Notes under the pieces: generated by a model | The model's input: the letters and a program-made list of their open reading frames with translations, nothing else | Told to the model about the DNA's origin: nothing | The model's database searches: none | Shown here: positions 1-64,000 of the stretch, piece after piece | Numbering within the stretch: position 1 is the first letter of the stretch | Layout of the letters: each line of letters starts with the position of its first letter | IMG/VR virus record: IMGVR_UViG_3300012928_003129 | Coordinates: 1 to 64,000 of that record | Origin: a virus | Reading direction: 5' to 3' (one strand) | Length of the DNA stretch: 64,000 bases | Position numbers and translations under genes: made by a program

Positions 1-376
1 CGGAATCATTAGATAAATCCAGCCAACCATCAAAACCAAAACGTGCCCGTAAAGACTTCAATGATTTCAGGTACTTACGCTACCTACACAGGGGGAAAGG
101 TAGCGACAGCGTATACCTATCCACACCTATACCGACATGTAGGCATGCTTTTTTTAAACTTTTTTTCTTTTTTTTTCGTTTTTTTTCATTTTATTTTAAT
201 GTAGGTAAGGGTACTACTACCCCCCCTCCCCCCATACACGTAGCCGAATGTAAGTCTTATACTACATGTAGGGAGATGTGCGCGGGCAGATACACGCGTG
301 ATACCCCGGGAAATTTTCCGAGATTTGAAAATAGGGGTATAAAAAAACACCCAAAAAAATTTTCACAGCTTTTTTG
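1..376. other. Non-coding structured region (hairpins, phased T/A tracts, C-run); candidate genome end, pac or origin region
   Basis: No credible ORF. Inverted repeats CGCTACCT..AGGTAGCG (~78-105) and ATACCCC..GGGGTAT (301-340). T-runs about 10 bp apart at 149-197 and a C-rich run at 220-233. Confidence 0.5.
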
Positions 377-384
377 ACTAGTTA
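377..384 (+). promoter_or_regulatory. ACTAnTTA putative late promoter (other copies at 801, 1217, 2951, 4662, 8844, 12720, 13916, 15440, 15651, 21006, 21448, 23382, 24256, 60045; variants at 29109, 47497, 60492)
   Basis: The same 8-mer recurs in short intergenic gaps or at gene ends, upstream of + strand starts. Confidence 0.75.
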
Positions 385-389
385 TAAAC

Positions 390-800
390 ATGCCTACAAT
401 AAAAGTCGGGGACAAATCCTTAAAAGTAAGTTTAGCTATAACACCAGAGCAGCAAAAGCGCGGGTTAATGAATATACAAGGCATGCCACCAGTAGTACTA
501 CCAGAAGATCAAGGCATGTTGTTTGTTTATAGAAGAGAAGAAATGATAAGCTTTTGGATGAAAAACACTACCATACCACTTTCGATTGCATTTATTGATA
601 AAAAAGGTGTCATTAAAGAAATAAAAGATATGGAACCAGGGTCAAGAGCCAGTGTAAGGCCGGAGAGACCTGCGCAGTACGCTTTAGAAGTAAATCGTGG
701 GTGGTTTACCAAGAATGACGTTAGAGTGGGCGACAAGGTTAAGCTTGACTTTCGTCGTGTAAATATATCTATCCAGCCAAAGCAGTACCCTGATCAATAA
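390..800 (+). CDS. DUF192 family protein
   Basis: Motifs QQKRGLM, GMLFVY, FWMKNTTIPLSIAFID and YALEVNRGW are typical of DUF192. Confidence 0.9.
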   Translation: MPTIKVGDKSLKVSLAITPEQQKRGLMNIQGMPPVVLPEDQGMLFVYRREEMISFWMKNTTIPLSIAFIDKKGVIKEIKDMEPGSRASVRPERPAQYALEVNRGWFTKNDVRVGDKVKLDFRRVNISIQPKQYPDQ

Positions 801-824
801 ACTACTTAGTGTGGAGGGGCGCAC

Positions 825-1169
825 ATGGATAATCCACAGCAAATTATTGAAACCACCGAGACTATTATAACGGATATGATAGGGCATTATGGCTGGATGT
901 TTATTGCAGCCTTCGCTGTACTCCTTTTTAAGAACGTTGTATCAAATGTTTTAGATGGTTTATTGTTTATGTTTGGTCACGACTTTGATGTTGATGATAT
1001 CGTTTATATAAAAGGTACCCAACGCGCAAGAATTATTCGACAAACCCCCACCAAAACAGTGTTTCACATGATTGATACTGATCGTAAGTTAATTGTTCCT
1101 AATACCGACCTTTATGCAATGCGTATAGAAAAGCCTATGCCGGGCTCCAACGAAGGAAAAGATATCTAA
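825..1169 (+). CDS. Small membrane protein with MscS-like TM3/beta-domain
   Basis: Hydrophobic segment followed by FDVDDIVYI...LIVPN; SD GGAGG. Confidence 0.55.
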   Translation: MDNPQQIIETTETIITDMIGHYGWMFIAAFAVLLFKNVVSNVLDGLLFMFGHDFDVDDIVYIKGTQRARIIRQTPTKTVFHMIDTDRKLIVPNTDLYAMRIEKPMPGSNEGKDI

Positions 1170-1279
1170 TTTTGGTCGATTATATGTTATAATACGTAAG
1201 AGCTATACATTTTAGGACTAGTTATATTAGTTTGCATAAAAATACCGCGAAAAAAAATTGCGGTCTTGGAGAAATGACG

Positions 1280-1573
1280 ATGAACAAGATACTTGAAGAA
1301 TATATCTTAAAAAATACCCGCGAAAAATTTGAAGAAACCCCATTCGGGCAGCTTGTGGCCGATGAGGTTAACAAAGCTGTGGCTGAAATACCCGAAATTA
1401 AACTTGCTTTGGAATATTTATCTGAACAAGAAGACCCTGAACTCGCACAAGACACCGCTGATCTTGGTAGAAAGTATGCAACATACGCTTTAAACCGGGT
1501 GCGAGATGAATTGGCATCACAATTAGAGAAAATTGTTACTGATGTTTTGAAAGAAATAGAACGAGCACCATGA
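1280..1573 (+). CDS. Hypothetical protein
   Basis: ORF with SD GGAG 8 nt before ATG 1280. Confidence 0.7.
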   Translation: MNKILEEYILKNTREKFEETPFGQLVADEVNKAVAEIPEIKLALEYLSEQEDPELAQDTADLGRKYATYALNRVRDELASQLEKIVTDVLKEIERAP

Positions 1574-1995
1574 AGTATCTAATTTTCTTACTATTTTTTC
1601 TTGCTTGCGGCCCACATCATAAAAATCAAGCTGAAATTATCGTTACATATGACGGAATAGTCGAAGCACACCACCACCCAGACTATAATACAGAGGCAGA
1701 ATTCAAAAATGCCCTTAATGATAACAAGCATCCTGACTTTATCATCTTTTCTTCACCTTATTGTGGCGCCTGTACTGACTTAAAACACATTTTAAACAAT
1801 TTAGGTTGGCGTGACAAGGTAATTGTGTTAAATTTTCATGAAGAATGGGTGAATTTCATCGCTCAACACATTGGAATTAACGCTGTGCCTGCTATGATTA
1901 TAGATAAAGACGGCGGAGAAACAATCTCTCAGATTTATATTGGCTCTGGAGAGATAGGAAAACAACTTTTTGAACACTTGGAGACTAAAAAATGA
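1570..1995 (+). CDS. Thioredoxin-fold lipoprotein
   Basis: Lipobox-like FFLAC, a CGAC CxxC motif and AVPAMI cis-Pro loop. Confidence 0.7.
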   Translation: MKYLIFLLFFLACGPHHKNQAEIIVTYDGIVEAHHHPDYNTEAEFKNALNDNKHPDFIIFSSPYCGACTDLKHILNNLGWRDKVIVLNFHEEWVNFIAQHIGINAVPAMIIDKDGGETISQIYIGSGEIGKQLFEHLETKK

Positions 1996-2495
1996 AAGAA
2001 ATGAAGTTAATAATGGAAAATTTTCGCAAAAATATGACAGAAATGTTTAAAGGAAGAGAGTTAACCGACGATGAACTAGAAAAAATGGACCCGACGATGC
2101 GTGGATTCATCGAAAAGTCTAGAAAATCTAGGCAAGATTTTGTTACATATGACGATGCGCTTGAGGCAGAGAAAGAACAGCTTATAAATAACCCACAGAC
2201 CGCTGATGAGCAAGCAATGGGCGCAGTAATCACCAGATTAGAGAATGAATTTGGAGAAGACTTGGTTAGAGCCATGCATGAAATGCCGTATGAAGACCAA
2301 GAGACGGCTATTCAGAATTATTTTGAGGACGATCACCCAGAAGAAGCTCGAGCAAAGCGTAAGCATATTGAAAAAATAAGAAAATTGCTTAGAATTTCTG
2401 ATCCCGACGAAGATTACAAGCAAGATGATGAAATGGAGGCTTCTGATATGGATGACCCTCCCGGATATATGCCAGGACAGGGAGGAAATTACTAA
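1992..2495 (+). CDS. Acidic hypothetical protein with MKLIMEN-type leader
   Basis: N-terminus MKLIMENFRK matches MKLIMENWKR of ORF 21037. Confidence 0.75.
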   Translation: MKEMKLIMENFRKNMTEMFKGRELTDDELEKMDPTMRGFIEKSRKSRQDFVTYDDALEAEKEQLINNPQTADEQAMGAVITRLENEFGEDLVRAMHEMPYEDQETAIQNYFEDDHPEEARAKRKHIEKIRKLLRISDPDEDYKQDDEMEASDMDDPPGYMPGQGGNY

Positions 2496-2500
2496 AAATC

Positions 2501-2719
2501 ATGTGTATTATTTGCTTAGACATTGAAAAAAACAAAATTACTTCAAAAGATGCTCAATGGGCCTTGATTGAAATGGCAAACGAGCTTGATGAAGAGCATT
2601 ATTATGAAGTTTTAGAAAAAATTGAACACTTAGAAGCAAAAGATGACTTTAAAAGACTTTTAAACGACGCCAAAGTGGAGGATTTTCACGCGCCTCGTGA
2701 TCGGAGGGCCCATGAGTGA
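2501..2719 (+). CDS. Hypothetical protein (N-terminal CxxC)
   Basis: ORF beginning MCIIC, in operon context. Confidence 0.7.
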   Translation: MCIICLDIEKNKITSKDAQWALIEMANELDEEHYYEVLEKIEHLEAKDDFKRLLNDAKVEDFHAPRDRRAHE

Positions 2720-2946
2720 AAAAAATTGTAATTTTTGCATTAATTTTGCCTTTTTTAGCGAATGCTAACTCTCCAAAAACAAAATTTTATGATTTTGATG
2801 ATCTTTTGATCAATGGTGAGTATAAAAAACCTCAAGTCATGTACAATGATGTGCAAGCGAAAGTTAAGTTTGAAAGATTATTTAAAATCAAGAAAAATTT
2901 CCTTCCAAAGCTGCAAGGAACAAAAAGAGATACCTCTTTAAGATAA
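2716..2946 (+). CDS. Secreted GltF/CglF-like (adventurous gliding motility) small protein
   Basis: Signal peptide ending ANA, then YDFDDLLINGEYKKP...FERLFKIKKNF, resembling the GltF-family pattern as I recall it. Confidence 0.65.
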   Translation: MKKIVIFALILPFLANANSPKTKFYDFDDLLINGEYKKPQVMYNDVQAKVKFERLFKIKKNFLPKLQGTKRDTSLR

Positions 2947-2989
2947 TAAAACTAGTTATAGATACATATATTCAAGGAGTCCTTACACT

Positions 2990-4633
2990 ATGTCCGTTAA
3001 ATTTACTAAAAATCAGATAAAAAACATTATACTAGAAGAACACAGAAAGCTTTTATTAGAAATAAACCTCTCTAGTATTAAGACCGTAGTCAAAGCTTTG
3101 AGCGGTTCGGATACGCTAGCGACGAAGCTTACACAGGTGTCGACTTTATCTAAGATGTTAGGTAAAGCTGAAATTGATAAGATGGTCAAAATCATTAAGG
3201 GAAGCGATAACACTGCTTTAGCTTCAAAGGCCTTTGTCAGAGAGTTAGATAATCTTATAAAATCAATAGATGATCTTTTAAAAAGTAAAAACTTGGATGA
3301 TGCTAGTAAAAAAATATTGGAAGCAGCCAAGAAGAATGCCGCAGCTGCCAGAAAAGCTGCAGAAGACGCTGGTCAAACGGCTTTGGCTATACCTAAGAAA
3401 GGGACGACTAGTTTGGCGGTCCAGACGGGCAAAGGTGGTGCAAAACAAGCAGCTAAGATGCCGAAGAAGCAACGTCTTCTGGCCGTCGCCGCGCTTCTAG
3501 GCACAGCTGGACTGGTAACTTATCTTATTAGTTTGCTTAGTTCAACTGATGAGGCTCTTGCCGGGCCAAAAAGATGTTTAGAGCAATTAGCTAAAGCTGC
3601 AGGCTTTGTCGACTCAAGCGGAAATCCTGATCCGAAGGCCATGGCACAGGCTCTGAAAAAACCGGATGTGTACGCAGCTATAATGAATGCAGGAGCACTA
3701 AAAGCTTATGTTCAAAACGGTGTTCTAGATCAACAATGTGTGGCTATTTTGCAAGCATATTTACCTGCACCGCCTGCACCTGGTCCAACACCTGGTCCTG
3801 GTGGTCCGAATTATAAAGCACAGCAGCAAAGCCAATTTGGCCGTTGTCGCACTTATGCAATTATGGTTACCAAGGGCCCCAAGAATATGGCAAAGGCTTT
3901 TGTAAAGGATATGAAGCACCTTCAAAGAACATTGGTTGAACTTGGATACAATTTGGGAACTTTCGGTCCCAATGGCGACGGCGTAGACGGAGATTACGGT
4001 AGAGCTGGATCTTTGACGAGAAAAGCCATAATAGCTTTGCAAAAATCAGTTGGCCTAAAAGGCAGAAAAGCTGATGGTGTTTGGGGCAAAGGTACAAGTA
4101 CTGCTATAGAGGCTTCAGTTAAAGCCACCCAATCGAATAAGATTTATGATGCAATAAAGAAGACTCTAGTTGGTCCTCCTTCAAAGTGTGCCGGCACGCA
4201 AACAGGCGGTCAGGATGCTGAAACTGGAAATGTCGATACACAGCAGGCTATTCGAGCTTATATGACTGCTTATAACATAATAAGAGGCAAGATACTTAGA
4301 AACCTTGAAGCTAAAAATGTTCAAGCACGAAAAGGTAGGATAGCAACGACACTAATTAGTCCATTTCTTCCTCCTTTAAGAGCCCGTACAGGTTTTTACG
4401 CATTCGATGGCCAAAGCTACAGCACAAGTAATCCGAAGCTAGGGCAATTGCTAATGACTAAACTTAAGGATTTGAAGAATAATGCAGCTAAAGCAGAACA
4501 ATCACTTGGGCTTAAGGGCGGCGAAGTAACAAGAATTATAAGCAGAGTAGGTGATGAATTCTTAGAAAGCGTTCTACAAGAATCAAAATCCTATAATTTG
4601 GACTTTAGTAAGTATTCTAAGCTCTGGGATTAA
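2990..4633 (+). CDS. Late protein with TM segment and peptidoglycan-binding (PG_binding_1-like) domain
   Basis: LQRTLVELGY..GVDGDYG..TRKAIIALQ..ADGVWGKGT; Pro-rich linker; leader KNQIKNIILEE. Confidence 0.75.
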   Translation: MSVKFTKNQIKNIILEEHRKLLLEINLSSIKTVVKALSGSDTLATKLTQVSTLSKMLGKAEIDKMVKIIKGSDNTALASKAFVRELDNLIKSIDDLLKSKNLDDASKKILEAAKKNAAAARKAAEDAGQTALAIPKKGTTSLAVQTGKGGAKQAAKMPKKQRLLAVAALLGTAGLVTYLISLLSSTDEALAGPKRCLEQLAKAAGFVDSSGNPDPKAMAQALKKPDVYAAIMNAGALKAYVQNGVLDQQCVAILQAYLPAPPAPGPTPGPGGPNYKAQQQSQFGRCRTYAIMVTKGPKNMAKAFVKDMKHLQRTLVELGYNLGTFGPNGDGVDGDYGRAGSLTRKAIIALQKSVGLKGRKADGVWGKGTSTAIEASVKATQSNKIYDAIKKTLVGPPSKCAGTQTGGQDAETGNVDTQQAIRAYMTAYNIIRGKILRNLEAKNVQARKGRIATTLISPFLPPLRARTGFYAFDGQSYSTSNPKLGQLLMTKLKDLKNNAAKAEQSLGLKGGEVTRIISRVGDEFLESVLQESKSYNLDFSKYSKLWD

Positions 4634-4700
4634 CTTCTATTGTCAAACTACTAAAACAAAAACTACTTATATTGTATAATATGCAATATAGGTTTGTTTT

Positions 4701-7700
4701 ATGAAAAAAGTTGATCGCAAATTCCTCGAAGAACAAGTCAAAAAAGCTCTAAACGAGAAAGAAAAAGAAGAACAAAACTGGTTTATGAAAGCTTTAGCCG
4801 CGTCTGGTGAGGCCCACTCAGTTTCAGTTAAGGCACAGGCTGAGGCTGCCTACAAGATGGGTCCCATGATTTGGGAAATATTAAAGTCTTTACCTTTCGG
4901 CTCTCCACAGTCTTATGTTGATTTAATTAAGTGGGCTCAAGATACCGGGACCTACGGTATCGGCTCTCAGAAATATTACAAAAAAATAATAGATCTTCTC
5001 GGTCCGCTTCAAGATCCAGACGCCCGGGCACCTTGGGGCCAGCAAATGATAAGATTTGTAAATACTGCCCCAATTACTAAAGAAAATGCGTCCCAGATTA
5101 ATGTTGTTTTTAAAGAAGATCTTCAAAATGATTTTATAAAACTAAGAAATGATACAGCTAAGGCAATATATCTTGCAATTCAGGGTGGCAAAGATGTTGA
5201 AAAAGGCATATATGAAATACTGAGAGCGAAAACTTATGGATATGATCCGAATATTAGCGCCGAGGATGATTTCTTCAGCTCATGGTCACAAATTCGTGAT
5301 GCTTATGTTGGCCCTGAAGATGGTACTTTAGCTGATATAGCGGACGATTATAACTTTACAAAAACTTGGACAGATGGGCTTTGGGGCGCGCCCTTAAAAT
5401 TTGGCTTTATCAATTTGTTTAAAGACCCTAGACGATTTATGCAAAATGGAATGTACAAGGAATATAGCGAAGAGTTCGCAAAATTGCGTAATATGTCGCA
5501 AATCCAAGAAGCTGTTGAGAAGTTTATCATGATGCACTTTAATGGTCTTGAGGGCGCAAATTTCCCTCAAGCGTATCAAAGATTAATTGATAAAGCAGAA
5601 CTTCCTAGGATAGCAAAAGCAAAAGCAGCCTTTGAAACGTATAATGAATCTGGTCTTGCAGCATTGATTGGTGTTGCGGATATTTTAGTTTCTGTTCCTA
5701 CAACAGTAGTGTTTGTTGTAAGTATGTTGGGAGGGGTCACAATACCGGTTGGCTTGGCTGCAGCTACTGGTAAGAGAGCAGCTTTTTCTGCAGTTAGAAA
5801 ATCAGTACTTAAAAATACAACAAAGTTAAAAAATACAGCACAAAATGTACTAAAGGCTGAAAAATGGGGTATGACCATAAAAAGTATGGCATCTCTTAAG
5901 GCGCAATCTGGTCCATTAATCATGTTATTTGGCCAAATGGGTTGGGATGCTATTAAATCATATATAAACGACATCGATGACGAGTTTAAAAAATTCGTAG
6001 ATCTTTGTGAAGATCAGAGTGTTACTGCCGAGCAAAAGGCAGAATTTTATGATAATAATGTAAAACCCGCTTATGAGTATATTGCGCAGCAGCATGCAAG
6101 ATTATTTACTGCTGCTCAGTTTGATAAAGAAATCATTGTATCAAAAGTTGCTAAACCATCATACATTAGGAATTTATATATTAACTGTAAGCTATATGAA
6201 ATTCAAAAGATTAATGAAAATATTACTAAAGTCAACGCAGAAATGATGCAGCTCTCAGCCGCGATTCAAAAAATGTCTAAAGGTCTTGAAGATTTTGATG
6301 CAAATAACGCTAAGGTAGAACAAGCAATTAATAGAGCTGATGCGATATTAAATTCAGATACTAGTATGAAAATACCAGATCTAATCAAAACTCCGGTCGC
6401 TGTACCGAATATTGATAAACCAACGGCAAGTGACAAGCCTAAAAAAACAAATAATTTTGGTGGGGATGAAAAAACAAGCGATCAAATTTTAAAAAACATG
6501 CAAACATCATTTGGGTCAAATGAAAAAACAAGTAATCAAATTCTATCTGATATTGAAAATGCCCTGGGTGGTGCAATAAAAGAACAAGAAGAGACTCAAG
6601 TTATCTCTGTAAATCTTGGTTATAAAGATGCTTTGGAATATGCAAAAGGCACAGAAGGGTTTTCTCCCGAAACTACAAAAGCTAACATCGATAAGATAAA
6701 AAAATTAGTTCAAAGCAAAGGAAAACAAGTAAAATTTACTCCTGTTGCTGCTTTAACTGATGTCCCTGAGGGAGTCGACTCCAACAAGTTCAAAGAATTT
6801 GCAAAAGAAATAAATTCTCATATGCAAACCAAAAAAGTATCATCGATAACCAAGACCGCGCCCGCGGCGGGTGATAAACCGACTACTGATAAGGTTGATG
6901 CAACGCAACTTACCAAAGATGATATAATTATAGTTGGTGATAGTAATGCAGCTGCTCTAGCTTATTGGGGCAAACATAAAGGCAGGTCCAAATGGCCAGA
7001 AGATTATGTTAAGCACCCTAAATATGCAACGGGCGGAACTAGGATATATGTAGACTCAAAAACAAAAGAACCTCTAGAGCCTGCAATAGGGGCTGCCAAG
7101 ACCGGATATATATTGCAACGTTTGAAGATGTGGTACAAGGATAAGGGTGAGAACTATAGGCCTAGGATGGCCATTGTACATATGGGCTATAATGATAGAG
7201 AGCAGGCGCCGACGGAAGGGTTTGCAAATATACAAAAAACAGTTAACTTTTTGTCATCTAAGGGAGCGTCAGATATTAGAGTAGTCCTTCCAAAAGGTGA
7301 CCCAAGCCACAAAAAAAACGCAGATGTTGCAGAATGGATGTCAACATTATCAGATAGATTAGAAAATGAGCTTACAGGTGCAAAACTTATACCAAACAAT
7401 GGCCGATTTGGAAAAAAGAGCGATGGGTATCATTTTGTAAACAATCTTAAAATATACAATGATGCAATATCAGGTGTCACAGTAGCAGGATCGGCAAAAT
7501 CCAAACCTGCGACGAAAGCTGCAGTTACAAATCTCAGCAGTGGAGCTAAAAAGTATTATCCATTAATTAAAAGAGAGGCTGAAAAATTAGGATACCCCGT
7601 TTCAGTTGCAATGGGTGTTGCATACGCTGAATCTAATTTCCGTCCAAATTTAGTTTCTTCTGCAGGAGCAGTTGGGTTGATGCAACTAATGAAAGTAACC

Positions 7701-8852
7701 GCTAAAGATGTAGGTGTTCCCGTAGAAGATAGAGCAGACCCTGAAACCAATATTCGAGGCGCACTGACTTATATATCTAAAAATGTACCGCGTTATTTCC
7801 AAGGTGATATGAAACAATATAAAACAAAAATTCAATGGAGTGATTTGAATGAAGAACAAAAAATAAAATTTGGACTTTATGGGTTTCAGCAAGGTGTTAG
7901 AGGAGTTATCACTGGCATATCATATAGAAAGCAAAGAATGCACAAAGGTTTAGTTGCTTTTGATGATCCTGAAGAATTTCTAAGTTATATGAAAAATTGG
8001 TATATCAAAAGGTATAAATACGATTATGTAACGAAAATTTTAGACTATGCTAATCGAAATGGGGGAAGTTTTCAAGTTTCTGGCAACTCAGTACGACCCG
8101 CAAAACAGGGAAGGGCAAATACTACAGCTTCCAAAACAAAATCAGCATCAATAGAAAGTCAAATTCAACAAATGAGTCAAGCAAACAATCTAGGCAGCTT
8201 TGCTGCTGCTTACGCAGAATTGTTAGATATGTCTTTTGGTTCGTCCAGGAGAAACCTTAGCAAAATAATATCTGCAGAAAGACAACTTAACAGTTCTGAT
8301 ATTTCAAAATTTGTTAAAGATAGGACAGAATATCTAAAAACTATACATCGCAAGAAATTTAGCGCATGGAAACAAGAATATGAAAATGACATTAAAAACC
8401 CAAAAAATAAGGATGAAGCTGATAAGAAAATTGCTTTTTATCACCGGCCTGTTTTTTACGTAACTGCTTTTACTAGGTCTACTAAAAAATTCTTCTCTAA
8501 CACACCTCAAATAAGTTTTGCGTTTGAACCAACAGTTAATAGAATCGCAGTGTCCTATGCAGCACGAGAAGTTTTTTATCGTCAAGATATTATGGGAAAT
8601 CAAGTTTTTGATAGATTCTTGAAAGAACTTGGACTTTTCAAGAGAGCTATCAGTGCAACGGTGGCAAAAATTGACCCTATCATAGAAGCCAATCCAAATA
8701 GACAAGATATATTGAATGATGTAAAAAGTTATATCACTAAGCTTGATAATATAGTTAGCACTGTTTCGTCTGGCCTACAAGATACTAGCACATCAGCAAG
8801 CAGAAAGGCTTATTTAGTTTCTATTTTAAACCTCGCTATGCTAACTACTTAA
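4701..8852 (+). CDS. 1383-aa protein with SGNH hydrolase and SLT lytic transglycosylase domains
   Basis: SGNH blocks VGDSN, MGYND and DGYH; SLT motifs AESNF and GAVGLMQL. Confidence 0.8.
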   Translation: MKKVDRKFLEEQVKKALNEKEKEEQNWFMKALAASGEAHSVSVKAQAEAAYKMGPMIWEILKSLPFGSPQSYVDLIKWAQDTGTYGIGSQKYYKKIIDLLGPLQDPDARAPWGQQMIRFVNTAPITKENASQINVVFKEDLQNDFIKLRNDTAKAIYLAIQGGKDVEKGIYEILRAKTYGYDPNISAEDDFFSSWSQIRDAYVGPEDGTLADIADDYNFTKTWTDGLWGAPLKFGFINLFKDPRRFMQNGMYKEYSEEFAKLRNMSQIQEAVEKFIMMHFNGLEGANFPQAYQRLIDKAELPRIAKAKAAFETYNESGLAALIGVADILVSVPTTVVFVVSMLGGVTIPVGLAAATGKRAAFSAVRKSVLKNTTKLKNTAQNVLKAEKWGMTIKSMASLKAQSGPLIMLFGQMGWDAIKSYINDIDDEFKKFVDLCEDQSVTAEQKAEFYDNNVKPAYEYIAQQHARLFTAAQFDKEIIVSKVAKPSYIRNLYINCKLYEIQKINENITKVNAEMMQLSAAIQKMSKGLEDFDANNAKVEQAINRADAILNSDTSMKIPDLIKTPVAVPNIDKPTASDKPKKTNNFGGDEKTSDQILKNMQTSFGSNEKTSNQILSDIENALGGAIKEQEETQVISVNLGYKDALEYAKGTEGFSPETTKANIDKIKKLVQSKGKQVKFTPVAALTDVPEGVDSNKFKEFAKEINSHMQTKKVSSITKTAPAAGDKPTTDKVDATQLTKDDIIIVGDSNAAALAYWGKHKGRSKWPEDYVKHPKYATGGTRIYVDSKTKEPLEPAIGAAKTGYILQRLKMWYKDKGENYRPRMAIVHMGYNDREQAPTEGFANIQKTVNFLSSKGASDIRVVLPKGDPSHKKNADVAEWMSTLSDRLENELTGAKLIPNNGRFGKKSDGYHFVNNLKIYNDAISGVTVAGSAKSKPATKAAVTNLSSGAKKYYPLIKREAEKLGYPVSVAMGVAYAESNFRPNLVSSAGAVGLMQLMKVTAKDVGVPVEDRADPETNIRGALTYISKNVPRYFQGDMKQYKTKIQWSDLNEEQKIKFGLYGFQQGVRGVITGISYRKQRMHKGLVAFDDPEEFLSYMKNWYIKRYKYDYVTKILDYANRNGGSFQVSGNSVRPAKQGRANTTASKTKSASIESQIQQMSQANNLGSFAAAYAELLDMSFGSSRRNLSKIISAERQLNSSDISKFVKDRTEYLKTIHRKKFSAWKQEYENDIKNPKNKDEADKKIAFYHRPVFYVTAFTRSTKKFFSNTPQISFAFEPTVNRIAVSYAAREVFYRQDIMGNQVFDRFLKELGLFKRAISATVAKIDPIIEANPNRQDILNDVKSYITKLDNIVSTVSSGLQDTSTSASRKAYLVSILNLAMLTT
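6456..6545 (+). repeat. 54-bp in-frame tandem duplication (FG.xEKTSxQIL x2)
   Basis: FGGDEKTSDQIL and FGSNEKTSNQIL; DNA copies start at 6456 and 6510. Confidence 0.7.
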
Positions 8853-8875
8853 TATAATAATGGAATTATTTTAAT

Positions 8876-11800
8876 ATGCCTAATAAAAAAATTGAAAATT
8901 TATTAAACCAAAGAGATATAAAAGATTTAATAAATGAAAATATTATGTTGAGAGAATTTTCAATGTACGGCTGTGACGATCAACCCAGCAAAGTCCATGG
9001 ATACAATCCTTTTTCCAAAAAATGTATAGATATCACAAACTATCAGGGGCCCGATGCTCCCAAATCTATTCTAAGGCCAATAAAAAAGCCAGATAGAGAA
9101 GATCAAATTGCAAGTGTCACAGATAGTATTGGTGACTTCGCTGGATTTATATGGGACATTTATAAATCAGGAGTAGATTATAAAGAGATAGCAGATTGTG
9201 TATCAAATAATCCTGTTTTTTCTTTCTTGGGTTTGTTTTATGGAAGAGGAACAATAAAAATACTCCCAATGCTGGCTCAATCTTCTGGCAAGGCAATATA
9301 TTCTGCTTTCACAAAAACAGGAAAACTCCAAAATCAAATTGACACCTATGTAAGTGCTCGAAAAGGTACCTCGACAGGGTTGACAAATTTTCTTAAAAGA
9401 CTAGCAACTGGTGCGCTTTCGAGTGGTTACAAGGCAGGTAAATGGGGAACTGTTGCCGGTGTGATGGGTACGTACTTCATTTTAAACGCCGGAAGAAAAG
9501 AAAACCAAGGAGAAAATTACATGCCATGGGCCAATAAAGCATTGGACATCATGGAGAAAAATATATCTGGTGGGGATAGTAAGCAAAATTGGAAATGTTT
9601 TTTTGCAAGCGCGGTTACAGGCGTCGTCGCCGGAGTATTAATTAAAGGTGGGGCGCGAGGCCTTCTCAAGACCGCTAAAAATGTAAAATCTGGCCGTTGG
9701 AATGTTGCTGCAGACTTAATCAAATCTGCTCAAATGAGAAAATGGTTTGCCAATGCAATAAAAGACATAAAATCTGATCAATTGGTTATTTTTAAGGCCT
9801 TGCAGGAATCTGGTACGCTTCCTTCTAAAGTAAAGATTGTTGTTGACAATTCTTCTGGTCTTAATAGGTTAAAAGTTAAGGGTCTAGGCGATCAGCCGAT
9901 TAGAATACCATCTAGTGGCATGCCAGCAAGTTTGCAAAAATATGCTGTCAACGGTGAGTTGGTCTTAGATCCCAAATTATTAAAAGACGAACTGGTAACT
10001 GTTTCTGACGACATCAACAAAGCAGTACAGCAGTCATCAGGTGAAAGCTTAAGTTTACTCAGAAGTTCTAATTTTTATAAAAATGTAAAAGGCTTTAAAA
10101 AAGCAATGGAAAAATATGGAAACCTTCCAAGAGCACAGATTAGGTCTAAAGCGTTAAAAAATACTAGTGAAATTTTACAAGATTTATCTAAATCTCTAGA
10201 CTCGTCTTTACAGTCTGTTTCTCAATTACAAAAGAATGTACAAAAAGGAAAAGACCAAGTAAGAAAATTATTTGATGATATAGAGGGATTGGCAAATCAA
10301 AAGGGTTATGAAAAAATAGAGAAAGAAATTTTAGATTCTGCCACCAATATAAATGATGTTCAAAGAATAATTGATAGCGCGCTTCCGGGTATCGATAATG
10401 TTCCTACATCTTTCGTGGGCGGAGAAAGAGTCAATGTGAAAGAATTTGTTATAAACCACTTTAAAGAGACAAAAAAGTTGGATATAACAAAAAAAGGTAT
10501 CATTTCTGATATTGAGTTTGCAAGAAAGGCTATCTTAGACGATACCGGTGTTGTAAAATCGCTTTTTCCGGGCGGGAATGGTGCCGATGATTTGTCAGAC
10601 TGGCTAAGTAGTTCTGCCGGTGCGCCTTATAGAGACGTGTGGTCCAAACTTGACTCGAATGGAGATAGATTAGCAAAAATTGCAGCCACTATAGGCCCAA
10701 AAACGGCGACTGCGGTTAGATCACTATTTACTACCGCGGTGGTTCCAGTGGCGGCTTTCACACTTGGCGTTAACCTAGTATCTATGTTTTCAGCCAAAAA
10801 AATCGATGATAAAGAACAGCTAGATGAAATTGTTAGACTAATAGATGAGAAGCTAATTGAAACCAGTATTTCAAAGTACATGGATAAAGATGGAAATATT
10901 AAAGTTGAGACCCTTCTTTCAGATTTAATAAAAGCGCCTCTTGCAAACAAAGATTCTTTTATGTCTGATACAGTAAATTCACTAAAGCAGTTTAGAGATG
11001 CTCTAAAAACAAATAAAGAATATATTAAAGACATTAACAGCTTTACTAATGATGAAGAGACTTATTTAACAAAAGAATCTTTAAGAAGAAAAATAAAAGC
11101 AATTGTGAGAGGTACACTTTCCCCCAAAGGACAGAATACCGGACCTAAAAAAAATCAGACGTCGAACACGACTGGTCTTCTGTCTCAAATTCCGGAGGGG
11201 GATTTAAAGGCCAAATCACCTTTTAGCGTAAGTTTGGGTGCGCAAAATTTTCAAATTCAGTTTACTGATAAACATATCAGTATTGGAGAGAAAAAATTTC
11301 AGTTTTCTAAATTTGGTGTAGATGCTAACATAGAACAAGTAACAAAAAATAACAATAAAATAACAGCTAAACTTGTCGCAGGAATAATCGATGAGATTTT
11401 TGTATTTTCAGAATCAGACTTGCAATCACTTTTTCAGAAGGCTGTCTCTTTACAAACGGGTGAAAAAATATCAATTCAGGTTGGTGGCAAAACAGGAAAT
11501 ATTAAAAGAATTTCAGAAAATAGAGAGGTATTACAAATGAGCAAAAAAAATCTTAAACAACTGGTTTCAGAAGTTTTAAATGAAGCATACGGAAAATACC
11601 CGTACCATTCTAATGAACATACGGATGAAGAAGCAGACGAAGATTATATGGTAGAGTGGAATGCACTCGTAGATGAAGTGTGTGGAAATAAAAAGAAAAA
11701 TTTTGATGGTGACCCAAAAACTTTTGAAGACGCGGCAGTTGAAGTTGCAAAACTGTTCGTAAAAGACTCAGAACTTTTTAGAGAAGTATTAGAACTTGCT

Positions 11801-11887
11801 GGATCTAATAAATCTGTTGGTGTAGAAATAATGCAACAACTTAAAGCCGCTAAAGAAAAAAGTCTTGACAAAGAATTAAAAGTATAG
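8876..11887 (+). CDS. 1003-aa hypothetical protein with hydrophobic segments (possible virion or ejection protein)
   Basis: Long ORF behind the ACTACTTA motif; internal SD+ATG at 11537. Confidence 0.7.
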   Translation: MPNKKIENLLNQRDIKDLINENIMLREFSMYGCDDQPSKVHGYNPFSKKCIDITNYQGPDAPKSILRPIKKPDREDQIASVTDSIGDFAGFIWDIYKSGVDYKEIADCVSNNPVFSFLGLFYGRGTIKILPMLAQSSGKAIYSAFTKTGKLQNQIDTYVSARKGTSTGLTNFLKRLATGALSSGYKAGKWGTVAGVMGTYFILNAGRKENQGENYMPWANKALDIMEKNISGGDSKQNWKCFFASAVTGVVAGVLIKGGARGLLKTAKNVKSGRWNVAADLIKSAQMRKWFANAIKDIKSDQLVIFKALQESGTLPSKVKIVVDNSSGLNRLKVKGLGDQPIRIPSSGMPASLQKYAVNGELVLDPKLLKDELVTVSDDINKAVQQSSGESLSLLRSSNFYKNVKGFKKAMEKYGNLPRAQIRSKALKNTSEILQDLSKSLDSSLQSVSQLQKNVQKGKDQVRKLFDDIEGLANQKGYEKIEKEILDSATNINDVQRIIDSALPGIDNVPTSFVGGERVNVKEFVINHFKETKKLDITKKGIISDIEFARKAILDDTGVVKSLFPGGNGADDLSDWLSSSAGAPYRDVWSKLDSNGDRLAKIAATIGPKTATAVRSLFTTAVVPVAAFTLGVNLVSMFSAKKIDDKEQLDEIVRLIDEKLIETSISKYMDKDGNIKVETLLSDLIKAPLANKDSFMSDTVNSLKQFRDALKTNKEYIKDINSFTNDEETYLTKESLRRKIKAIVRGTLSPKGQNTGPKKNQTSNTTGLLSQIPEGDLKAKSPFSVSLGAQNFQIQFTDKHISIGEKKFQFSKFGVDANIEQVTKNNNKITAKLVAGIIDEIFVFSESDLQSLFQKAVSLQTGEKISIQVGGKTGNIKRISENREVLQMSKKNLKQLVSEVLNEAYGKYPYHSNEHTDEEADEDYMVEWNALVDEVCGNKKKNFDGDPKTFEDAAVEVAKLFVKDSELFREVLELAGSNKSVGVEIMQQLKAAKEKSLDKELKV

Positions 11888-11893
11888 TAAGGT
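11865..11893 (+). promoter_or_regulatory. Sigma70-like promoter
   Basis: TTGACA-17 bp-TAAGGT before ORF 11900. Confidence 0.55.
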
Positions 11894-11899
11894 ATTTTA

Positions 11900-12385
11900 A
11901 TGGAACATATAGTCAAACAAAATTGGGTTACTGGTAGTGATCACGAGATTGACTTTTATGATTTATTAAAACTAACCAGGCAATACCTTCAGAAAGGTTC
12001 CAAAATATTTATTGGAACTGACTCTTTTATATCAAAATCTACAGTATGTTTTGCTTCTGCAGTCTGTCTTCATGGTGGTCAACTTGGGGGAAGGTATTTT
12101 TTTTATAAACAAAACTTGCCCAAAAATCAATTTTCCCATTTAGTGTCCAGAATAACAGAAGAAACCAGAAGATCTGTTGAGATTGCCTGTCTCTTTATGA
12201 ACGAATATAATATAGACCCTTCTAGTATTGAACTACACCTGGATGTTAGTCCATTTGGGGCGAATAACGGCACTTCACGCTACTCTGACATGCTAAAAGG
12301 GTATGTGCAGGGGTTTGGTGTGGAATATCGCTTAAAACCGGATGCTTGGGCTTCTCAAACAATAGCGGATAAACATTCAAAATGA
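11900..12385 (+). CDS. RNase H-like YkuK/DUF458 protein
   Basis: IFIGTDS, ETRRSVE, ELHLDV, KPDAWAS..AD. Confidence 0.8.
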   Translation: MEHIVKQNWVTGSDHEIDFYDLLKLTRQYLQKGSKIFIGTDSFISKSTVCFASAVCLHGGQLGGRYFFYKQNLPKNQFSHLVSRITEETRRSVEIACLFMNEYNIDPSSIELHLDVSPFGANNGTSRYSDMLKGYVQGFGVEYRLKPDAWASQTIADKHSK

Positions 12386-12717
12386 AATCAAGAGGTAATT
12401 TAGAAAATTCAAAAAGCTTTTTTCAGGAAGTTTATTCTGTATCTAATGATGATCTTGTTGATGTGTGGATAGAGAGTTTCCATCCCTTTGGAACTGTGCT
12501 TGTTCTCTTTGATGTCGGTAAACATTTTAAAACTCTTCAAGACTGTGGAATATTATGCTCTCAATTAAACGCATATGACAACAAAATTCTTACAATAGTC
12601 TTTCCAAGCGTAAAAGATGCTCTAAAAACGATGGACACGATAAAATCATCAGGGATTTCACCAATTATATACTTATATGACAACGGAAAATTAATTTTGG
12701 ACAACATAGAGCCTTAA
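12382..12717 (+). CDS. Hypothetical protein
   Basis: ORF with ATGA overlap. Confidence 0.7.
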   Translation: MKSRGNLENSKSFFQEVYSVSNDDLVDVWIESFHPFGTVLVLFDVGKHFKTLQDCGILCSQLNAYDNKILTIVFPSVKDALKTMDTIKSSGISPIIYLYDNGKLILDNIEP

Positions 12718-12749
12718 AAACTATTTAGTTGTGGTCCGGAGACCGGGAA

Positions 12750-13145
12750 ATGATAAGAGTAAGAATAGTGCCAAATGATATAAAGACTGTTGCGAAAGTT
12801 ATTTTAATTGACGATGACGATAAAGTGCTTTTCCTGAAAAGATCAGATTACATGGAAAAATTTGCAGGAGATTGGGACCTTCCTGGTGGACATCTAAAGC
12901 AAAATGAGAGTTTGTTTGATGGACTGTCTAGAGAAGTCAAGGAGGAGACAGGATTGATTGTCAAAAATCCAAAATTAGTAGAAATACAGGCAAACTTACA
13001 CTTTTTTTGTGCAAAATACAATGCTGATCCGATTAAAATAAGCCATGAGCACACGGAGTTCAAGTTTTTTGAAAAAAACGAGCTTAATGAAAAAGAAAAG
13101 TTTCAAAAAGTAGCCCTTAAGGCCCTGGAGATGAAAAATGATTAA
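12750..13145 (+). CDS. NUDIX hydrolase
   Basis: Nudix box PGGH-x-E-x7-REVKEETG; SHEH. Confidence 0.9.
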   Translation: MIRVRIVPNDIKTVAKVILIDDDDKVLFLKRSDYMEKFAGDWDLPGGHLKQNESLFDGLSREVKEETGLIVKNPKLVEIQANLHFFCAKYNADPIKISHEHTEFKFFEKNELNEKEKFQKVALKALEMKND

Positions 13146-13941
13146 ATTTTCTATCAAAAAGCAAGATTTCGATTTTAATACTGGTTTATTAAAGCCGAAA
13201 GACACACTTTACCCTAAAATATGGAAAAATAACAAAATCGATCCAATTGTAGCAAGAAAATTAATGAAAATCGCAGACGATGTTATCAGATCACTAGAAA
13301 TAGAAGAACATGTTGATGATATCATAATTACAGGCTCGATTGCTTCCTATAATTGGCATGAAATGTCAGATATTGACCTTCACATTATGTTGGACTTCGA
13401 TAAGATTGATAAAAACTTTGATTTGGTTAAAAAAATGCTAGATCAAACAAGAATTAACTGGAACAAGAAACATAATATTTTTATTCACGGAAAAGAGGTC
13501 GAATTATACTTTCAACACTATACAGAAACCCATGAAGCTAACGGTATATGGTCTCTAGAGATAGGGAAATGGTTGGCAAACCCAGTAAGACTTGATCCTG
13601 AAATAGATATTGTAACCACAGAGAAAAAAGCAGAAGCAATAGCGATGCAGATAGAGCACTTGTTTGATATGTTTCACCAGCAAAAATTTAAAGAAACATA
13701 TGAGTATGCAGATAAAGTAAAAGTCAAAATTGCAAGAATGAGACAGTTAGGATTATCGGATCAAGGTATTTATTCTCCAGAAAACCTTGCGTTTAAGATG
13801 TTGAGAAACGCCGGATACTTAGAAAAACTTTCTGCACTCAAAATTGAAGCGTATGACCGCATGATGTCTCTTAGCCTCAAGTCGAAGTCGATAGATGAAA
13901 ACAAGGTGTGGAGAAACTATTTAAATCAGGGGGATAAGTGA
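13138..13941 (+). CDS. Pol-beta superfamily nucleotidyltransferase
   Basis: hG[S]-x-DxD motif IITGSIASYNW..SDIDLH; third acidic residue in EVELY. Confidence 0.8.
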   Translation: MIKFSIKKQDFDFNTGLLKPKDTLYPKIWKNNKIDPIVARKLMKIADDVIRSLEIEEHVDDIIITGSIASYNWHEMSDIDLHIMLDFDKIDKNFDLVKKMLDQTRINWNKKHNIFIHGKEVELYFQHYTETHEANGIWSLEIGKWLANPVRLDPEIDIVTTEKKAEAIAMQIEHLFDMFHQQKFKETYEYADKVKVKIARMRQLGLSDQGIYSPENLAFKMLRNAGYLEKLSALKIEAYDRMMSLSLKSKSIDENKVWRNYLNQGDK

Positions 13942-14211
13942 ATGGCTTCTCAAAGACGTGGAAAATATGTATTCAGAGTAACAAAAGTTAAAAAATATCT
14001 TCGTACTCTTTATTCAAATTCTGAAGATGTGATGGCAGAAATTAAAGACTATTTTCGAAACCAACAAGATGAAGATTATTTAGCTTTTGATGATCATCCA
14101 CTTTCTGATATAGAATCGTTAATGGATCCTGATAAGCCCGCACCGTGGGATCATCTTACAAACAATGAAGATGACGAAGATGTAGATATTGACATAAAGG
14201 AAGAAGAATGA
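13942..14211 (+). CDS. Hypothetical acidic protein
   Basis: ORF behind the motif at 13916. Confidence 0.65.
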   Translation: MASQRRGKYVFRVTKVKKYLRTLYSNSEDVMAEIKDYFRNQQDEDYLAFDDHPLSDIESLMDPDKPAPWDHLTNNEDDEDVDIDIKEEE

Positions 14212-14390
14212 ATTTTTTAGATTGGATGAATATGAACATGATATTGGACATAGCTTTTCTTGTTTTTTCTGTAGCGATAGTTTGGAAATTCAGGAATTTG
14301 GAGAAAAAACTTTTGAAAACCCAAAAAGACTTAGAACTTACAATGAAAAACCCGCTAGCAGCTAAAAGATCGTTAAAAGTGAGAAGATAA
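14208..14390 (+). CDS. Small single-TM protein
   Basis: Hydrophobic segment followed by a basic coiled coil. Confidence 0.6.
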   Translation: MNFLDWMNMNMILDIAFLVFSVAIVWKFRNLEKKLLKTQKDLELTMKNPLAAKRSLKVRR

Positions 14391-14429
14391 TCTGGTACCC
14401 TTACAGTGTAATCACTGAAAGGATACAAA

Positions 14430-15437
14430 ATGATTGCTGATGTTGTAGTGGACTTACAGTATGGAGACTGTGGCAAGGGGAAAATTGCGCATGCACTCTG
14501 CAAGGAAAATAAGTATACACATGTAATTAGATATAATGGCGGATGTAATGCAGGTCACACCATTTATCATAATGGGAAAAAATTTGTTACACACCACATA
14601 CCATGTGGTGTTTTTTTTGGTATTAAATCAATTATTGGCCCGGGCTGTGTTGTTCACGTAGAAACTTTCTTAAAAGAAATTGAAGAACTGGAAGAAGCTG
14701 GAATCCCTGCAAAGAAGCTAGTTCACGTTGCTACAAACGCACATCTAATAACCGACTTTCACAGGGCCCAGGATGGCAAAGACGAAGAAATCGGCACAAC
14801 AAAAAGAGGTAATGGACCAGCATACAGAGATAAATATGATAGAAAAGGCGTCCGCGCAATGCATGACCCCAGGCTACAACCATATATTATTAGCATGTAT
14901 CACGAACTTTACGAAAACGAGGATTATAATGAAATTGAAATACTTTTTGAAGGGGCCCAAGGATTTGGCCTCGATATTGATTGGGGTGACTATCCTTATG
15001 TTACTTCTTCGCATTGTACTGTTGGCTCTGCACTGTTAAATGGCGTTCCTCCAAAGTGTATTAGAAACATTTGGGGAGTTGCTAAAATATATGAAACTTA
15101 TGTTGGCGCAAAGTCTTTTGAAGGTCCCGATGAAATTTTTGATACAATTAGAGATATTGGCCAAGAATACGGTGCCACAACCGGGCGACCACGCCAAATT
15201 AACTGGTTAGACTATGAAATGTTGAAAATGGCAACCAGAATCAATGGATGCACCAAAGTCGTATTTAACAAAATGGATGTGTTGGAAGGATTAGATGCTT
15301 GGTGCTTATATGATGGGCCCAATCTATATCAATTTGAAACCAGATCAGACATTGAGCTTTGGCTTTCTGGAAAGTTAGAATTAGAAGTCGATGATAATAT
15401 AGATGTTATGTTTTCTGGAGATAAAGAATTTATTTAA
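14430..15437 (+). CDS. purA: Adenylosuccinate synthetase (short form)
   Basis: QYGDCGKG, GGCNAGHT, EGAQG, YPYVTSS, TTGRPR, NKMDVL. Confidence 0.92.
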   Translation: MIADVVVDLQYGDCGKGKIAHALCKENKYTHVIRYNGGCNAGHTIYHNGKKFVTHHIPCGVFFGIKSIIGPGCVVHVETFLKEIEELEEAGIPAKKLVHVATNAHLITDFHRAQDGKDEEIGTTKRGNGPAYRDKYDRKGVRAMHDPRLQPYIISMYHELYENEDYNEIEILFEGAQGFGLDIDWGDYPYVTSSHCTVGSALLNGVPPKCIRNIWGVAKIYETYVGAKSFEGPDEIFDTIRDIGQEYGATTGRPRQINWLDYEMLKMATRINGCTKVVFNKMDVLEGLDAWCLYDGPNLYQFETRSDIELWLSGKLELEVDDNIDVMFSGDKEFI

Positions 15438-15451
15438 TTACTATTTAATAT

Positions 15452-15649
15452 ATGAGCATCAAAAGCGAAAATATATCCAATGATTATATTATAGATCATG
15501 CAGAGCAGATGCATGAAGAATATGATGGAAATGTGCCTGATGATGCAAAAACAATTCCTTTTCGTTTCATGGTGCAGGGTCCCTTCAATATAAGATTGCA
15601 GCCTTTACAAAATCATTACAAAACTTTTCTCGGAGAACAAAAAACCTAA
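15452..15649 (+). CDS. Hypothetical protein (apparently leaderless)
   Basis: ATG 12 nt after the start of ACTATTTA. Confidence 0.55.
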   Translation: MSIKSENISNDYIIDHAEQMHEEYDGNVPDDAKTIPFRFMVQGPFNIRLQPLQNHYKTFLGEQKT

Positions 15650-15680
15650 AACTATTTACATTTAGAGGTTTTTGTATAAG

Positions 15681-16997
15681 ATGATTGATAAATTAAAACC
15701 ATTATTGGGCAAATTATGTTCCTTTTCCCAGAAAAGACTAGGCTTTTCTCATCCTCCAAAACTTTTTTTAAAAAGCGATTCAGAGAATGCTGAAAAAACA
15801 TTGGGAAAAACAGCACATTATGATCCGAATAATTCCTCAATCACTCTTTTCACTACTGGAAGACACCCGAAAGATATTCTAAGATCTTTTTCGCACGAAC
15901 TAGTTCATCATGCACAAAATCTCAGGGGTGACCTAGCGCCGGAAAAAATGACCAGTACTGGTGCTAATTATGCCCAAGAATGTCCACACATGAGAAATAT
16001 GGAAAAAGAGGCCTATTTAAAGGGTAACATGTGTTTTCGTGACTGGGAAGATCAATATAAACTAACAGAATCGGAGTCAAAATTTTTAAAGGAGAATAAA
16101 ACAATGACCACAAAGATAACAAAGGACTTTTTAAAAGAACAGATAAAAAGTGCCATAAAAGAATTTGAATTAAGAGGGCAAGGAAAATATAGTGATTACA
16201 TGTCTAGCCTAGGCTCGGACTCTATCAAGTATCAAGGCACTGGTACACAAACCCCACCAGCGAAAAAGCCGGTTGCCAAAAAAAAGCCAGATCTTAGCAA
16301 CACTGTGATATCTCATTTACAGGATTTTAAAACTCACGTACACAAAAAATATGGAGTTATGCCAGACTTTTCAGACAGTGGTGGATTTAAATCTGCTTTT
16401 GCAGATGCTAAAGCATTGAAAGTGCCTTTCTTTTACTTTGGACCTGGTAAGTATAAAATTTATGCAACCGGTCTAGGAAAGGACCCACTCAGTCTAGATG
16501 ATCTTAAAGCTAAATATCAAGAATACGGCGATGAAGCTATGGCTCAGATTGAGCCTGAGATTGATAATTTAGCTGCTACATTGAACCCGAAAAAAGAGAA
16601 GCCCGTCGTCGGCTCGCCCTTAGAGGAGACTGATGAAATAGAAGAAGGTGGTTGTGGCAAAGGTGGTTTAGGTAGACGAACAGATGATAAAGTTAAAGAA
16701 ACTAAAGGCATTGAAGAAAAGAAAAAATGCCCGGGTAAAAGCTGCCCGGGCTGCCCGGAGTGTAAGCCAGGGCTAAAAAATGAACAAGAAGAGTTAGAAG
16801 AAAAGAAGACCAAGAAAAAGAAAAAGAAAAAAGGTAAATACGACGATGGCGATGGCAAAGATGAAAAGTGCGATTATGTTCCATGTAAAGAGTCTGTGAT
16901 TCAAACGCCGGAGCAGGAAAATACTCTTTATGAGCAAAGATTTACTCCAAAGAACAATAGACTATTTGAAAAACTTCTCCAAGAATGGACAAAGTAA
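15681..16997 (+). CDS. Zincin (HExxH) domain plus low-complexity Cys/Lys-rich module
   Basis: HELVHHAQ..MEKEAY; CPGKSCPGCPEC; internal SD+ATG at 16104. Confidence 0.7.
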   Translation: MIDKLKPLLGKLCSFSQKRLGFSHPPKLFLKSDSENAEKTLGKTAHYDPNNSSITLFTTGRHPKDILRSFSHELVHHAQNLRGDLAPEKMTSTGANYAQECPHMRNMEKEAYLKGNMCFRDWEDQYKLTESESKFLKENKTMTTKITKDFLKEQIKSAIKEFELRGQGKYSDYMSSLGSDSIKYQGTGTQTPPAKKPVAKKKPDLSNTVISHLQDFKTHVHKKYGVMPDFSDSGGFKSAFADAKALKVPFFYFGPGKYKIYATGLGKDPLSLDDLKAKYQEYGDEAMAQIEPEIDNLAATLNPKKEKPVVGSPLEETDEIEEGGCGKGGLGRRTDDKVKETKGIEEKKKCPGKSCPGCPECKPGLKNEQEELEEKKTKKKKKKKGKYDDGDGKDEKCDYVPCKESVIQTPEQENTLYEQRFTPKNNRLFEKLLQEWTK

Positions 16998-17011
16998 TAT
17001 AGGGTAAAGAC

Positions 17012-20000
17012 ATGGATAATAAATTGCTCTTAGAAGGTGGCGTCGGTGGACACATGAACCACCCTTATGACATAGATGATCTCACTTTTGGAGATCTAAA
17101 AGATATGCTAAGGGCTGCAGCAAATGGTGAACTGCAAGGATCCGAAAAGACTGACGGTCAAAATTTATATATAACTTTTGACGTAGAATCCCAAAAAGCA
17201 AAAGCAATTAGAAATCAAACCCAAATCAAAGCAGGTGGGCTGACACCCGAACAACTGGATGATTTCTTCTCCAGCCACCCAGCGCAAGCCCTAAGATACA
17301 GTTTTGTAGAGGCTTTATCAACTTTTGAGAATTTTGCTATAGAGCTGACGAGAGAGACACAGCTAGAAATCTTTGGACCTGATGGGGCGATTTATTTTAA
17401 CACCGAAATAATGAACCCTGGGACTCCTGGTTTTGATAAAGATGATCCTAGAGGCATGGGTACCAAGAACGTTATACCGTATGATAAAAAAACTATCCTT
17501 GTACACCCTTCTGGGCATAAAGAGTTCGAGAGAGAAACTGCAAAAGATTTAGAAACTAACCTCATTTCAAATTATAGAACACTTAAATCAGCATTAGAAG
17601 GTAAACAAGTAGAGGATCCGGGGATTTTTTCAATAGAGACGCATCCTCTTAGAAAATTACATCCAAAAGGGCTAGAAAAAGCAAATAACTTACTTCCTAG
17701 AACAATTTCACAAATTGACAATATTGTAAAAGATGCTAGCGCTACTGATGATACTCCTATTGTTAGATACGTTATAGATCAAGTCAAAGCTGATATAAAT
17801 ACTGCAACACCGGGCCTAAGTGAGGAGAGACTCGAAGACTTAGCTACAAAATTTCTAAAGTTATGTAAAAGAACGGATGGCGAACCCGGGTATCTGAGAT
17901 GTGGCGACAAGAAGAATAAAAAATTTATAAAACCAAACGAAAATATAAGAAACTTGATCGCTGGTCTGTCCGGAGATGAACTACAAGGAATAAAGTCTTT
18001 TGCATCATCATTTTCAGAAGGAAGATACCGACGACCTTTAGCCATGGCCCTTGCAGATTTTACTAATGCAATTCTTGATGGGTTTGACTCTTCTTTTATT
18101 TCTGATAATGAAAAACAATTAAATTCACTAAAGGGTGAACTTAGCAAAGTTGTGAAGCAAATTGCTAAATCAGACAATGAGGCTGCAAAAGATGGACTTA
18201 GAATCGAATTGGAGAAGTTGAAAAATATAGATAATATCAATACTCCTTCTGAGGGTTTTGTCTTTGACTTCAAAGGGGAAGAGTTTAAGTTCACAGGCGC
18301 TTTTTCGCCAATGAATCAAATATTGGGCATGCCTAAGTTTAAAAGATATGGAGAAATAGCCCCTATGGAGACAATAGCGGTCTTTCCTGGCTCTTTTAAG
18401 CCTCCACATAGGGGACACTTAGAAGTTGTTAAAGCAATCTCTCAAAACGCCGATAAGACACTCGTGATTGTATCTAGGCCAACACAAAATCAGAGAACTC
18501 TTCCTTTATCTGGAAAAATTATTGGATCCACAGAAGCCATAAACCTTATGAGAGCAATGCTTGAGGGTACTGGTCTCGAAGATAAAGTTGAAGTGTTGTC
18601 AGGGGCAGATGCTTCTCCGATGATGACTACGATAAAATACGTCACCTTTCCAGCGGATGAAGAAAATCCTCTTGTAGCCCCAGAAAATGCTGAGATTATT
18701 CTTGGTGTTGGAGAAAAAGGTGATGATGCTAAACGTTATTCTGGTCTCCCGGAAAAGGTTAGAGAAAAAAGGCCCGATTTGGATCTTGAGACTACTCCAA
18801 CCCCTGCAGTTTCTCATGATAAACAATATCTTTCTTTGCTTCAAAGTGAACAGTATTCAGATATTTTAGAGAAAATGCCAAGTAAAAGCTCAGGTGCTGG
18901 TATACAACTTTTTCATGCATCTGATATGAGATTTCTTATGGATTTGGCTGCACAGGATCTTAGAGCAGTAAACCTTCTTGCTGATTTTGTTGGAGGTATA
19001 GAAAAGGTGCCAAGTGTTTTAGATGCAGTTGGCATTGTTCCAGCGACACAGTCCAGCCCAGAAGAAGACCAAGTTGAAGAGCCGGAACTTGAAGGCCCAC
19101 CAGAGGATGAAGTCAATGCAGATGATCTTGCGGAGATTGTCTATGAAGAAACCATGAAAGTTTTCGAAGCATTCAAATCACAAAAAGCGCCGAAAGCTAG
19201 ACCTTCGAAGGGTAAGTTTCAGCGAAGAATGCGCAAAAGGCTTTCTAAGGCTCATAGAACCTATTTAGATATGGGCAGAAAAGATTTAACAAAACACGGT
19301 GGTGGTTTTAGGAAAAATAGAAAAAAAGATATTTCAAATGCTTTTTTGGCTGAGGATGAAATAGAGGAATTAAGTTCTGTTGCTTCCGGAGCAATACAAA
19401 TGGCCCCAGCAGTAAAGCGAGATTATAATGCTACAAGGAATGATAAAAAAATGAACAAAAAAGAACAAATACTTCGAAAGAAGATAAGAATCAGTCTTCA
19501 AGAATTCTTTAACACAAAATCAAAAGAGCATGAAACTACAGTTGCTAAAATACTTGAAGAGCACGAACTTAGGATGCAGTTGAGAGAGATCATTTTAGAA
19601 CAAACTCTTAATGAAGCAGAAGATCCCACAACTGATGTTCATGATAATACTGGCATTAACACTTTAAAAGATTTAATGAAAAACACAAACGTATTAGCAA
19701 CCTTAAGAACAGTTTATAAGACTTTAACAACTGATGAAAATCAAAAGAAATCTTTTAGAGCACACATTATAAAGTGGACTCAAGATACATTAGCGCCAGT
19801 CAAACTGAATGACACTGACGCTGAAGCTGTGAATGAACAGGTTGGTGTTGATATAGAAGGTGTAAATGATGATATGTTCATTGATGCTAGCGACGGCTCA
19901 GAAAAAGATAACCCTGATGTCCCTGAAGAAGAAAATGAAAAGATGCAAGCAATTTCCGGAGAAGATACCACTGGGCGAAATAAGGCCGAAAGAGTTTATC

Positions 20001-20236
20001 CTTCAATAGAAAAATCAATAATTGACTACTACGCAGAATTGGACAATCCAGAAGATCAAGAAATGTTTTATGACTATTTGATTGCTAACTTAAAATTGTA
20101 TTTTGATAAATGGGACGGCGAGATGTCAAAGGCGGTCGATGAGCCAACAAATAGCGTCTACAAGCAAGCGGCTATGACCGCGGCAAATGCCCAAGGTCCA
20201 GATCCAATCAGCGGTGATGAGCCTGTTGAGCTTTAA
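17012..20236 (+). CDS. Fusion of ATP-dependent RNA-ligase-like domain, HIGH nucleotidyltransferase and acidic C-terminal module
   Basis: EKTDG (motif I), FNTEIM, EGFV..FK; FPGSFKPPHRGH and HASDMR. Confidence 0.7.
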   Translation: MDNKLLLEGGVGGHMNHPYDIDDLTFGDLKDMLRAAANGELQGSEKTDGQNLYITFDVESQKAKAIRNQTQIKAGGLTPEQLDDFFSSHPAQALRYSFVEALSTFENFAIELTRETQLEIFGPDGAIYFNTEIMNPGTPGFDKDDPRGMGTKNVIPYDKKTILVHPSGHKEFERETAKDLETNLISNYRTLKSALEGKQVEDPGIFSIETHPLRKLHPKGLEKANNLLPRTISQIDNIVKDASATDDTPIVRYVIDQVKADINTATPGLSEERLEDLATKFLKLCKRTDGEPGYLRCGDKKNKKFIKPNENIRNLIAGLSGDELQGIKSFASSFSEGRYRRPLAMALADFTNAILDGFDSSFISDNEKQLNSLKGELSKVVKQIAKSDNEAAKDGLRIELEKLKNIDNINTPSEGFVFDFKGEEFKFTGAFSPMNQILGMPKFKRYGEIAPMETIAVFPGSFKPPHRGHLEVVKAISQNADKTLVIVSRPTQNQRTLPLSGKIIGSTEAINLMRAMLEGTGLEDKVEVLSGADASPMMTTIKYVTFPADEENPLVAPENAEIILGVGEKGDDAKRYSGLPEKVREKRPDLDLETTPTPAVSHDKQYLSLLQSEQYSDILEKMPSKSSGAGIQLFHASDMRFLMDLAAQDLRAVNLLADFVGGIEKVPSVLDAVGIVPATQSSPEEDQVEEPELEGPPEDEVNADDLAEIVYEETMKVFEAFKSQKAPKARPSKGKFQRRMRKRLSKAHRTYLDMGRKDLTKHGGGFRKNRKKDISNAFLAEDEIEELSSVASGAIQMAPAVKRDYNATRNDKKMNKKEQILRKKIRISLQEFFNTKSKEHETTVAKILEEHELRMQLREIILEQTLNEAEDPTTDVHDNTGINTLKDLMKNTNVLATLRTVYKTLTTDENQKKSFRAHIIKWTQDTLAPVKLNDTDAEAVNEQVGVDIEGVNDDMFIDASDGSEKDNPDVPEEENEKMQAISGEDTTGRNKAERVYPSIEKSIIDYYAELDNPEDQEMFYDYLIANLKLYFDKWDGEMSKAVDEPTNSVYKQAAMTAANAQGPDPISGDEPVEL

Positions 20237-20280
20237 TAAAATACTTGAATATTCTTTAACCGTATGTTACCCTGGGTAGG

Positions 20281-20682
20281 ATGGTTGGCAAAACAGCGAT
20301 AAAAGATAATTCTTTAAAAGAAACTAAATTCTTTTCAGATAATAAAAACTATAATTTAAAAAATAAATTATTAAAAGAAAAGAAAATAGATATTAAATTT
20401 TTAGAACAATTATCTTTCATAACTTTAGAAGAATTAATTACATTAAAATTATTAGTTAGTACTGAAGGACTTAAAGGAAAATTATATAATTTTCCTTTTT
20501 TCAAGTATACTTCTGATATATGTAAAGAAGCTGTTGTGCGATTTGCTCTATCAAAAGCCTCAAATAGAAAAGAAGTTTCTTTAATACTTGGAACAAAAAA
20601 AGCTGATATAGTAAAATATATTAGAGAGTATAATTTACTGGAGGATTACAATTATGATAGTAGAACAAAAAAGAGTAAATAA
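20281..20682 (+). CDS. Putative Fis-like HTH protein
   Basis: C-terminal EAVVRFAL..NRKEVSLILG..KYIREYNL resembles HTH_8. Confidence 0.5.
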   Translation: MVGKTAIKDNSLKETKFFSDNKNYNLKNKLLKEKKIDIKFLEQLSFITLEELITLKLLVSTEGLKGKLYNFPFFKYTSDICKEAVVRFALSKASNRKEVSLILGTKKADIVKYIREYNLLEDYNYDSRTKKSK

Positions 20683-21010
20683 ACCATGGGGCTATGAAAT
20701 TATCTGGTCTCAATGTGAAAAGTTTGTGGGAAAAATTTTAACAATAAACTCAGGCCATAAACTTTCTAGGCAATATCACAAACAAAAAGAAGAAACTATA
20801 TTCGTTTTAACTGGAACTTTATTGCTGGAAGTTGGTATGGGTGAAAAGTTAGAAAAAATAGAACTTAGAAATGGTCAGTCTTTTCACGTCACACCCGGAA
20901 CAGTACATCGATTCTGCGCACCATATGGAGATGTAGAATTGGCAGAAGTCAGTACACCAGAATTAGATGATGTTGTTAGACTTGAAGACGATTATAACAG
21001 AGGCAACTAA
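20654..21010 (+). CDS. Cupin (mannose-6-phosphate isomerase type II C-terminal-like)
   Basis: KPWGYE, LSRQYH..KEE, PGTVHR, DVVRLEDDY. Confidence 0.85.
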   Translation: MIVEQKRVNKPWGYEIIWSQCEKFVGKILTINSGHKLSRQYHKQKEETIFVLTGTLLLEVGMGEKLEKIELRNGQSFHVTPGTVHRFCAPYGDVELAEVSTPELDDVVRLEDDYNRGN

Positions 21011-21036
21011 TTAGTTTTAACCGCGGAGGAAAATAA

Positions 21037-21441
21037 ATGAAACTTATAATGGAAAATTGGAAAAGGTTCATAAAAGAAGTCAAAGTCCCACAAGGTAAGG
21101 ACAGAGAATATTATATAGAAGACCCAAACTTATCTCTAACTGTAGAAACCAGCGATGGAAAGCAACATGTAATCAAAGCCTTAGAGATAGAAACAGGATG
21201 GTATGGAGACACCTCTCAGGGAGCCTTCAAATATTCGATAAATAACGAAGAATACACTTGGGAACTCACTTCAGGATGGTATCCTGACGGTGCGGCCTGG
21301 AGAATACTAGAACATCTGGGAGAGGACGGTTCTGAAAATAATTCTGATGAACCAACTGAAATAGAAGAGACCATAGAAAGATTTATAGAATCTCAAGTAA
21401 AAAGAAACCCCAATTACGAATTTGATGATGAATGGTACTAG
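21037..21441 (+). CDS. Hypothetical protein with MKLIMENW leader
   Basis: Motif at 21006 and SD GGAGG. Confidence 0.75.
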   Translation: MKLIMENWKRFIKEVKVPQGKDREYYIEDPNLSLTVETSDGKQHVIKALEIETGWYGDTSQGAFKYSINNEEYTWELTSGWYPDGAAWRILEHLGEDGSENNSDEPTEIEETIERFIESQVKRNPNYEFDDEWY

Positions 21442-21473
21442 ATTAAAACTAATTAAGATAGGAGGATATTACT

Positions 21474-21542
21474 ATGAGTGATACAAAGAAATGTAAATGC
21501 TGTGAATGTTGTACATGCGACTGTGATAAATGCACTGAATAG
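21474..21542 (+). CDS. 22-aa metallothionein-like peptide MSDTKKCKCCECCTCDCDKCTE
   Basis: Not in the ORF track. SD AGGAGG, ACTAATTA motif at 21448, 8 Cys. Confidence 0.75.
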   Translation: MSDTKKCKCCECCTCDCDKCTE

Positions 21543-21553
21543 GGAGATAAACA

Positions 21554-22068
21554 ATGCCAAAATTTTATAGACAAAATAAAAAGAGAATTGACCCTCGTTA
21601 CTTTTTAAACGAGACAACAAATAGAGATGAAAATATCAATGAGATTGATTTAGATTACGCATCCGACTTGGAATATCAATACAACCAAGCAAAGGAATAT
21701 GAAAAGAAGACTGAACAAGGATATACGGATAAACAAAAAGAGGACATGGAAACCTCTTTAGAGTTTAAAGTAATGCAACCAGAACGTGATGAAGTTTTAT
21801 CTCAAGATGACCAGATCAAATTTGCAGATGTTATGAATGCATCCATGAATGGTGATCTTAGCCCTGAGCAAATTAAGGAATTGATTCTTGCCACCGACGA
21901 CGACAACCTCGACAACCTGAAGAAAGTTGTAAGCAAAATCGCTGGAAGTGGACAACAAGGGACCGGTGCTGGTATCGACTTATCTAAGGTCGACCGAGAT
22001 CGCGACGGTAAAATATCTGCTGACCAATTAGCAAATATTGCAAACGCTATAAAAAAGAATCAAGCTTA

Positions 22069-22069
<1 letters not shown>
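21554..22069 (+). CDS. Hypothetical protein with C-terminal EF-hand-like loop
   Basis: DRDRDGKISADQL; leader RIDPRYFLNE. Confidence 0.65.
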
Positions 22070-22376
<307 letters not shown>

Positions 22377-22444
22377 CCAAAATTCACACAATTGACACAC
22401 AGTTTCCTGTAAGATAGGGTATACTTATCTGAAAAAGGAACAAT

Positions 22445-23380
22445 ATGTTAGAAACAATCTTGCCCATGCTCGGTATCTTCTTTGCCGGAGCAGCAGTAAT
22501 AAACAACGATGCAGTTCAAACTCTTGGAACTTTTATGTCATCAAATAGAAAGGTGGCTTGGTGGAAACTTTGGGCCGCTGCATCAACTATCTTGGTCGGA
22601 ACCATAACTTGGGGCTGGATCCAGAATAATGGTGATCTATCTTTTGGCCGTCTCACGGATATACCTTATGCTCCAATACAGTGGTATCACGTTCTAGCAC
22701 CCGCAACATTGTTGGTACTTACAAGAGTTGGGGTTCCAGTGTCCACAACCTTTTTGGTGCTTTCTGTATTCAGTACTGGAGTTGTATTTGAAAAAATGCT
22801 TGTCAAGAGTATGTTGGGTTATGCTGTGGCCGCTTGTGTGGCATATGGCTTTTGGCTGGCTTTAGCAAACTTTATGGACGAGAAAAAGAAAGTTCCAAAA
22901 TACCAAAAGAAATATTGGCAGACAGCACAATGGTTTACAACTGGTTTTCTTTGGTTTACTTGGTTAACTCACGACATTGCAAATATTGCAGTCTTCTTGC
23001 CTAGGCAAGTAGGTTGGGAAACATTGGCTTGCGTCTTGGTATTCTTATCTACAGTCTTGGCCTATATGTTCAAATCGGGCGGAGGAAGGATACAAGAAAT
23101 AGTTTCAAAGAAATCCTCCACATCCTATGTGAGATCTGCCACTATTATCGACTTTGTGTATGCTATCATTCTCATAGTGTTTAAAGAATGGTCAAATGTG
23201 CCAATGTCTACCACTTGGGTATTTGTTGGCTTGTTGTGTGGTCGAGAACTGGCTATTGCAACTTGGTATAACAGAAAAATTAAAAGAGTTTTCCCAATAG
23301 TTGCAAAAGATTTTTTAAAAGTAATGATGGGCCTTGCTGTGTCTGTAGTGATGGTTTTATTGGTCCAAGCAATTAAATAA
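22445..23380 (+). CDS. PiT/PHO4-like inorganic phosphate (or sulfate) transporter
   Basis: Multi-TM with duplicated motifs NDAVQ..PVSTT and HDIAN..PMSTT; TTGACA at 22392 upstream. Confidence 0.7.
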   Translation: MLETILPMLGIFFAGAAVINNDAVQTLGTFMSSNRKVAWWKLWAAASTILVGTITWGWIQNNGDLSFGRLTDIPYAPIQWYHVLAPATLLVLTRVGVPVSTTFLVLSVFSTGVVFEKMLVKSMLGYAVAACVAYGFWLALANFMDEKKKVPKYQKKYWQTAQWFTTGFLWFTWLTHDIANIAVFLPRQVGWETLACVLVFLSTVLAYMFKSGGGRIQEIVSKKSSTSYVRSATIIDFVYAIILIVFKEWSNVPMSTTWVFVGLLCGRELAIATWYNRKIKRVFPIVAKDFLKVMMGLAVSVVMVLLVQAIK

Positions 23381-23393
23381 TACTATTTATTAT

Positions 23394-24254
23394 ATGAAGC
23401 TTATCAAGCCAATCGTTGGCGAAACTCCCCTTATAAAAATCTCAAGTAAAATTTATGCAAAATTGGAGACCTACAATCCTGCCGGATCTGTAAAGGACAG
23501 AATGATAACATATGTTGTCGACAGAGCACGAATGTTTGGAAAGATAAATGACAACTCAGTACTTTGCGATGCAACAAGTGGTAATACAGGTATAGCCCTC
23601 TCCATGACAGCAGCATCTATGGGTTTGCCTTGTTTGATATTTATGCCAGGAAATATGTCGGAAGAACGTAAACAAATGATGAAAATGTATGGAGCTAAAA
23701 TAATTGAAGCTCCGGACGATGATTTTGTAGGAGCAATCGCCATGCGTGATCAATACTTGAAAGCAAATGAAAATGCTTGGTCTCCAATGCAATTTAGCAA
23801 TCAAGAGAATGTACATTGCCACCAACACCAGACAGCGCCAGAAATACACAAGCAGGTTATACAAAGAAAATATCTTTGGTCAGCTTTCATCCATGGCGCC
23901 GGCACGGGAGGTACTATGGAAGGTATACGAAGATACAAAGAAATACAAAACTTAAAAACAAAACTTTGTCTTGTTCAGCCAGTTGAATCACCTCATGGAA
24001 TACAAGGTATAGCAGATGGTAAAGATTTTTTATTTAACTCTGAAGATGCAGATAAAATTATTCCAATTAAAACAGAAGACGCAATAAATAGGGCAAAGCA
24101 GTTTGCTCGTGAAACAGGTATACTAGTAGGCATTTCATCGGGCGCTAATATATTAGCATCGGAGAGATATGTCCAAAATAGACTAATGTCTGGAATAGTG
24201 GTAACAATGCTCTGCGATAGAGGTGAACGTTATATGTCTATTTATGGTAAATAA
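23394..24254 (+). CDS. cysK: Cysteine synthase (CysK/CysM family)
   Basis: NPAGSVKDR (PLP Lys), TSGNTG, GAGTGGT, GISSGA, DRGERY. Confidence 0.92.
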   Translation: MKLIKPIVGETPLIKISSKIYAKLETYNPAGSVKDRMITYVVDRARMFGKINDNSVLCDATSGNTGIALSMTAASMGLPCLIFMPGNMSEERKQMMKMYGAKIIEAPDDDFVGAIAMRDQYLKANENAWSPMQFSNQENVHCHQHQTAPEIHKQVIQRKYLWSAFIHGAGTGGTMEGIRRYKEIQNLKTKLCLVQPVESPHGIQGIADGKDFLFNSEDADKIIPIKTEDAINRAKQFARETGILVGISSGANILASERYVQNRLMSGIVVTMLCDRGERYMSIYGK

Positions 24255-24267
24255 CACTATTTAATAC

Positions 24268-24837
24268 ATGGACAAGAAAACATTAATACAAATTATCAAA
24301 GAAGAAGTTGAAAAGCTGCTCTCTGAGAAGAAAAAAGAAAAGAAACATGCCATGTATAATCCTAAAACAGGTAAGAAGGAAATGGCAGATGGTGAAAAGC
24401 ATAAGAAATTAGCAAAGAAAGGCTATGTTCACTTTGATCCAAAAAAGGTCATAGCGGCCACTGATAAGGAAGGCGGCGCCGCCGGCCTTGACGCAATAGT
24501 AAAACACACCAATGCTGATAAAGAAGAATTAAAAAAAAATATCACAAAAGTAAAAGGTATAGTAAAACATACTAAAGGTGATTATATCACAACAAGTACT
24601 GGCCGAAAAGTTGCTGAAGAAATAATAAAACAAGAAATTGAAGCCGTTCTTGATGAGAAACGAAAAAAACGTAAAAAGAAAAAAAAGAAAAAGAAATCTT
24701 CCGGGAAAAAAGATGCCTGCTACTACAAAGTAAAAAGCAGATATAAAATATGGCCCTCAGCTTATGCGTCCGGTGCATTAGTGCGTTGTCGCAAGGTCGG
24801 AGCAAAAAACTGGGGCAACAAGAGCAAAAAGAAATGA
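24268..24837 (+). CDS. Basic late protein with IIKEE leader
   Basis: MDKKTLIQIIKEE; poly-Lys; KDACYYKVK..WPSAYASGALVRCRK. Confidence 0.75.
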   Translation: MDKKTLIQIIKEEVEKLLSEKKKEKKHAMYNPKTGKKEMADGEKHKKLAKKGYVHFDPKKVIAATDKEGGAAGLDAIVKHTNADKEELKKNITKVKGIVKHTKGDYITTSTGRKVAEEIIKQEIEAVLDEKRKKRKKKKKKKKSSGKKDACYYKVKSRYKIWPSAYASGALVRCRKVGAKNWGNKSKKK

Positions 24838-25319
24838 AAAAACAAGAACTTATTGACATTATAAAAGAAGAGATTGAGATTATCTTATTGGAAAGGTGTC
24901 AAAAAGGTTACAAAACTCATCCAAAAAGAAAAACCAAAAAAATGTATGGAAAGACATACAGAAATTGTATAAAAGCTGAAGAAGCAAATGAGGAACCAGA
25001 TACAGACGAGGTTTTAGGCGAAAAGAAAAGTAAACGAGATGGAAAAGGATCCCGTAGCAAAGGTTATTCTCTTAGAGATTGGTTTAAAGGTGGTGGATGG
25101 GTCCAGACAGGTGGAAAGTACGACGGAAAACCTTGTGCAAAACAACCTGGACAAAAATCAAAACCATATTGCAGAGACCCTGATGATAGAGCTAAATTAA
25201 GCAAATCAGAGAGAGAAAAAAGAGTTAAAAAGAAAAGAAGAGAGGATGGAGATTCAAATAGACGTGGTCCCGCTAAGAACGTAAGTCAAAAACGTAAAAA
25301 AAGGAAGAGTAAAAAATAA
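24834..25319 (+). CDS. Basic late protein with IIKEE leader
   Basis: Start reassigned to the ATGA overlap (MKKQELIDIIKEE); SLRDWF..GWV..KPC. Confidence 0.75.
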   Translation: MKKQELIDIIKEEIEIILLERCQKGYKTHPKRKTKKMYGKTYRNCIKAEEANEEPDTDEVLGEKKSKRDGKGSRSKGYSLRDWFKGGGWVQTGGKYDGKPCAKQPGQKSKPYCRDPDDRAKLSKSEREKRVKKKRREDGDSNRRGPAKNVSQKRKKRKSKK

Positions 25320-26086
25320 TGAAAAAAATAAATATTAATATAACAGAAGGAGGTTGCGATCCTTGCAATGCTGCAGCGCCACTCCCAGAAGATCCAAAGA
25401 ACTATAAAAATGTACATAATGGCGAGGAGGCCAGAATGCACAGAACAACGCTTGCTCATCTTATGGCTGATGTAAAAGTTCTATTAGATTTGATAGATGA
25501 TGAAGATGATCTACCAGAGTGGCTAGAAACTAAGATTACTAAGGCAGGAGATTATATGTCATCCGCGGCACGATACATTGCCGGCAACGAAGCTAGAGAC
25601 CACGGACAACTTGAAGAAAAGAAAAATTGCGGATGCGACCAAGACCCTTGCATAACTTACGGAAAACAACAAATAAGTGAAGAGGTTATAGAAGAAGATG
25701 TTTGCAGCATCAATGATTATTTTAATCTTTATGAAGCACTTCAGGACGCTGTAGATGAAAATGGAAATACGCCTTGTCCACAATGTTTGTATGAAACACT
25801 AGTGGAGAATGACTCAGCACCAGTCGAAATGTTGGAAGAGGCTAAATATAAGGGAAAGAAAGTTAAGCTCGGAAAACCTCGCCGCGGCGGCTCTAAAAAG
25901 TTTTATGTTTACGTAAAGGGTTGCGCAAAAGATAAATCCCGTGTAACAAAAGTAAGCTTTGGAGATCCAAATATGAAAATAAAAAAGTCTAACCCGAAAC
26001 GAAGAAAGTCTTTCAGAGCGAGACACAAATGCGCAACAGCAAAAGACAGGTGCACTGCAAGATATTGGTCATGCAGAAAGTGGTAA
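25319..26086 (+). CDS. Late protein with basic C-terminal domain
   Basis: LPEWLETKITKA; KKFYVYV..SFGDPNM..SFRARHKC..RYWSCRKW. Confidence 0.75.
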   Translation: MKKININITEGGCDPCNAAAPLPEDPKNYKNVHNGEEARMHRTTLAHLMADVKVLLDLIDDEDDLPEWLETKITKAGDYMSSAARYIAGNEARDHGQLEEKKNCGCDQDPCITYGKQQISEEVIEEDVCSINDYFNLYEALQDAVDENGNTPCPQCLYETLVENDSAPVEMLEEAKYKGKKVKLGKPRRGGSKKFYVYVKGCAKDKSRVTKVSFGDPNMKIKKSNPKRRKSFRARHKCATAKDRCTARYWSCRKW

Positions 26087-26091
26087 AATAC

Positions 26092-26120
26092 TTGACATAA
26101 ATAAAATAATATGATATAAA
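26092..26120 (+). promoter_or_regulatory. Sigma70-like promoter for tilS
   Basis: TTGACA-17 bp-TATAAA with extended TG. Confidence 0.65.
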
Positions 26121-26126
26121 TAATTT

Positions 26127-26729
26127 ATGATTAGAATTATTGGTAAAATACCGCCAACTATAACTGTAGCTTGCTCTGGCGGCATAGATTCTATGGCATT
26201 TGTGCATTTTCTTTTACAAGGGAGAAGAAAACTTAATTTAGCATATTTTAATCATGACACTCAGCATTCTCACAAAGCACAAAAGTTTGTAGAAAATTTT
26301 GCTTCCGATAACAACTTAAGTCTATTTATTGGTAGAGTGAAAGGTCGTAAGGGTAAGCGATCATTGGAAGAATTTTGGAGAGACGAAAGATATGATTTCT
26401 TGCAGCGCACTGGCAGCGACTATACTATTACTTGTCATCATCTCGACGATTGCGTAGAAACTTGGCTAATGTCTAGTTTTCATGGCCAAAGCAAGTTAAT
26501 ACCATTTCAAAGAAATAAAAATATTTTTAGACCATTTCTTATGACATCAAAAAAAACAATAAAAGATTACGCAGACAGAAAAGGAGTGACCTGGATAGAA
26601 GATCCAACAAATCAGAAAACAAATTTCATGAGAAATCACGTTCGCAACAACGTTATGCCACAGGTTCTAAAAGTAAATCCAGGAATTAGAAGTACTATAA
26701 GAAAAAAATTAATTGAAACATACCTTTAA
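26127..26729 (+). CDS. tilS: tRNA(Ile)-lysidine synthetase, catalytic domain only (200 aa)
   Basis: SGGIDS PP-loop, FNH, RDERY, HHLDD..ET, RPFL, EDPTN, RNHVR. Confidence 0.9.
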   Translation: MIRIIGKIPPTITVACSGGIDSMAFVHFLLQGRRKLNLAYFNHDTQHSHKAQKFVENFASDNNLSLFIGRVKGRKGKRSLEEFWRDERYDFLQRTGSDYTITCHHLDDCVETWLMSSFHGQSKLIPFQRNKNIFRPFLMTSKKTIKDYADRKGVTWIEDPTNQKTNFMRNHVRNNVMPQVLKVNPGIRSTIRKKLIETYL

Positions 26730-26752
26730 CGTATGGTATAAAATAAATGTAA

Positions 26753-26826
26753 GGGCCTATAGCTCAATTGGTTAGAGCTACGGTCTCATAAACCGTCGGT
26801 TCCTGGTTCAAGTCCAGGTGGGCCCA
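26753..26826 (+). tRNA. tRNA with CAT anticodon, most likely tRNA-Ile2; CCA not encoded
   Basis: Cloverleaf with GGGCCTA/TGGGCCC and ACGGT-CTCATAA-ACCGT; C4-G69 and C5-G68; lacks initiator features; adjacent to tilS. Confidence 0.92.
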
Positions 26827-26848
26827 CTTAATCTTAAAAGGAGAAAAA

Positions 26849-27025
26849 ATGATTACTGAAAAATTAAAAGAAATTTTAGAAGAACTAGCAACAGCAGAAG
26901 AGGACGCAGAAAAGTGTGAACAAGGTAACGCTTCTGCGGGCCGCCGGGTTCGCAAGGCTTCGATGAACGCAATTAAGGAACTAAAAGAACTTAGAGCAGC
27001 GGTTCTTGAGCACATTAAGGGGTAG
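26849..27025 (+). CDS. Hc1/histone H1-like small nucleoid protein (58 aa)
   Basis: Not in the ORF track. SD AAGGAG; EEDAEK..GNASAGRRVRKASM..KELR. Confidence 0.8.
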   Translation: MITEKLKEILEELATAEEDAEKCEQGNASAGRRVRKASMNAIKELKELRAAVLEHIKG

Positions 27026-27026
27026 C

Positions 27027-27665
27027 ATGAGAGATTATTTTTGGGGCTCTAAAGAAGAGCAAGAAGAAGGTTCGCCATCAACGATCCATGAGGCAGCTAG
27101 TGAATCAAAGGCGCATGCTTCTACGGATAATAATGTTGTAGAATTTAGTCATAACAGGATCTATTTTTATTCCGGGGTTACTCGGCCGAAAGTGTTGCAA
27201 CTTAACAAAGGTATTTTCAACCTAAATGTAAATATGTTGTCAAAAACAGGCCCCCTAGAATATAATCCTCCGCCAATTAAGTTGCACATTAACAGTTATG
27301 GAGGATCAGTCTTCGCAGGCTTATCGGCAGTAGATTATATTAAAAATTCTAAAATACCAGTACATAGTATTATTGATGGCTGTGCAGCTTCAGCCGCAAC
27401 TTTAATGTCTTGCGTTGCAGAGAGAAGGTTCATGCATAAAAACGCCTGTATGTTAGTGCATCAATTATCTGGCATGATGTGGGGAAAATTTCAAGAAATG
27501 CAAGATGATATGGAAAATTCTGAGATGCTAATGGAAAAGATAAAGAATATTTATAGAGAACACACTAAGATTCCCAAAAAAGAGATGGACAATATCTTAA
27601 AACATGATCTTTGGTGGGAGGCTGAAAAGTGTTTAGAATATGGACTAGTAGATGAGTTAATTTAA
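27027..27665 (+). CDS. clpP: ClpP-like protease
   Basis: INSYGGSV, AASAA (Ser), HQLS (His), HDLW (Asp), YGLVD. Confidence 0.85.
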   Translation: MRDYFWGSKEEQEEGSPSTIHEAASESKAHASTDNNVVEFSHNRIYFYSGVTRPKVLQLNKGIFNLNVNMLSKTGPLEYNPPPIKLHINSYGGSVFAGLSAVDYIKNSKIPVHSIIDGCAASAATLMSCVAERRFMHKNACMLVHQLSGMMWGKFQEMQDDMENSEMLMEKIKNIYREHTKIPKKEMDNILKHDLWWEAEKCLEYGLVDELI

Positions 27666-27667
27666 CA

Positions 27668-27982
27668 ATGCCTAAAAATACTAAAACAGAAGTGGAAACT
27701 AGAGATATTACTCTAGAGGAGTCTCATGAGATTCTTGTAAAACATATACAGGGGAAAGAGCAACTACTCCAGTTTAAGAACCACAGAAAATATACAAAAT
27801 TAAATAATACATTCAGATTTACGGTAAGTATTATATCTTTAGACTTTCTTATAACGTTGATGGAAGATGAAAATATAGCGAATGTATACTTCAATCCAGC
27901 CATTCCGCCCCCCGGAACAGGTATGGATGGTGTCTCTTTGAGATACAAAATTTATGTAGAATATTATAAGAAGGAGGTTTAA
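27668..27982 (+). CDS. Hypothetical protein
   Basis: ORF in operon context. Confidence 0.65.
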   Translation: MPKNTKTEVETRDITLEESHEILVKHIQGKEQLLQFKNHRKYTKLNNTFRFTVSIISLDFLITLMEDENIANVYFNPAIPPPGTGMDGVSLRYKIYVEYYKKEV

Positions 27983-27983
27983 A

Positions 27984-28160
27984 ATGCAATCAATTAGAAC
28001 AATACAAAACAGATTACACAAATTAAAGGTAGAAATTATGGAAATAGAAGAATCAATTGAGAGAGCAGAGAAAAATAACAAGCCTCATTTTGCTAATAGG
28101 TTAAGATTGATGATTCAAAGAAAATTGGAGAAGATTAGTTCTTTATCGGAGGAAGGTTAA
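27984..28160 (+). CDS. 58-aa coiled-coil hypothetical protein
   Basis: Not in the ORF track. Perfect SD AAGGAGGT, though close to the ATG; MQSIRTIQNRLHKLK... Confidence 0.6.
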   Translation: MQSIRTIQNRLHKLKVEIMEIEESIERAEKNNKPHFANRLRLMIQRKLEKISSLSEEG

Positions 28161-28890
28161 TAATATTTTTACCTTGATACATTTTTTTAACCTTCCATAA
28201 AAATATAGCAGAAGCATCCCAATTGGTCATAATAGAAACATGATGAAAGTTATGAGCAGCCCATAGTACCCCAACAACTTTGTTATTCATATCCATAACT
28301 GCAGACCCAGATGAGCCCCCTGTAGCAGGGATCGATACTAGTGCGTTAGAAGCATCCATCTGCCCACTGTACAGGCCTGTCAACAAAGGAACAACAGGAG
28401 GGTAATATATGCCCTCAGGCGCACCCATATAGTATAGCTCTTGACCCACCCTTGGTCGAAACATTGAAAAATCGACTCCTTTAGATTTTAAAGTCGGCAC
28501 CCATAAAGCACACATGTCAACTTCGCCTTTTGAATTATCTTGAGTAGATAATATTATGTGAGCTTGGTGTTTGACGCTTTTATGATCTTGTACGGTAACT
28601 CTTTCCCTATAAGATGATATTTTCAATTCATCAACCGCAGAAGAGCAAACGTGTCCGGCTGTGATCACTACAGTTTGGTTTTCTATAACATTCATAATTA
28701 TGCCACTGCCCAATGATTGGTATTCGCCTCGGGGACATCTATTTTTAAATGGTTTGGTGCATTCTAATATTTCTATATCATGATAAACTTTAACAAAACT
28801 CTCTAAAGGAGGGTCAACTTTTTTCTGTAAATTTATAGTTGTGCAACTAAAAAATAAAAAAGATAATAAAAATAGGAGTTTCTTGTGCAT
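28135..28890 (-). CDS. Trypsin-like serine protease, lipoprotein
   Basis: Lipobox FFSC; TAGHV (His), VDMC (Asp), GGSSGS (Ser). Confidence 0.85.
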   Translation of the reverse strand: MHKKLLFLLSFLFFSCTTINLQKKVDPPLESFVKVYHDIEILECTKPFKNRCPRGEYQSLGSGIIMNVIENQTVVITAGHVCSSAVDELKISSYRERVTVQDHKSVKHQAHIILSTQDNSKGEVDMCALWVPTLKSKGVDFSMFRPRVGQELYYMGAPEGIYYPPVVPLLTGLYSGQMDASNALVSIPATGGSSGSAVMDMNNKVVGVLWAAHNFHHVSIMTNWDASAIFLWKVKKMYQGKNIINLPPIKN

Positions 28891-28940
28891 ATATAATAAA
28901 TATAATATGAAAAGCTTTATTTTTAAAAAGGAGATAAAAA

Positions 28941-29117
28941 ATGAACTTTATTTTAAGTAGTTTAACGATACTGTCCCTTTCTATTTGTGGCCCTGGTAAG
29001 CATACAATTGAGGAAACAATGGAAGTTGTTAAGCCCACAAGTCCAGAAAAAAATGAGTTAATAAAATTCAAAAAGGTTCCCACCAAATGGGTAAAAATCA
29101 CTAAAAAATCTAATTAA
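28941..29117 (+). CDS. 58-aa putative secreted or lipoprotein peptide
   Basis: Not in the ORF track. SD AAGGAG; hydrophobic N-terminus ending LSIC. Confidence 0.55.
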   Translation: MNFILSSLTILSLSICGPGKHTIEETMEVVKPTSPEKNELIKFKKVPTKWVKITKKSN

Positions 29118-29148
29118 TAGTGCTAATATAATATAAAAAGGACACATT

Positions 29149-30465
29149 TTGGCTAAAAAAACATACGTTCTAGATACAAGTGTTTATCTTACTGATTCTA
29201 ATTGCATAAATTCATTTGGAAATAATGACATTGTAATTCCACTAAAAGTTTTAGAAGAAATAGATAAACACAAAAAAAGACAGGATTCTGTAGGCTCACA
29301 AGCAAGATCTATTATAAGAAACTTAGATGCACTTAGAGATAAAGGGAGTTTATCAAAAGGCGTCCGTATAGATAAGGGAATGGGAATTGTCAAGGTGGCA
29401 AGTTACAATCCTTTGTGTTTACCAGATGATTTGGATTTGGAAGATTCAGATAATCAAATAATTGCAACAGCATTGTCGGAACAAGAGATAGCTCCAAAAT
29501 CCAGAAAAGTTGTAGTGGTATCTAGAGATATTAACATGAGGGTTAAGTGTGACGCACTCGGACTATTAACTGATGATTATAATGCAGAACAAGTAGTAGA
29601 ATCATCAGAGGGTCTCTATACCGGCCGCTCAGAAATGCTGGTTGATGAACAAGTAATTGATAAATTTTATGCAGGTGATGATATATGGATAGACAGTGAG
29701 GAACACAAACTTCACCCCAATCAGTTTGTGATGTTAATATCTAATTCAAATGATAAGAAAACAGCACTAGCGAGATTTATAAATTATAATACTCCTTTAA
29801 AGAAGATTATAAAAAGTTCAGCAAAGGTTTGGAGTACTAACCCTAGAAATAAAGAGCAGCAGTTTGCTTTTGAGCTACTAATGGACCCTAGTGTGCCGGT
29901 AGTATCACTAGTTGGCAAAGCAGGTTCAGGAAAGACGTTATTGGCACTCGCAGCCGGACTTGAGCAAACGTTTAATGCTAAAAGTTTGTATAGGAAAATA
30001 GTAGTTACAAAACCGGTCGAACCGGTGGGCAAGGACATAGGCTTTTTACCTGGTACTATGGAAGAGAAAATGATGCCTTGGTTAGCGCCAATCCAAGATA
30101 ATCTTCAATTCTTGATGGGAGACGATAAGGCAACGTTGGAAATGTATATGGATAAAGGTCAGATAGAAGTAGAGGCAATGACATTTATTAGAGGCAGGTC
30201 AATCTCGAATGCATTTATAGTTATTGATGAAGTTCAAAATATGACCCAGCACGAAATCAAAACAGTTCTGACCCGGGTCGGTGAAGGTACAAAAATTGTT
30301 CTTACTGGCGATATAGAACAGATAGATAATGTGTATATTGATGCAACTAACAATGGTCTATCTTATGTCGTAGAGAGGCTAAAAAAAGAAAGCGTCACAG
30401 GTCACGTAACTTTATTGAAAGGAGAGCGATCAAAAGTCGCAACAATCGCAGCAACAAAATTATGA
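29149..30465 (+). CDS. phoH: PIN + PhoH ATPase (PhoH2-like)
   Basis: PIN motifs VLDTSV..LEEID..SRDINMR; Walker A GKAGSGKT, IGFLPG, RGRS, DEVQN. Confidence 0.93.
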   Translation: MAKKTYVLDTSVYLTDSNCINSFGNNDIVIPLKVLEEIDKHKKRQDSVGSQARSIIRNLDALRDKGSLSKGVRIDKGMGIVKVASYNPLCLPDDLDLEDSDNQIIATALSEQEIAPKSRKVVVVSRDINMRVKCDALGLLTDDYNAEQVVESSEGLYTGRSEMLVDEQVIDKFYAGDDIWIDSEEHKLHPNQFVMLISNSNDKKTALARFINYNTPLKKIIKSSAKVWSTNPRNKEQQFAFELLMDPSVPVVSLVGKAGSGKTLLALAAGLEQTFNAKSLYRKIVVTKPVEPVGKDIGFLPGTMEEKMMPWLAPIQDNLQFLMGDDKATLEMYMDKGQIEVEAMTFIRGRSISNAFIVIDEVQNMTQHEIKTVLTRVGEGTKIVLTGDIEQIDNVYIDATNNGLSYVVERLKKESVTGHVTLLKGERSKVATIAATKL

Positions 30466-30737
30466 GAAATCCGGATTTATTAAAAGAAATTGTCCCAACC
30501 GAAACAGAGCTTAAAAGTATAATAGTTAATTATGTAGGTAATTCGCTGAACCCTGAAGATGAAAATATAACAGTTGAGCAAATTATAGAAATATTTGCAA
30601 AAGAGTTTCCAGAATTTTTATTAGCAGTAGCAGAAGAAAACTGGGTAAACGGATATACCCAGGCACTTAAAGATACAGAGGGCGTAAAAAATGACTTTAA
30701 AAAATTATATTCTGGAGAAGAAGAAAACCCAATTTAG
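30462..30737 (+). CDS. Hypothetical protein
   Basis: ORF with ATGA overlap. Confidence 0.7.
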   Translation: MRNPDLLKEIVPTETELKSIIVNYVGNSLNPEDENITVEQIIEIFAKEFPEFLLAVAEENWVNGYTQALKDTEGVKNDFKKLYSGEEENPI

Positions 30738-31356
30738 CATGGGGTCTGTACATGTGGATGTAAGGAATGCTCATCACGATGAGGTCGATTTAGCATCCGG
30801 AATAAAGACGTCTTTATCTAAGATACCTAAACATTTATTAATCGGTGTCAAAAGTATAAAAGTTGGTGATTTTGAATATCTAAATAATAGAGATATTCAG
30901 GGTATGTACAAAGACGGAGAAATATTTTTAGCTAATAACCACAAGTCGACCGAGGACCTTGTAGACGATATTGTGCATGAAGTTGCTCACTCTGTTGAAG
31001 ACAAATATTGGGATATAATATATTCTGATGGCTTGCTTGAACAGGAATTTTTAAATAAAAGAAAGCAACTGTGGCTTAAAATAAAGAAAACAAATTTTAG
31101 CTTGCCTTTAGAAAAGATGTTGAATATTGAGTATGATAGAGAACTTGATAAAATGTTTTACATTAATATAGGGTATGACTTACTGAGAACAATAACTTTT
31201 AATATATTTTATTCACCATATGCATCTACGTCCCTGAGAGAATATTTTGCAAATTCTTTCGAAGCTTTTTATATGAAAGAGCAGATACCCAGGTTAAAAA
31301 AAATAAGCCCAGTGGCATATGCCAAAAATGTCGATTTGTTAAATTTAGGAGAATAA
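30691..31356 (+). CDS. Zincin-like metalloprotease
   Basis: HEVAH ... EYFANSFE. Confidence 0.65.
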   Translation: MTLKNYILEKKKTQFSMGSVHVDVRNAHHDEVDLASGIKTSLSKIPKHLLIGVKSIKVGDFEYLNNRDIQGMYKDGEIFLANNHKSTEDLVDDIVHEVAHSVEDKYWDIIYSDGLLEQEFLNKRKQLWLKIKKTNFSLPLEKMLNIEYDRELDKMFYINIGYDLLRTITFNIFYSPYASTSLREYFANSFEAFYMKEQIPRLKKISPVAYAKNVDLLNLGE

Positions 31357-31358
31357 GT

Positions 31359-31709
31359 ATGGAAATAGAAAATATTGTATATGTTCAAAGCGTAGATATT
31401 GATAAAAATATTATCACCATAAAAGCAAGGATGGAGATTAAAAAATACGCCAAAGATAAAAAAATAGTTCTAACAACAAGACACATAGTCGAAGCACTTG
31501 AGAAAGATTTCACTATAATAGAAAAACTAAAAGAATCTAAGATATCAAACTGGAACAAGGCAAACTGTGATTACACTAGAGATGGCGTATGGCAATTCAA
31601 GGTAAAGAAAAAGACAAAAACAAAGAAAAAGGTTGAAAGTACTAGACCTAAAGCATCAATCCGTGGTAGAATGAGTAAGATAGCAAAAGATAAAATAGGA
31701 AACTCATGA
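31359..31709 (+). CDS. Hypothetical basic protein
   Basis: ORF with SD AGGAG. Confidence 0.7.
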   Translation: MEIENIVYVQSVDIDKNIITIKARMEIKKYAKDKKIVLTTRHIVEALEKDFTIIEKLKESKISNWNKANCDYTRDGVWQFKVKKKTKTKKKVESTRPKASIRGRMSKIAKDKIGNS

Positions 31710-32491
31710 ACCAAGAAATAAAGAGAATAAGTTTTTCAGAATTAAAAAACTGGAAAGAATGCCCCTATAGACACAAGCTAATATACGTTGACAAATTACC
31801 TCATTTTGAAGGAAATGAATACACCGCTTTTGGAACAGCAATTCATACTATGTGTGAACAAGTTATTCCAAGTAATTCAACCACCGCGACCCAAGTATTT
31901 GAAGAAGCCTTTTCTAGAGAAATACAAATATTATCTGAAAATGGAAAACAACTTAATCAAGACTTGATAAGAGACATGGAAAGCCAAGCAACACAGATAT
32001 GTGAGCAGGTTTTGCCGGCTGTTAAGCAACATTTTGGGATATTTGAGGTAGTTTCAGTAGAGGAGCAGATTTTAGAGCCAATTAGAGAATTCGATTCATA
32101 TGGAACTAGCTTTAAAGGTTTTATAGATATGGTAATAAAGACACCAGACGAAAAATACCATATCATTGACTGGAAGACTTGCTCGTGGGGTTGGTCGAGA
32201 GATAAAAAATCTGATCCTTTAACAAATTACCAGTTAACCTATTATAAAAATTATTTCTCAAAAAAGCACAATATTGACCCAAAAAAGATAGAAACTTATT
32301 TTGTACTACTTAAGAGAACAGCAAAGAAGGACAATGTAGAGGTTTTTAGAGTAACGTCTGGACAAAAAAAGACAGAGAACTCCTTAAAAGTTTTACAAAA
32401 TGCTGTTATAAACATAGAGAAAGGTATCCATATAAAAAATCGCCTTAATTGCAAATATTGCAAATTTTACAAAACAGAGTATTGCCCATGA
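31706..32491 (+). CDS. PD-(D/E)xK (RecB/Cas4-like) exonuclease with Fe-S cysteines
   Basis: CPY, GTAIH, GFID, IDWKT, QLTYY, CKYC..CP. Confidence 0.88.
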   Translation: MNQEIKRISFSELKNWKECPYRHKLIYVDKLPHFEGNEYTAFGTAIHTMCEQVIPSNSTTATQVFEEAFSREIQILSENGKQLNQDLIRDMESQATQICEQVLPAVKQHFGIFEVVSVEEQILEPIREFDSYGTSFKGFIDMVIKTPDEKYHIIDWKTCSWGWSRDKKSDPLTNYQLTYYKNYFSKKHNIDPKKIETYFVLLKRTAKKDNVEVFRVTSGQKKTENSLKVLQNAVINIEKGIHIKNRLNCKYCKFYKTEYCP

Positions 32492-33744
32492 CAGAAAAGA
32501 AAAAGATATTAGTAATTGCAGATTCACCTCTAGTGCCATCTGGCGTAGGAACACAGACCAAGTATATGATTGAAGCCATGTTGAGAACAGGAGAATTTAA
32601 ATTTTTCTGTTTAGCCGGAGCTATTCGACATCAAGACTACAGACTTCAGAAAGTTGGCGACTGGGGAGAGGATTGGTTAATACAGCCAGTTGATGGATAT
32701 GGCAATGAACAAATCGTAAGACAAATAATCCAAGATTATAAGCCAGACATTCTTTGGTTTATGACTGATCCACGTTTTTATGTTTGGTTGTGGGACATGT
32801 CATCAGAGATAAGAAAGCAAGTACCATTGGTTTATTATCATGTTTGGGACAATTATCCACCTCCTTTTTACAATAAAAAATACTATGATTCAAATGATAT
32901 GGTTTGTACAATCAGTAAAGTAACTGACGATATAGTCAAGATAGTATCTCCACAGGTCAATAGAGTCAGAATTCCACATACAGTTGACACTAATATTTTT
33001 AGCAAAAAAGATGAGGCCTCTAATAATTTATTTAGAGAAAAGATCACAGACAACCATGAAGACAAAGTGATATTTTTTTGGAATAATAGAAATGCAAGAA
33101 GAAAGCAGTCTGGATCATTAATTTTTTGGTTCAAAACATTTCTTGACAAGATTGGTCACGATAAGGCAGTGCTAATTATGCATACAGAGCCAAAAGACCC
33201 CAACGGCCAAGACTTGATTGCTATCATGGATAATCTAGGTCTTGTTGATGGTCAAGTTCTAATTTCAACTCAAAAAATGCCACCTGAAGATCTGGCTTCT
33301 GTTTATAGTGCGGCAGATTGTACAATAAACATATCAGATGCAGAAGGTTTCGGTTTGGCTACATTAGAATCACTAGCTGCTGAGACTCCAATCATTGTAA
33401 ATATGACCGGAGGACTACAAGAGCAGGTAACGAACGGCGATCAATGGTTTGGTATAGGTATTGAACCCACTTCAAAAGCAATTATTGGTTCACAAGATGT
33501 TCCATATATCTATGAAGATAGAACCAGCGAAGAAAGGGTAGTTGACGCCTTAATGAAGGTTTATAACATGACAAAGGAAGAAAGGGCACAGATGGGTAAA
33601 GCAGGCCGCCAACATGTATTAGATAATTATGGTTTCTCTCAGTATTCGGGAATGTGGTACCAAGCATTGAACAAGGTCATTGAAGATTGTGGTTCTTGGG
33701 AAAATAGAAAAAACTATAAACACTGGAGTGTTGAGGAATTATAA
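32488..33744 (+). CDS. GT4-type glycosyltransferase
   Basis: NRNARRK, EGFGLATLE; start reassigned to the ATGA overlap. Confidence 0.88.
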   Translation: MTEKKKILVIADSPLVPSGVGTQTKYMIEAMLRTGEFKFFCLAGAIRHQDYRLQKVGDWGEDWLIQPVDGYGNEQIVRQIIQDYKPDILWFMTDPRFYVWLWDMSSEIRKQVPLVYYHVWDNYPPPFYNKKYYDSNDMVCTISKVTDDIVKIVSPQVNRVRIPHTVDTNIFSKKDEASNNLFREKITDNHEDKVIFFWNNRNARRKQSGSLIFWFKTFLDKIGHDKAVLIMHTEPKDPNGQDLIAIMDNLGLVDGQVLISTQKMPPEDLASVYSAADCTINISDAEGFGLATLESLAAETPIIVNMTGGLQEQVTNGDQWFGIGIEPTSKAIIGSQDVPYIYEDRTSEERVVDALMKVYNMTKEERAQMGKAGRQHVLDNYGFSQYSGMWYQALNKVIEDCGSWENRKNYKHWSVEEL

Positions 33745-35009
33745 TGAAAATATTATTAGAGTCACCAATTTTTACTCAATCTGGGTACGGAGAACATTCT
33801 AGATTGGTTTATCGGGCCCTTAAATTGCAAGACGGAGTTGATATATATGTGAACCCATTAAATTGGGGGACAACCTCTTGGGCATCTTCGTTGTCTTCAA
33901 GCGAAAAAGAAGAGATCGTCGAGAATATTAAAAAGTTAGGACAGTATACACAATCCTGCAAAGAGCAAAACACGAATCTATCATTTGATGTTCAAATCCA
34001 TGTAGGTATTCCCTCTGAGTTTGAAAAAAAAGCACCATATTCAATTTGTGTAACCGCCGGTATAGAAACAGACAGGGTCAGCGCGGAATGGCTCTTTAGA
34101 ACCCACAAGGGCATAGATAAGTTGATTGTACCATCGCAGCACGCAAAGAACGGATTCGAGAAAACATCATATGAAGTCCAGAATAATGTAACTCAACAGA
34201 AGACAATACTTGAATGTGCAAGTAAGGTAGAAGTGGTCCCCTATCCAGTAAAGGAGATTGAGACAGTACCATTAGACTTCAAAACCACGACAGATTTTAA
34301 TTTCCTTGCAGTTGCTCTACTGGGCCCAAGAAAAAACATAGAAAATACCATAAAATGGTTTTGTGAAGAATTCAAAGATGAAAATGTCGGATTAATAATC
34401 AAGACTGGATTTTCAAAAGGTGGTCCGATAGACAAAGAAAAAACAGTAGAACACTTAATGAAGACAGTGCCAAATTCATCTGAAAGAAAATGTAAGGTTT
34501 ATCTACTTCATGGAGATTTAGAGGAAGCAGAGATACATTCTTTATATAATAGAGAAGACGTCGGAGCTTTTATAACAGCAACACACGGAGAAGGCTATGG
34601 TTTGCCGGTTTTCGAGGCAGCATACCATGGTTTACCTATAGTAGCCACTGATTGGTCTGCACATGTCGAATTCCTCTCAGCAGAATATAAAGAAGGTGGC
34701 AAGATCAAAAACAAAAAATTATTTGCAAAAGTAGATTATGACTTAAAACCAATTCCGAGAGAGGTCGTGTGGAAAGATATTTTAATTGAAGGATCCCAGT
34801 GGTCTTACCCAAAAGAGAAGTTATTTAAAAAGCAATTAAGAAACGTTTATAGAGATAACGGTATGTATAAAAAGTGGGCTAAAGTCTTGCAGGAAAGCAT
34901 TAAAGAAAACTATAAGCAAGACAAGGTTTTAGATCATATGAATAAAACAATTTTTGAACATATCGGAAATATCTCCAGTTCAGAGGACATCGATGTCGTC
35001 GTTCTATAG
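33744..35009 (+). CDS. GT4-type glycosyltransferase
   Basis: SGYG, PRKN, GEGYGLPVFEA. Confidence 0.88.
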   Translation: MKILLESPIFTQSGYGEHSRLVYRALKLQDGVDIYVNPLNWGTTSWASSLSSSEKEEIVENIKKLGQYTQSCKEQNTNLSFDVQIHVGIPSEFEKKAPYSICVTAGIETDRVSAEWLFRTHKGIDKLIVPSQHAKNGFEKTSYEVQNNVTQQKTILECASKVEVVPYPVKEIETVPLDFKTTTDFNFLAVALLGPRKNIENTIKWFCEEFKDENVGLIIKTGFSKGGPIDKEKTVEHLMKTVPNSSERKCKVYLLHGDLEEAEIHSLYNREDVGAFITATHGEGYGLPVFEAAYHGLPIVATDWSAHVEFLSAEYKEGGKIKNKKLFAKVDYDLKPIPREVVWKDILIEGSQWSYPKEKLFKKQLRNVYRDNGMYKKWAKVLQESIKENYKQDKVLDHMNKTIFEHIGNISSSEDIDVVVL

Positions 35010-36048
35010 GTGCAGTTTTTTTCAAGAACCACAAATCAAAGATTATGAATCTTTTAATGTGTCACAAGAGCAAATAGTCTTTCAAAGAATGTCTGATTCT
35101 GAATCAAGCAAAGCTATTTTTGAAAAACATGAAACAAACTATGCTTGTAGTTTTTTAAAATCTGAAAACTTTGACGAAAACTTACCAGCAGTATTAATAC
35201 CTATAAGAGATAACCACGAATTACTTTCATATACTTTGGCTAATCTTGAGTCGTGTAACATACACAAACACTCAAACATATTAGTTGTAGATGACCGGTC
35301 AAAAGAAAACATTAAAGACATTTGTCTAAAACACCAAGTCAGTTATCTTAGGGTAGACACAGAATCTGGTTTTAACTTTTCAATGTTAAATAATATACCA
35401 GCTAAAATATGCAGTGATCTAGGCCTGACAACAATTATTATGTGGAATTCAGATTTGTGGTGCGAGAGCGAAGAATTTTTTTTGGAGCTTCTATACAGGC
35501 ACCATAGCCATGGCTCTAAAGTGTCAGGTTCTAAGTTACTTTACCCTCCTTTATCAAAAAGCATGAATAAAGAGCAAGATTCTGAAAACATAAAAAACCA
35601 CTTCCCTTCTCTTTTAGGCGGCCACTGGAGAGGTACAGTGCAATTTGGAGGAGATTATTGGATTCATAACCCAGGAAATTCTTTTGTTAAATATTCTCCG
35701 ATTCATCACAAAAGGTTTACAAATAAGGATAATCCTTTAGTTAATTGCGATAGGGGAAGTATATGTCTGACCGGGGCTTTGCATGTTTGGGATTTAGAAT
35801 ATTTTATATCTTTAGGTGGTTTTAATCCGAGCCTCCCTAAAATATTTCAAGATAACGATATTTGTCTTAGAGTCATAGAGCAAGGTGGTTCAGTGTGGTA
35901 TTTTGGTAGAGATTTGCATTTTTACCATGATGAATCACTAACTAAATTTACTTTAAAAGACCACAGTAAAAATGACAAACAAAACTTTAGCGATAACTTG
36001 CTTTTTGGTAAAATATGGAATGAAAAGATAGAGAGAGTGATATTATGA
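34993..36048 (+). CDS. GT2-type glycosyltransferase
   Basis: VLIP, VVDDRS, NSD, QDNDICLR. Confidence 0.8.
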   Translation: MSSFYRCSFFQEPQIKDYESFNVSQEQIVFQRMSDSESSKAIFEKHETNYACSFLKSENFDENLPAVLIPIRDNHELLSYTLANLESCNIHKHSNILVVDDRSKENIKDICLKHQVSYLRVDTESGFNFSMLNNIPAKICSDLGLTTIIMWNSDLWCESEEFFLELLYRHHSHGSKVSGSKLLYPPLSKSMNKEQDSENIKNHFPSLLGGHWRGTVQFGGDYWIHNPGNSFVKYSPIHHKRFTNKDNPLVNCDRGSICLTGALHVWDLEYFISLGGFNPSLPKIFQDNDICLRVIEQGGSVWYFGRDLHFYHDESLTKFTLKDHSKNDKQNFSDNLLFGKIWNEKIERVIL

Positions 36049-36581
36049 AAGAACCAATATTAATCGAGGGTCTGAGAATTTTTGAAGATAATAGAGGCTG
36101 TTTTTTTGAATCTTATAAGCAATCTGTATTTCAAGAGACTTATGGGATTAGTAAAGAATTTGTACAAGATAATCATTCATATTCTGTAAAAAATACAATA
36201 AGAGGTTTACATTATCAGTGGGACGGCCCAATGGGCAAATTAGTCAGAGCAGCATCTGGCACGGTAAAGGATGTAATAGTCGATATAAGAAAAGAATCTA
36301 ATAATTATGGCAAGAGTTATTCATATATATTGAGCGCTGATAATAATAATCAATTATATGTGCCCCCTGGGTTTGCACACGGCTTTGTGTGTCTTTCTGA
36401 AGAGGCTGTTGTTTTGTATAAGTGCACAGAGGAATATAACAACTTGGGCGAATCCGGTATAAACCCTTTCGATAAAGATTTAAGAATAGATTGGGGTATC
36501 AAAAGAGAGAAAGCCGTAATATCAGAGAAAGATGCATCCGCTCAAACGTTTCTAGAATATTCACAGTTACCAAGGTTTTGA
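36045..36581 (+). CDS. rmlC: dTDP-4-dehydrorhamnose 3,5-epimerase
   Basis: DNRGCFFE, QDNHS, RGLHYQ, PGFAHGF, ISEKD. Confidence 0.93.
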   Translation: MKEPILIEGLRIFEDNRGCFFESYKQSVFQETYGISKEFVQDNHSYSVKNTIRGLHYQWDGPMGKLVRAASGTVKDVIVDIRKESNNYGKSYSYILSADNNNQLYVPPGFAHGFVCLSEEAVVLYKCTEEYNNLGESGINPFDKDLRIDWGIKREKAVISEKDASAQTFLEYSQLPRF

Positions 36582-36590
36582 GGTTAGTCT

Positions 36591-37238
36591 ATGAAGAAGC
36601 TTGAATTAATAAACGTATTTCAGTATTCTACTGAGAAATATCCCTTTAGGGAATGTGTACAAGACATAATAAAACAAGATGACTTAGAAAATTTGCACAA
36701 AAATTTTGATTTTTATCTTTTGGAAAGAGAAAAAGATCAAACAACAAGTTTTCATAAAAGTTTTTATTCAAATTACAAAGGTAGTAAATTTGAAAGCATG
36801 TATGAGGCGTTTATTAAAGAATATGTAACAGACTTATTAGAGACCAGTGTAATTAACCAGGCAAAACCAACTTTTAGAGTTCACATGCATGACAATTTGG
36901 GTGTGGGAGAGTTTCACAAAGACAGCGATTATGATCATCCGATTGAAGAAATTAATTTTCTTATTCCTGTTACAGAAGCAAAACAAAACTCAACAATATG
37001 GATAGAATCTGCCCCGGATAAAAATGATTTTTCGCCTATTGATTTGAATTATGGAGACTGTATGATCTTCCGCGGCGGCCTCTTAAAGCATGGAAATAAA
37101 ATAAACAATACTGGTCAAACACGAGTATCGTTTGATTTTAGAGTTATACCCATGGACCACTTTAAGCCCTCGACAGCTGGGTCCATAAATACTGGCTTGA
37201 AATTTGAGATAGGCGAATATTATAATTTTTTAAAATAA
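36591..37238 (+). CDS. 2OG-Fe(II) dioxygenase-like protein
   Basis: FHKD, LKHGN, TRVSFDFR. Confidence 0.75.
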   Translation: MKKLELINVFQYSTEKYPFRECVQDIIKQDDLENLHKNFDFYLLEREKDQTTSFHKSFYSNYKGSKFESMYEAFIKEYVTDLLETSVINQAKPTFRVHMHDNLGVGEFHKDSDYDHPIEEINFLIPVTEAKQNSTIWIESAPDKNDFSPIDLNYGDCMIFRGGLLKHGNKINNTGQTRVSFDFRVIPMDHFKPSTAGSINTGLKFEIGEYYNFLK

Positions 37239-37253
37239 TTTGGAGTTTTAGAT

Positions 37254-38156
37254 ATGAGTAGTGTAAAAAAGATTATTGTTACTGGCGGCCGAGGATTCAT
37301 CGGTAGCCATTTTGTTGAGAAAGCATTAGAAAGAGGAATGATTGTTTATGACATAGATAAAATGACATATGCCTCCAATCCAGAATTACCTTGGGATAAT
37401 CACAGAAACTATACACTTATTAAAAAAGATATAAGTGAAATTAATTATTTACCACCGTGTGATGTTATAGTTAATTTTGCAGCAGAAAGTCACGTTGATA
37501 ATTCAATTAGAATATCTGATGTGTTTGTGAAGAGTAATATTATAGGAGTGCATAATCTTTTAGAATTGATCAGAAACAAGCCTTCTTATGAACGTCCTCT
37601 ATTTTTTCAAATAAGCACTGATGAAGTTTACGGTGATTTGCTAAAGGGCCACTTTGTCGAAGAAGATAAGTTGACACCTTCTAATCCATACTCCGCAACT
37701 AAGGCCGCTGCAGAAATGCTTCTGTTATCATATCATCGCACTTACGGTATAGACTATATTATAACCAGAAGCGGAAATAACTATGGTGAGAGGCAGTTTG
37801 AAGAGAAACTAATACCAAAGTGTATATCTTCTATAAAAGAAGGAAAGAAGATACCAGTTCACGGTGATGGATCTTATGTCAGAGATTGGACATATGTAGA
37901 AGATAATGTTGATGGCTTGTTTGATATTATTGATGCCGGAATTAAAAATGAGACTTTTAATATTGCTGCGGAAAATTATCTCACAAATCTTGAAGTTGTT
38001 AATACAATAATTGACTGGCTTGGTCAAGGAGAGTATTCCTTCGTAGAGAATAGAAAGGGTCAAGATCTTAGATATGCAGCTAGTGCTGAGAAAGTAAAGA
38101 ACATTGGCTGGAAACCAAAGCACATCAAGGGATTATATAAATGGAAAGAGTTTTAA
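37254..38156 (+). CDS. rmlB: dTDP-glucose 4,6-dehydratase
   Basis: GGRGFIG, AAESHVDNS, STDEVYG, YSATK, NNYG. Confidence 0.93.
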   Translation: MSSVKKIIVTGGRGFIGSHFVEKALERGMIVYDIDKMTYASNPELPWDNHRNYTLIKKDISEINYLPPCDVIVNFAAESHVDNSIRISDVFVKSNIIGVHNLLELIRNKPSYERPLFFQISTDEVYGDLLKGHFVEEDKLTPSNPYSATKAAAEMLLLSYHRTYGIDYIITRSGNNYGERQFEEKLIPKCISSIKEGKKIPVHGDGSYVRDWTYVEDNVDGLFDIIDAGIKNETFNIAAENYLTNLEVVNTIIDWLGQGEYSFVENRKGQDLRYAASAEKVKNIGWKPKHIKGLYKWKEF

Positions 38157-38842
38157 TAACTGGGGCCACTGGCCTATTGGGTAAAAACATATTATCAATT
38201 ATCGATAAAAGCAAGTATGAGGTCCTATCTCCATCATCCCTTCAGATGAATATCAAAGATATACAAAGTATAAAACAATACTTCAACGAGCGCAAAATAA
38301 ACATATGTATTCACAGTGCTGCCCTAACTAATGTTGGTGATATAGAAAAAGACATTAAAATTACCCAAGAAGCAATTTATACTAACACTGTCGGAACAGC
38401 AAATATATTGATGTGTTGTATGGAGAGTGGCACAAAAATGGTTTATATTTCAACTGATCACGTCTTTGACGGTAAAAAGGGGAATTACACAGAGAAAGAT
38501 AAGATTAATCCTCTGAGCAAATACGCAAAAACAAAAGCAGCAGGAGAACTTTTAGTGCGTACATATCATAATAGCTTAGTAATTCGCACGTCATTTTTTG
38601 GAGAGAAATTTCCATATGAAAAAGCATTTACAGACCAGTGGAGTAGTAAAGACTATATTGATGTAATGGCTCCTAAAATTTTACAAACCTGCCTTTCAAC
38701 ATCGGTTGGGATTGAGCATGTTTATTCAAAAAGGCGAACACTACATGAAATAGCGACCTACAGAGGAGATAAAGTAGAAAAGATTAAAATGGCTGATCTG
38801 GGAAGCGCCATTCCAAGACCGATAGATACAAGTTTGAATTAA
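38141..38842 (+). CDS. rmlD: dTDP-4-dehydrorhamnose reductase-like protein
   Basis: GATGLLG, ISTDHVFDG, YAKTK. Confidence 0.85.
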   Translation: MERVLITGATGLLGKNILSIIDKSKYEVLSPSSLQMNIKDIQSIKQYFNERKINICIHSAALTNVGDIEKDIKITQEAIYTNTVGTANILMCCMESGTKMVYISTDHVFDGKKGNYTEKDKINPLSKYAKTKAAGELLVRTYHNSLVIRTSFFGEKFPYEKAFTDQWSSKDYIDVMAPKILQTCLSTSVGIEHVYSKRRTLHEIATYRGDKVEKIKMADLGSAIPRPIDTSLN

Positions 38843-38852
38843 GGAAATTAAT

Positions 38853-39947
38853 ATGAAAAATATATCACTTTTTAAGGTGCATACACCACCGAACATAGGG
38901 GAAACATTACAGGAAGTTTTTGACTCCGGAATGATAACAGAAGGTACGTATTCCGATAAGTTTGAAAAAATGTTTGGAGAATATGTCAGTAATGATAATT
39001 GTTCTCTTTTGAACAGTTGTACTTCAGCATTAACGCTAGCATATCATATGGCTGGTGTAGGGCCTGGTGATGAAGTTATTTCAACACCAATGACATGCAT
39101 GGCAACAAACGAGCCAATAGATACATTGGGAGCAAAGATTGTCTGGGCAGACATCGACCCTAGTACGGGAAACATTGATCCTGAAAGTATAAAGAAAAGT
39201 ATAACCAGCAAAACTAAGGCAATTGTCGGTGTACACTGGGCTGGCCAGCCGTTTGAAATAGAGGAGATAAATTCAATAGCTTCAGAACATGGTATAAAGG
39301 TGATAGAAGACGCAGCACATGCAACAGGAGCCACTTTTAAAGGTGCCCCAATTGGATCACACAGTGATTATGTTTGCTTCTCGTTCCAGGCAATCAAACA
39401 CTTAACCACAGTCGATGGAGGCGCACTTTGTTCCAAAAGCAAAGAAGAGGACTTGCGTATAAAGAAATTGAGATGGTTTGGTTTAGACAGAAAATTTAAG
39501 GGAAGCAAGTGGAGCCAAGATATAACTGAATCTGGGTTTAAGTTTCATATGAACAATGTAAATGCTTCAATCGGAATTAAACAAATGAGTTACATTGAAG
39601 GTATTATTAATGGTCACAAAGAAAACCACAGATTTTATCAAGATAATATCACTAATCCCAAGATTACAAAAATGAGGGAAAATGATTATTCAGAATCCTC
39701 CTGTTGGATCTATACAGTGCTTGCCGAAGACAGAGAAGGGCTGCAAAAGTACCTATCAGAAAAGGGGATAGCTTCAGACCCAGTTCATGTTAGAAATGAT
39801 AACTATTCCGTATTTAAGGAATTTTTTCCAAAGAAGCCTTTAGTGGGAGCAGACGAATTTTGTAGCAAGCACTTAAATATACCAGTGGGCTGGTGGGTCT
39901 CCAAGGAAGACAGAGAATATATTGTAGAGGCTATAAATGGGTACTAA
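38853..39947 (+). CDS. DegT/DnrJ/EryC1/StrS sugar aminotransferase
   Basis: NSCTSAL, IEDAAH, SFQAIKHLTT. Confidence 0.92.
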   Translation: MKNISLFKVHTPPNIGETLQEVFDSGMITEGTYSDKFEKMFGEYVSNDNCSLLNSCTSALTLAYHMAGVGPGDEVISTPMTCMATNEPIDTLGAKIVWADIDPSTGNIDPESIKKSITSKTKAIVGVHWAGQPFEIEEINSIASEHGIKVIEDAAHATGATFKGAPIGSHSDYVCFSFQAIKHLTTVDGGALCSKSKEEDLRIKKLRWFGLDRKFKGSKWSQDITESGFKFHMNNVNASIGIKQMSYIEGIINGHKENHRFYQDNITNPKITKMRENDYSESSCWIYTVLAEDREGLQKYLSEKGIASDPVHVRNDNYSVFKEFFPKKPLVGADEFCSKHLNIPVGWWVSKEDREYIVEAINGY

Positions 39948-40719
39948 AGCTAGGTCATGTAGAGTAATTGTTAGTTGTTTTCGCTATGGGAGGTCTGCCA
40001 GGAACAATTCGCCACCAACACCTGAATCGGGAGTTAGGTTCTTACAAAGAATAATAAAAGCAGAATTAGATATCAAAACTGAAGAAAAGTATGATCTTAT
40101 AATAGTGAATCATGATACTGGATATATCCCCGGGAACCAATATATAGAAGCTTTAAACGGCGAATCTCTAGGGGAAAACAAAGGAACCATAAGAACAATA
40201 ACAGTACCCAATCGAGGAGCCAGTTTTGGGGGTTATAGTACCGCCTTTAAGATGTTTGCTCCGGATTACGAATATTGGATTTTTTCTGAGGATGATCATA
40301 TTCTATATCAAGACAATTACTATGATCACTTTATAAAAGAGTACGAAGAATACAAAGACAATAACATTGGTTTTTTGGCATTTGCTCCGATTGCAACTCA
40401 CGATCAGCACACCCCAAAGCACTCAGGAGGGGGATTTGGTCTGTGCAAAAAAGAAGACCTTGCAAAAATCTTAGACATTTATAATGGAAGAGACCTGTCT
40501 TGTTTATCAAGTAGAGGAATTATCAGTGCAGCAGAGGTGTTTTTTACGCATGATTTTATTACAATCGGAAAAGAAATATTGCCGCAACTTACATATTCTT
40601 GCTACCCAGTAAATCATCACAAATGCGCAGATCATACAATACATAGAAATTTAAGAAAACTCGAAGATAATGAAAATTACTTCTTTCAGGTAGGTATAGG
40701 AGATGGAGAAGAATGGTAG
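39937..40719 (+). CDS. Putative GT-A fold glycosyltransferase
   Basis: NRGASFGGY and SEDDH; cluster context. Confidence 0.5.
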   Translation: MGTKARSCRVIVSCFRYGRSARNNSPPTPESGVRFLQRIIKAELDIKTEEKYDLIIVNHDTGYIPGNQYIEALNGESLGENKGTIRTITVPNRGASFGGYSTAFKMFAPDYEYWIFSEDDHILYQDNYYDHFIKEYEEYKDNNIGFLAFAPIATHDQHTPKHSGGGFGLCKKEDLAKILDIYNGRDLSCLSSRGIISAAEVFFTHDFITIGKEILPQLTYSCYPVNHHKCADHTIHRNLRKLEDNENYFFQVGIGDGEEW

Positions 40720-41399
40720 AGAATAGTGACATTTGGAAAGAATTTTGGGAAGAGAGTAAATGCAAGCCTATTTGTGCAATTCCTCCAAAAGAAGCTTATG
40801 GTGGCACTAATATTGAACCCCTTGCCTCAATAGGTATGGCTCATTTTTTGGACCCTCTCAGGGCTCAATTTAAAGAAAATATTAAAATCTTAGATTATGG
40901 CGGAGGAGCAGGAATTTTAGGTAACTTTATTAGTGAAAGATTACAAAAATTTCAGTATTTTTGCCTAGAACCAAAAGGTGAACATGGAGAATCAAGAATA
41001 GAACTTGGTAAAAATTTGTTTAAAGATTCTCGTGTGTTTTTTGGGCTTATAGAAGAAGATTTAGAATACTGTTTTTCGAAAAGTGTAGATGCAATAATAT
41101 TGATATCTGTTTTCACACACTTGGAAAAGCAAGATATTGAACAGTCATTGGATAGGTTACATAAAGTTTTTGATTTTAACCCTGACTGTCAAATTGTTTT
41201 TTCTTGTTTTTTGGGCCCGGATTATGCTCTGCAGTTTCCTGAGCCTCACATTTGGGAAAGATTTTATGGAAAAGTTATTTTAGAAGAAGAATATTTAGAA
41301 AATATATGCAAAGAAAAGGGATTCAATATACAGAAGTGCAGCCCATTTATTGCTATGGGCGGTCATCGACACGAAATATTTAAATTAACAAAGGGATAA
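40713..41399 (+). CDS. Class I SAM-dependent methyltransferase
   Basis: ILDYGGGAG, ISVFTHL. Confidence 0.8.
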   Translation: MVENSDIWKEFWEESKCKPICAIPPKEAYGGTNIEPLASIGMAHFLDPLRAQFKENIKILDYGGGAGILGNFISERLQKFQYFCLEPKGEHGESRIELGKNLFKDSRVFFGLIEEDLEYCFSKSVDAIILISVFTHLEKQDIEQSLDRLHKVFDFNPDCQIVFSCFLGPDYALQFPEPHIWERFYGKVILEEEYLENICKEKGFNIQKCSPFIAMGGHRHEIFKLTKG

Positions 41400-41402
41400 A
41401 AA

Positions 41403-41975
41403 TTGATAGGTTGGAATGAAGATATAAAAAGACATTTAGGACATTGTGGAGAAAATGTTTTTATAGGACATAATACAATGTTTGCAAACCCAGAGAAAGT
41501 GTTTTTGGGTGACAATGTTAGAATTGATCCTTTTTGTTGGATTAGTGCCGGCCTTAAAACTGGGAACAATGTTCAAATAACTTCTCATGTTGTATTGGGT
41601 GGTGGATCATGCAGTACTATAACTTTAGGAGATTGGACTTTTGTTGGCTATGGTACTAAGTTCTTTTGTGGGTCAGAGGATTATAGCGGCGAGCACGGCC
41701 CTGTAAACGACTTTTGGGGTAATAATAAGGTATACAGAGGGGATATCACAATATCTGATTACGCTGGCGTTGCTAGTGATGTAATGGTAATGCCCGGAGT
41801 GACCATTCCGGAAGGGTGTACTATAGGTGCAAAATCTTTTGTATACACTAGGAACGCACTCACACCATGGAGTGTCTGGATAGGCAACCCTTTAAAGTTT
41901 CATAAAGATAGAAACAAGGAAAGGGTCTTAGAATTAGCTAAAGACAAACAATTTTTAAAGGAGAAGTGGAGATAA
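41403..41975 (+). CDS. Left-handed beta-helix acyltransferase
   Basis: Hexapeptide repeats; MPGVTI..IGAKS..WIGNP. Confidence 0.85.
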   Translation: MIGWNEDIKRHLGHCGENVFIGHNTMFANPEKVFLGDNVRIDPFCWISAGLKTGNNVQITSHVVLGGGSCSTITLGDWTFVGYGTKFFCGSEDYSGEHGPVNDFWGNNKVYRGDITISDYAGVASDVMVMPGVTIPEGCTIGAKSFVYTRNALTPWSVWIGNPLKFHKDRNKERVLELAKDKQFLKEKWR

Positions 41976-42838
41976 TGTTTACAGACTCAACAAACAGTAT
42001 GAATATGCCGTGGGTACATTCACCAGTTTTTAATAGTATTTTAAATAATCTAGATATTTCAGATGAGCAAAGAGAACTTGCAGAAAAATTCAACAAAGAC
42101 GGTTATGTTGTGGTGGATCTAGGACTTTCAGATCAAGAGATAGAAACCTTAAAAAAAGAGGTTTTGGAGTCGGAGCACAAACAACAGGAAGAGTTTTACC
42201 ATTATTCTGACTCTCCAAGGGTTTTTGAGGCTTGGAGGAAGTGTGAAAGTGTAGTGGACATAGCCCTGCATCCAAAGATAGTCGAAACAGTAGAGTTTCT
42301 ATATGGAAGGAAAGCATTCCCGTTTCAAACAATTAACTTTATGAAGGGCTCCAACCAGCCTATACACAGTGATGCGATACACTTTCATACGATCCCTCAA
42401 CTGTGGGTCGCAGCAGCCTGGGTAGCGTTTGAAGACATGGACGATACTAATGGGACGCTTGCATATTATCCAGGCAGCCACAAGATGCCTGTTTATGATT
42501 TTAAGTCATTGAACCTTGGACCAACCGCTTATGGTGAGCAAGCAGAAAATTATGAAAAGTATGAACAGTTTATTCGCGAAATGATAGAATCAAATAGCCT
42601 AGAGAGAAACCTGTTTACTGCCAAGAAGGGCGAAGCTCTTATCTGGTCTGCAAACTTGTTGCATGGCGGCTCTGAAATAAAAGACGAGAAAAGAACTAGG
42701 TGGAGCCAAGCTACACACTATTATTTTGAAGGGTGCGAACACTATTATACACCTATGTTTTCAGATCCATTCGAAGGTTCATACGCGGAAAAAGATATAG
42801 AAAATAAAAATATAAGAAAAAGGCTAAAAACAGTATGA
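41975..42838 (+). CDS. PhyH-family 2OG-Fe(II) dioxygenase
   Basis: HSD, WVAFED, NGTL.YYPGSH, LLHGG. Confidence 0.85.
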   Translation: MFTDSTNSMNMPWVHSPVFNSILNNLDISDEQRELAEKFNKDGYVVVDLGLSDQEIETLKKEVLESEHKQQEEFYHYSDSPRVFEAWRKCESVVDIALHPKIVETVEFLYGRKAFPFQTINFMKGSNQPIHSDAIHFHTIPQLWVAAAWVAFEDMDDTNGTLAYYPGSHKMPVYDFKSLNLGPTAYGEQAENYEKYEQFIREMIESNSLERNLFTAKKGEALIWSANLLHGGSEIKDEKRTRWSQATHYYFEGCEHYYTPMFSDPFEGSYAEKDIENKNIRKRLKTV

Positions 42839-43806
42839 TTATAAAAGGCTTGGGTTCCTATTTGCCTGACCGGATTTTGACAAATAAGGAAATTGAAAAA
42901 ACTGTAAAAACTTCTGATGCTTGGATTCAAGAGAAATTAGGAATTAGAGAAAGGCGCATCGCAGATGATGAAGTATGCTCTTCAGATTTGGCTCTAGGGT
43001 CGTCTATTAGAGCCCTTGAAGATGCCTCTATGGAAGCTAGTGAGATAGATTTGATTATAGTCGCTACTTCGACCCCGGATAGGATAAGTCCATCTACTGC
43101 ATGCATTTTGCAAGAAAAATTAGGAGCTTTTTCCGCCGCGGCATTTGATATAAATGCGGTTTGCAGCGGATTTCTATATGGTCTCCAATTAGCTTCAGGC
43201 CTCCTAAAGTCTGGAACATACAATAATATTCTATTGGTAGCAACGGAGACATATTCAAGAATAACTAATTGGCAAAGTCGACAATGTGTTTTCTTTGGTG
43301 ATGGGTCAGGCGCAGTCGTACTCAATTCTGGAAATGAAGAATCATTTTTTGATTGTCTATTATATGCAGATGGTAAGGGTAAAGAACACTTCACTGTTAA
43401 GGCAGGAGGTTCTTATATGCCATGTAGTAAGGAGACACTATCAGAAAAGCAACACTATTTTAAAATGAATGGGAAACAGGTATATGAAACAGGAATAAAG
43501 GTTTTACCAGATGCTATTAATCGAGTATTAGAGAAAAATAACATGACGATAGAACAGGTAGATCATTTGGTGCCACATCAACCAAGCATTAATATATTAA
43601 AAGAAACAGCAAAAATAATAAACTTGCCCTTTTCAAAGGTCGCAACATCGATGCAAGTATGTGCAAACACAGCCGGAGCATCAATTCCTGTTACTTTGGA
43701 TTTATTGAGAAAGGAAAAGGGTATCGAAAAGGGCGCAATGCTACTTTTCGCAGCTGTGGGTTCTGGGTGGACTTGGGGATCTTCACTGATAAGGTGGGCA
43801 AAATGA
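42835..43806 (+). CDS. fabH: 3-oxoacyl-ACP synthase III
   Basis: GIRERR, AVCSGF (Cys), FGDGSGA, PHQ (His), ANT (Asn), GSGWTWG. Confidence 0.92.
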   Translation: MIIKGLGSYLPDRILTNKEIEKTVKTSDAWIQEKLGIRERRIADDEVCSSDLALGSSIRALEDASMEASEIDLIIVATSTPDRISPSTACILQEKLGAFSAAAFDINAVCSGFLYGLQLASGLLKSGTYNNILLVATETYSRITNWQSRQCVFFGDGSGAVVLNSGNEESFFDCLLYADGKGKEHFTVKAGGSYMPCSKETLSEKQHYFKMNGKQVYETGIKVLPDAINRVLEKNNMTIEQVDHLVPHQPSINILKETAKIINLPFSKVATSMQVCANTAGASIPVTLDLLRKEKGIEKGAMLLFAAVGSGWTWGSSLIRWAK

Positions 43807-44450
43807 ACAGAATAGCATTCTTTGGAGGTACTGGCGGCCTGGGTAAAGAATTAATACCATTACTGTCAGAGGATCACAGGATTACAACAATAGGGTCGAA
43901 AGACGTAGATATAACCAATAGAGAGCAGGTGTTTGATTTTTTTGCAGAAAATGATTTTGAGGTAGTAATAAACTTTTCCGCTTTTAATTATGACTCTTTT
44001 TTGCATAAACTGGATATGACAAAAACAGACAAAGTAAAGAATCAGTTGGACGTTAATGTGCTTGGCAATGTTAATATACTTTCCGCGTGTTTACCAATGA
44101 TGAGAAAAAACAATTTTGGAAGAGTTATTGGAGCTTCGTCTATATTAAGTTCTAGGCCAATTCCTGGAACTTCCTTGTATTCCGCATCAAAATCTTTTAT
44201 AGAAACGCTATATAAAACAGCATCTTTGGAAAATTGTAGTAAAAATATTACTTGTAATACGATACAATTAGGTTACTTTGACGGTGGGCTTGCTCATAAG
44301 ATTCCAGAAGAAATCAGGAATAAAATTGTTAAAAGCATACCTTCCAAAAGACTAGGTAGCATAGAAGAGTTAAACTTAGCGATCAGATTCTTATTAGGTG
44401 TATCGTACATGAACGGCGAAGTGCTAAATATAAACGGTGGATTAAATTGA
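43803..44450 (+). CDS. SDR oxidoreductase (FabG-like)
   Basis: Start reassigned to the ATGA overlap; GGTGGLG, YSASK, IPSKRLG. Confidence 0.85.
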   Translation: MNRIAFFGGTGGLGKELIPLLSEDHRITTIGSKDVDITNREQVFDFFAENDFEVVINFSAFNYDSFLHKLDMTKTDKVKNQLDVNVLGNVNILSACLPMMRKNNFGRVIGASSILSSRPIPGTSLYSASKSFIETLYKTASLENCSKNITCNTIQLGYFDGGLAHKIPEEIRNKIVKSIPSKRLGSIEELNLAIRFLLGVSYMNGEVLNINGGLN

Positions 44451-46051
44451 AAGACTTAAAAATTTTATTAATAATGCCCTACTTTGAGAGGCCCAAGATG
44501 GTAGTAAATGCCCTTCGCAGCATGGAAGATATAGATTATGAAAATTATGAAATTTGCATAGTAGACGATGGCAGTGTAATTGACCCCATTGAAAAAGTTA
44601 TGGAACAAAACAACATTTCTATTTCAAATTTAAAAATTTTAAAGACAAACGATTCCTTGGAAAATAAAAAACAGAGAGGTTCAATCCATGGAAAGTTTAT
44701 GAATCAAGCAATCCGCGAAAGCGATGCGGATATAATAGTGATGATGAGTGATGATGATGCAGTGCATAGAAATTATTTTACAAAATTAAATAAATTTTAC
44801 AGTTTAAATGATCATGTGAATTATAGTTACGCACACGTTATACCTTTCGATCCGTTTGATCAAGTTCCATGCGATACTTTGGTTGTCCACAATATGAACA
44901 GAAAATGGAACACAACAGCTGCCTCGGGATTAAATTGGACTCACCCCATAAATCCATTTTGTAATGTAGATGCAACCCAAGTATCGTGGAGATCTTTATG
45001 TAATAAAGAGCACAATATATGGTTGCCGGAAGAACAAACAAAAAATCTAGATGCCTCTTTCTACCAAGACATGTTTGCAAAGTTTGGAAATTGTGTATTT
45101 AATGGTTCGATTAGTGTCTACAAGGGGTTCCACAAAGACCAGTTGTCTAATCGCAAAGAAGGAGACCAGTTTTTACCAAGTGATTCTAAAAACAAAGTCA
45201 GATATTTAAGTATATGTACAAACTTTAAAGATGAAGTAAAGTATCTAAAAGAATGGCTAGATTATCATATTGAGATAGGTGTAGATCATTTCTATCTTTA
45301 TGACAACAATAGTGAAGACAATTATGCAGAAGTTTTAAAGCCATATTATGATGAAGGTTATATAACATTAAAAAAAGTAAAATCAAACCCAGCCAAGCCA
45401 AAGGTCTATGAGGACTTTTTGAATAATCATAAATTTGAGACTTATTGGGTTGCATTTGTTGACTGCGATGAATTTATAACATTTAAACATGAGAATACAA
45501 ATGCTTATAAATTTTTTAAAAACTATGAAGATTATCCTGCTGTAGGTCTAAACTGGCTGATGTTCGGTTCATCTAATTTAGAAAAAAATGAGAACAATTT
45601 AGTTCTAGATAAGTTTGAACTATGTAATGATCCTTTTGATCATTCACACAATAATGTAAGTTGCCATATAAAAAGCGTAATAAACCCGAGAAAAACAATT
45701 CCAAAATATTTAAACCCCCACTTCTGTATCTATGATACTACGCTCTGTTATCCGTATTCGCCCTTGGCTGTAGATACTGATCAGGAGTATATCACCGGTG
45801 AAAAAAGAAAAGTCGACGGAGAAAAATATTATTTTGCAGCCACCGATAAGCCAAAATTTACAAAAGCATTCATTAGGCATTACTGGTGTAAATCTAAGGA
45901 TGAATTTATAGAACGAAGACTTGGAGCTGCGGAAGACGACACTGGTGGAGTTCAGTATGAAACAATGAAACAATGTGTGGAAGAATTCGATGAAATGAAC
46001 AAACATTTCAATAAATTAAATTATAAAAACTTTATAGGAGAAGTATCATGA
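44447..46051 (+). CDS. Bifunctional GT2 + GT92-like glycosyltransferase
   Basis: IVDDGS..SDDD; YLKEWLDYH..GVDHFYLYDNNS..DCDEF. Confidence 0.82.
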   Translation: MKDLKILLIMPYFERPKMVVNALRSMEDIDYENYEICIVDDGSVIDPIEKVMEQNNISISNLKILKTNDSLENKKQRGSIHGKFMNQAIRESDADIIVMMSDDDAVHRNYFTKLNKFYSLNDHVNYSYAHVIPFDPFDQVPCDTLVVHNMNRKWNTTAASGLNWTHPINPFCNVDATQVSWRSLCNKEHNIWLPEEQTKNLDASFYQDMFAKFGNCVFNGSISVYKGFHKDQLSNRKEGDQFLPSDSKNKVRYLSICTNFKDEVKYLKEWLDYHIEIGVDHFYLYDNNSEDNYAEVLKPYYDEGYITLKKVKSNPAKPKVYEDFLNNHKFETYWVAFVDCDEFITFKHENTNAYKFFKNYEDYPAVGLNWLMFGSSNLEKNENNLVLDKFELCNDPFDHSHNNVSCHIKSVINPRKTIPKYLNPHFCIYDTTLCYPYSPLAVDTDQEYITGEKRKVDGEKYYFAATDKPKFTKAFIRHYWCKSKDEFIERRLGAAEDDTGGVQYETMKQCVEEFDEMNKHFNKLNYKNFIGEVS

Positions 46052-46260
46052 AATTATCAAATCAAGCAATGGGTGCCATTATGATGGCATTACAAAAAAG
46101 CCTCTTGGAACAGACAGACATCGTTCCAACTTTAGAAGGTTTTAATTTTGAAATGAACGAAAGAGAGGAACTAATAGTGAAGAACCCTCCAAATTTCAAA
46201 ATAGGAACAGATGTGTTCACACCAGGGGCAGAAAAGAAGAGTACAGTTGGATCAGATTGA
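46048..46260 (+). CDS. Hypothetical protein
   Basis: ORF with SD AGGAG. Confidence 0.7.
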   Translation: MKLSNQAMGAIMMALQKSLLEQTDIVPTLEGFNFEMNEREELIVKNPPNFKIGTDVFTPGAEKKSTVGSD

Positions 46261-46508
46261 TGCCAGTTTATTGTTACAAATGCAAATCTTGTATGAAAGA
46301 GTTCGAAGTTAGACATAGTATGAATTTTGAAGAACAAAAATGCACAGAGTGTGATAGTAATGATGTGTTTAAGGTCCCATCTCTTGGGAAAATAAACAAT
46401 ATTGTATCATCGGCTCCCAAGGCCGGTAAGATCGTTGATGAATATATTCGCGATGTAAAAAAAGAAATAGAAAAAGAAAAGAAAAAATTAAAATCAGAGG
46501 AAATGTAG
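46260..46508 (+). CDS. FmdB-family zinc-ribbon protein
   Basis: MPVYCYKCKSC..FE..CTEC. Confidence 0.8.
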   Translation: MPVYCYKCKSCMKEFEVRHSMNFEEQKCTECDSNDVFKVPSLGKINNIVSSAPKAGKIVDEYIRDVKKEIEKEKKKLKSEEM

Positions 46509-46509
46509 T

Positions 46510-46815
46510 ATGTGGTTCTGGCTTTTTATAGTAAGTAGTTGTTTAAATATATTGGCCTTATTTTATGTTAGGTGGCTTATAAGGGTTATAGCGACCATAA
46601 ATGAAGATATGGAAAATGTATCAGGCTTGGTATCAATGTTCGCAGAGCATACGAAAAGTGTTTATGAATTGGAGATGTTTTATGGAGATGACACGTTGAA
46701 ATCTTTAATGGATCACGCATCCCAGCTTTCAGAAAAACTTTCCAATGTAGATTTAGTTTTAAATGAAAAGGAAATAGATGCAGAAACTGAAGAAGAAACG
46801 CCGCAAGAGGACTAA
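46510..46815 (+). CDS. Single-TM hypothetical protein
   Basis: N-terminal TM; YELEMFYGDDTL. Confidence 0.7.
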   Translation: MWFWLFIVSSCLNILALFYVRWLIRVIATINEDMENVSGLVSMFAEHTKSVYELEMFYGDDTLKSLMDHASQLSEKLSNVDLVLNEKEIDAETEEETPQED

Positions 46816-47485
46816 AAACAATTATTTTACAAAAATTCATGAAGATGCGATTGTTGAATATGCAAAATCTCTTTGTATAAAACAAAGAACTAAGCTTTAT
46901 GAATCATTAATCCAGCCAGCTTTTGAAGAAATGGTAAATAAGATAATCTTTACTTATAAGTTTAATAATTTACCAAACATTGACCCATTAAGGGAAGATT
47001 GTAAAATTTGGTTAACTACTATTTTGGATAAATATGATCCAAATAAAGGGTCAAAGGCATTTTCTTATTTTTCGGTAGTAACTAAAAACTGGTTTATTCA
47101 CAAGGTAAAGGTAAACTCAAAAAGGATCAAGAGAGAAGTTTCATATGAAAACTTGGTAGAAACCGGCGGATCTGATGTGTTAGGAACATCAGATACCGAA
47201 AGTCAAGATTATATGGAACAGAGAATAGAGACAGAATTTTGGAATGCATTGTTAACTCAGGTAGACAGATGGGATACCGGTAATTTAAAGCCAAATGAAA
47301 AAGCAGTGCTAGAGGCCGTAAAAGTTTTATTATGTAATATAGAAGACATTGAGATTTTTAATAAAAAGGCTGTTTATCTTTATCTAAGAGAGCTGACAGG
47401 GCTAAATACAAAACAGGTTGTAAATAACCTCAACAAGTTAAGGGAAAAGTATAGGACATTTAAGTACAAGTGGGATAGGGAATAA
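46778..47485 (+). CDS. Phage sigma factor (gp55-like late sigma candidate)
   Basis: NYFT..; region 2-like LDKYDPNKGSKAFSYFSVVTKNW; C-terminal HTH-like segment; lies before the structural genes. Confidence 0.7.
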   Translation: MQKLKKKRRKRTKNNYFTKIHEDAIVEYAKSLCIKQRTKLYESLIQPAFEEMVNKIIFTYKFNNLPNIDPLREDCKIWLTTILDKYDPNKGSKAFSYFSVVTKNWFIHKVKVNSKRIKREVSYENLVETGGSDVLGTSDTESQDYMEQRIETEFWNALLTQVDRWDTGNLKPNEKAVLEAVKVLLCNIEDIEIFNKKAVYLYLRELTGLNTKQVVNNLNKLREKYRTFKYKWDRE

Positions 47486-47508
47486 ATTTAATTATTTCTA
47501 ATTATAGT

Positions 47509-47805
47509 ATGAGTAAGGAATTAAAAAATTTTATAGAAAGAGCTAATCAGAATGTTGTAGAAGACAGAGCGGCAACAAAAACACTGCTCATGGCTATTAT
47601 GAAATATATGCAGACTGGAGATGATAGGCACAAAGAAGTTGGCTTGATCGCTGCAAAATACCTAGAAACTTTACAAAGATCAAATGAACAACTTGTAAAG
47701 CTTGCTTCTTTGGTGCAAAAAAATGAAAGAGGAGAGGCTGGTATAACCGAACAAGACAAACAAGACTTGTTTGATATGATAAACCAAGTAGAAGAAGATG
47801 CCTAA
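47509..47805 (+). CDS. Hypothetical coiled-coil protein
   Basis: ATG 12 nt after the start of TCTAATTA. Confidence 0.7.
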   Translation: MSKELKNFIERANQNVVEDRAATKTLLMAIMKYMQTGDDRHKEVGLIAAKYLETLQRSNEQLVKLASLVQKNERGEAGITEQDKQDLFDMINQVEEDA

Positions 47806-48484
47806 CATATTAGACAATGTACAAATTGACGAAATAGTCCGCGCCGCCGGTCACTCAACTCCCCAAATGTCACCAGAACAGTTGCCTTCAGATGATTTTT
47901 CTCCTGGAAGAAACCTGCACGACAAGTTAATGAATACAGCTGATTATCACAATAAAAAGGCCACTAGAAAATATAAAGATTTAGAATTTGTTGGATTAAT
48001 CCTGCGAGTTCGAACTCTTGCAAGTAGAAAGCAATTAGAAAATAGAACCAGTCCCGTTTTTTCAAATTATATTCTTGAGACATCTCAAAACAACGATCAG
48101 AAAATATATGAACTGTTTGTTCACATTCCAGAAGTATCCGGAATATTACCGCAACCATCCTTCGCAAATATAGTTGATTATAAAAACTCTAGACTTAGTG
48201 AGTTTGATGAAAAAAAATATGAAATGATCACAAGCAGATTTCCAAGATTCTATTGCACTGGAAAGACCCAACCAGGTATATTTGATATATGGAAGGTAAG
48301 CTACCCAGACGAAAATTTTCTTTATTTTGGGCGGGCTAATAAATTACACAAAAATGCATCTGCTGTGTTTACGCTGGAATACGAAAAAATTCAAAAATAT
48401 TACAATGAGCAAAATCCCAAACCGAATCAGACTCCAGTCGAAGGCGGCGATATCAGCCTGTCGTCTGTCAACGGGCTTGTATAG
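47798..48484 (+). CDS. Hypothetical protein (possible baseplate hub OB-fold part)
   Basis: Directly before the LysM/gp5-like gene. Confidence 0.55.
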   Translation: MPNILDNVQIDEIVRAAGHSTPQMSPEQLPSDDFSPGRNLHDKLMNTADYHNKKATRKYKDLEFVGLILRVRTLASRKQLENRTSPVFSNYILETSQNNDQKIYELFVHIPEVSGILPQPSFANIVDYKNSRLSEFDEKKYEMITSRFPRFYCTGKTQPGIFDIWKVSYPDENFLYFGRANKLHKNASAVFTLEYEKIQKYYNEQNPKPNQTPVEGGDISLSSVNGLV

Positions 48485-48496
48485 GTTAGAATTGTT

Positions 48497-49789
48497 ATGA
48501 TAAGATATACTGTAATTCCAGGAGATAATTTAACTAAAATTTCCAGAAGGTATGGAATTCCGCTTGCAGATGTTATAGAAGCAAATCCACAGATAGCGGA
48601 CCCAAACTTAATATTTCCTGGAGATATTGTTTTCATACCAAATCAGGACCAGCCAACAGAAGTAGACTTCTCTGAAGTTGAGAGATTGGTGACTCCACCT
48701 GTTGAGCCTCCTACTAAATTTATAAAAGGTTTCCATGGAAAAAGTCACAAGTCTTATAAACCATTTAAGGCAGGCCAGAATGGTTTGGGCGAAAGTAAAC
48801 TAGAGGAGCCGATTCCAATATACTTCGGCCGCCCCGGCGATGGCATTTTGACTGCCAAAGGTTTCGAGCCCGGAGTTGATAATAATACTATGATAGTATT
48901 TGGTAGGGATCGCACTGGCCTTGGAGAAGTGGATGCTTTAAAAAAAGAAGACCGAAAATCTAAATCTGGATATTCTGATTATATGGCAGCCGGCGCAATT
49001 GACATTGTTGTCGGCAGGTGCTCTCCTTTTCCTCTAAATGTAGAAGGTAAAAGTTATGGACCCCTCTTTAACACCAAGAAAGAAGTGCCGGAATTGCAAA
49101 TAGAATTATTAGAGGGTATAAATCCAGAGAACAATAATCAAGCATTTTTAGTTGGTCACCCTGGCACAATAATGGATGCATCAAGAATATATATCAGTCA
49201 AATGACAGATGTGGATGAGAATTTTGATATTCAAAAATCACTTTTCTCAACGTCAGGACTTTCAACAAGTACACAAATCAGAACGCCATGCTCAGCAATA
49301 ATGATAAAGTCAGACAAAGTTAGGCTTCATGCCCGTCAAGACATAAAAATAGTCACTGGAGGTCCCAATGAAACTGTAAATTCTCAGGGCAACGATATAA
49401 CTAATACAGCCGGCGGCATACACTTAATGGCCGGTAATAAACCGTCGCAACAACAGCCCATACCTTTAGGCTACAACCTTGTAGCTGCTTTGGAGGATTT
49501 GTCAAAAAAGATGGATCAGTTATCTGGAATTGTGTATTCTTTCGTGGACAGTCAGATGAAGTATAATAGAACTCTCGGGGATCATTATCATCAATCTCCA
49601 TTCTATGGTATTGCAACATCTCCTTCAATAACAGCTGGACCCCACTCTATAGAGACAATATTGAGCCAATTCAGTCGAGTGTCTTTTCAATTGGTAAGCT
49701 TAAAAAGGAACTTGGGCAAATATCCTAGCAAGTATTTAAAAACTGGAGCGGATAACTATATAAATAGTGATTATAACACTACAAACTAA
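48497..49789 (+). CDS. LysM-domain baseplate hub/spike-like (gp5 C-terminal-like) protein
   Basis: LysM YTVIPGDNLTKISRRYG..NPQIADPNLIFPG; beta-rich SAIMIKSDKVRLHAR; late H-x-H motif. Confidence 0.7.
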   Translation: MIRYTVIPGDNLTKISRRYGIPLADVIEANPQIADPNLIFPGDIVFIPNQDQPTEVDFSEVERLVTPPVEPPTKFIKGFHGKSHKSYKPFKAGQNGLGESKLEEPIPIYFGRPGDGILTAKGFEPGVDNNTMIVFGRDRTGLGEVDALKKEDRKSKSGYSDYMAAGAIDIVVGRCSPFPLNVEGKSYGPLFNTKKEVPELQIELLEGINPENNNQAFLVGHPGTIMDASRIYISQMTDVDENFDIQKSLFSTSGLSTSTQIRTPCSAIMIKSDKVRLHARQDIKIVTGGPNETVNSQGNDITNTAGGIHLMAGNKPSQQQPIPLGYNLVAALEDLSKKMDQLSGIVYSFVDSQMKYNRTLGDHYHQSPFYGIATSPSITAGPHSIETILSQFSRVSFQLVSLKRNLGKYPSKYLKTGADNYINSDYNTTN

Positions 49790-49807
49790 TATACAAAAGG
49801 TCAAGAT

Positions 49808-52800
49808 ATGCCATCAAGATTAGAAGAAATATTCATCATAACATCAAATACAGATTATTTGCCTTTCTTTACCAGGCACTTTGGTGAAAACGGTCGTGAT
49901 ATAGCAGCAGTAAAGTTGGCCCTTGGAACTGCTTACACAACAACCCTAGATGGAGAGGTACCAGAGGATAACACTATTGGTACCTCATGGTTTCAATGCG
50001 GTTCAGACGGTGAAATATCTGCGCATAAGTTAAGGCAGTTTGATAAAAGATTAAAATTAGATCTGATGGCATTTCAAATGAAACATCACTTTGTAATTTT
50101 AAGTTATTATTTTGAAAAATATGCAGCATATGAAATACAAACACAACAAGAATTACCAGCAAAAGTTACGGCCTCTTTAGATTTATTCGACGCTGAATTT
50201 GGAAGTATCGGAGAAGGGACACTTGCAGTTTTGCATGGTTGGCGACCAAATAGTGTAATATACAATGAGTCGTTTGTGACAGATTATGAAAGAATTCTGG
50301 ATGAAGTACCCAAAGAAATTCATGAACTAATAGAAAGACAACTTATAACAACTCCAGACCCAGCAGTAATAGCTGATTTTATAAAGTTTGCAAACCCAGC
50401 ATATCAAGAGCATGCGGAATACTTTAATAACAACAACCACGCAGGCAAACAGCTTGCCTCAAGACTATCTCTTACATCACAAAACTCTCCTGTGTATGCA
50501 GTGTATAAGTCATTTTCAACATCTTCGAACATAAAGCAGAGCGCGCTTTATGTCGCAGCCACAAGCATTATGTCAAGCAATGTTGAGAGGACACCTCAAG
50601 AGCTTTCGGTTTCAGATCGATTCCGGGCACTATCTCCAATGTTGGAGCCGGATCACTTGTCAGATCCAGATCCCTTCGACATTAGTGTAGATAAGATAGG
50701 CTTCTTTGACAGAACTGAATTCACTTTAGAACAGTTACCAGATTTTTCGGATCCCTCTATTCATGATATTAGAAAAATGGAAGATCAAGCTTTTGCAAAA
50801 GTATTGGAGTTCTATAATAAACCTTTGGTGTGGAATATGCATGAGGACCTTCGAGATAATGATATTTTGGTTTTTGAAGATGATGAATCCGAACAAGCAT
50901 ACCAAGAGGATAGGGAAAACTATAGAGTAACTACATTACATACAAGACAGAAATATGAAGTTGAAATTGATGGAACTGTTGCTTTTTATAAAAAGAATCT
51001 AAAATCTTTAAATTTAGATAGTCCCATAAAATTTATAGAATTCAGAACACCGTCCTTAAGGCCAGGAGACGTTTATAGGGCATATTTTGAAATATCAAGA
51101 AGATTTATTGACAGAATCGAAACTGGTCTTTTTAGGTTTGACTTACAGCAAGCAGCCGCTATTTCGTCTTCAAATCAATCTGCTATGGACGATCTTCAAA
51201 CAGAAGTAGAATCAACCTATTGTGCTGATTCCGAATCAACTGGAGAATTAGCAAAAATTAAATTTGAAAATTATAAAGCATTTGCAATGAAAAAGAAGTT
51301 GGAGATTTCTAGAGAAATTAGAAACAAGTCCATTCTCGCCGCGGCCGGCAGAAATTTAGATGGTTCTAATTTGGACTTGGGAGTTTTTGGGAATATACCT
51401 GTGTTAAATCTTTTAGACGATGTGTCATATAATACTGATGATGTTCTTGCGCAAATAGGAACAGCAGCTTCAAATTATGTTAATCGAAAACTACCTCCAG
51501 CACCATCAAGTAATCCATTGTCCATTCATTTAAGCGATTTAGAGCTGGGAATAGCACAACTTGTAGACATGTTTAGGAGTGAGCAGGTAAGTAAAGATAT
51601 TTCACAATTTAAAATAAAAAATTCAGTTTTAAAATTAGATCTAAATAAAGAGGCAGAATTATTATCGCCTTTGCCTGGTCTCATAAAATCTCTAATCTCT
51701 ATTAATGAAACTTTCCGCGAAAGAGTAAAGAGTTCATCAAAAAGCATAGAAGATATACTAGAAGCAAAAAGGGAAAAACTATTTTCAGGCTCTACTGGTA
51801 CAAAAATATTAATTAAGTTTTCTGACGTTAATAATTCAGTTCAAATAACAGAAATATTTGTAGATTCATCTGATCCAAATGTTGGCAAAGTCAAGGTGTT
51901 CGCATCTGACGGATCCTATGAAAATTTGCAAGGACCTCTTACAAATTCACGAACCTTAAATTATTTAAAGAACATATACAATTTGATACCACTAGGAATA
52001 GATAATTGGCAACAAGCATTGGAGCAGCTAGTAGGTCTTGGAAGTTCACCATGTGAAGATTCTGGGTCTCCAATTACTACTGGCGCCGGATTAATAATGA
52101 GATACACTATACATAGTGACGGTACACCAATGGAGTTCGAAAATGATGGGTCTCCCTACAACCCATCTCACGATTTTATTAATGACCTCAAACAAAGAGA
52201 AGAGATAAAGAGAATTGGAGAAATTTTTGATAATGATCGAGAAAAAGACATATCTTGGGGTATTGATGAGGCTCTGCCTGTGGTGGGATCAGTATGCACT
52301 ATAGATGAACTTTACAGGGACTTTATAAATAAAAAGAACCTCTCGAAGTTGTTGTGTGATTTTGTTGCTTGTGCGAACATTCCAGGGGTGAACATTCAGC
52401 TTCCAAACCTTAAATTGCCGGAGATACCTGACATACCAATATTTCAGTACTCAGGGTTGGACTTTTCGGAGCTTTTTGAACAACTCGACGCATTGGCTTT
52501 GAGAATGGTTTGTGCAATTGTTAAAAATTTGTTAGATATTTTAAATTCACCACTGTGCAAAGAACAACTGGTAAGAGATTTATATGGAGCAGCATCAGAT
52601 ACGAGCCCAGATATTAAAAGGGCTTTTGCATCTGCAATGGTAGAAACAGGAGTTTCCCCAGATAAAAATTCTAATGTTTCAAGCTTAATAGATGATTTGG
52701 TAAATTTCTTAACACCCAGAGAACTGTGTGCGCTGCTACAAGGTCAACCAGTCAATAGACAGGTATACAATATTATACAAAACTTAGCAAAAAACTACAA

Positions 52801-55800
52801 TCTAGAATCTGAACTTGACAGTAAGGAGAAGATACTAATTTTATTCGAATCAATAGGTATCTACATCCCAGAGAACATATGTAGCCGTCTAGCACAGACC
52901 GATAACTTATTAGGGACCCAAGGTTGCAGCGACACTTCTGATTTGTTAACAAGAATACGAAACGCTGCAACTAGGGGCGAGGTTGAAGAAAGTAGGGTCG
53001 CAGAAGCTGTCGCTCAAGTAGAAAAAAGTATCATGGATAAAACAAAAGCTTTTCAATTACTGACAGGAGAGATGAGTTTACAGGACATGATACCAGAAGT
53101 CGATACTACAGAAATATCAAATAGTCCAGCGCTTCAGGAATCTTCAAAATTAGCATTAGAAGCATCCTTATCTGTCGTAAAAAGGAGCTATATATCTTCT
53201 TTAACTAATTTTACACCTTCCTTGTTTTTAGATATGTCATCGCTGGTGAATATAGATAGTGAAGAATACGATCCGATTGCTACAATGAGGTTTTTGAGAG
53301 CTACTAATAATCTACAAAAGATTGCTACTTTTAACTTAGCAGACGTAGATTTCTCCAGACAAGGCTTGACTCTTTATTTAAGAAGAACTCTATTCCGTCT
53401 TTGTGATGATTATGAAAAAGTAAAATATAGAGACTTTGAAATCTATAAAAGTCAATTAAACCCAGTAAGTAGAGAGGAATTAACACAACCAGACGCCGCG
53501 CAACAGACAGCCAATAATAGACGAGAAAGCGCCCTCTCTCCAGGAAATGACACAGATCCGTATGCGGGCATAACAACACCCTTGAAGGGTTCTTTATTTT
53601 ATGGAGAAGATCTTTCGAATGAACTCATTGATAGTGGAATAACTGGACTTTTAGGCTCACTTGCGGAACATGATCAAGCATCTTTGTTGGACAATTCTTT
53701 GAGACTTGAATACGCTGCAATATTTGATTACTTGTTTCCTTTATTTTTAGAGGTCCCTCGCGACCCCACTGGTGAAAACCCCGGCTCAAAAACAGAAGTT
53801 GTTAATACATGGCCTAATTTAGATCCTTTTGCAGCTAATAGATTCCTCGGTAGCGTCGGTACCGCCGGCGCCGGAAATGACGGCCACGGTGAAGACGAAT
53901 CTAATAGGGCCTTGAATATATCTTATTTACAAGCTATTAAGAAAGTTATAGACAGGTACCAAAGAGATATTCAAGAGACAATAGAGCCTGTTTTTAGAGT
54001 AGTTAGGGATAATAAATTTCTAGAAGTTATAAGAGATTTCTATAATATAGAACTGGAAGCACAAAGAGAAGAAAGAGAAGAGGATGAGGAAGATTTAGAT
54101 ATCGGAACAGTGCAGCTAATAAAAACATCTTTGATAACAGCTGGTCAAAGTGTGGTGCTAGAGCATCCCGCATTCGGCCTTATGCAGACTGAGATGAACG
54201 ATATAACATTAAATTCTTCAACTATAAGTAATCGAACAAGGATTGATGATGGGTTTTTTCTAGGAACAACTGAACAACCAATCAATGAAATACTTTTATG
54301 TGAACAAGTTCCAGAGGAATATAGAGGACTTTTCAATCAAGGAACGCAAAACAACCCACTTAGAAGAAAGGTTTTCCAACAGCAAATAACTGACCAAGCA
54401 AAAAAATATTATTTGGATTATTTTTTAAACGGTATGCCTGATTTTGAGGACATTAATAATGTTGAAAATTTAGAGTCTTTGCACTTGGCACAATATGAGG
54501 AAGTCCTAGAGGGCACCATTGAACAATTGGTTTCTTATATGGGTGGTTCTAGATTATTTGAAGATACAGAATATTTGCAAAGATTAGATTCAAAACTAAG
54601 ATCCAGACCGTACTTTTCGTCTGGAGATGGCACTGATGGTTGCGAAACCATTGGCTTGGTAAATGAAAGCGGCTTTTTATCACAAGGTCCCGTAAAGTTT
54701 GATGATTTGGTAACAAATTTTTTCCCTGGTATGTATGCAAAAGAGTTAATGGATCCTAGAAATTCTATGTATAATCTGGACTACTCAAAACCCGGCGCAT
54801 TTGAAAAGGCCATAATCTCAACAATATTAAGAGGCTACATCCGTGTAACTTGTTTGGAGGCTTTGATAAAAGGGGCTATTGCATACAGTACATGGGACAT
54901 TGATTTTGTAAAATCAGATCCGTTATTTTTTGAATATATTTCAAGACTGGTAGAAAACTCTATAGAAAATGAACAAGGCTTCCAAAGGTATCCTATTTTG
55001 CTCGACGAAGCATTTTCAAAAATTGCTAATACAAACAACCGCCCGGTTGCTATAAGAAGCATAATCAGAAAAGAGTTAGATAGTTATGTTGGTGTTTTAT
55101 CAAAAATTTTATTTGAAAACAAGGTTGATGTAGATTACAACAACTGGTTTCTAAATAAAATGCAGCTAGTAAATGCACCCTACAAAAGAACTACGGACCA
55201 TCAGTGGGTTTCTGAGCTTGTGGAATCTGATATAAATCAATATCGGAAAAATTCATTCACTTACTTGGAGAGGTATATAAGAACAAACGGCCGCTTTGAG
55301 TTAACCCTTGGTCCTATGCCTGGTCTAGCAGAAAGACAAAGACAAGCGTTATTTGACTTTATTGGGTACCCAACTAACTCGATTGGGCTTCCATATCATC
55401 ATTCTCTCGTATGGAAGCTATATCAAGAATTACAAGTACCTTTAAAGCTTGATATACCAACAGAAGAGGAATTATTGGGCTTTGAAATAGGAGATGATAA
55501 TAATATTCAAGAAACTACATCAATTATTGAAGACCCCGATCAATGGCCAGAAAAAGAATTATGGTCTCTTGAAGATTTTTCTAGTCTACTTTCTGGCATA
55601 TATGCCAACAACATTGGTGTAGAAAGATTTGTTTTTCATTTGTTGAAAAAGTTTTATGACGTAGATGGTACACGGCCCTATTGGCATGGTAAGCCAAAAA
55701 GTTTAAAAGAAAGAGCCCCAATAAGAATTATAAAAAGAAAGAGACAGTACTTTCGAATATCCGAAAATGATCTTTTCAGTTCAAAATTTAAAGAAGACTT

Positions 55801-58800
55801 TGAGCCAGTAGTTAAGGGTGAGTTCATCCCCGATGGTTCTGAGATGGTACCTCCTCAACCACGAACAAAAGATTCTGCACAATATTATAATACTATTTCT
55901 GGCGAACACCTTGGTGGCGCGCGCCATTCATCTGACGGCTCAATTAGTATATCAGAAACCATTGAATATGAACCTAGGCATTATATACTCGCTACAAACC
56001 CAGAATCTTTCCAAGATGACGGCTTCAGACCGCACCAAACATACGCCCCTCGCGCCCGTTACGGCGGCGGCAGCGCCGGCGAAGGCGTATTCGGCCAGTT
56101 CAATGCTCCATCGCGTGGATTGTCCCCGTCTGTTAATGTAAATAATTCTGTTTGGGAATCGATGCCAGAGGTGCTAGAGGAAAATCTAACTGTTGATAGT
56201 ATACATGTTTTAGCCGGAGGCTCGGAGTCTTTTGTGCCACAGGCAATTAGATCCAAAAATGTTTTTATAAACAAGGCAGGAAAAATAACTCAAGAGCAGT
56301 ACGACAATATATCTGATATTCTTCGCGATGATATAGAGGAAGAAATTTGGGAAGAATATATCATTGATTTAACAGATTATGCATCTCCTATCTTCACTCA
56401 ACCGGGAGAATCTGGCTATAATCCAGTTGAGGAACTTTCCGAAGGTCAGAAAACCTCACTGGGTAATCGCCTTCAAGAAGCGTTACGGCTTATCCCCAAA
56501 CGAGGCGATGATCTGGGCCCAAGGTACGACGAACAAAGAAACATAGTAATTTGGGACCAATGCGGAACAGGAGAAGAGCCTAATCCCCCAACACCGCAAC
56601 CATCACAGGTCTTAAGGACAACTACAGACACACTATGCACAGACTCTGGCATGCCATCTGTTACAACAGCCGCTCCAGTAAGAGGAATCGGCTTTATCAG
56701 TAAAGAAGACGGCCTGGAAGATGCCCCTACCGGTATTGGTGTTCCTATCCCATCTGCTGGTTATGCATATTATGATAATAACCTGTCGCTCGATTTTCAG
56801 CCCGGAGTCGCGGCACAGATAGACGGCTCCCGGGAAATCGACTTGGGGATATATGTTTTAAATGAAAAATCACAACATATCATTGGTGAGAACGAATACA
56901 AAATACCACTGAGACTACTAATAACACAAGTAAAAGATTCTAGTGGAAATATAAAGGAGTGTTTCGTTAGGTACCTTATTCCAGAAGTGGCCACCTTTGG
57001 GAAAGAAGATGAATCCGGAAAGCGCGCTGAGTATTTGAAAGAGGCAACTTCTGAGGCGATAGGATCATATATAGATTTTCACCATGACGCGTTTCAGAGG
57101 TTAGAGTTTGATGATAACTTAGCCGCGGAAAGAATGAGAACCTGGAACAACTGGTCCCGCGCTACCGCAGATGTCAGCCAAGACCCAAATACCGATCTCG
57201 AACGAAACATGTGGCGCCACTTTGCGGTAAACTGGGCAATGGGAAGAAGAACTGACCAAAGAGAACAAACCGGCGGTGCAGTCCCAGTGTTCTTAAGGTC
57301 GCAACGCTTCATGGGCGCCGGCAGAAACTCGATGGGTTGTGCTGTGCTCACTACAGAAAAGATATGGTCACAAGCTTCAAATAAAGAAGCTAGAGCAAAT
57401 ACAGGGCATTTTGCAATTGATGCAAATGAAGATGAACATTCAGTTTTTGATGAATTTTTCAAATATAATCCTGGACATTTACTTAGAAGAGAACAACCTG
57501 ATCTTGGAGTTATCGGAAATGATATTAATCAGTTTATAGCAAGGTTCAAAAATTCACAGCCCGACAGCATCGATGCGACTGAAGAACAACAAGAGCTTTT
57601 AGCAAGAAAATATTTCAGCTATGCCCAAGCTTCACGGCATCATTTTTATCAGAAAAGTGTTTCGTCAATATTGGAAAGTCGTGATGAATCCGTCCTATCA
57701 ATAGGAAACTTGGTGTCATGGTTTTCCCAACGTCGCGTGGATGGTTTTTATGGGGCAACGTCTAAGGATGTCAAAGGCCCATTTTCAAAAACAAGCCAAC
57801 AAAGAGGAATTACTTGTAATCCTGCAGGAGAACTTGCTACAAATCAAACCAACCTGGAGAAAACAGTTTACAGGACAGAGGCGGCAGATTATGATTGTGG
57901 CCCATCTTTATTCTATGGAGATAACAGAAACCTGCCAGAATTTTTTATATCCGAAGCTGCACGCCGATTAAAAGACAACGGCATGCCCGATACACTTAAC
58001 AACTTTACTCTCAACAGTGTGATTCGAGGCTATAGAAATCAAAATGCTTACAAAGTTAATGTATCTACTTTTAGAGATCTCACCACCGGTGGCGATATAG
58101 GGGTACTACACACGACCGTCAATATGAATGAGGACTATCAGGCTCGGCTTGAAAAAAAGAAAACTTTGGTAACTTTACACTCAAACCCCCAGGATGTAGC
58201 GATTGGATTGAATGAACTGGATCGCCGCATGGGGTCTACCGATAATCCTCTTGAGCCCAATAATAACGGAACAATATCGCTTGGCGGTGGTGGTTTTGAT
58301 CAGATTGCTGAAAATGAATTTGAAATGCCCGTTGCCCCCAATGGCGGTGGCCACCACTTTGTTAAAATATCACAAGATCAAGAATCTTCATATAACTTAT
58401 CTCCAGTGTACTCAGACCGACCTACAATGTTGATAGATGGTATTTTTCACAATCCAAAGATCGATGATTTGTTTGACCCGTGGTACCAGCGACACCAATC
58501 CGAAAATCTCCGCGACACGCAACCAGCAAGATATTATAGTAGTAATGACACTCTTATAAGTGAAATTGATAACGCATCTAAATTTTTACAAGAAGCGGGA
58601 AATTTCAATAATCCGGTTACACGACAATATTTAGAAACAATCATCGACCGCTATTCTGAGAACTTTAATGATGCGCTGAGATATGCGGATATATTATTGG
58701 AAGAGCTTTCAAAATTACTCTCAGGCATTGATCCTAGAGCCGCAGAGTTGGTATCTCAACTTGATGCACGACACGGTATAAGGTTAAATCTTGTACTAGA

Positions 58801-60034
58801 TCATGATTTGAAAACTTCAGATAATTCAATTTTATCACCAGCTAGATTTATAGAGAAATTGTTTTCTGAAGATACTGAAATAGGTGAAGAAGAAAGAACT
58901 GGAAGGATATTTTATGAAAAATCTAGCTCTGAAGATGAAGATGAAACATCGTATGAAAAGTACATTTCTATACCAATAGCGAGTCACGAAATGGAATTGC
59001 GTACATCAGACATATGTATACCAAACGCGCTAACTACATTTGAAGATATTAAAAATACTATAATTGCAAGAGACCCAATTATGCTAACAGGCCTCTCTAA
59101 AGAACAAAAGTTTAAATCTTTCTATGAATTTGGAATACCTTATAGACGACTGGCTTCGCTATTGACAGTACATAGTACATCAATGTTGGCAGGATACAAC
59201 ACCATGCCTTCAGTTTTGACTTCTACAAAATCTTCTTTGGCTTCAGTATTTTTGGTAATGGCTCAGCGAGACAATTTTGAAGCATCAATGGGCAAGCAAT
59301 TTGGGACAAATTTCAATAATGCAGATATATTAAGTGCACTTGGGGAGCAGTTTCCCGCCGGCGGTGAGCCACCAGATTGCTTTAATTTAGATGGTCTGAA
59401 TGGGGATTGGTTTAAATTGATAGGGGAAATGGTAGCGAACTTTATAAAATATTTCCCATCAGTAATTTTTAGAGGAGTCGCTGATCAGTTGGATCCCGCA
59501 TACAAAGAAATGAAAAGTCACTTTTATGCCTGTGAAATACCTAGATTGAATCAATCATCTTTAGGTTTCCGCGGCGGGGAAGATAAAACTCCTTTTGGTT
59601 TGAGAGGAAAAACACCTGGTCAAAAAAGTTACATACCAGTGAATACCGGTTTTCCCATAGACTTGTCAATTGGGTTGGCCAGAATGTTGAATCCGTTTCA
59701 AACAGACGGTGGCGTATACTTAGGTAAATCCATAAACAGGCTGACATCATACGTCATAGGGGGTCCAGCTCAGTTGTTGGACGGTAGCTATGCATTTCAG
59801 ATTCCGTGTCAAGAAGCAAGTTCTGGAAGGTTTAGAGATTGGGAGAACGCCCCTTGGGCAAATATTGGGACATATGGTAGATACGGGCACCCTTTAAGTT
59901 TATTTACTTTATTGGCGCTACCAACTTACGAGCTGCCAAGAGATAATGAATACAGAAACCAAGCCTGTACTAGAGAAAGGTTACGAGAAGATGGTATAGA
60001 TCCTACAGCTATAGTTTGTTCTGATGAGGAATAA
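49808..60034 (+). CDS. 3408-aa giant protein, probably virion/baseplate associated
   Basis: Uninterrupted ORF between the gp5-like and gp25-like genes. Confidence 0.75.
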   Translation: MPSRLEEIFIITSNTDYLPFFTRHFGENGRDIAAVKLALGTAYTTTLDGEVPEDNTIGTSWFQCGSDGEISAHKLRQFDKRLKLDLMAFQMKHHFVILSYYFEKYAAYEIQTQQELPAKVTASLDLFDAEFGSIGEGTLAVLHGWRPNSVIYNESFVTDYERILDEVPKEIHELIERQLITTPDPAVIADFIKFANPAYQEHAEYFNNNNHAGKQLASRLSLTSQNSPVYAVYKSFSTSSNIKQSALYVAATSIMSSNVERTPQELSVSDRFRALSPMLEPDHLSDPDPFDISVDKIGFFDRTEFTLEQLPDFSDPSIHDIRKMEDQAFAKVLEFYNKPLVWNMHEDLRDNDILVFEDDESEQAYQEDRENYRVTTLHTRQKYEVEIDGTVAFYKKNLKSLNLDSPIKFIEFRTPSLRPGDVYRAYFEISRRFIDRIETGLFRFDLQQAAAISSSNQSAMDDLQTEVESTYCADSESTGELAKIKFENYKAFAMKKKLEISREIRNKSILAAAGRNLDGSNLDLGVFGNIPVLNLLDDVSYNTDDVLAQIGTAASNYVNRKLPPAPSSNPLSIHLSDLELGIAQLVDMFRSEQVSKDISQFKIKNSVLKLDLNKEAELLSPLPGLIKSLISINETFRERVKSSSKSIEDILEAKREKLFSGSTGTKILIKFSDVNNSVQITEIFVDSSDPNVGKVKVFASDGSYENLQGPLTNSRTLNYLKNIYNLIPLGIDNWQQALEQLVGLGSSPCEDSGSPITTGAGLIMRYTIHSDGTPMEFENDGSPYNPSHDFINDLKQREEIKRIGEIFDNDREKDISWGIDEALPVVGSVCTIDELYRDFINKKNLSKLLCDFVACANIPGVNIQLPNLKLPEIPDIPIFQYSGLDFSELFEQLDALALRMVCAIVKNLLDILNSPLCKEQLVRDLYGAASDTSPDIKRAFASAMVETGVSPDKNSNVSSLIDDLVNFLTPRELCALLQGQPVNRQVYNIIQNLAKNYNLESELDSKEKILILFESIGIYIPENICSRLAQTDNLLGTQGCSDTSDLLTRIRNAATRGEVEESRVAEAVAQVEKSIMDKTKAFQLLTGEMSLQDMIPEVDTTEISNSPALQESSKLALEASLSVVKRSYISSLTNFTPSLFLDMSSLVNIDSEEYDPIATMRFLRATNNLQKIATFNLADVDFSRQGLTLYLRRTLFRLCDDYEKVKYRDFEIYKSQLNPVSREELTQPDAAQQTANNRRESALSPGNDTDPYAGITTPLKGSLFYGEDLSNELIDSGITGLLGSLAEHDQASLLDNSLRLEYAAIFDYLFPLFLEVPRDPTGENPGSKTEVVNTWPNLDPFAANRFLGSVGTAGAGNDGHGEDESNRALNISYLQAIKKVIDRYQRDIQETIEPVFRVVRDNKFLEVIRDFYNIELEAQREEREEDEEDLDIGTVQLIKTSLITAGQSVVLEHPAFGLMQTEMNDITLNSSTISNRTRIDDGFFLGTTEQPINEILLCEQVPEEYRGLFNQGTQNNPLRRKVFQQQITDQAKKYYLDYFLNGMPDFEDINNVENLESLHLAQYEEVLEGTIEQLVSYMGGSRLFEDTEYLQRLDSKLRSRPYFSSGDGTDGCETIGLVNESGFLSQGPVKFDDLVTNFFPGMYAKELMDPRNSMYNLDYSKPGAFEKAIISTILRGYIRVTCLEALIKGAIAYSTWDIDFVKSDPLFFEYISRLVENSIENEQGFQRYPILLDEAFSKIANTNNRPVAIRSIIRKELDSYVGVLSKILFENKVDVDYNNWFLNKMQLVNAPYKRTTDHQWVSELVESDINQYRKNSFTYLERYIRTNGRFELTLGPMPGLAERQRQALFDFIGYPTNSIGLPYHHSLVWKLYQELQVPLKLDIPTEEELLGFEIGDDNNIQETTSIIEDPDQWPEKELWSLEDFSSLLSGIYANNIGVERFVFHLLKKFYDVDGTRPYWHGKPKSLKERAPIRIIKRKRQYFRISENDLFSSKFKEDFEPVVKGEFIPDGSEMVPPQPRTKDSAQYYNTISGEHLGGARHSSDGSISISETIEYEPRHYILATNPESFQDDGFRPHQTYAPRARYGGGSAGEGVFGQFNAPSRGLSPSVNVNNSVWESMPEVLEENLTVDSIHVLAGGSESFVPQAIRSKNVFINKAGKITQEQYDNISDILRDDIEEEIWEEYIIDLTDYASPIFTQPGESGYNPVEELSEGQKTSLGNRLQEALRLIPKRGDDLGPRYDEQRNIVIWDQCGTGEEPNPPTPQPSQVLRTTTDTLCTDSGMPSVTTAAPVRGIGFISKEDGLEDAPTGIGVPIPSAGYAYYDNNLSLDFQPGVAAQIDGSREIDLGIYVLNEKSQHIIGENEYKIPLRLLITQVKDSSGNIKECFVRYLIPEVATFGKEDESGKRAEYLKEATSEAIGSYIDFHHDAFQRLEFDDNLAAERMRTWNNWSRATADVSQDPNTDLERNMWRHFAVNWAMGRRTDQREQTGGAVPVFLRSQRFMGAGRNSMGCAVLTTEKIWSQASNKEARANTGHFAIDANEDEHSVFDEFFKYNPGHLLRREQPDLGVIGNDINQFIARFKNSQPDSIDATEEQQELLARKYFSYAQASRHHFYQKSVSSILESRDESVLSIGNLVSWFSQRRVDGFYGATSKDVKGPFSKTSQQRGITCNPAGELATNQTNLEKTVYRTEAADYDCGPSLFYGDNRNLPEFFISEAARRLKDNGMPDTLNNFTLNSVIRGYRNQNAYKVNVSTFRDLTTGGDIGVLHTTVNMNEDYQARLEKKKTLVTLHSNPQDVAIGLNELDRRMGSTDNPLEPNNNGTISLGGGGFDQIAENEFEMPVAPNGGGHHFVKISQDQESSYNLSPVYSDRPTMLIDGIFHNPKIDDLFDPWYQRHQSENLRDTQPARYYSSNDTLISEIDNASKFLQEAGNFNNPVTRQYLETIIDRYSENFNDALRYADILLEELSKLLSGIDPRAAELVSQLDARHGIRLNLVLDHDLKTSDNSILSPARFIEKLFSEDTEIGEEERTGRIFYEKSSSEDEDETSYEKYISIPIASHEMELRTSDICIPNALTTFEDIKNTIIARDPIMLTGLSKEQKFKSFYEFGIPYRRLASLLTVHSTSMLAGYNTMPSVLTSTKSSLASVFLVMAQRDNFEASMGKQFGTNFNNADILSALGEQFPAGGEPPDCFNLDGLNGDWFKLIGEMVANFIKYFPSVIFRGVADQLDPAYKEMKSHFYACEIPRLNQSSLGFRGGEDKTPFGLRGKTPGQKSYIPVNTGFPIDLSIGLARMLNPFQTDGGVYLGKSINRLTSYVIGGPAQLLDGSYAFQIPCQEASSGRFRDWENAPWANIGTYGRYGHPLSLFTLLALPTYELPRDNEYRNQACTRERLREDGIDPTAIVCSDEE

Positions 60035-60075
60035 ACTAGAAGATACTATTTATATTTAGAAAGAGGCTTATAACG

Positions 60076-60477
60076 ATGTTTCAACCTAGATACCCACTTA
60101 GCTTATCAGATCTTGAAGGCGCTTATGCCAGCATAAAAGATATTAAAGAGAATATAAAACAGAATGTAAAGTTTCTTTTACTTACATCTGAAGGCGAGTG
60201 GCCCGGACGCCCAGAATTAGGGGTAGGTCTAAGAAGGTTTTTGTTTACAAATTATCCATCTCAAGATTTATTACTAATACACAAAAAAATAAAAGATCAA
60301 TTTGAAAAGTATATGCCATTTGTATCAATAAGATCAGAATTGATTGATAAAGACGAAAGAGGAGAAAGTTTTATAGATAGAAACGAAATCAAGCTTGTAG
60401 TTAGATATAGTGTTCCTTCAATAAATGTTGAAGATTATATGGTCTTCAATGTATCAGAGGGTACCCAAGCGCTGTAA
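60076..60477 (+). CDS. Baseplate gp25/GPW-like protein
   Basis: IKQNVKFLLLTSEGE..PELGVGLRRFLF..KYMPFV. Confidence 0.85.
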   Translation: MFQPRYPLSLSDLEGAYASIKDIKENIKQNVKFLLLTSEGEWPGRPELGVGLRRFLFTNYPSQDLLLIHKKIKDQFEKYMPFVSIRSELIDKDERGESFIDRNEIKLVVRYSVPSINVEDYMVFNVSEGTQAL

Positions 60478-60517
60478 GTAGAAAACAGTTAACTAATTTA
60501 TAAAAGAGAATAATAAG

Positions 60518-62323
60518 ATGCCAAAAAAAATTGTACCAATTGACTATACGAGCACAGATTTCGAAAAAATAAAAAGAGATCTCGTAAATTATGCTAAAAA
60601 ATATTATCCAAATACCTATAAAGATTTCAATGAAGCATCTTTTGGTTCATTGATGACAGATCTTGTAGCTTACGTTGGTGATAATTTATCTTTTTATTTA
60701 GATTATAATGCCAACGAGTCGTTTTTAAACACAAGTTTGGAATATGATAATGTCTTAAATCACGCAAATCAACTTGGTTACAAGCATAGTCCATTTAAGT
60801 CTTCTGTTGGAGAAGTGGAAATTTTTATACCAATCCCTGCAAGTGACTCAAACGTCGCACCAGATCTAAGATATATGCCTCGTATAGCTAGGGGCACGTC
60901 TTTCTCAACGGCCGCGGGGAATGTTTTTACTTTAATAGATGATATAGAACTTTATAATGTCAACCCAGAAATTGTTGCAGATCAGGTTTCTGCAGATGGC
61001 TCAAGAGTAGTTTATTATGCAGTTAAGACTACGGGAAGAGTCGCTTCGGGCGAGGAGTCGCAAACGGTTGTAGAGGTTGGTGATTATAAGAGGTTTCTTA
61101 AAATACCAGTTCCCGGAACAAATATAACAGAAATTGTATCAATTTTAGATTCAGAAGGGAATGAGTATTTTGAGGTTGATTATTTAAGTCAAAATACTAT
61201 CTATAGACCAACGCTATCTCGCACCCAAACTGATGGCACCATCGATCCGGCTGCAGCATCTATCATGAAGCCAATCCAGGTTCCAAGGCGTTTTATAGTT
61301 GAAAGAACAGTTGATCAGGTTTATGTGATATTTGGATATGGATCGGAAGAAGAAATAAAAGATAATGTAGTTGCAGATCCATCAGATGTGGTACTGGATA
61401 TAGCCGGCAAGAATTACGTTTCTAATGCAAATTTTGATCCGTCTAAGTTGCTATCAACAGATAAATTTGGAGTAACACCTGTAAATACGAATTTGACAAT
61501 AACTTATAGAACAAATACATTAGATAATGTCAATGCTGCGGCAGGTACGATAACTAAAGTTTTATCACCAAAGATAGAATTTAGGGATGTGCAAGATCTA
61601 GAAACCGGAAAAATCAACTACATATATACAAATCTTGAAGTTAACAATCCTACGCCAATTAATGGAGATATAACAAGCCCAACAACAGAAGAGATAAAAC
61701 GCAGAGCAACAGCGACTTTCGCAATGCAAGGAAGAGCGGTCACACTTCAAGACTATGTTTCAGCTGTGTATGCAATGCCGTCTAATTTCGGGGCTATAAA
61801 ACGAGCAGCAATCTATAGAGATGACGACGACTATAGAAGAAACATGAACCTGTATTTAATAGGAGAAGATAACCAGGGAAAACTTCAGCACTGCAGTTCT
61901 GTACTTAAAGAAAATCTTAAGACTTGGTTAAATTCCGTAAGAATGGTTAATGATAGTTTGGATATGTTCGATGCGACAATCATAAATATAGGCATTGAAT
62001 TTACTGCATTGTGTCCTAGAGACGTCAACAAAAACGCGGTGTTTAATCGGGCAAAAGAAGAGATATATCGAAAAATAAATGAAGTAAAACCAGAAATTGG
62101 AGAGCCATTTAGTATTACAGAAATATTTAAAATCCTGAAGGGTGTCCCTGAGATACTAGATGTTTCTGATGTTGTGATAACTTCAAAAAGCTCTTCTTCC
62201 CACTCGTCGTATGGGCACAATATTTTGGCGAATAAGTCAATTGACGGTCGTATGATCCACATTCCAAAAGATAGTATTTGGGAATTAAAGTATAAAAACG
62301 ATATCACAGGAACAATTATATAA
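60518..62323 (+). CDS. Baseplate wedge (T4 gp6-like)
   Basis: DFEKIK..L..Y..DFNEAS..LVAYVGD..FYLD..ESFL; QGRAVTLQDY. Confidence 0.85.
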   Translation: MPKKIVPIDYTSTDFEKIKRDLVNYAKKYYPNTYKDFNEASFGSLMTDLVAYVGDNLSFYLDYNANESFLNTSLEYDNVLNHANQLGYKHSPFKSSVGEVEIFIPIPASDSNVAPDLRYMPRIARGTSFSTAAGNVFTLIDDIELYNVNPEIVADQVSADGSRVVYYAVKTTGRVASGEESQTVVEVGDYKRFLKIPVPGTNITEIVSILDSEGNEYFEVDYLSQNTIYRPTLSRTQTDGTIDPAAASIMKPIQVPRRFIVERTVDQVYVIFGYGSEEEIKDNVVADPSDVVLDIAGKNYVSNANFDPSKLLSTDKFGVTPVNTNLTITYRTNTLDNVNAAAGTITKVLSPKIEFRDVQDLETGKINYIYTNLEVNNPTPINGDITSPTTEEIKRRATATFAMQGRAVTLQDYVSAVYAMPSNFGAIKRAAIYRDDDDYRRNMNLYLIGEDNQGKLQHCSSVLKENLKTWLNSVRMVNDSLDMFDATIINIGIEFTALCPRDVNKNAVFNRAKEEIYRKINEVKPEIGEPFSITEIFKILKGVPEILDVSDVVITSKSSSSHSSYGHNILANKSIDGRMIHIPKDSIWELKYKNDITGTII

Positions 62324-64000
62324 TGTCGATAAAAAGAATAGTAGCAACAAAAGATAATACCATCTCAACAGCATTCAAGTCAAATCTTAATAATCGTGCG
62401 TCTGGCGCCAACATGGGCGCATCTGATATTTTAGAGATATTTTCTATATATGGCCACGCTAGTACTGGCTCTCTCGAGCGCGCCAGAATTTTGACGCAAT
62501 TTGCTGTAGGTGAAATTCAGACTTTAAGAAACGCATCAGAGATTCCAGCTTCGGGATCAGTCTCTTTTATATTGAAGTTGTTCAACGCAGAGCATGGACA
62601 AACTACTCCATCTGGCTATACAATTAGCGCTGCCCCTTTGGTTCGGGCATGGAACGAAGGAGAAGGGTTAGATATGGAGAGTTATCTTGATAAGGGCCCA
62701 AGTAACTGGTTTTCGGCAAGTACAGGAACACCTTGGTACAATTATGGAGGTGATTATGCATCTTCGAATTATATACATACATCACCAGTCCCTTTGCATT
62801 ATGATAAATTATTAGATTCCGGATTAGAGGATTTTGAAGTCAATATTACCCCTTTGGTTGAAGAGTGGTTGAAGCTCGAAGCAGGAACTATGGTTAATGC
62901 TACTGCATCAATTACATTAGCTAGTAACCCCCCGCAATCGGAGATAATAAATCTTTATACATATGATGGTCAAAATCATAATATTATAATCTCAACCGCG
63001 TCGGCCACTATTTCAACTAATCACTACGTTGAGCAGGGTACTACAAAAGAAGATACACTTGCCAATATAAAAACTCAATTAGATAACAATTTATCACTAA
63101 AATTATCGTCATCAGTGAGTGCTAATACTATTAATTTTTCACACGTAGCCGGAGGGTTTTATGGAAACAGTATTATATCCGCCAGTTTTGGTGATTCTGT
63201 GGGCACATTTACAAACTTTGGTGGCGGCCAAGGTGCTATAAACTATGGACTAGTGGTCAAATTGTCTGGCTCATATGAGTCTGGAGCAACTGGAAAAAGT
63301 TATTACACTAAGAAATTTTTTGCTAGGTCATCTCACCACTACTTTGAAAAGCCAATTATAGAAATTCAATGGGATGACTCTATAAAAGACGACAGATCCA
63401 GCACATATAGGTCGTCTAGTTTGGCTACTGCAGAAGAAAATTTAAACAATATCTATCTTTATAACAGGAGAAGAACCGGGTATGTGGACATACCAAATAC
63501 AGGGTCTCATTTGTTGGTTAAGTTGGTACCTTCTCCCGGGCAAGAAAGAGAGCCAGTTACAGGGCCTAGTGTTGAGAACAATTATATAACAGCAAGTAGA
63601 CATTCGAAAGGCATATACAAAGCGACCTTTTCTTACTCGGGAAGCCAGGAAACATTATATGATGTTTGGCAAAAGCATGACTCAGCTTCAGGAGCAAACA
63701 CGGAATTGTTTACAGGTTCCGCCATATCTGTTAAGGACGATTTGTCTTATTCTTATTATGAAATTCCTAACTATGTAGTGAACATAACAAATCTTAAGCC
63801 CACTTATCACCCAAGTGAAGTGGGTACATTTAGAGTTCATACTAGGGACAAAAATTGGAAACCAAACATTTATACGGTTGCTACAAGTGAAGCACCGGTA
63901 AATACGATTAGAGACGCATACTACAAGGTTTCAAGACCAGTGGATAATACAACTGTGATTGACTACTCTACTGGCAGTTCTCCAAGTTATTCTTCTTTAT
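62323..64000 (+). CDS. Structural protein, truncated by window end
   Basis: ATG overlaps the previous stop (MSIKRIVATKDNTI...); Ser/Gly/Thr-rich; appears open to 64000. Confidence 0.7.
   Translation, partial: MSIKRIVATKDNTISTAFKSNLNNRASGANMGASDILEIFSIYGHASTGSLERARILTQFAVGEIQTLRNASEIPASGSVSFILKLFNAEHGQTTPSGYTISAAPLVRAWNEGEGLDMESYLDKGPSNWFSASTGTPWYNYGGDYASSNYIHTSPVPLHYDKLLDSGLEDFEVNITPLVEEWLKLEAGTMVNATASITLASNPPQSEIINLYTYDGQNHNIIISTASATISTNHYVEQGTTKEDTLANIKTQLDNNLSLKLSSSVSANTINFSHVAGGFYGNSIISASFGDSVGTFTNFGGGQGAINYGLVVKLSGSYESGATGKSYYTKKFFARSSHHYFEKPIIEIQWDDSIKDDRSSTYRSSSLATAEENLNNIYLYNRRRTGYVDIPNTGSHLLVKLVPSPGQEREPVTGPSVENNYITASRHSKGIYKATFSYSGSQETLYDVWQKHDSASGANTELFTGSAISVKDDLSYSYYEIPNYVVNITNLKPTYHPSEVGTFRVHTRDKNWKPNIYTVATSEAPVNTIRDAYYKVSRPVDNTTVIDYSTGSSPSYSSL

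What the first reader, a model, noticed from the sequence alone, without database searches (positions are those of the whole stretch)
1992..26086. Shared Glu-ending amphipathic leaders on unrelated late proteins: a putative capsid-loading tag system
Seen: MKLIMENFRK..E (1992), MKLIMENWKRFIKE (21037), KNQIKNIILEE..LLLE (2990), RKFLEEQVKKALNE (4701), DIKDLINE..MLRE (8876), TLIQIIKEE..LLSE (24268) and ELIDIIKEE..ILLE (24834). Internal copies include NLKQLVSEVLNE, DFLKEQIKSAIKE and QLREIILEQTLNE. Established: T4 internal proteins carry a capsid-targeting sequence removed by a prohead protease cutting after [L/I]xE. Inference: a portable tag loads varied cargo (muralytic enzymes, ligase/NTase, zincin, basic proteins) into the head for co-ejection.
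Basis: partly seen in the sequence, partly recalled or inferred. Interest (0 to 1): 0.75.

Follow-up and report, generated by a model that had tools for sequence, protein, structure and literature searches.

The report
Head-loading address tags on phage proteins
Many unrelated proteins of this uncultured marine T4-type phage start with short tags that end in the cutting motif of the T4-type head protease; the tags most likely load ready-made proteins into the virus head, as phage T4 does with three small proteins, but no experiment has tested this.

Summary
None looks like chance, because each is conserved in relatives while the cargo next to it diverges. They are not one shared motif. I count at least four leader classes: A (MKLIMENW-type), B (IIKEE..L.E), C (RKFLEEQVK..L.E) and a new class D (..IDPRYFLNE, gene 21554).

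Classes A and D are portable. In IMG/VR they sit at the N-termini of 51 and 38 unrelated cargo clusters, and conservation stops at the final Glu. In the gene-24834 family the junction reads L-x-E just before the conserved domain. Two metagenomic members of that family carry a T4-type capsid targeting sequence instead.

This contig is only 42% complete and lacks the head genes. All 13 long related contigs I tested encode a T4 gp21-type protease, and their capsid protein has LRE|A where T4 gp23 is cut.

The "internal copies" are starts of fused or nested modules. Two are preceded by a ribosome-binding-site-like motif plus ATG.

Verdict: a much enlarged, multi-class variant of the T4 capsid targeting system. 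Cleavage, packaging and ejection are all untested. This scan noted the MKLIMENW tag before on other genomes, and I found no paper containing the motif.

The parts
1992..2042 (+). Class A-variant leader MKEMKLIMENFRKNMTE of a 167-aa protein (gene 1992-2495)
   Evidence: Orthologs in L361, L362, L364 and L365 keep MK.MKLIMENF[RK]K.M..E while the following residues differ.
21037..21078 (+). Class A leader MKLIMENWKRFIKE of a 134-aa protein (gene 21037-21441)
   Evidence: Homolog P0003 keeps MKIIMKNWKNFIKE, and P0004 has a different N-terminal extension.
2990..3061 (+). Class B leader ..FTKNQIKNIILEEHRKLLLE of a 547-aa protein with a peptidoglycan-binding domain and one hydrophobic segment (gene 2990-4633)
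   Evidence: Pfam PG_binding_1. Orthologs keep a leader ending LL.E. A CTAGTTA motif lies 31 nt upstream.
4701..4757 (+). Class C leader MKKVDRKFLEEQVKKALNE of a 1383-aa SGNH-esterase / SLT transglycosylase protein (gene 4701-8852)
   Evidence: SLT domain. Pfam SGNH-type lipase families are precomputed for orthologs P0136 and P0137. In alignment A6, 13 of the first 19 columns are invariant, then none until column 54.
8876..8956 (+). Leader MPNKKIENLLNQRDIKDLINENIMLRE of a 1003-aa protein (gene 8876-11887). This is the weakest N-terminal case.
   Evidence: L361 keeps the whole leader. L362, L364 and L365 keep only M.LNE or MLRE, directly before the conserved 'MYGC' core. Hydrophobic moment is only at the 41st percentile.
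24268..24327 (+). Class B leader MDKKTLIQIIKEEVEKLLSE of a 189-aa basic protein (gene 24268-24837)
   Evidence: The cargo is about 50% identical to G007 gene 111512, which carries a class A leader. ACTATTTA lies 4 nt upstream of the ATG.
24834..24893 (+). Class B leader MKKQELIDIIKEEIEIILLE of a 161-aa basic, Cys-containing protein (gene 24834-25319)
   Evidence: 1070 homologs. Nearly all start with a leader ending hydrophobic-x-E just before the domain. Measured from the first Cys without forcing a motif, position -2 is E in 37/41 and position -4 is L in 33/41. P0092 and P0127 carry a T4-type capsid targeting sequence.
21554..21613 (+). Class D leader MPKFYRQNKKRIDPRYFLNE of a 171-aa protein (gene 21554-22069).
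   Evidence: Only the first 25 residues match two G004 proteins. In IMG/VR there are 89 sites, 86 of them 8-25 aa after a Met, on 38 unrelated cargo clusters.
11537..11584 (+). Internal copy MSKKNLKQLVSEVLNE, which starts the C-terminal 116-aa module of gene 8876
   Evidence: The module was found in 141 cluster representatives. It is nearly always the extreme C-terminus of proteins of 59-1757 aa, or stands alone at 104-119 aa. It nearly always begins with Met after residues that, by inference from their usual codons, would spell a ribosome-binding-site-like AAGGAGGT in DNA. In the window, GAGAGG lies 9 nt upstream.
16104..16163 (+). Internal copy MTTKITKDFLKEQIKSAIKE in gene 15672-16997, directly after the conserved zincin-like domain (HELVHH)
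   Evidence: Alignment A2. The Met is conserved, and AAGGAG lies 8-13 nt upstream in the window, G004 and G003 even though the residues there differ.
19574..19615 (+). Internal copy MQLREIILEQTLNE in gene 17012-20236
   Evidence: It lies about 40 aa into a module that is a separate gene in G003, G004 and G007. All four sequences have hydrophobic-x-E at this point, before a Pro-containing linker (A3). It is not amphipathic (6th percentile).
17012..17035 (+). Possible short leader MDNKLLLE ahead of the GGxGGHM start of the ligase/NTase-like protein
   Evidence: G004 has MNRKLLNE-GG, while G003 and G007 start at MGG. This is weak and rests on sequence alone.
1274..1318 (+). Possible leader MTMNKILEEYILKNT.. 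of a 99-aa protein
   Evidence: MNKILE.YI.E is kept in L361 and L364. Not tested further.
27006..27665 (+). ClpP-family protease gene. It is relevant only to the rival degradation-tag reading.
   Evidence: Pfam CLP_protease, E = 1e-26. Present in 5/5 complete clade genomes.

Best explanation
The leaders are removable address tags (propeptides). Each is a short N-terminal peptide, mostly helical, that ends in Leu/Ile/Val-x-Glu.

The proposed mechanism has four steps:
1. During head assembly the tag binds the scaffolding core of the prohead, so the attached protein is built into the head.
2. The T4 gp21-type prohead protease then cuts after the Glu.
3. The tag leaves, and the mature cargo stays inside the capsid with the DNA.
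4. The cargo may enter the host with the DNA.

The phage uses several interchangeable tag classes (A, B, C, D). It also strings tag+cargo modules together in one reading frame, so some tags lie internally at module borders.

Shown here:
- The tags exist and are specific to N-termini.
- They are portable across unrelated cargo.
- Selection acts on the peptide.
- Conservation ends at the Glu.
- All long relatives tested encode the protease.

Inferred:
- binding to the prohead core
- cleavage
- retention in the head
- ejection
- that this incomplete genome also encodes the protease
For: 1. Portability. MKLIMENWR occurs at 134 sites, all at ORF starts, on 51 BLASTP-unrelated cargo clusters. Class D has 89 sites on 38 clusters. 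The 32 leader-bearing proteins of four clade genomes fall into 31 cargo clusters.

2. Positions the search did not impose give x-[FY]-[LVI]-x-E, with E14 in 32 of 51 representatives. No conservation follows.

3. The junction in the gene-24834 family, measured from the domain and not forced, is L at -4 (33/41) and E at -2 (37/41). This is the T4 gp21 motif L/I-x-E (PMC9026906).

4. The same cargo carries different tags. Window gene 24268 has class B and its G007 homolog has class A. P0021 and P0027 carry A and B in tandem. P0092 (MKTYKEFILEA..) and P0127 (MKTFKEFIQIAE..) closely resemble T4 IPIII/IPII (MKTYQEFIAE) and IPI (MKTFKEF..), which I read from NC_000866.

5. All six Leu codons and all six Arg codons are used in the tag, and the upstream DNA is diverse. 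Selection is therefore on the peptide.

6. Pfam PF03420 (gp21-type protease) is present in 13 of 13 long related or tag-bearing contigs. These include the closest relative G004, at 55% identity in the baseplate wedge protein. Smaller tag-bearing contigs are 30-35% complete fragments, and none is a counter-example.

7. The clade capsid protein has ..AKELLRE|A aligned with the T4 gp23 site FLTE|A.

8. Head-module proteins of relatives start with tag-like peptides: MKLLLEHWNRYLQE next to the protease gene, and MKKSDLKQLIKPLVKECIHEVLLEE just after it. T4 gp67 contains IDLIKEE...FLIE, and T4 gp21 starts ..LLIETW.

9. Orthologs of genes 1992, 2990, 4701 and 8876 keep the tag or its L-x-E junction while the adjacent sequence diverges.

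10. Tag genes share a CTA[TG]TTA promoter-like motif with baseplate, tail and head genes.

11. Virion context from cyanophages. The cyanophage fusion of the three basic domains (T4-GC119) is annotated 'structural protein' in the S-E7 record. A putative cytidylyltransferase was detected in S-SM1 virions (PMC3037559).
Against: - There is no virion proteomics and no cultured close relative. The nearest capsid protein matches are LR756508, Mel-JY01, RM378 and immuto, at 33-48% identity.
- The protease and head genes are not on this contig.
- The window's leaders are heterogeneous. A profile built from one family does not find the others.
- The class C core 8-mer KFLEEQVK gave only 7 IMG/VR hits, none a credible N-terminal leader, so portability of class C is not shown there.
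- Two of the ten peptides are not amphipathic.
- The zincin and NTase domains lie upstream of their 'internal' tags, so N-terminal targeting cannot explain how they would be loaded.
- Three of the cargoes are very large proteins with hydrophobic segments, which could instead be tail or membrane proteins.
- A ClpP-family protease is also a core gene of the clade, so co-occurrence does not single out gp21.
Confidence: 0.6

Rival explanations
1. The peptides are protease-removed propeptides, but they are not delivery tags. Either the proteins are prohead-core or scaffold components that are degraded and expelled, as T4 gp22, gp67 and gp68 are, or the propeptide only keeps enzymes inactive until head maturation. 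Nothing is ejected into the host.
For: T4 core proteins gp67, gp68 and gp22 have similar N-terminal hydrophobic-x-E peptides. Tag-like peptides sit on head-module proteins of relatives. Many cargoes are small, acidic or basic, and have no recognisable domain.
Against: Cargo includes enzymes with no obvious assembly role: C5 DNA methylase, GNAT, pentapeptide-repeat protein, M23 peptidase, amidase and 2H phosphoesterase. The cargo set turns over quickly between close relatives, as the variable T4 internal proteins do (PMC3012670). That is unlike a conserved scaffold.
Confidence: 0.15
2. The N-terminal peptides are recognition tags for a Clp-type protease. The phage's own ClpP homolog would work with a host unfoldase to give timed turnover of these proteins.
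For: Gene 27006 is a ClpP-family protease, present in 5/5 complete clade genomes. A tmRNA with an ..ALAA tag lies at 22069-22376. From memory, not checked here, class A (Met-basic-three hydrophobic-x5-hydrophobic) resembles a published ClpX N-terminal recognition motif.
Against: A degradation tag has no need for the conserved terminal L-x-E, or for conservation that stops exactly at the Glu. Class D is basic and has a different shape. Members of the same cargo family carry a T4-type capsid targeting sequence. Tags recur at internal module borders.
Confidence: 0.07
3. For the three large tandem proteins (genes 2990, 4701 and 8876), the N-terminal helix serves another assembly route. These would be tail-associated, tape-measure-like or membrane-inserted muralytic proteins, not head cargo.
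For: All three have hydrophobic segments, seen in the translations. The domains found are a peptidoglycan-binding domain, an SGNH esterase and an SLT transglycosylase. PHROG matches to the SLT part include 'lytic tail protein' as well as 'internal virion protein with endolysin domain'.
Against: Their leaders are far better conserved than the flanking sequence and end in L-x-E in every ortholog. The leader of gene 2990 is a typical class B tag. The genes lie among other tag genes, far from the baseplate and tail module at 48-76 kb.
Confidence: 0.1
4. There is no common function. The list mixes unrelated N-terminal helices from an AT-rich genome rich in Lys, Glu, Ile and Leu, where hydrophobic-x-E is frequent.
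For: hydrophobic-x-E occurs 538 times in the contig proteome against 473 in shuffles. The cross-family profile test failed. The class C core 8-mer is not widespread.
Against: The N-terminal zone is 13-55 times denser in class A/B patterns than protein interiors. N-terminal sharing far exceeds the controls. There is a large excess of exact 9-mers at ORF starts on unrelated cargo. Every listed leader is conserved in orthologs.
Confidence: 0.05

Closest known systems
Capsid targeting sequence (CTS) of phage T4 internal proteins IPI, IPII and IPIII (and the Alt propeptide), removed by prohead protease gp21
   Same: It is a short N-terminal peptide on otherwise unrelated, fast-evolving proteins, and it ends in L/I-x-E. 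T4-family head genes are present in all long relatives tested. Two metagenomic members of the window's basic-protein family carry a T4-type CTS (MKTYKEFILEA, MKTFKEFIQIAE).
   Different: The window's tags are 14-27 residues long and have different sequences. There are at least four classes in one genome, against essentially one in T4. Relatives carry about ten or more tagged genes each, against three internal proteins plus Alt in T4. The window's cargoes reach 1383 aa, and relatives tag enzymes such as a DNA methylase, an M23 peptidase and an amidase. Tags also recur internally at module borders. Nothing has been shown experimentally.
T4 prohead core and shell propeptides (gp67, gp68, gp22, gp24, gp23 delta piece, gp21 N-terminus)
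   Same: Class B resembles the gp67 segment IDLIKEE...FLIE. Class A resembles the gp21 N-terminus ..LLIETW and gp23 ..LLNKWKPLLE. The clade capsid protein aligns LRE|A with the T4 site FLTE|A.
   Different: Those are conserved structural proteins. Here the peptides sit on variable accessory cargo. The resemblances are short and were judged by eye, with no statistics.
Propeptides of head and ejection proteins in giant phages phiKZ, 201phi2-1 and SPN3US (protease gp175 / gp245)
   Same: Many head-internal proteins, some of them large enzymes, are processed after Glu by a diverged gp21 homolog, often at several sites (PMC9026906; abstracts).
   Different: Their motif is S/A-x-E, with a small residue at P3. 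Here P3 is Leu, Ile or Val. The reviews I read describe no strongly conserved, portable 14-residue tag for them.
Cargo-loading peptides of encapsulins and scaffold-fusion packaging in P22 (functional analogy, from general knowledge)
   Same: A short terminal peptide is enough to direct foreign cargo into an HK97-fold shell.
   Different: Those peptides are C-terminal and are not removed by a maturation protease. They are unrelated in sequence, and I did not examine them here.

Membership tests
T4-type capsid targeting sequence / gp21-processed propeptide system | Tag lies at the extreme N-terminus of otherwise unrelated proteins | tested here: met
T4-type capsid targeting sequence / gp21-processed propeptide system | Tag ends in the gp21 cleavage motif L/I-x-E at the tag/cargo junction | tested here: met
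   Class A: position 12 is L/V/I in 36/51 and E14 in 32/51. Gene-24834 family: L at -4 in 33/41, E at -2 in 37/41. All gene-4701 orthologs end [LI]-x-E.
T4-type capsid targeting sequence / gp21-processed propeptide system | The genome encodes a gp21-type (Peptidase_S77) prohead protease | tested here: inconclusive
   Not found on this 76-kb contig, which is 42% complete. Present in 13/13 long relatives or tag-bearing contigs and in the distant cultured relatives.
T4-type capsid targeting sequence / gp21-processed propeptide system | Sequence homology of the tag to the T4 CTS MKTYQEFIAE | tested here: not met
   The window's tags have different sequences. Only the metagenomic relatives P0092 and P0127 of the 24834 family carry a T4-like CTS. 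The window therefore 'works like' the T4 CTS but is not a homologous member of it.
T4-type capsid targeting sequence / gp21-processed propeptide system | Tag is removed from the protein found in mature heads | not testable with these tools
   This needs virion mass spectrometry or N-terminal sequencing.
T4-type capsid targeting sequence / gp21-processed propeptide system | Tag alone is enough to package a foreign protein | not testable with these tools
   This needs a tag-reporter packaging assay.
phiKZ / SPN3US-type head protein processing | Cleavage motif S/A-x-E (small residue at P3) | tested here: not met
   P3 is Leu, Ile or Val.
Clp protease N-terminal degradation tag | Recognition by ClpX or ClpA and degradation by ClpP | not testable with these tools
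   Only co-occurrence could be tested. ClpP is present in the window and in 5/5 complete clade genomes. The motif resemblance is from memory.

The most novel reading that the evidence does not exclude
An abundant, uncultured marine Far-T4 phage clade uses a combinatorial address-label system. It has at least four interchangeable N-terminal tag classes, tandem tag+cargo polyproteins, and a widespread C-terminal module with its own internal start. Together these load dozens of fast-turning-over proteins into the head for delivery with the DNA, including large muralytic proteins with hydrophobic segments, DNA methylases and DNA mimics. If so, the whole injected protein arsenal could be read from sequence alone.
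Probability: 0.35. Interest if true: 0.75.

Novelty: new variant of a known kind. Interest (0 to 1): 0.55.

Why it matters
If the tags work as inferred, packaged and probably injected proteins of a very common group of ocean phages could be listed from genome sequence alone. In T4, proteins delivered this way include counter-defence factors: IPI* blocks a restriction enzyme. The tagged set here, with methylase, pentapeptide-repeat, acetyltransferase and muralytic proteins, would then be a catalogue of first-minute host-takeover and anti-defence candidates.

The tags would also offer new, compact packaging signals for loading foreign proteins into T4-type capsids. The idea itself is not new: reviews of T4 already suggest that the capsid targeting sequence lets T4-like phages package varied proteins. 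What would be new is the scale, the several tag classes and the polyprotein layout.

Tried and rejected
- A position matrix built only from homologs of gene 24834 did not recover the other window leaders. I therefore dropped the idea of one homologous tag.
- The back-translated class C core KFLEEQVK gave only 7 IMG/VR hits, which look like chance.
- The search for related loci in IMG/VR found no relatives of genes 4701 or 8876. Relatives came from the protein collection and from one metagenome scan.
- The ENW[RKQ] pattern is not enriched in Mel-JY01, immuto or T4. MENW[RK] is absent from cyanophages S-SM1 and S-RIM50. Class A is therefore clade-specific.
- ClpP co-occurrence could not separate the rival reading, because ClpP is in 5/5 complete clade genomes.
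- The AlphaFold2 model of gene 24834 shows the tag as a helix (residues 3-24) and a disordered linker at 52-65. It has no PDB match, so the cargo fold stays unknown.
- A search of the Sullivan 2010 supplements for T4-GC119 in the S-SM1 virion table found nothing usable.
- No paper contains the motif strings.
I dropped that step, which compared pairwise identity of the leader with that of the next 20 residues. The invariant-column count of alignment A6 stands in for one family.

Full report
**What the window is.** The window is the first 64 kb of a 76,181-bp viral contig, which CheckV estimates as 42% complete. Almost all genes lie on the + strand. The contig carries:
- baseplate genes (gp25-like and gp6-like) and giant structural proteins at 48-76 kb
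- a sugar-gene island
- PhoH, a ClpP homolog, TilS with a tRNA, and a tmRNA

The baseplate wedge protein has 341 relatives in IMG/VR. The closest is G004 (121 kb, 55% identity). G004's major capsid protein best matches LR756508, Microcystis phage Mel-JY01, Rhodothermus phage RM378 and Flavobacterium phage immuto, at 33-48% identity. This places the phage in an uncultured 'Far-T4' lineage with no close cultured member, so no virion proteomics exists for it.

**The observation.** A pattern fitted to them gives 7 hits against 0.3 expected, but that test is circular. A non-circular test failed: a position matrix trained only on homologs of gene 24834 does not rank the other window leaders. The peptides are therefore not one homologous motif. 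I sort them into classes:
- Class A: MKLIMENW/F.. (genes 1992 and 21037)
- Class B: ..IIKEE...L.E (genes 2990, 24268 and 24834)
- Class C: RKFLEEQVK..L.E (gene 4701, with a look-alike inside gene 15672)
- Class D, new: M..FYRQNKKRIDPRYFLNE (gene 21554)

Most are amphipathic as helices, but two are not.

**Class A is a portable tag.**
- All 134 sites are at ORF starts.
- The sequence after residue 16 falls into 51 clusters with no BLASTP link.
- Positions the search did not impose give x-[FY]-[LVI]-x-E, with Glu at position 14 in 32 of 51 representatives. After that nothing is conserved.
- All six Leu and all six Arg codons are used, and the upstream DNA is diverse, so selection acts on the peptide.
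- Recognisable cargo domains include M23 peptidase, amidase_2, pentapeptide repeats, C5 DNA methylase, GNAT, a 2H/CPD phosphoesterase and a cytidylyltransferase-like fold. Most cargoes match nothing.
- No paper in the library contains the motif strings.

**Class D behaves the same way.** It has 89 sites. Of these, 86 lie 8-25 residues after a Met, and 66 lie exactly 11 residues after. The cargo falls into 38 unrelated clusters.

**Within-genome tests.** An unbiased count of protein pairs sharing at least 7 of 14 N-terminal residues gives the following:

| Genome | Pairs | Control windows further in |
|---|---|---|
| G000 | 2 | 0 |
| G004 | 9 | 0-2 |
| G007 | 28 | 2 |
| G003 | 44 | 2-3 |

A few of these pairs are true paralogs or signal peptides. 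Class A/B patterns are 13-55 times denser in the N-terminal zone than in protein interiors. Many of the internal hits are second or third modules inside tag-bearing ORFs; for example G007 gene 109460 has three copies. The 32 tag-bearing proteins of these four genomes form 31 cargo clusters. The single link joins window gene 24268 (class B) to G007 gene 111512 (class A), which is a tag swap on the same cargo.

**The basic-protein family gives the tightest link to T4.**
- Gene 24834 has 1070 homologs. Nearly all begin with a leader that ends hydrophobic-x-E directly before the conserved domain.
- Measured from the first conserved Cys, with no motif imposed, position -2 is Glu in 37 of 41 unique leaders and position -4 is Leu in 33 of 41. 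This is the L/I-x-E motif of T4 gp21 (PMC9026906).
- Some members carry class A and class B in tandem (P0021, P0027).
- Two members start MKTYKEFILEA.. and MKTFKEFIQIAE... These are close to the T4 capsid targeting sequences I read from NC_000866: IPIII and IPII MKTYQEFIAE, IPI MKTFKEF...
- In multi-domain members a leader-like segment ending L-x-E precedes each further domain (P0063, P0065). Gene 24834 itself has a conserved ..L[GD]E between its two mini-domains.
- T4-like cyanophages fuse the three domains of genes 24834, 24268 and 25319 into one protein between g16 and g17 (T4-GC119). The S-E7 record annotates it 'structural protein'.

**The protease.** This contig lacks PF03420 and PF07068. 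Every long relative or tag-bearing contig I tested has a gp21-type protease, 13 of 13, and so do the distant cultured relatives. Tag-bearing contigs of 55-63 kb are 30-35% complete fragments, so none is a counter-example. In the relatives:
- The capsid protein reads ..LLTKWEKTGLLEG...AKELLRE|ASSMAAGD, and this Glu aligns with the T4 gp23 site FLTE|A.
- Head-module proteins begin with tag-like peptides: MKLLLEHWNRYLQE beside the protease gene, and MKKSDLKQLIKPLVKECIHEVLLEE just after it.
- For comparison, T4 gp67 contains IDLIKEE...FLIE, T4 gp21 starts ..LLIETW, and gp24 and gp22 start MAKINELLRE and MLKEQLIAE.

**The large cargoes.** Orthologs of gene 4701 (60, 39 and 29% identity) keep MK[KQ]V[DN]RKFLEEQVK..[LI].E. 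Thirteen of the first 19 alignment columns are invariant, and then none is until column 54. Five syntenic metagenome loci show the following:
- The leaders of genes 1992, 2990 and 4701 are kept.
- For gene 8876, an L-x-E lies directly before the conserved core, although the leader shrinks from 27 residues to 4-5.

These three tandem proteins carry hydrophobic segments and muralytic or peptidoglycan-binding domains. A tail or membrane role cannot be excluded for them.

**The 'internal copies'.**
- Gene 17012 is two genes in G003, G004 and G007. Its internal peptide lies about 40 residues into the second module, and all four sequences have hydrophobic-x-E there.
- In gene 15672 the peptide follows the conserved zincin-like domain and starts with a conserved Met. 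AAGGAG lies 8-13 nt upstream in three orthologs even where the encoded residues differ, which points to an internal translation start.
- The last 116 residues of gene 8876 form a module found in 141 cluster representatives. It is nearly always at the extreme C-terminus of proteins of 59-1757 aa, or stands alone. It nearly always begins with Met after residues that, by inference from their usual codons, would spell a ribosome-binding-site-like AAGGAGGT.

So the internal copies are the starts of fused or nested modules.

**Timing.** CTA[TG]TTA lies within 40 nt upstream of gene starts far more often than expected: 10 of 17 occurrences in G000 and 18 of 33 in G004, against about 3%. It precedes baseplate, tail and head genes as well as tag genes (2990, 15672 and 24268, and several in G004). 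It also precedes a Nudix gene and a cysteine synthase gene. 'Late' is therefore plausible but not shown.

**Rivals.**
- A Clp degradation-tag reading cannot be separated by co-occurrence, because ClpP is a core gene of the clade. It does not explain the conserved L-x-E end, the T4-type capsid targeting sequence on the same cargo, or the internal junction copies.
- A reading of 'propeptide but not delivered' remains open.
- Chance is excluded by the comparative data.

**Relation to what is known.** A conserved capsid targeting sequence on diverse T-even internal proteins is established (PMC3012670). One review already suggests it lets T4-like phages package varied proteins (PMC9026906). This case is a much enlarged, multi-class variant. 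It works like the T4 capsid targeting sequence, but its tags are not homologous in sequence to the T4 one. Earlier notes of this scan report the same MKLIMENW tag, and the polyprotein of basic Cys peptides, on other genomes. They agree with what I tested here.

Noticed in passing
window 11537-11887: The C-terminal 116-aa module of gene 8876 (a helix ..LV.EVLNE, then GYGKYPY, then an acidic tail) occurs in 141 cluster representatives. It is nearly always the extreme C-terminus of very different proteins (59-1757 aa), or stands alone at 104-119 aa. It nearly always starts with Met after residues that, by inference from their usual codons, would spell AAGGAGGT. It may be a nested gene, a mobile cassette or a C-terminal targeting domain.
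   Followed up: partly
window 16080-16106; G004 and G003 orthologs: A ribosome-binding-site-like AAGGAG is conserved 8-13 nt upstream of an internal in-frame ATG of the zincin-like gene, although the encoded residues differ (K-E-N versus K-G-A). This suggests a second, shorter product that starts with the leader.
   Followed up: partly
window 17012-20236: The 1074-aa ligase/NTase-like ORF corresponds to two adjacent genes in G003, G004 and G007. In the window they are fused in frame, with a Met (aa 814) where the second gene starts in the relatives.
   Followed up: partly
window 24268-26086; cyanophage loci L001, L002, L272: The three neighbouring genes 24268, 24834 and 25319 each hold one domain of a single fused protein in T4-like cyanophages (T4-GC119, between g16 and g17). 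Parts of it are about 90% identical. The cyanophage form has L-x-E-like sites between the domains and no N-terminal tag.
   Followed up: partly
window 27006-27665: A ClpP-family protease gene is a core gene of this clade (5/5 complete genomes) alongside the gp21-type head protease. Its role is unknown.
   Followed up: partly
window 22069-22376: A phage-encoded tmRNA with tag peptide ANDDVETFEDFALAA starts right at the stop codon of the class D-tagged gene 21554-22069.
   Followed up: no
window 378, 2952, 12721, 13917, 15441, 15652, 23383, 24257, 60046: A CTA[TG]TTA motif lies 4-31 nt upstream of start codons. Several of these would give nearly leaderless mRNAs. In G004 it also precedes structural genes, so it is a likely promoter of one temporal class.
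   Followed up: partly
metagenome scan: 509 metagenome stretches match the class C leader patterns (MK[KQ]V[DN]RKF or LEEQVK[KQ][AT]), but only 6 encode relatives of gene 4701. Class C may sit on other cargo there, but the stretches were not returned.
   Followed up: no
LR756508.1 (484-kb uncultured phage): The ENW[RKQ] coding pattern occurs 11 times on the forward strand, against 2 in the reversed control. This hints at a related tag in a megaphage.
   Followed up: no
window 24834-25319: In the AlphaFold2 model the tag is a helix (residues 3-24), the linker at 52-65 is disordered, and residues 70-140 form a confident domain (pLDDT 83-89). Foldseek finds no PDB match. The fold of this very widespread basic Cys protein is unknown.
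   Followed up: yes

What the first reader, a model, noticed from the sequence alone, without database searches (positions are those of the whole stretch)
11525..19460. Three long ORFs hide an in-frame SD+ATG exactly at the start of an internal leader module
Seen: GAGGT-7nt-ATG at 11537 (MSKKNLKQLVSEVLNE), AAGGAG-9nt-ATG at 16104 (MTTKITKDFLKEQIKSAIKE) and AAGGA-11nt-ATG at 19451 (MNKKEQILRKKIRISLQE). All are in frame with their host ORFs. Inference: each gene makes a long cargo-bearing form and a short C-terminal form, or these are recent fusions in which cargo was captured by stop-codon loss upstream of a packaged protein. Either would be a mechanism for recruiting enzymes into the virion.
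Basis: partly seen in the sequence, partly recalled or inferred. Interest (0 to 1): 0.7.

Follow-up and report, generated by a model that had tools for sequence, protein, structure and literature searches.

The report
Conserved internal start sites in three phage genes
Three long genes of an uncultured marine T4-like phage each carry a conserved ribosome-binding site and start codon inside the reading frame, so each probably makes a full-length protein and a separate short C-terminal protein; whether this loads proteins into the virion is untested.

Summary
GAGGT-7-ATG (11537), AAGGAG-9-ATG (16104) and AAGGA-11-ATG (19451) exist and are in frame with ORFs 8876-11887, 15681-16997 and 17012-20236.

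Inside the window alone this is weak evidence: 16 of 334 internal in-frame ATGs have an SD of at least 5 nt.

Relatives make the case. Each C-terminal module is a stand-alone gene in some relatives, starting at that same Met.
- 8876 family: 59 of 60 fused relatives keep ATG and 58 keep an SD, in all three codon registers, behind variable upstream residues.
- 15681 family: 72 of 77 keep AAGGAG, read as K-E in some clades and K-G-x in others. One relative uses GTG.
- 17012 family: the module is a separate, ATGA-overlapped gene in 44 of 79 relatives. It is fused in 31, of which 30 keep ATG or TTG.
- Other internal ATGs in the same genes carry a 5-nt SD in only 4-7%.

Best reading: nested in-frame genes giving long and short isoforms, as with lambda C/Nu3 and T7 4A/4B.

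Recruitment into the virion remains unproven. Support is circumstantial: complete relatives encode a T4 gp21-type protease, and the leaders contain L/I-x-E. No short product has been observed.

The parts
8876..11887 (+). Long ORF P1 (1003 aa). The N part has coiled-coil-like and hydrophobic stretches and no Pfam domain; the conserved C-terminal module is P1C.
   Evidence: In the exhaustive search the module sits at the C-terminal end of nearly all listed proteins, whose lengths range from 59 to 1757 aa; most are over 400 aa.
11525..11539 (+). Internal SD GAGGT (11525-11529), 7-nt spacer, ATG 11537.
   Evidence: Among 60 fused relatives, 59 keep ATG, 58 have an SD of at least 4 nt and 46 of at least 5 nt. 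The SD lies in all three codon registers behind 53 distinct upstream hexapeptides.
11537..11887 (+). Predicted short product P1C (116 aa).
   Evidence: Stand-alone ORFs of 98-119 aa exist in relatives (L085, L144, L162-L165; P0153, P0219, P0222, P0229, P0247).
15681..16997 (+). Long ORF P2 (438 aa from ATG 15681; ORF opens at TTG 15672). The N domain, 15681-16103, is a minimal HExxH zincin fold.
   Evidence: Model pLDDT 91.2. Best fold matches are Wss1 (Z 8.0), PprI/IrrE, SPRTN and ArdC. Peptidase_M91 E = 0.003, below the family cut-off.
16089..16106 (+). Internal SD AAGGAG (16089-16094), 9-nt spacer, ATG 16104.
   Evidence: AAGGAG(G) is present in 72 of 77 unique fused relatives, in registers 39/34/3. 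It is read as L-K-E, Q-K-G-x, Q-K-E-S or N-E-R-R in different clades. L100 has GTG after AAGGAG.
16104..16997 (+). Predicted short product P2C (297 aa): leader helix, a variable charged and Cys-containing region, and a conserved C-terminal tail.
   Evidence: Alignment. In L044 and L045 the tail is a separate small ORF that starts at the junction, with a stop/start overlap (ATGA in L045).
17012..20236 (+). Long ORF P3 (1074 aa): a ligase-like KxDG...EGxV...K domain, then an HxGH nucleotidyltransferase (about 18368-18499), a linker and the C module P3C.
   Evidence: (CTP_transf_like 2.9e-05), and the invariant columns. The ligase assignment rests on motifs plus a single weak Pfam hit.
19435..19453 (+). 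Internal SD AAGGA (19435-19439), 11-nt spacer, ATG 19451.
   Evidence: In 31 fused relatives the junction codon is ATG in 27, TTG in 3 and GAA in 1; the SD is at least 4 nt in 29 and at least 5 nt in 15.
19451..20236 (+). Predicted short product P3C (261 aa), helical, beginning with a helix of about 55-65 residues.
   Evidence: 1893 homologues of 143-457 aa. Stand-alone proteins start at the same Met. It is a separate gene in 44 of 79 junctions, 37 of them with an ATGA overlap. Model.

Best explanation
The three ORFs are nested in-frame genes. Ribosomes start at the 5' start codon and also at a conserved internal SD plus start codon. Each mRNA therefore gives a full-length protein (an N-terminal part joined to the C module) and a free C-terminal module identical to the end of the long form. 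The C modules are autonomous units. In some relatives they are separate genes starting at the same Met, and the P1 module is attached to at least 14 unrelated N-terminal parts.

Shown here:
- The sites exist and are in frame.
- Their SD and start codon are conserved at the nucleotide level, across codon registers and in variable protein contexts.
- Both split and fused forms occur in nature.

Inferred:
- Both products are made.
- The short form co-assembles with the long form through the shared module and so sets the dose of the N-terminal part. P2's N part is a zincin-like domain; P3's is a ligase-like plus nucleotidyltransferase enzyme.

Inferred with less confidence (about 0.3-0.35): the assembly in question is the T4-type prohead core. 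On this reading the amphipathic L/I-x-E leaders act like capsid targeting sequences and are trimmed by a gp21-type protease.
For: Sites and frame.

P1 family: 60 of 69 unique junctions are fused. Of these, 59 keep ATG, 58 have an SD of at least 4 nt and 46 of at least 5 nt. The SD lies in registers 32/10/16 behind 53 distinct upstream hexapeptides. C-module identity ranges from about 35 to 85%.

P2 family: AAGGAG is present in 72 of 77 unique relatives, in two main registers. The residue after Gly varies (D, E, A, V, G) but its codon always begins with G. L100 has GTG after AAGGAG. In this genome K-E is coded AAGGAG in only 5 of 112 cases, and AAGGAG occurs 0.24 times per kb of coding sequence.

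P3 family: 30 of 31 fused forms keep ATG or TTG, and 29 have an SD of at least 4 nt.

Background: other internal in-frame ATGs of the same gene families have an SD of at least 5 nt in 3.6-7.1% and of at least 4 nt in 14-19%. The chance SD+ATG at 9521 is not conserved.

Stand-alone forms.

Modular N parts: at least 14 unrelated clusters; the module is C-terminal in nearly all of 141 representative clusters.

Initiation regions are unstructured, with MFE of -3.6 to -5.6 kcal/mol over 80 nt.

For the virion reading:
- All four near-complete relatives (96-100% by CheckV) encode Peptidase_S77, at 102-109 bits.
- T4 gp21 cuts after L/I-X-E, and 10-residue N-terminal targeting sequences load unrelated proteins into the head (PMC9026906).
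- A hydrophobic-x-E-Q type motif occurs near the N-terminus of 14% of P1-family long forms against 1% of other ORFs.
- P1 lies beside a 1383-aa SLT-containing protein and a PG-binding protein. One search shows both start with K/E-rich amphipathic stretches; I did not score these against the leader profiles.
Against: - No protein or ribosome data exist; the phage is uncultured, with no match in cultured phages for P3C.
- In the window alone, SD+ATG is not rare (16 of 334).
- The P3 SD is weak (4-5 nt), lies mostly in one register, and overlaps partly conserved K-R-N/D-D residues.
- Two distant independent P3 fusions (L014, L016) have no SD, and L014 has no start codon. One P1 relative (L003) lacks the ATG.
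- The sequences are related, so the counts are not independent events.
- For the virion reading: no module matches any known virion, scaffold or internal protein by sequence or fold.
- The genes lie among metabolic-type genes (purA, NUDIX), not in a head module.
- L/I-x-E is frequent in any K/E/L-rich helix (32% of ORF N-termini).
- This contig holds no gp21 homologue; it is 42% complete.
Confidence: 0.72

Rival explanations
1. Internal starts give two products, but the purpose is cytoplasmic rather than virion loading. The C module would be a partner or regulatory subunit of the enzyme encoded upstream. Fusion plus an internal start would then keep a surplus of free partner, as with other two-isoform enzymes such as T7 gp4A/4B.
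For: In 37 of 44 split relatives the P3 module is translationally coupled by an ATGA overlap to the ligase-like/nucleotidyltransferase gene. That arrangement is typical of subunits of one complex. The gene order zincin - ligase-like - nucleotidyltransferase - P3C is conserved in most of the 80 loci. In Flavobacterium phage immuto the zincin domain lies inside a 908-aa protein annotated as NMN adenylyltransferase, which links these domains functionally. Neighbouring genes are metabolic (purA, NUDIX). No virion homology was found.
Against: This does not explain why the P1 module is attached to at least 14 unrelated large N-terminal parts. It also does not explain why P1 lies beside cell-wall-degrading proteins that one search shows with similar-looking N-termini. 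The T4-type protease is present in relatives.
Confidence: 0.35
2. The internal SD+ATG sites are inert relics of gene fusion: former gene starts that have not yet decayed. Only the long proteins would matter.
For: All three modules are separate genes in some relatives. The P3 fusion is confined mainly to one clade. Distant P3 fusions L014 and L016, and P1 relative L003, have lost the SD and/or the start codon.
Against: In P1 and P2 the fused state spans relatives with only 35-50% identity, and the residues just upstream have diverged beyond alignment. Yet 58 of 60 P1 relatives keep an SD, and 72 of 77 P2 relatives keep the AAGGAG hexamer (74 of 77 an SD of at least 5 nt), in different codon registers. 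Other internal ATGs show this in 4-19%. ATG is replaced only by TTG or GTG, never by non-start codons, except in three cases.
Confidence: 0.1
3. The SD-like sequences are translational pause or domain-boundary signals, and the Met is kept for structural reasons. There would be no internal initiation.
For: The sites lie exactly at domain boundaries, between a folded N domain and a long helix.
Against: A pause signal would not need a start codon 7-11 nt downstream. It would not explain Met being replaced only by TTG or GTG. It would not explain stand-alone genes starting at the same residue with the same SD.
Confidence: 0.04
4. The long ORFs are assembly or sequencing artefacts that join neighbouring genes.
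For: The window comes from a metagenome assembly.
Against: The same fused frames recur in dozens of independent assemblies from different samples and projects.
Confidence: 0.01

Closest known systems
Nested protease/scaffold genes of tailed phages and herpesviruses (lambda C/Nu3; by my own knowledge also Mu I/Z and HSV UL26/UL26.5)
   Same: An in-frame internal start yields a short protein identical to the C-terminus of a longer, enzyme-bearing protein. The shared C-terminal part lets both enter one assembly. In lambda, C and Nu3 interact and Nu3 self-associates (PMC3224144); the nested arrangement itself is from my own knowledge.
   Different: There is no sequence or fold similarity. P2's N domain is a zincin-like metalloprotease fold, not a serine prohead protease. 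The genes are not in a head module. No scaffold role is shown. The modules are also free-standing genes in relatives.
T4 capsid targeting sequences on internal proteins (IPI-III, Alt), removed by gp21 after L/I-X-E
   Same: Short amphipathic leaders containing L/I-x-E sit on unrelated proteins of a phage lineage that encodes a gp21-type protease. The variable cargo is reminiscent of the diverse T-even internal proteins (PMC3012670).
   Different: The T4 sequence is 10 residues long and strictly N-terminal. Here the leader is internal in the long form and N-terminal only in the predicted short form. Neither targeting nor cleavage has been tested. Sequence similarity among the leaders is weak.
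Two-isoform phage genes made by internal initiation (T7 gene 4A/4B and T4 genes 17 and 49 from my own knowledge; the second start in T4 gene 21 is mentioned in PMC9026906)
   Same: An in-frame internal SD and start codon give an N-terminally truncated isoform from the same mRNA.
   Different: Those are single, experimentally shown cases in model phages. Here there are three unrelated gene families within a 12-kb stretch, known only from sequence, with both split and fused states visible across relatives.

Membership tests
Nested in-frame gene with internal translation start | A start codon inside, and in frame with, a longer ORF | tested here: met
   the offsets of 2661, 432 and 2439 nt are multiples of 3.
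Nested in-frame gene with internal translation start | A ribosome-binding site at functional spacing, kept by selection | tested here: met
   The SD lies 7-11 nt upstream. It is conserved in 58/60 (P1), 74/77 at 5 nt or more (P2) and 29/31 (P3) fused relatives, against 4-19% at other internal ATGs. For P1 and P2 it is conserved across codon registers.
Nested in-frame gene with internal translation start | Both the long and the short polypeptide are actually made | not testable with these tools
   The phage is uncultured, and no proteomic or ribosome data were available.
T4-type capsid targeting sequence | The phage encodes a gp21-type (Peptidase_S77) prohead protease | tested here: inconclusive
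   Present in 4 of 4 near-complete relatives (96-100% by CheckV) at 102-109 bits. Absent from this 42%-complete contig.
T4-type capsid targeting sequence | A short N-terminal leader ending in L/I-X-E | tested here: inconclusive
   All three leaders contain L/I-x-E within 20 residues. However, 32% of all ORF N-termini in the loci do too.
T4-type capsid targeting sequence | The leader is necessary and sufficient for packaging and is removed in the head | not testable with these tools
   This needs virions of a cultured relative.
lambda C/Nu3-type protease-scaffold pair | N-terminal prohead serine protease domain | tested here: not met
   The P2 N domain is an HExxH zincin fold. P1 and P3 have no protease domain.
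lambda C/Nu3-type protease-scaffold pair | Location between the portal and major capsid genes | tested here: not met
   The neighbours are purA, NUDIX and small unknown genes. In relative G001 the protease lies about 90 kb away from this locus.

The most novel reading that the evidence does not exclude
A natural cargo-loading system of uncultured marine T4-like phages. A leader-bearing C-terminal module is made both free and, from the same mRNA, as the tail of a long protein. Interchangeable N-terminal cargoes would thereby be carried into the prohead, trimmed by the gp21-type protease and injected with the DNA. The cargoes would include at least 14 unrelated types on the P1 module, a zincin-like protease, and a ligase-like plus nucleotidyltransferase enzyme.
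Probability: 0.3. Interest if true: 0.8.

Novelty: new variant of a known kind. Interest (0 to 1): 0.55.

Why it matters
Internal initiation is known from a few model-phage genes and is routinely missed by annotation. Here comparative data alone give strong evidence for it in three unrelated gene families of an abundant, uncultured marine phage lineage; the third module alone has 1893 homologues. The SD signal is visible independently of the encoded residues, which offers a general way to find hidden nested genes in metagenomes. If the modules prove to be virion-loading units, this lineage would show how T4-like phages exchange injected cargo. It would also offer a natural design for packaging foreign proteins in capsids.

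Tried and rejected
- Cultured relatives: megablast of 8000-21000 and tblastn of P3C against the phage collection found nothing. Only the P2 zincin domain hit Flavobacterium phage immuto.
- The single-sequence scan of IMG/VR with P1C found nothing; alignment-based scans worked.
- No known family for the modules or for the N part of P1. Pfam, PHROGs and NCBIfam gave nothing credible for P1C, P2C, P3C or P1N. PDB profile searches were empty or noise. The P3C model (pLDDT 64.7) had no fold match apart from one unnamed viral protein. The ESM Atlas gave only unnamed viral clusters at 0.80.
- The ligase assignment for the first P3 domain rests on invariant KxDG, EGxV and K columns plus one weak Pfam hit in 1 of 10 members. 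Treat it as a lead.
- Internal promoter: no copy of the ACTANTTA motif lies near the internal starts; the nearest is at 10723.
- RNA folding around the sites is unremarkable, with z-scores of 0.24, 0.57 and -1.04.
- Literature searches for the MENWRK-type leader strings and for nested phage genes gave nothing relevant.
- The other strong SD+ATG in P1, at 9521, was rejected as chance.
Full report
**What the window is.** The window is the first 64 kb of a 76,181-bp IMG/VR virus record judged 42% complete. It has 37% G+C, nearly all genes on the + strand, and a gp6-like baseplate wedge gene. No cultured phage matches the region by DNA, or the third C module (P3C) by protein. Related contigs of 175-195 kb judged 96-100% complete all encode a T4 gp21-type prohead protease (Peptidase_S77, 102-109 bits). 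The lineage is therefore an uncultured marine T4-like myovirus group. Many gene starts have an SD: 39 of 60 have at least 4 nt. An SD is therefore meaningful in this phage.

**The observation.** All three sites are as described and are in frame with ORFs 8876-11887 (P1, 1003 aa), 15672/15681-16997 (P2) and 17012-20236 (P3, 1074 aa). Within the window alone this is not remarkable. Of 334 internal in-frame ATGs, 16 have an SD of at least 5 nt at 3-12 nt spacing. One of them, at 9521 in P1, is not conserved in the closest relative.

**P3 (17012-20236).** The C module from 19451 has 1893 homologues of 143-457 aa. Full-length stand-alone proteins of about 245-290 aa begin within a residue or two of the same Met. 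A scan of IMG/VR found 345 related loci, of which 80 were kept. Gene order is conserved: zincin gene, ligase-like domain, nucleotidyltransferase domain, then the module. Over 79 unique junctions the module is a separate gene in 44, and 37 of those show a 4-nt ATGA overlap with the upstream gene. It is fused in 31. The fused state covers the window's clade (65-83% identity) plus a few distant cases. Fused forms keep ATG (27) or TTG (3) at the junction, and 29 of 31 have an SD of at least 4 nt. Distant fusions L014 and L016 lack the SD, and L014 also lacks a start codon. Here the fusion is derived. It required a change of frame, because the ancestral genes overlap out of frame.

**P2 (15681-16997).** The N domain (141 aa, HExxH) is conserved in nearly all related loci and is almost always fused to a variable, charged C part with a conserved tail. 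At the junction, 77 of 87 unique relatives have a Met, and 72 of those have AAGGAG(G) upstream. The hexamer sits in different codon registers in different clades, read as L-K-E-N, Q-K-G-x, Q-K-E-S or N-E-R-R. In the Q-K-G-x clade the next residue varies (D, E, A, V, G), but its codon always starts with G. The one fused relative without a Met (L100) has AAGGAG, 9 nt, then GTG. In this genome K-E is written AAGGAG in only 5 of 112 cases, and the hexamer occurs 0.24 times per kb of coding sequence. Split forms exist. In L044 and L045 the zincin domain ends at the junction, and a small ORF carrying the tail motif starts there behind an SD, overlapping the upstream stop (ATGA in L045). In L016 the domain stands alone. 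The domain models with pLDDT 91.2. It matches only small zincins: Wss1 (Z 8.0, rmsd 2.9 over 99 residues), PprI/IrrE, SPRTN, ArdC and the minigluzincins. Pfam Peptidase_M91 scores below its cut-off.

**P1 (8876-11887).** A scan of metagenome contigs gave 80 loci. Of 69 unique junctions, 60 are fused to ORFs of about 300-1490 aa. Of these, 59 keep ATG, 58 have an SD of at least 4 nt and 46 of at least 5 nt. The SD lies in all three registers (32/10/16) behind 53 different upstream hexapeptides. Seven junctions are stand-alone ORFs of about 100 aa, two of them with TTG starts. An exhaustive search of 1.84 billion representatives found 141 clusters. The module sits at the extreme C-terminus in nearly all. 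Most of these proteins exceed 400 aa, and five are stand-alone at 104-119 aa. The N parts fall into at least 14 clusters with no detectable similarity to one another.

**Background rates.** In the same gene families, other internal in-frame ATGs have an SD of at least 5 nt in 3.6-7.1% and of at least 4 nt in 14-19%. The sequences are related, so these counts are not independent events. Even so, conservation across registers, and behind residues too diverged to align, points to selection on the nucleotides themselves.

**Interpretation.** The simplest reading is internal translation initiation: each mRNA gives a long protein and a free C module. This is a known kind of arrangement. Examples are lambda C/Nu3 (plus my own knowledge of the nesting), the second start in T4 gene 21, and T7 4A/4B (my own knowledge).

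**What the short forms are for is not shown.** Points for virion loading:
- The gp21-type protease is present in relatives.
- T4 gp21 cleaves after L/I-X-E, and 10-residue targeting sequences load diverse proteins.
- All three leaders contain L/I-x-E.
- A stricter hydrophobic-x-E-Q motif is enriched at the N-termini of P1-family long forms, 14% against 1%.
- P1 lies beside an SLT-containing 1383-aa protein and a PG-binding protein. One search shows both start with similar-looking K/E-rich stretches; these were not scored.

Points against virion loading:
- No module matches any known virion protein.
- The surrounding genes are metabolic in type.
- L/I-x-E is common anyway, at 32% of ORF N-termini.
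- P3C looks like a translationally coupled partner of the upstream enzyme.

**The 'leader module' as one family.** Support is weak. Profiles of each leader find the other leaders, or the N-termini of ORFs 24268 and 24834, as best non-self hits in a six-frame scan, but at only 5-7 bits.

**Limits.** The ligase label for the first P3 domain rests on motifs.

Noticed in passing
window 24268-24837 and 24834-25319: Two basic, Lys-rich proteins lie in tandem with an ATGA stop/start overlap. Their N-termini are the best non-self matches to the P1C leader profile in a six-frame scan of the whole window (7.3 and 5.3 bits).
   Followed up: partly
L087-L166 (metagenome loci) and P0134-P0271: The P1C module sits at the C-terminus of proteins up to 1757 aa, most over 400 aa. 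Their N parts fall into at least 14 unrelated clusters. Many long forms begin with M-x(1-6)-hydrophobic-hydrophobic-x-E-Q, reminiscent of T4 propeptides.
   Followed up: partly
L082 (Flavobacterium phage vB_FspM_immuto_3-5A, 5276-7999): The only cultured-phage match to the P2 zincin domain lies inside a 908-aa protein annotated as NMN adenylyltransferase. This fusion links the zincin domain with the nucleotidyltransferase that is its neighbour in the window's lineage.
   Followed up: no
L167-L170 (relatives G001-G004): All four near-complete relatives (175-195 kb) encode a T4 gp21-type Peptidase_S77 prohead protease. The window also has a separate ClpP-like gene (27006-27665) that PHROGs labels a head maturation protease.
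   Followed up: partly
window, 24 sites, e.g. 8844, 15651, 23382, 24256: ACTANTTA occurs 24 times against 13.6 expected (none of 100 shuffles reached 24). Most copies lie just upstream of + strand gene starts, including P1 and P2. None lies near the three internal starts.
   Followed up: partly
window 21037-21441 and 1992-2495; L008, L019, L066: A second recurrent N-terminal type (M-K-L-I/L-M-E-N-W-R/K-x-F/Y-L) heads many otherwise unrelated small proteins in the window and in relatives. The literature search found no description of it.
   Followed up: partly
window 9507-9523: AAGGAG, 8 nt, then ATG lies in frame inside P1. It is not conserved in the closest relative (GCA codon, no SD), so it is probably a chance site and serves as a negative control.
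   Followed up: yes
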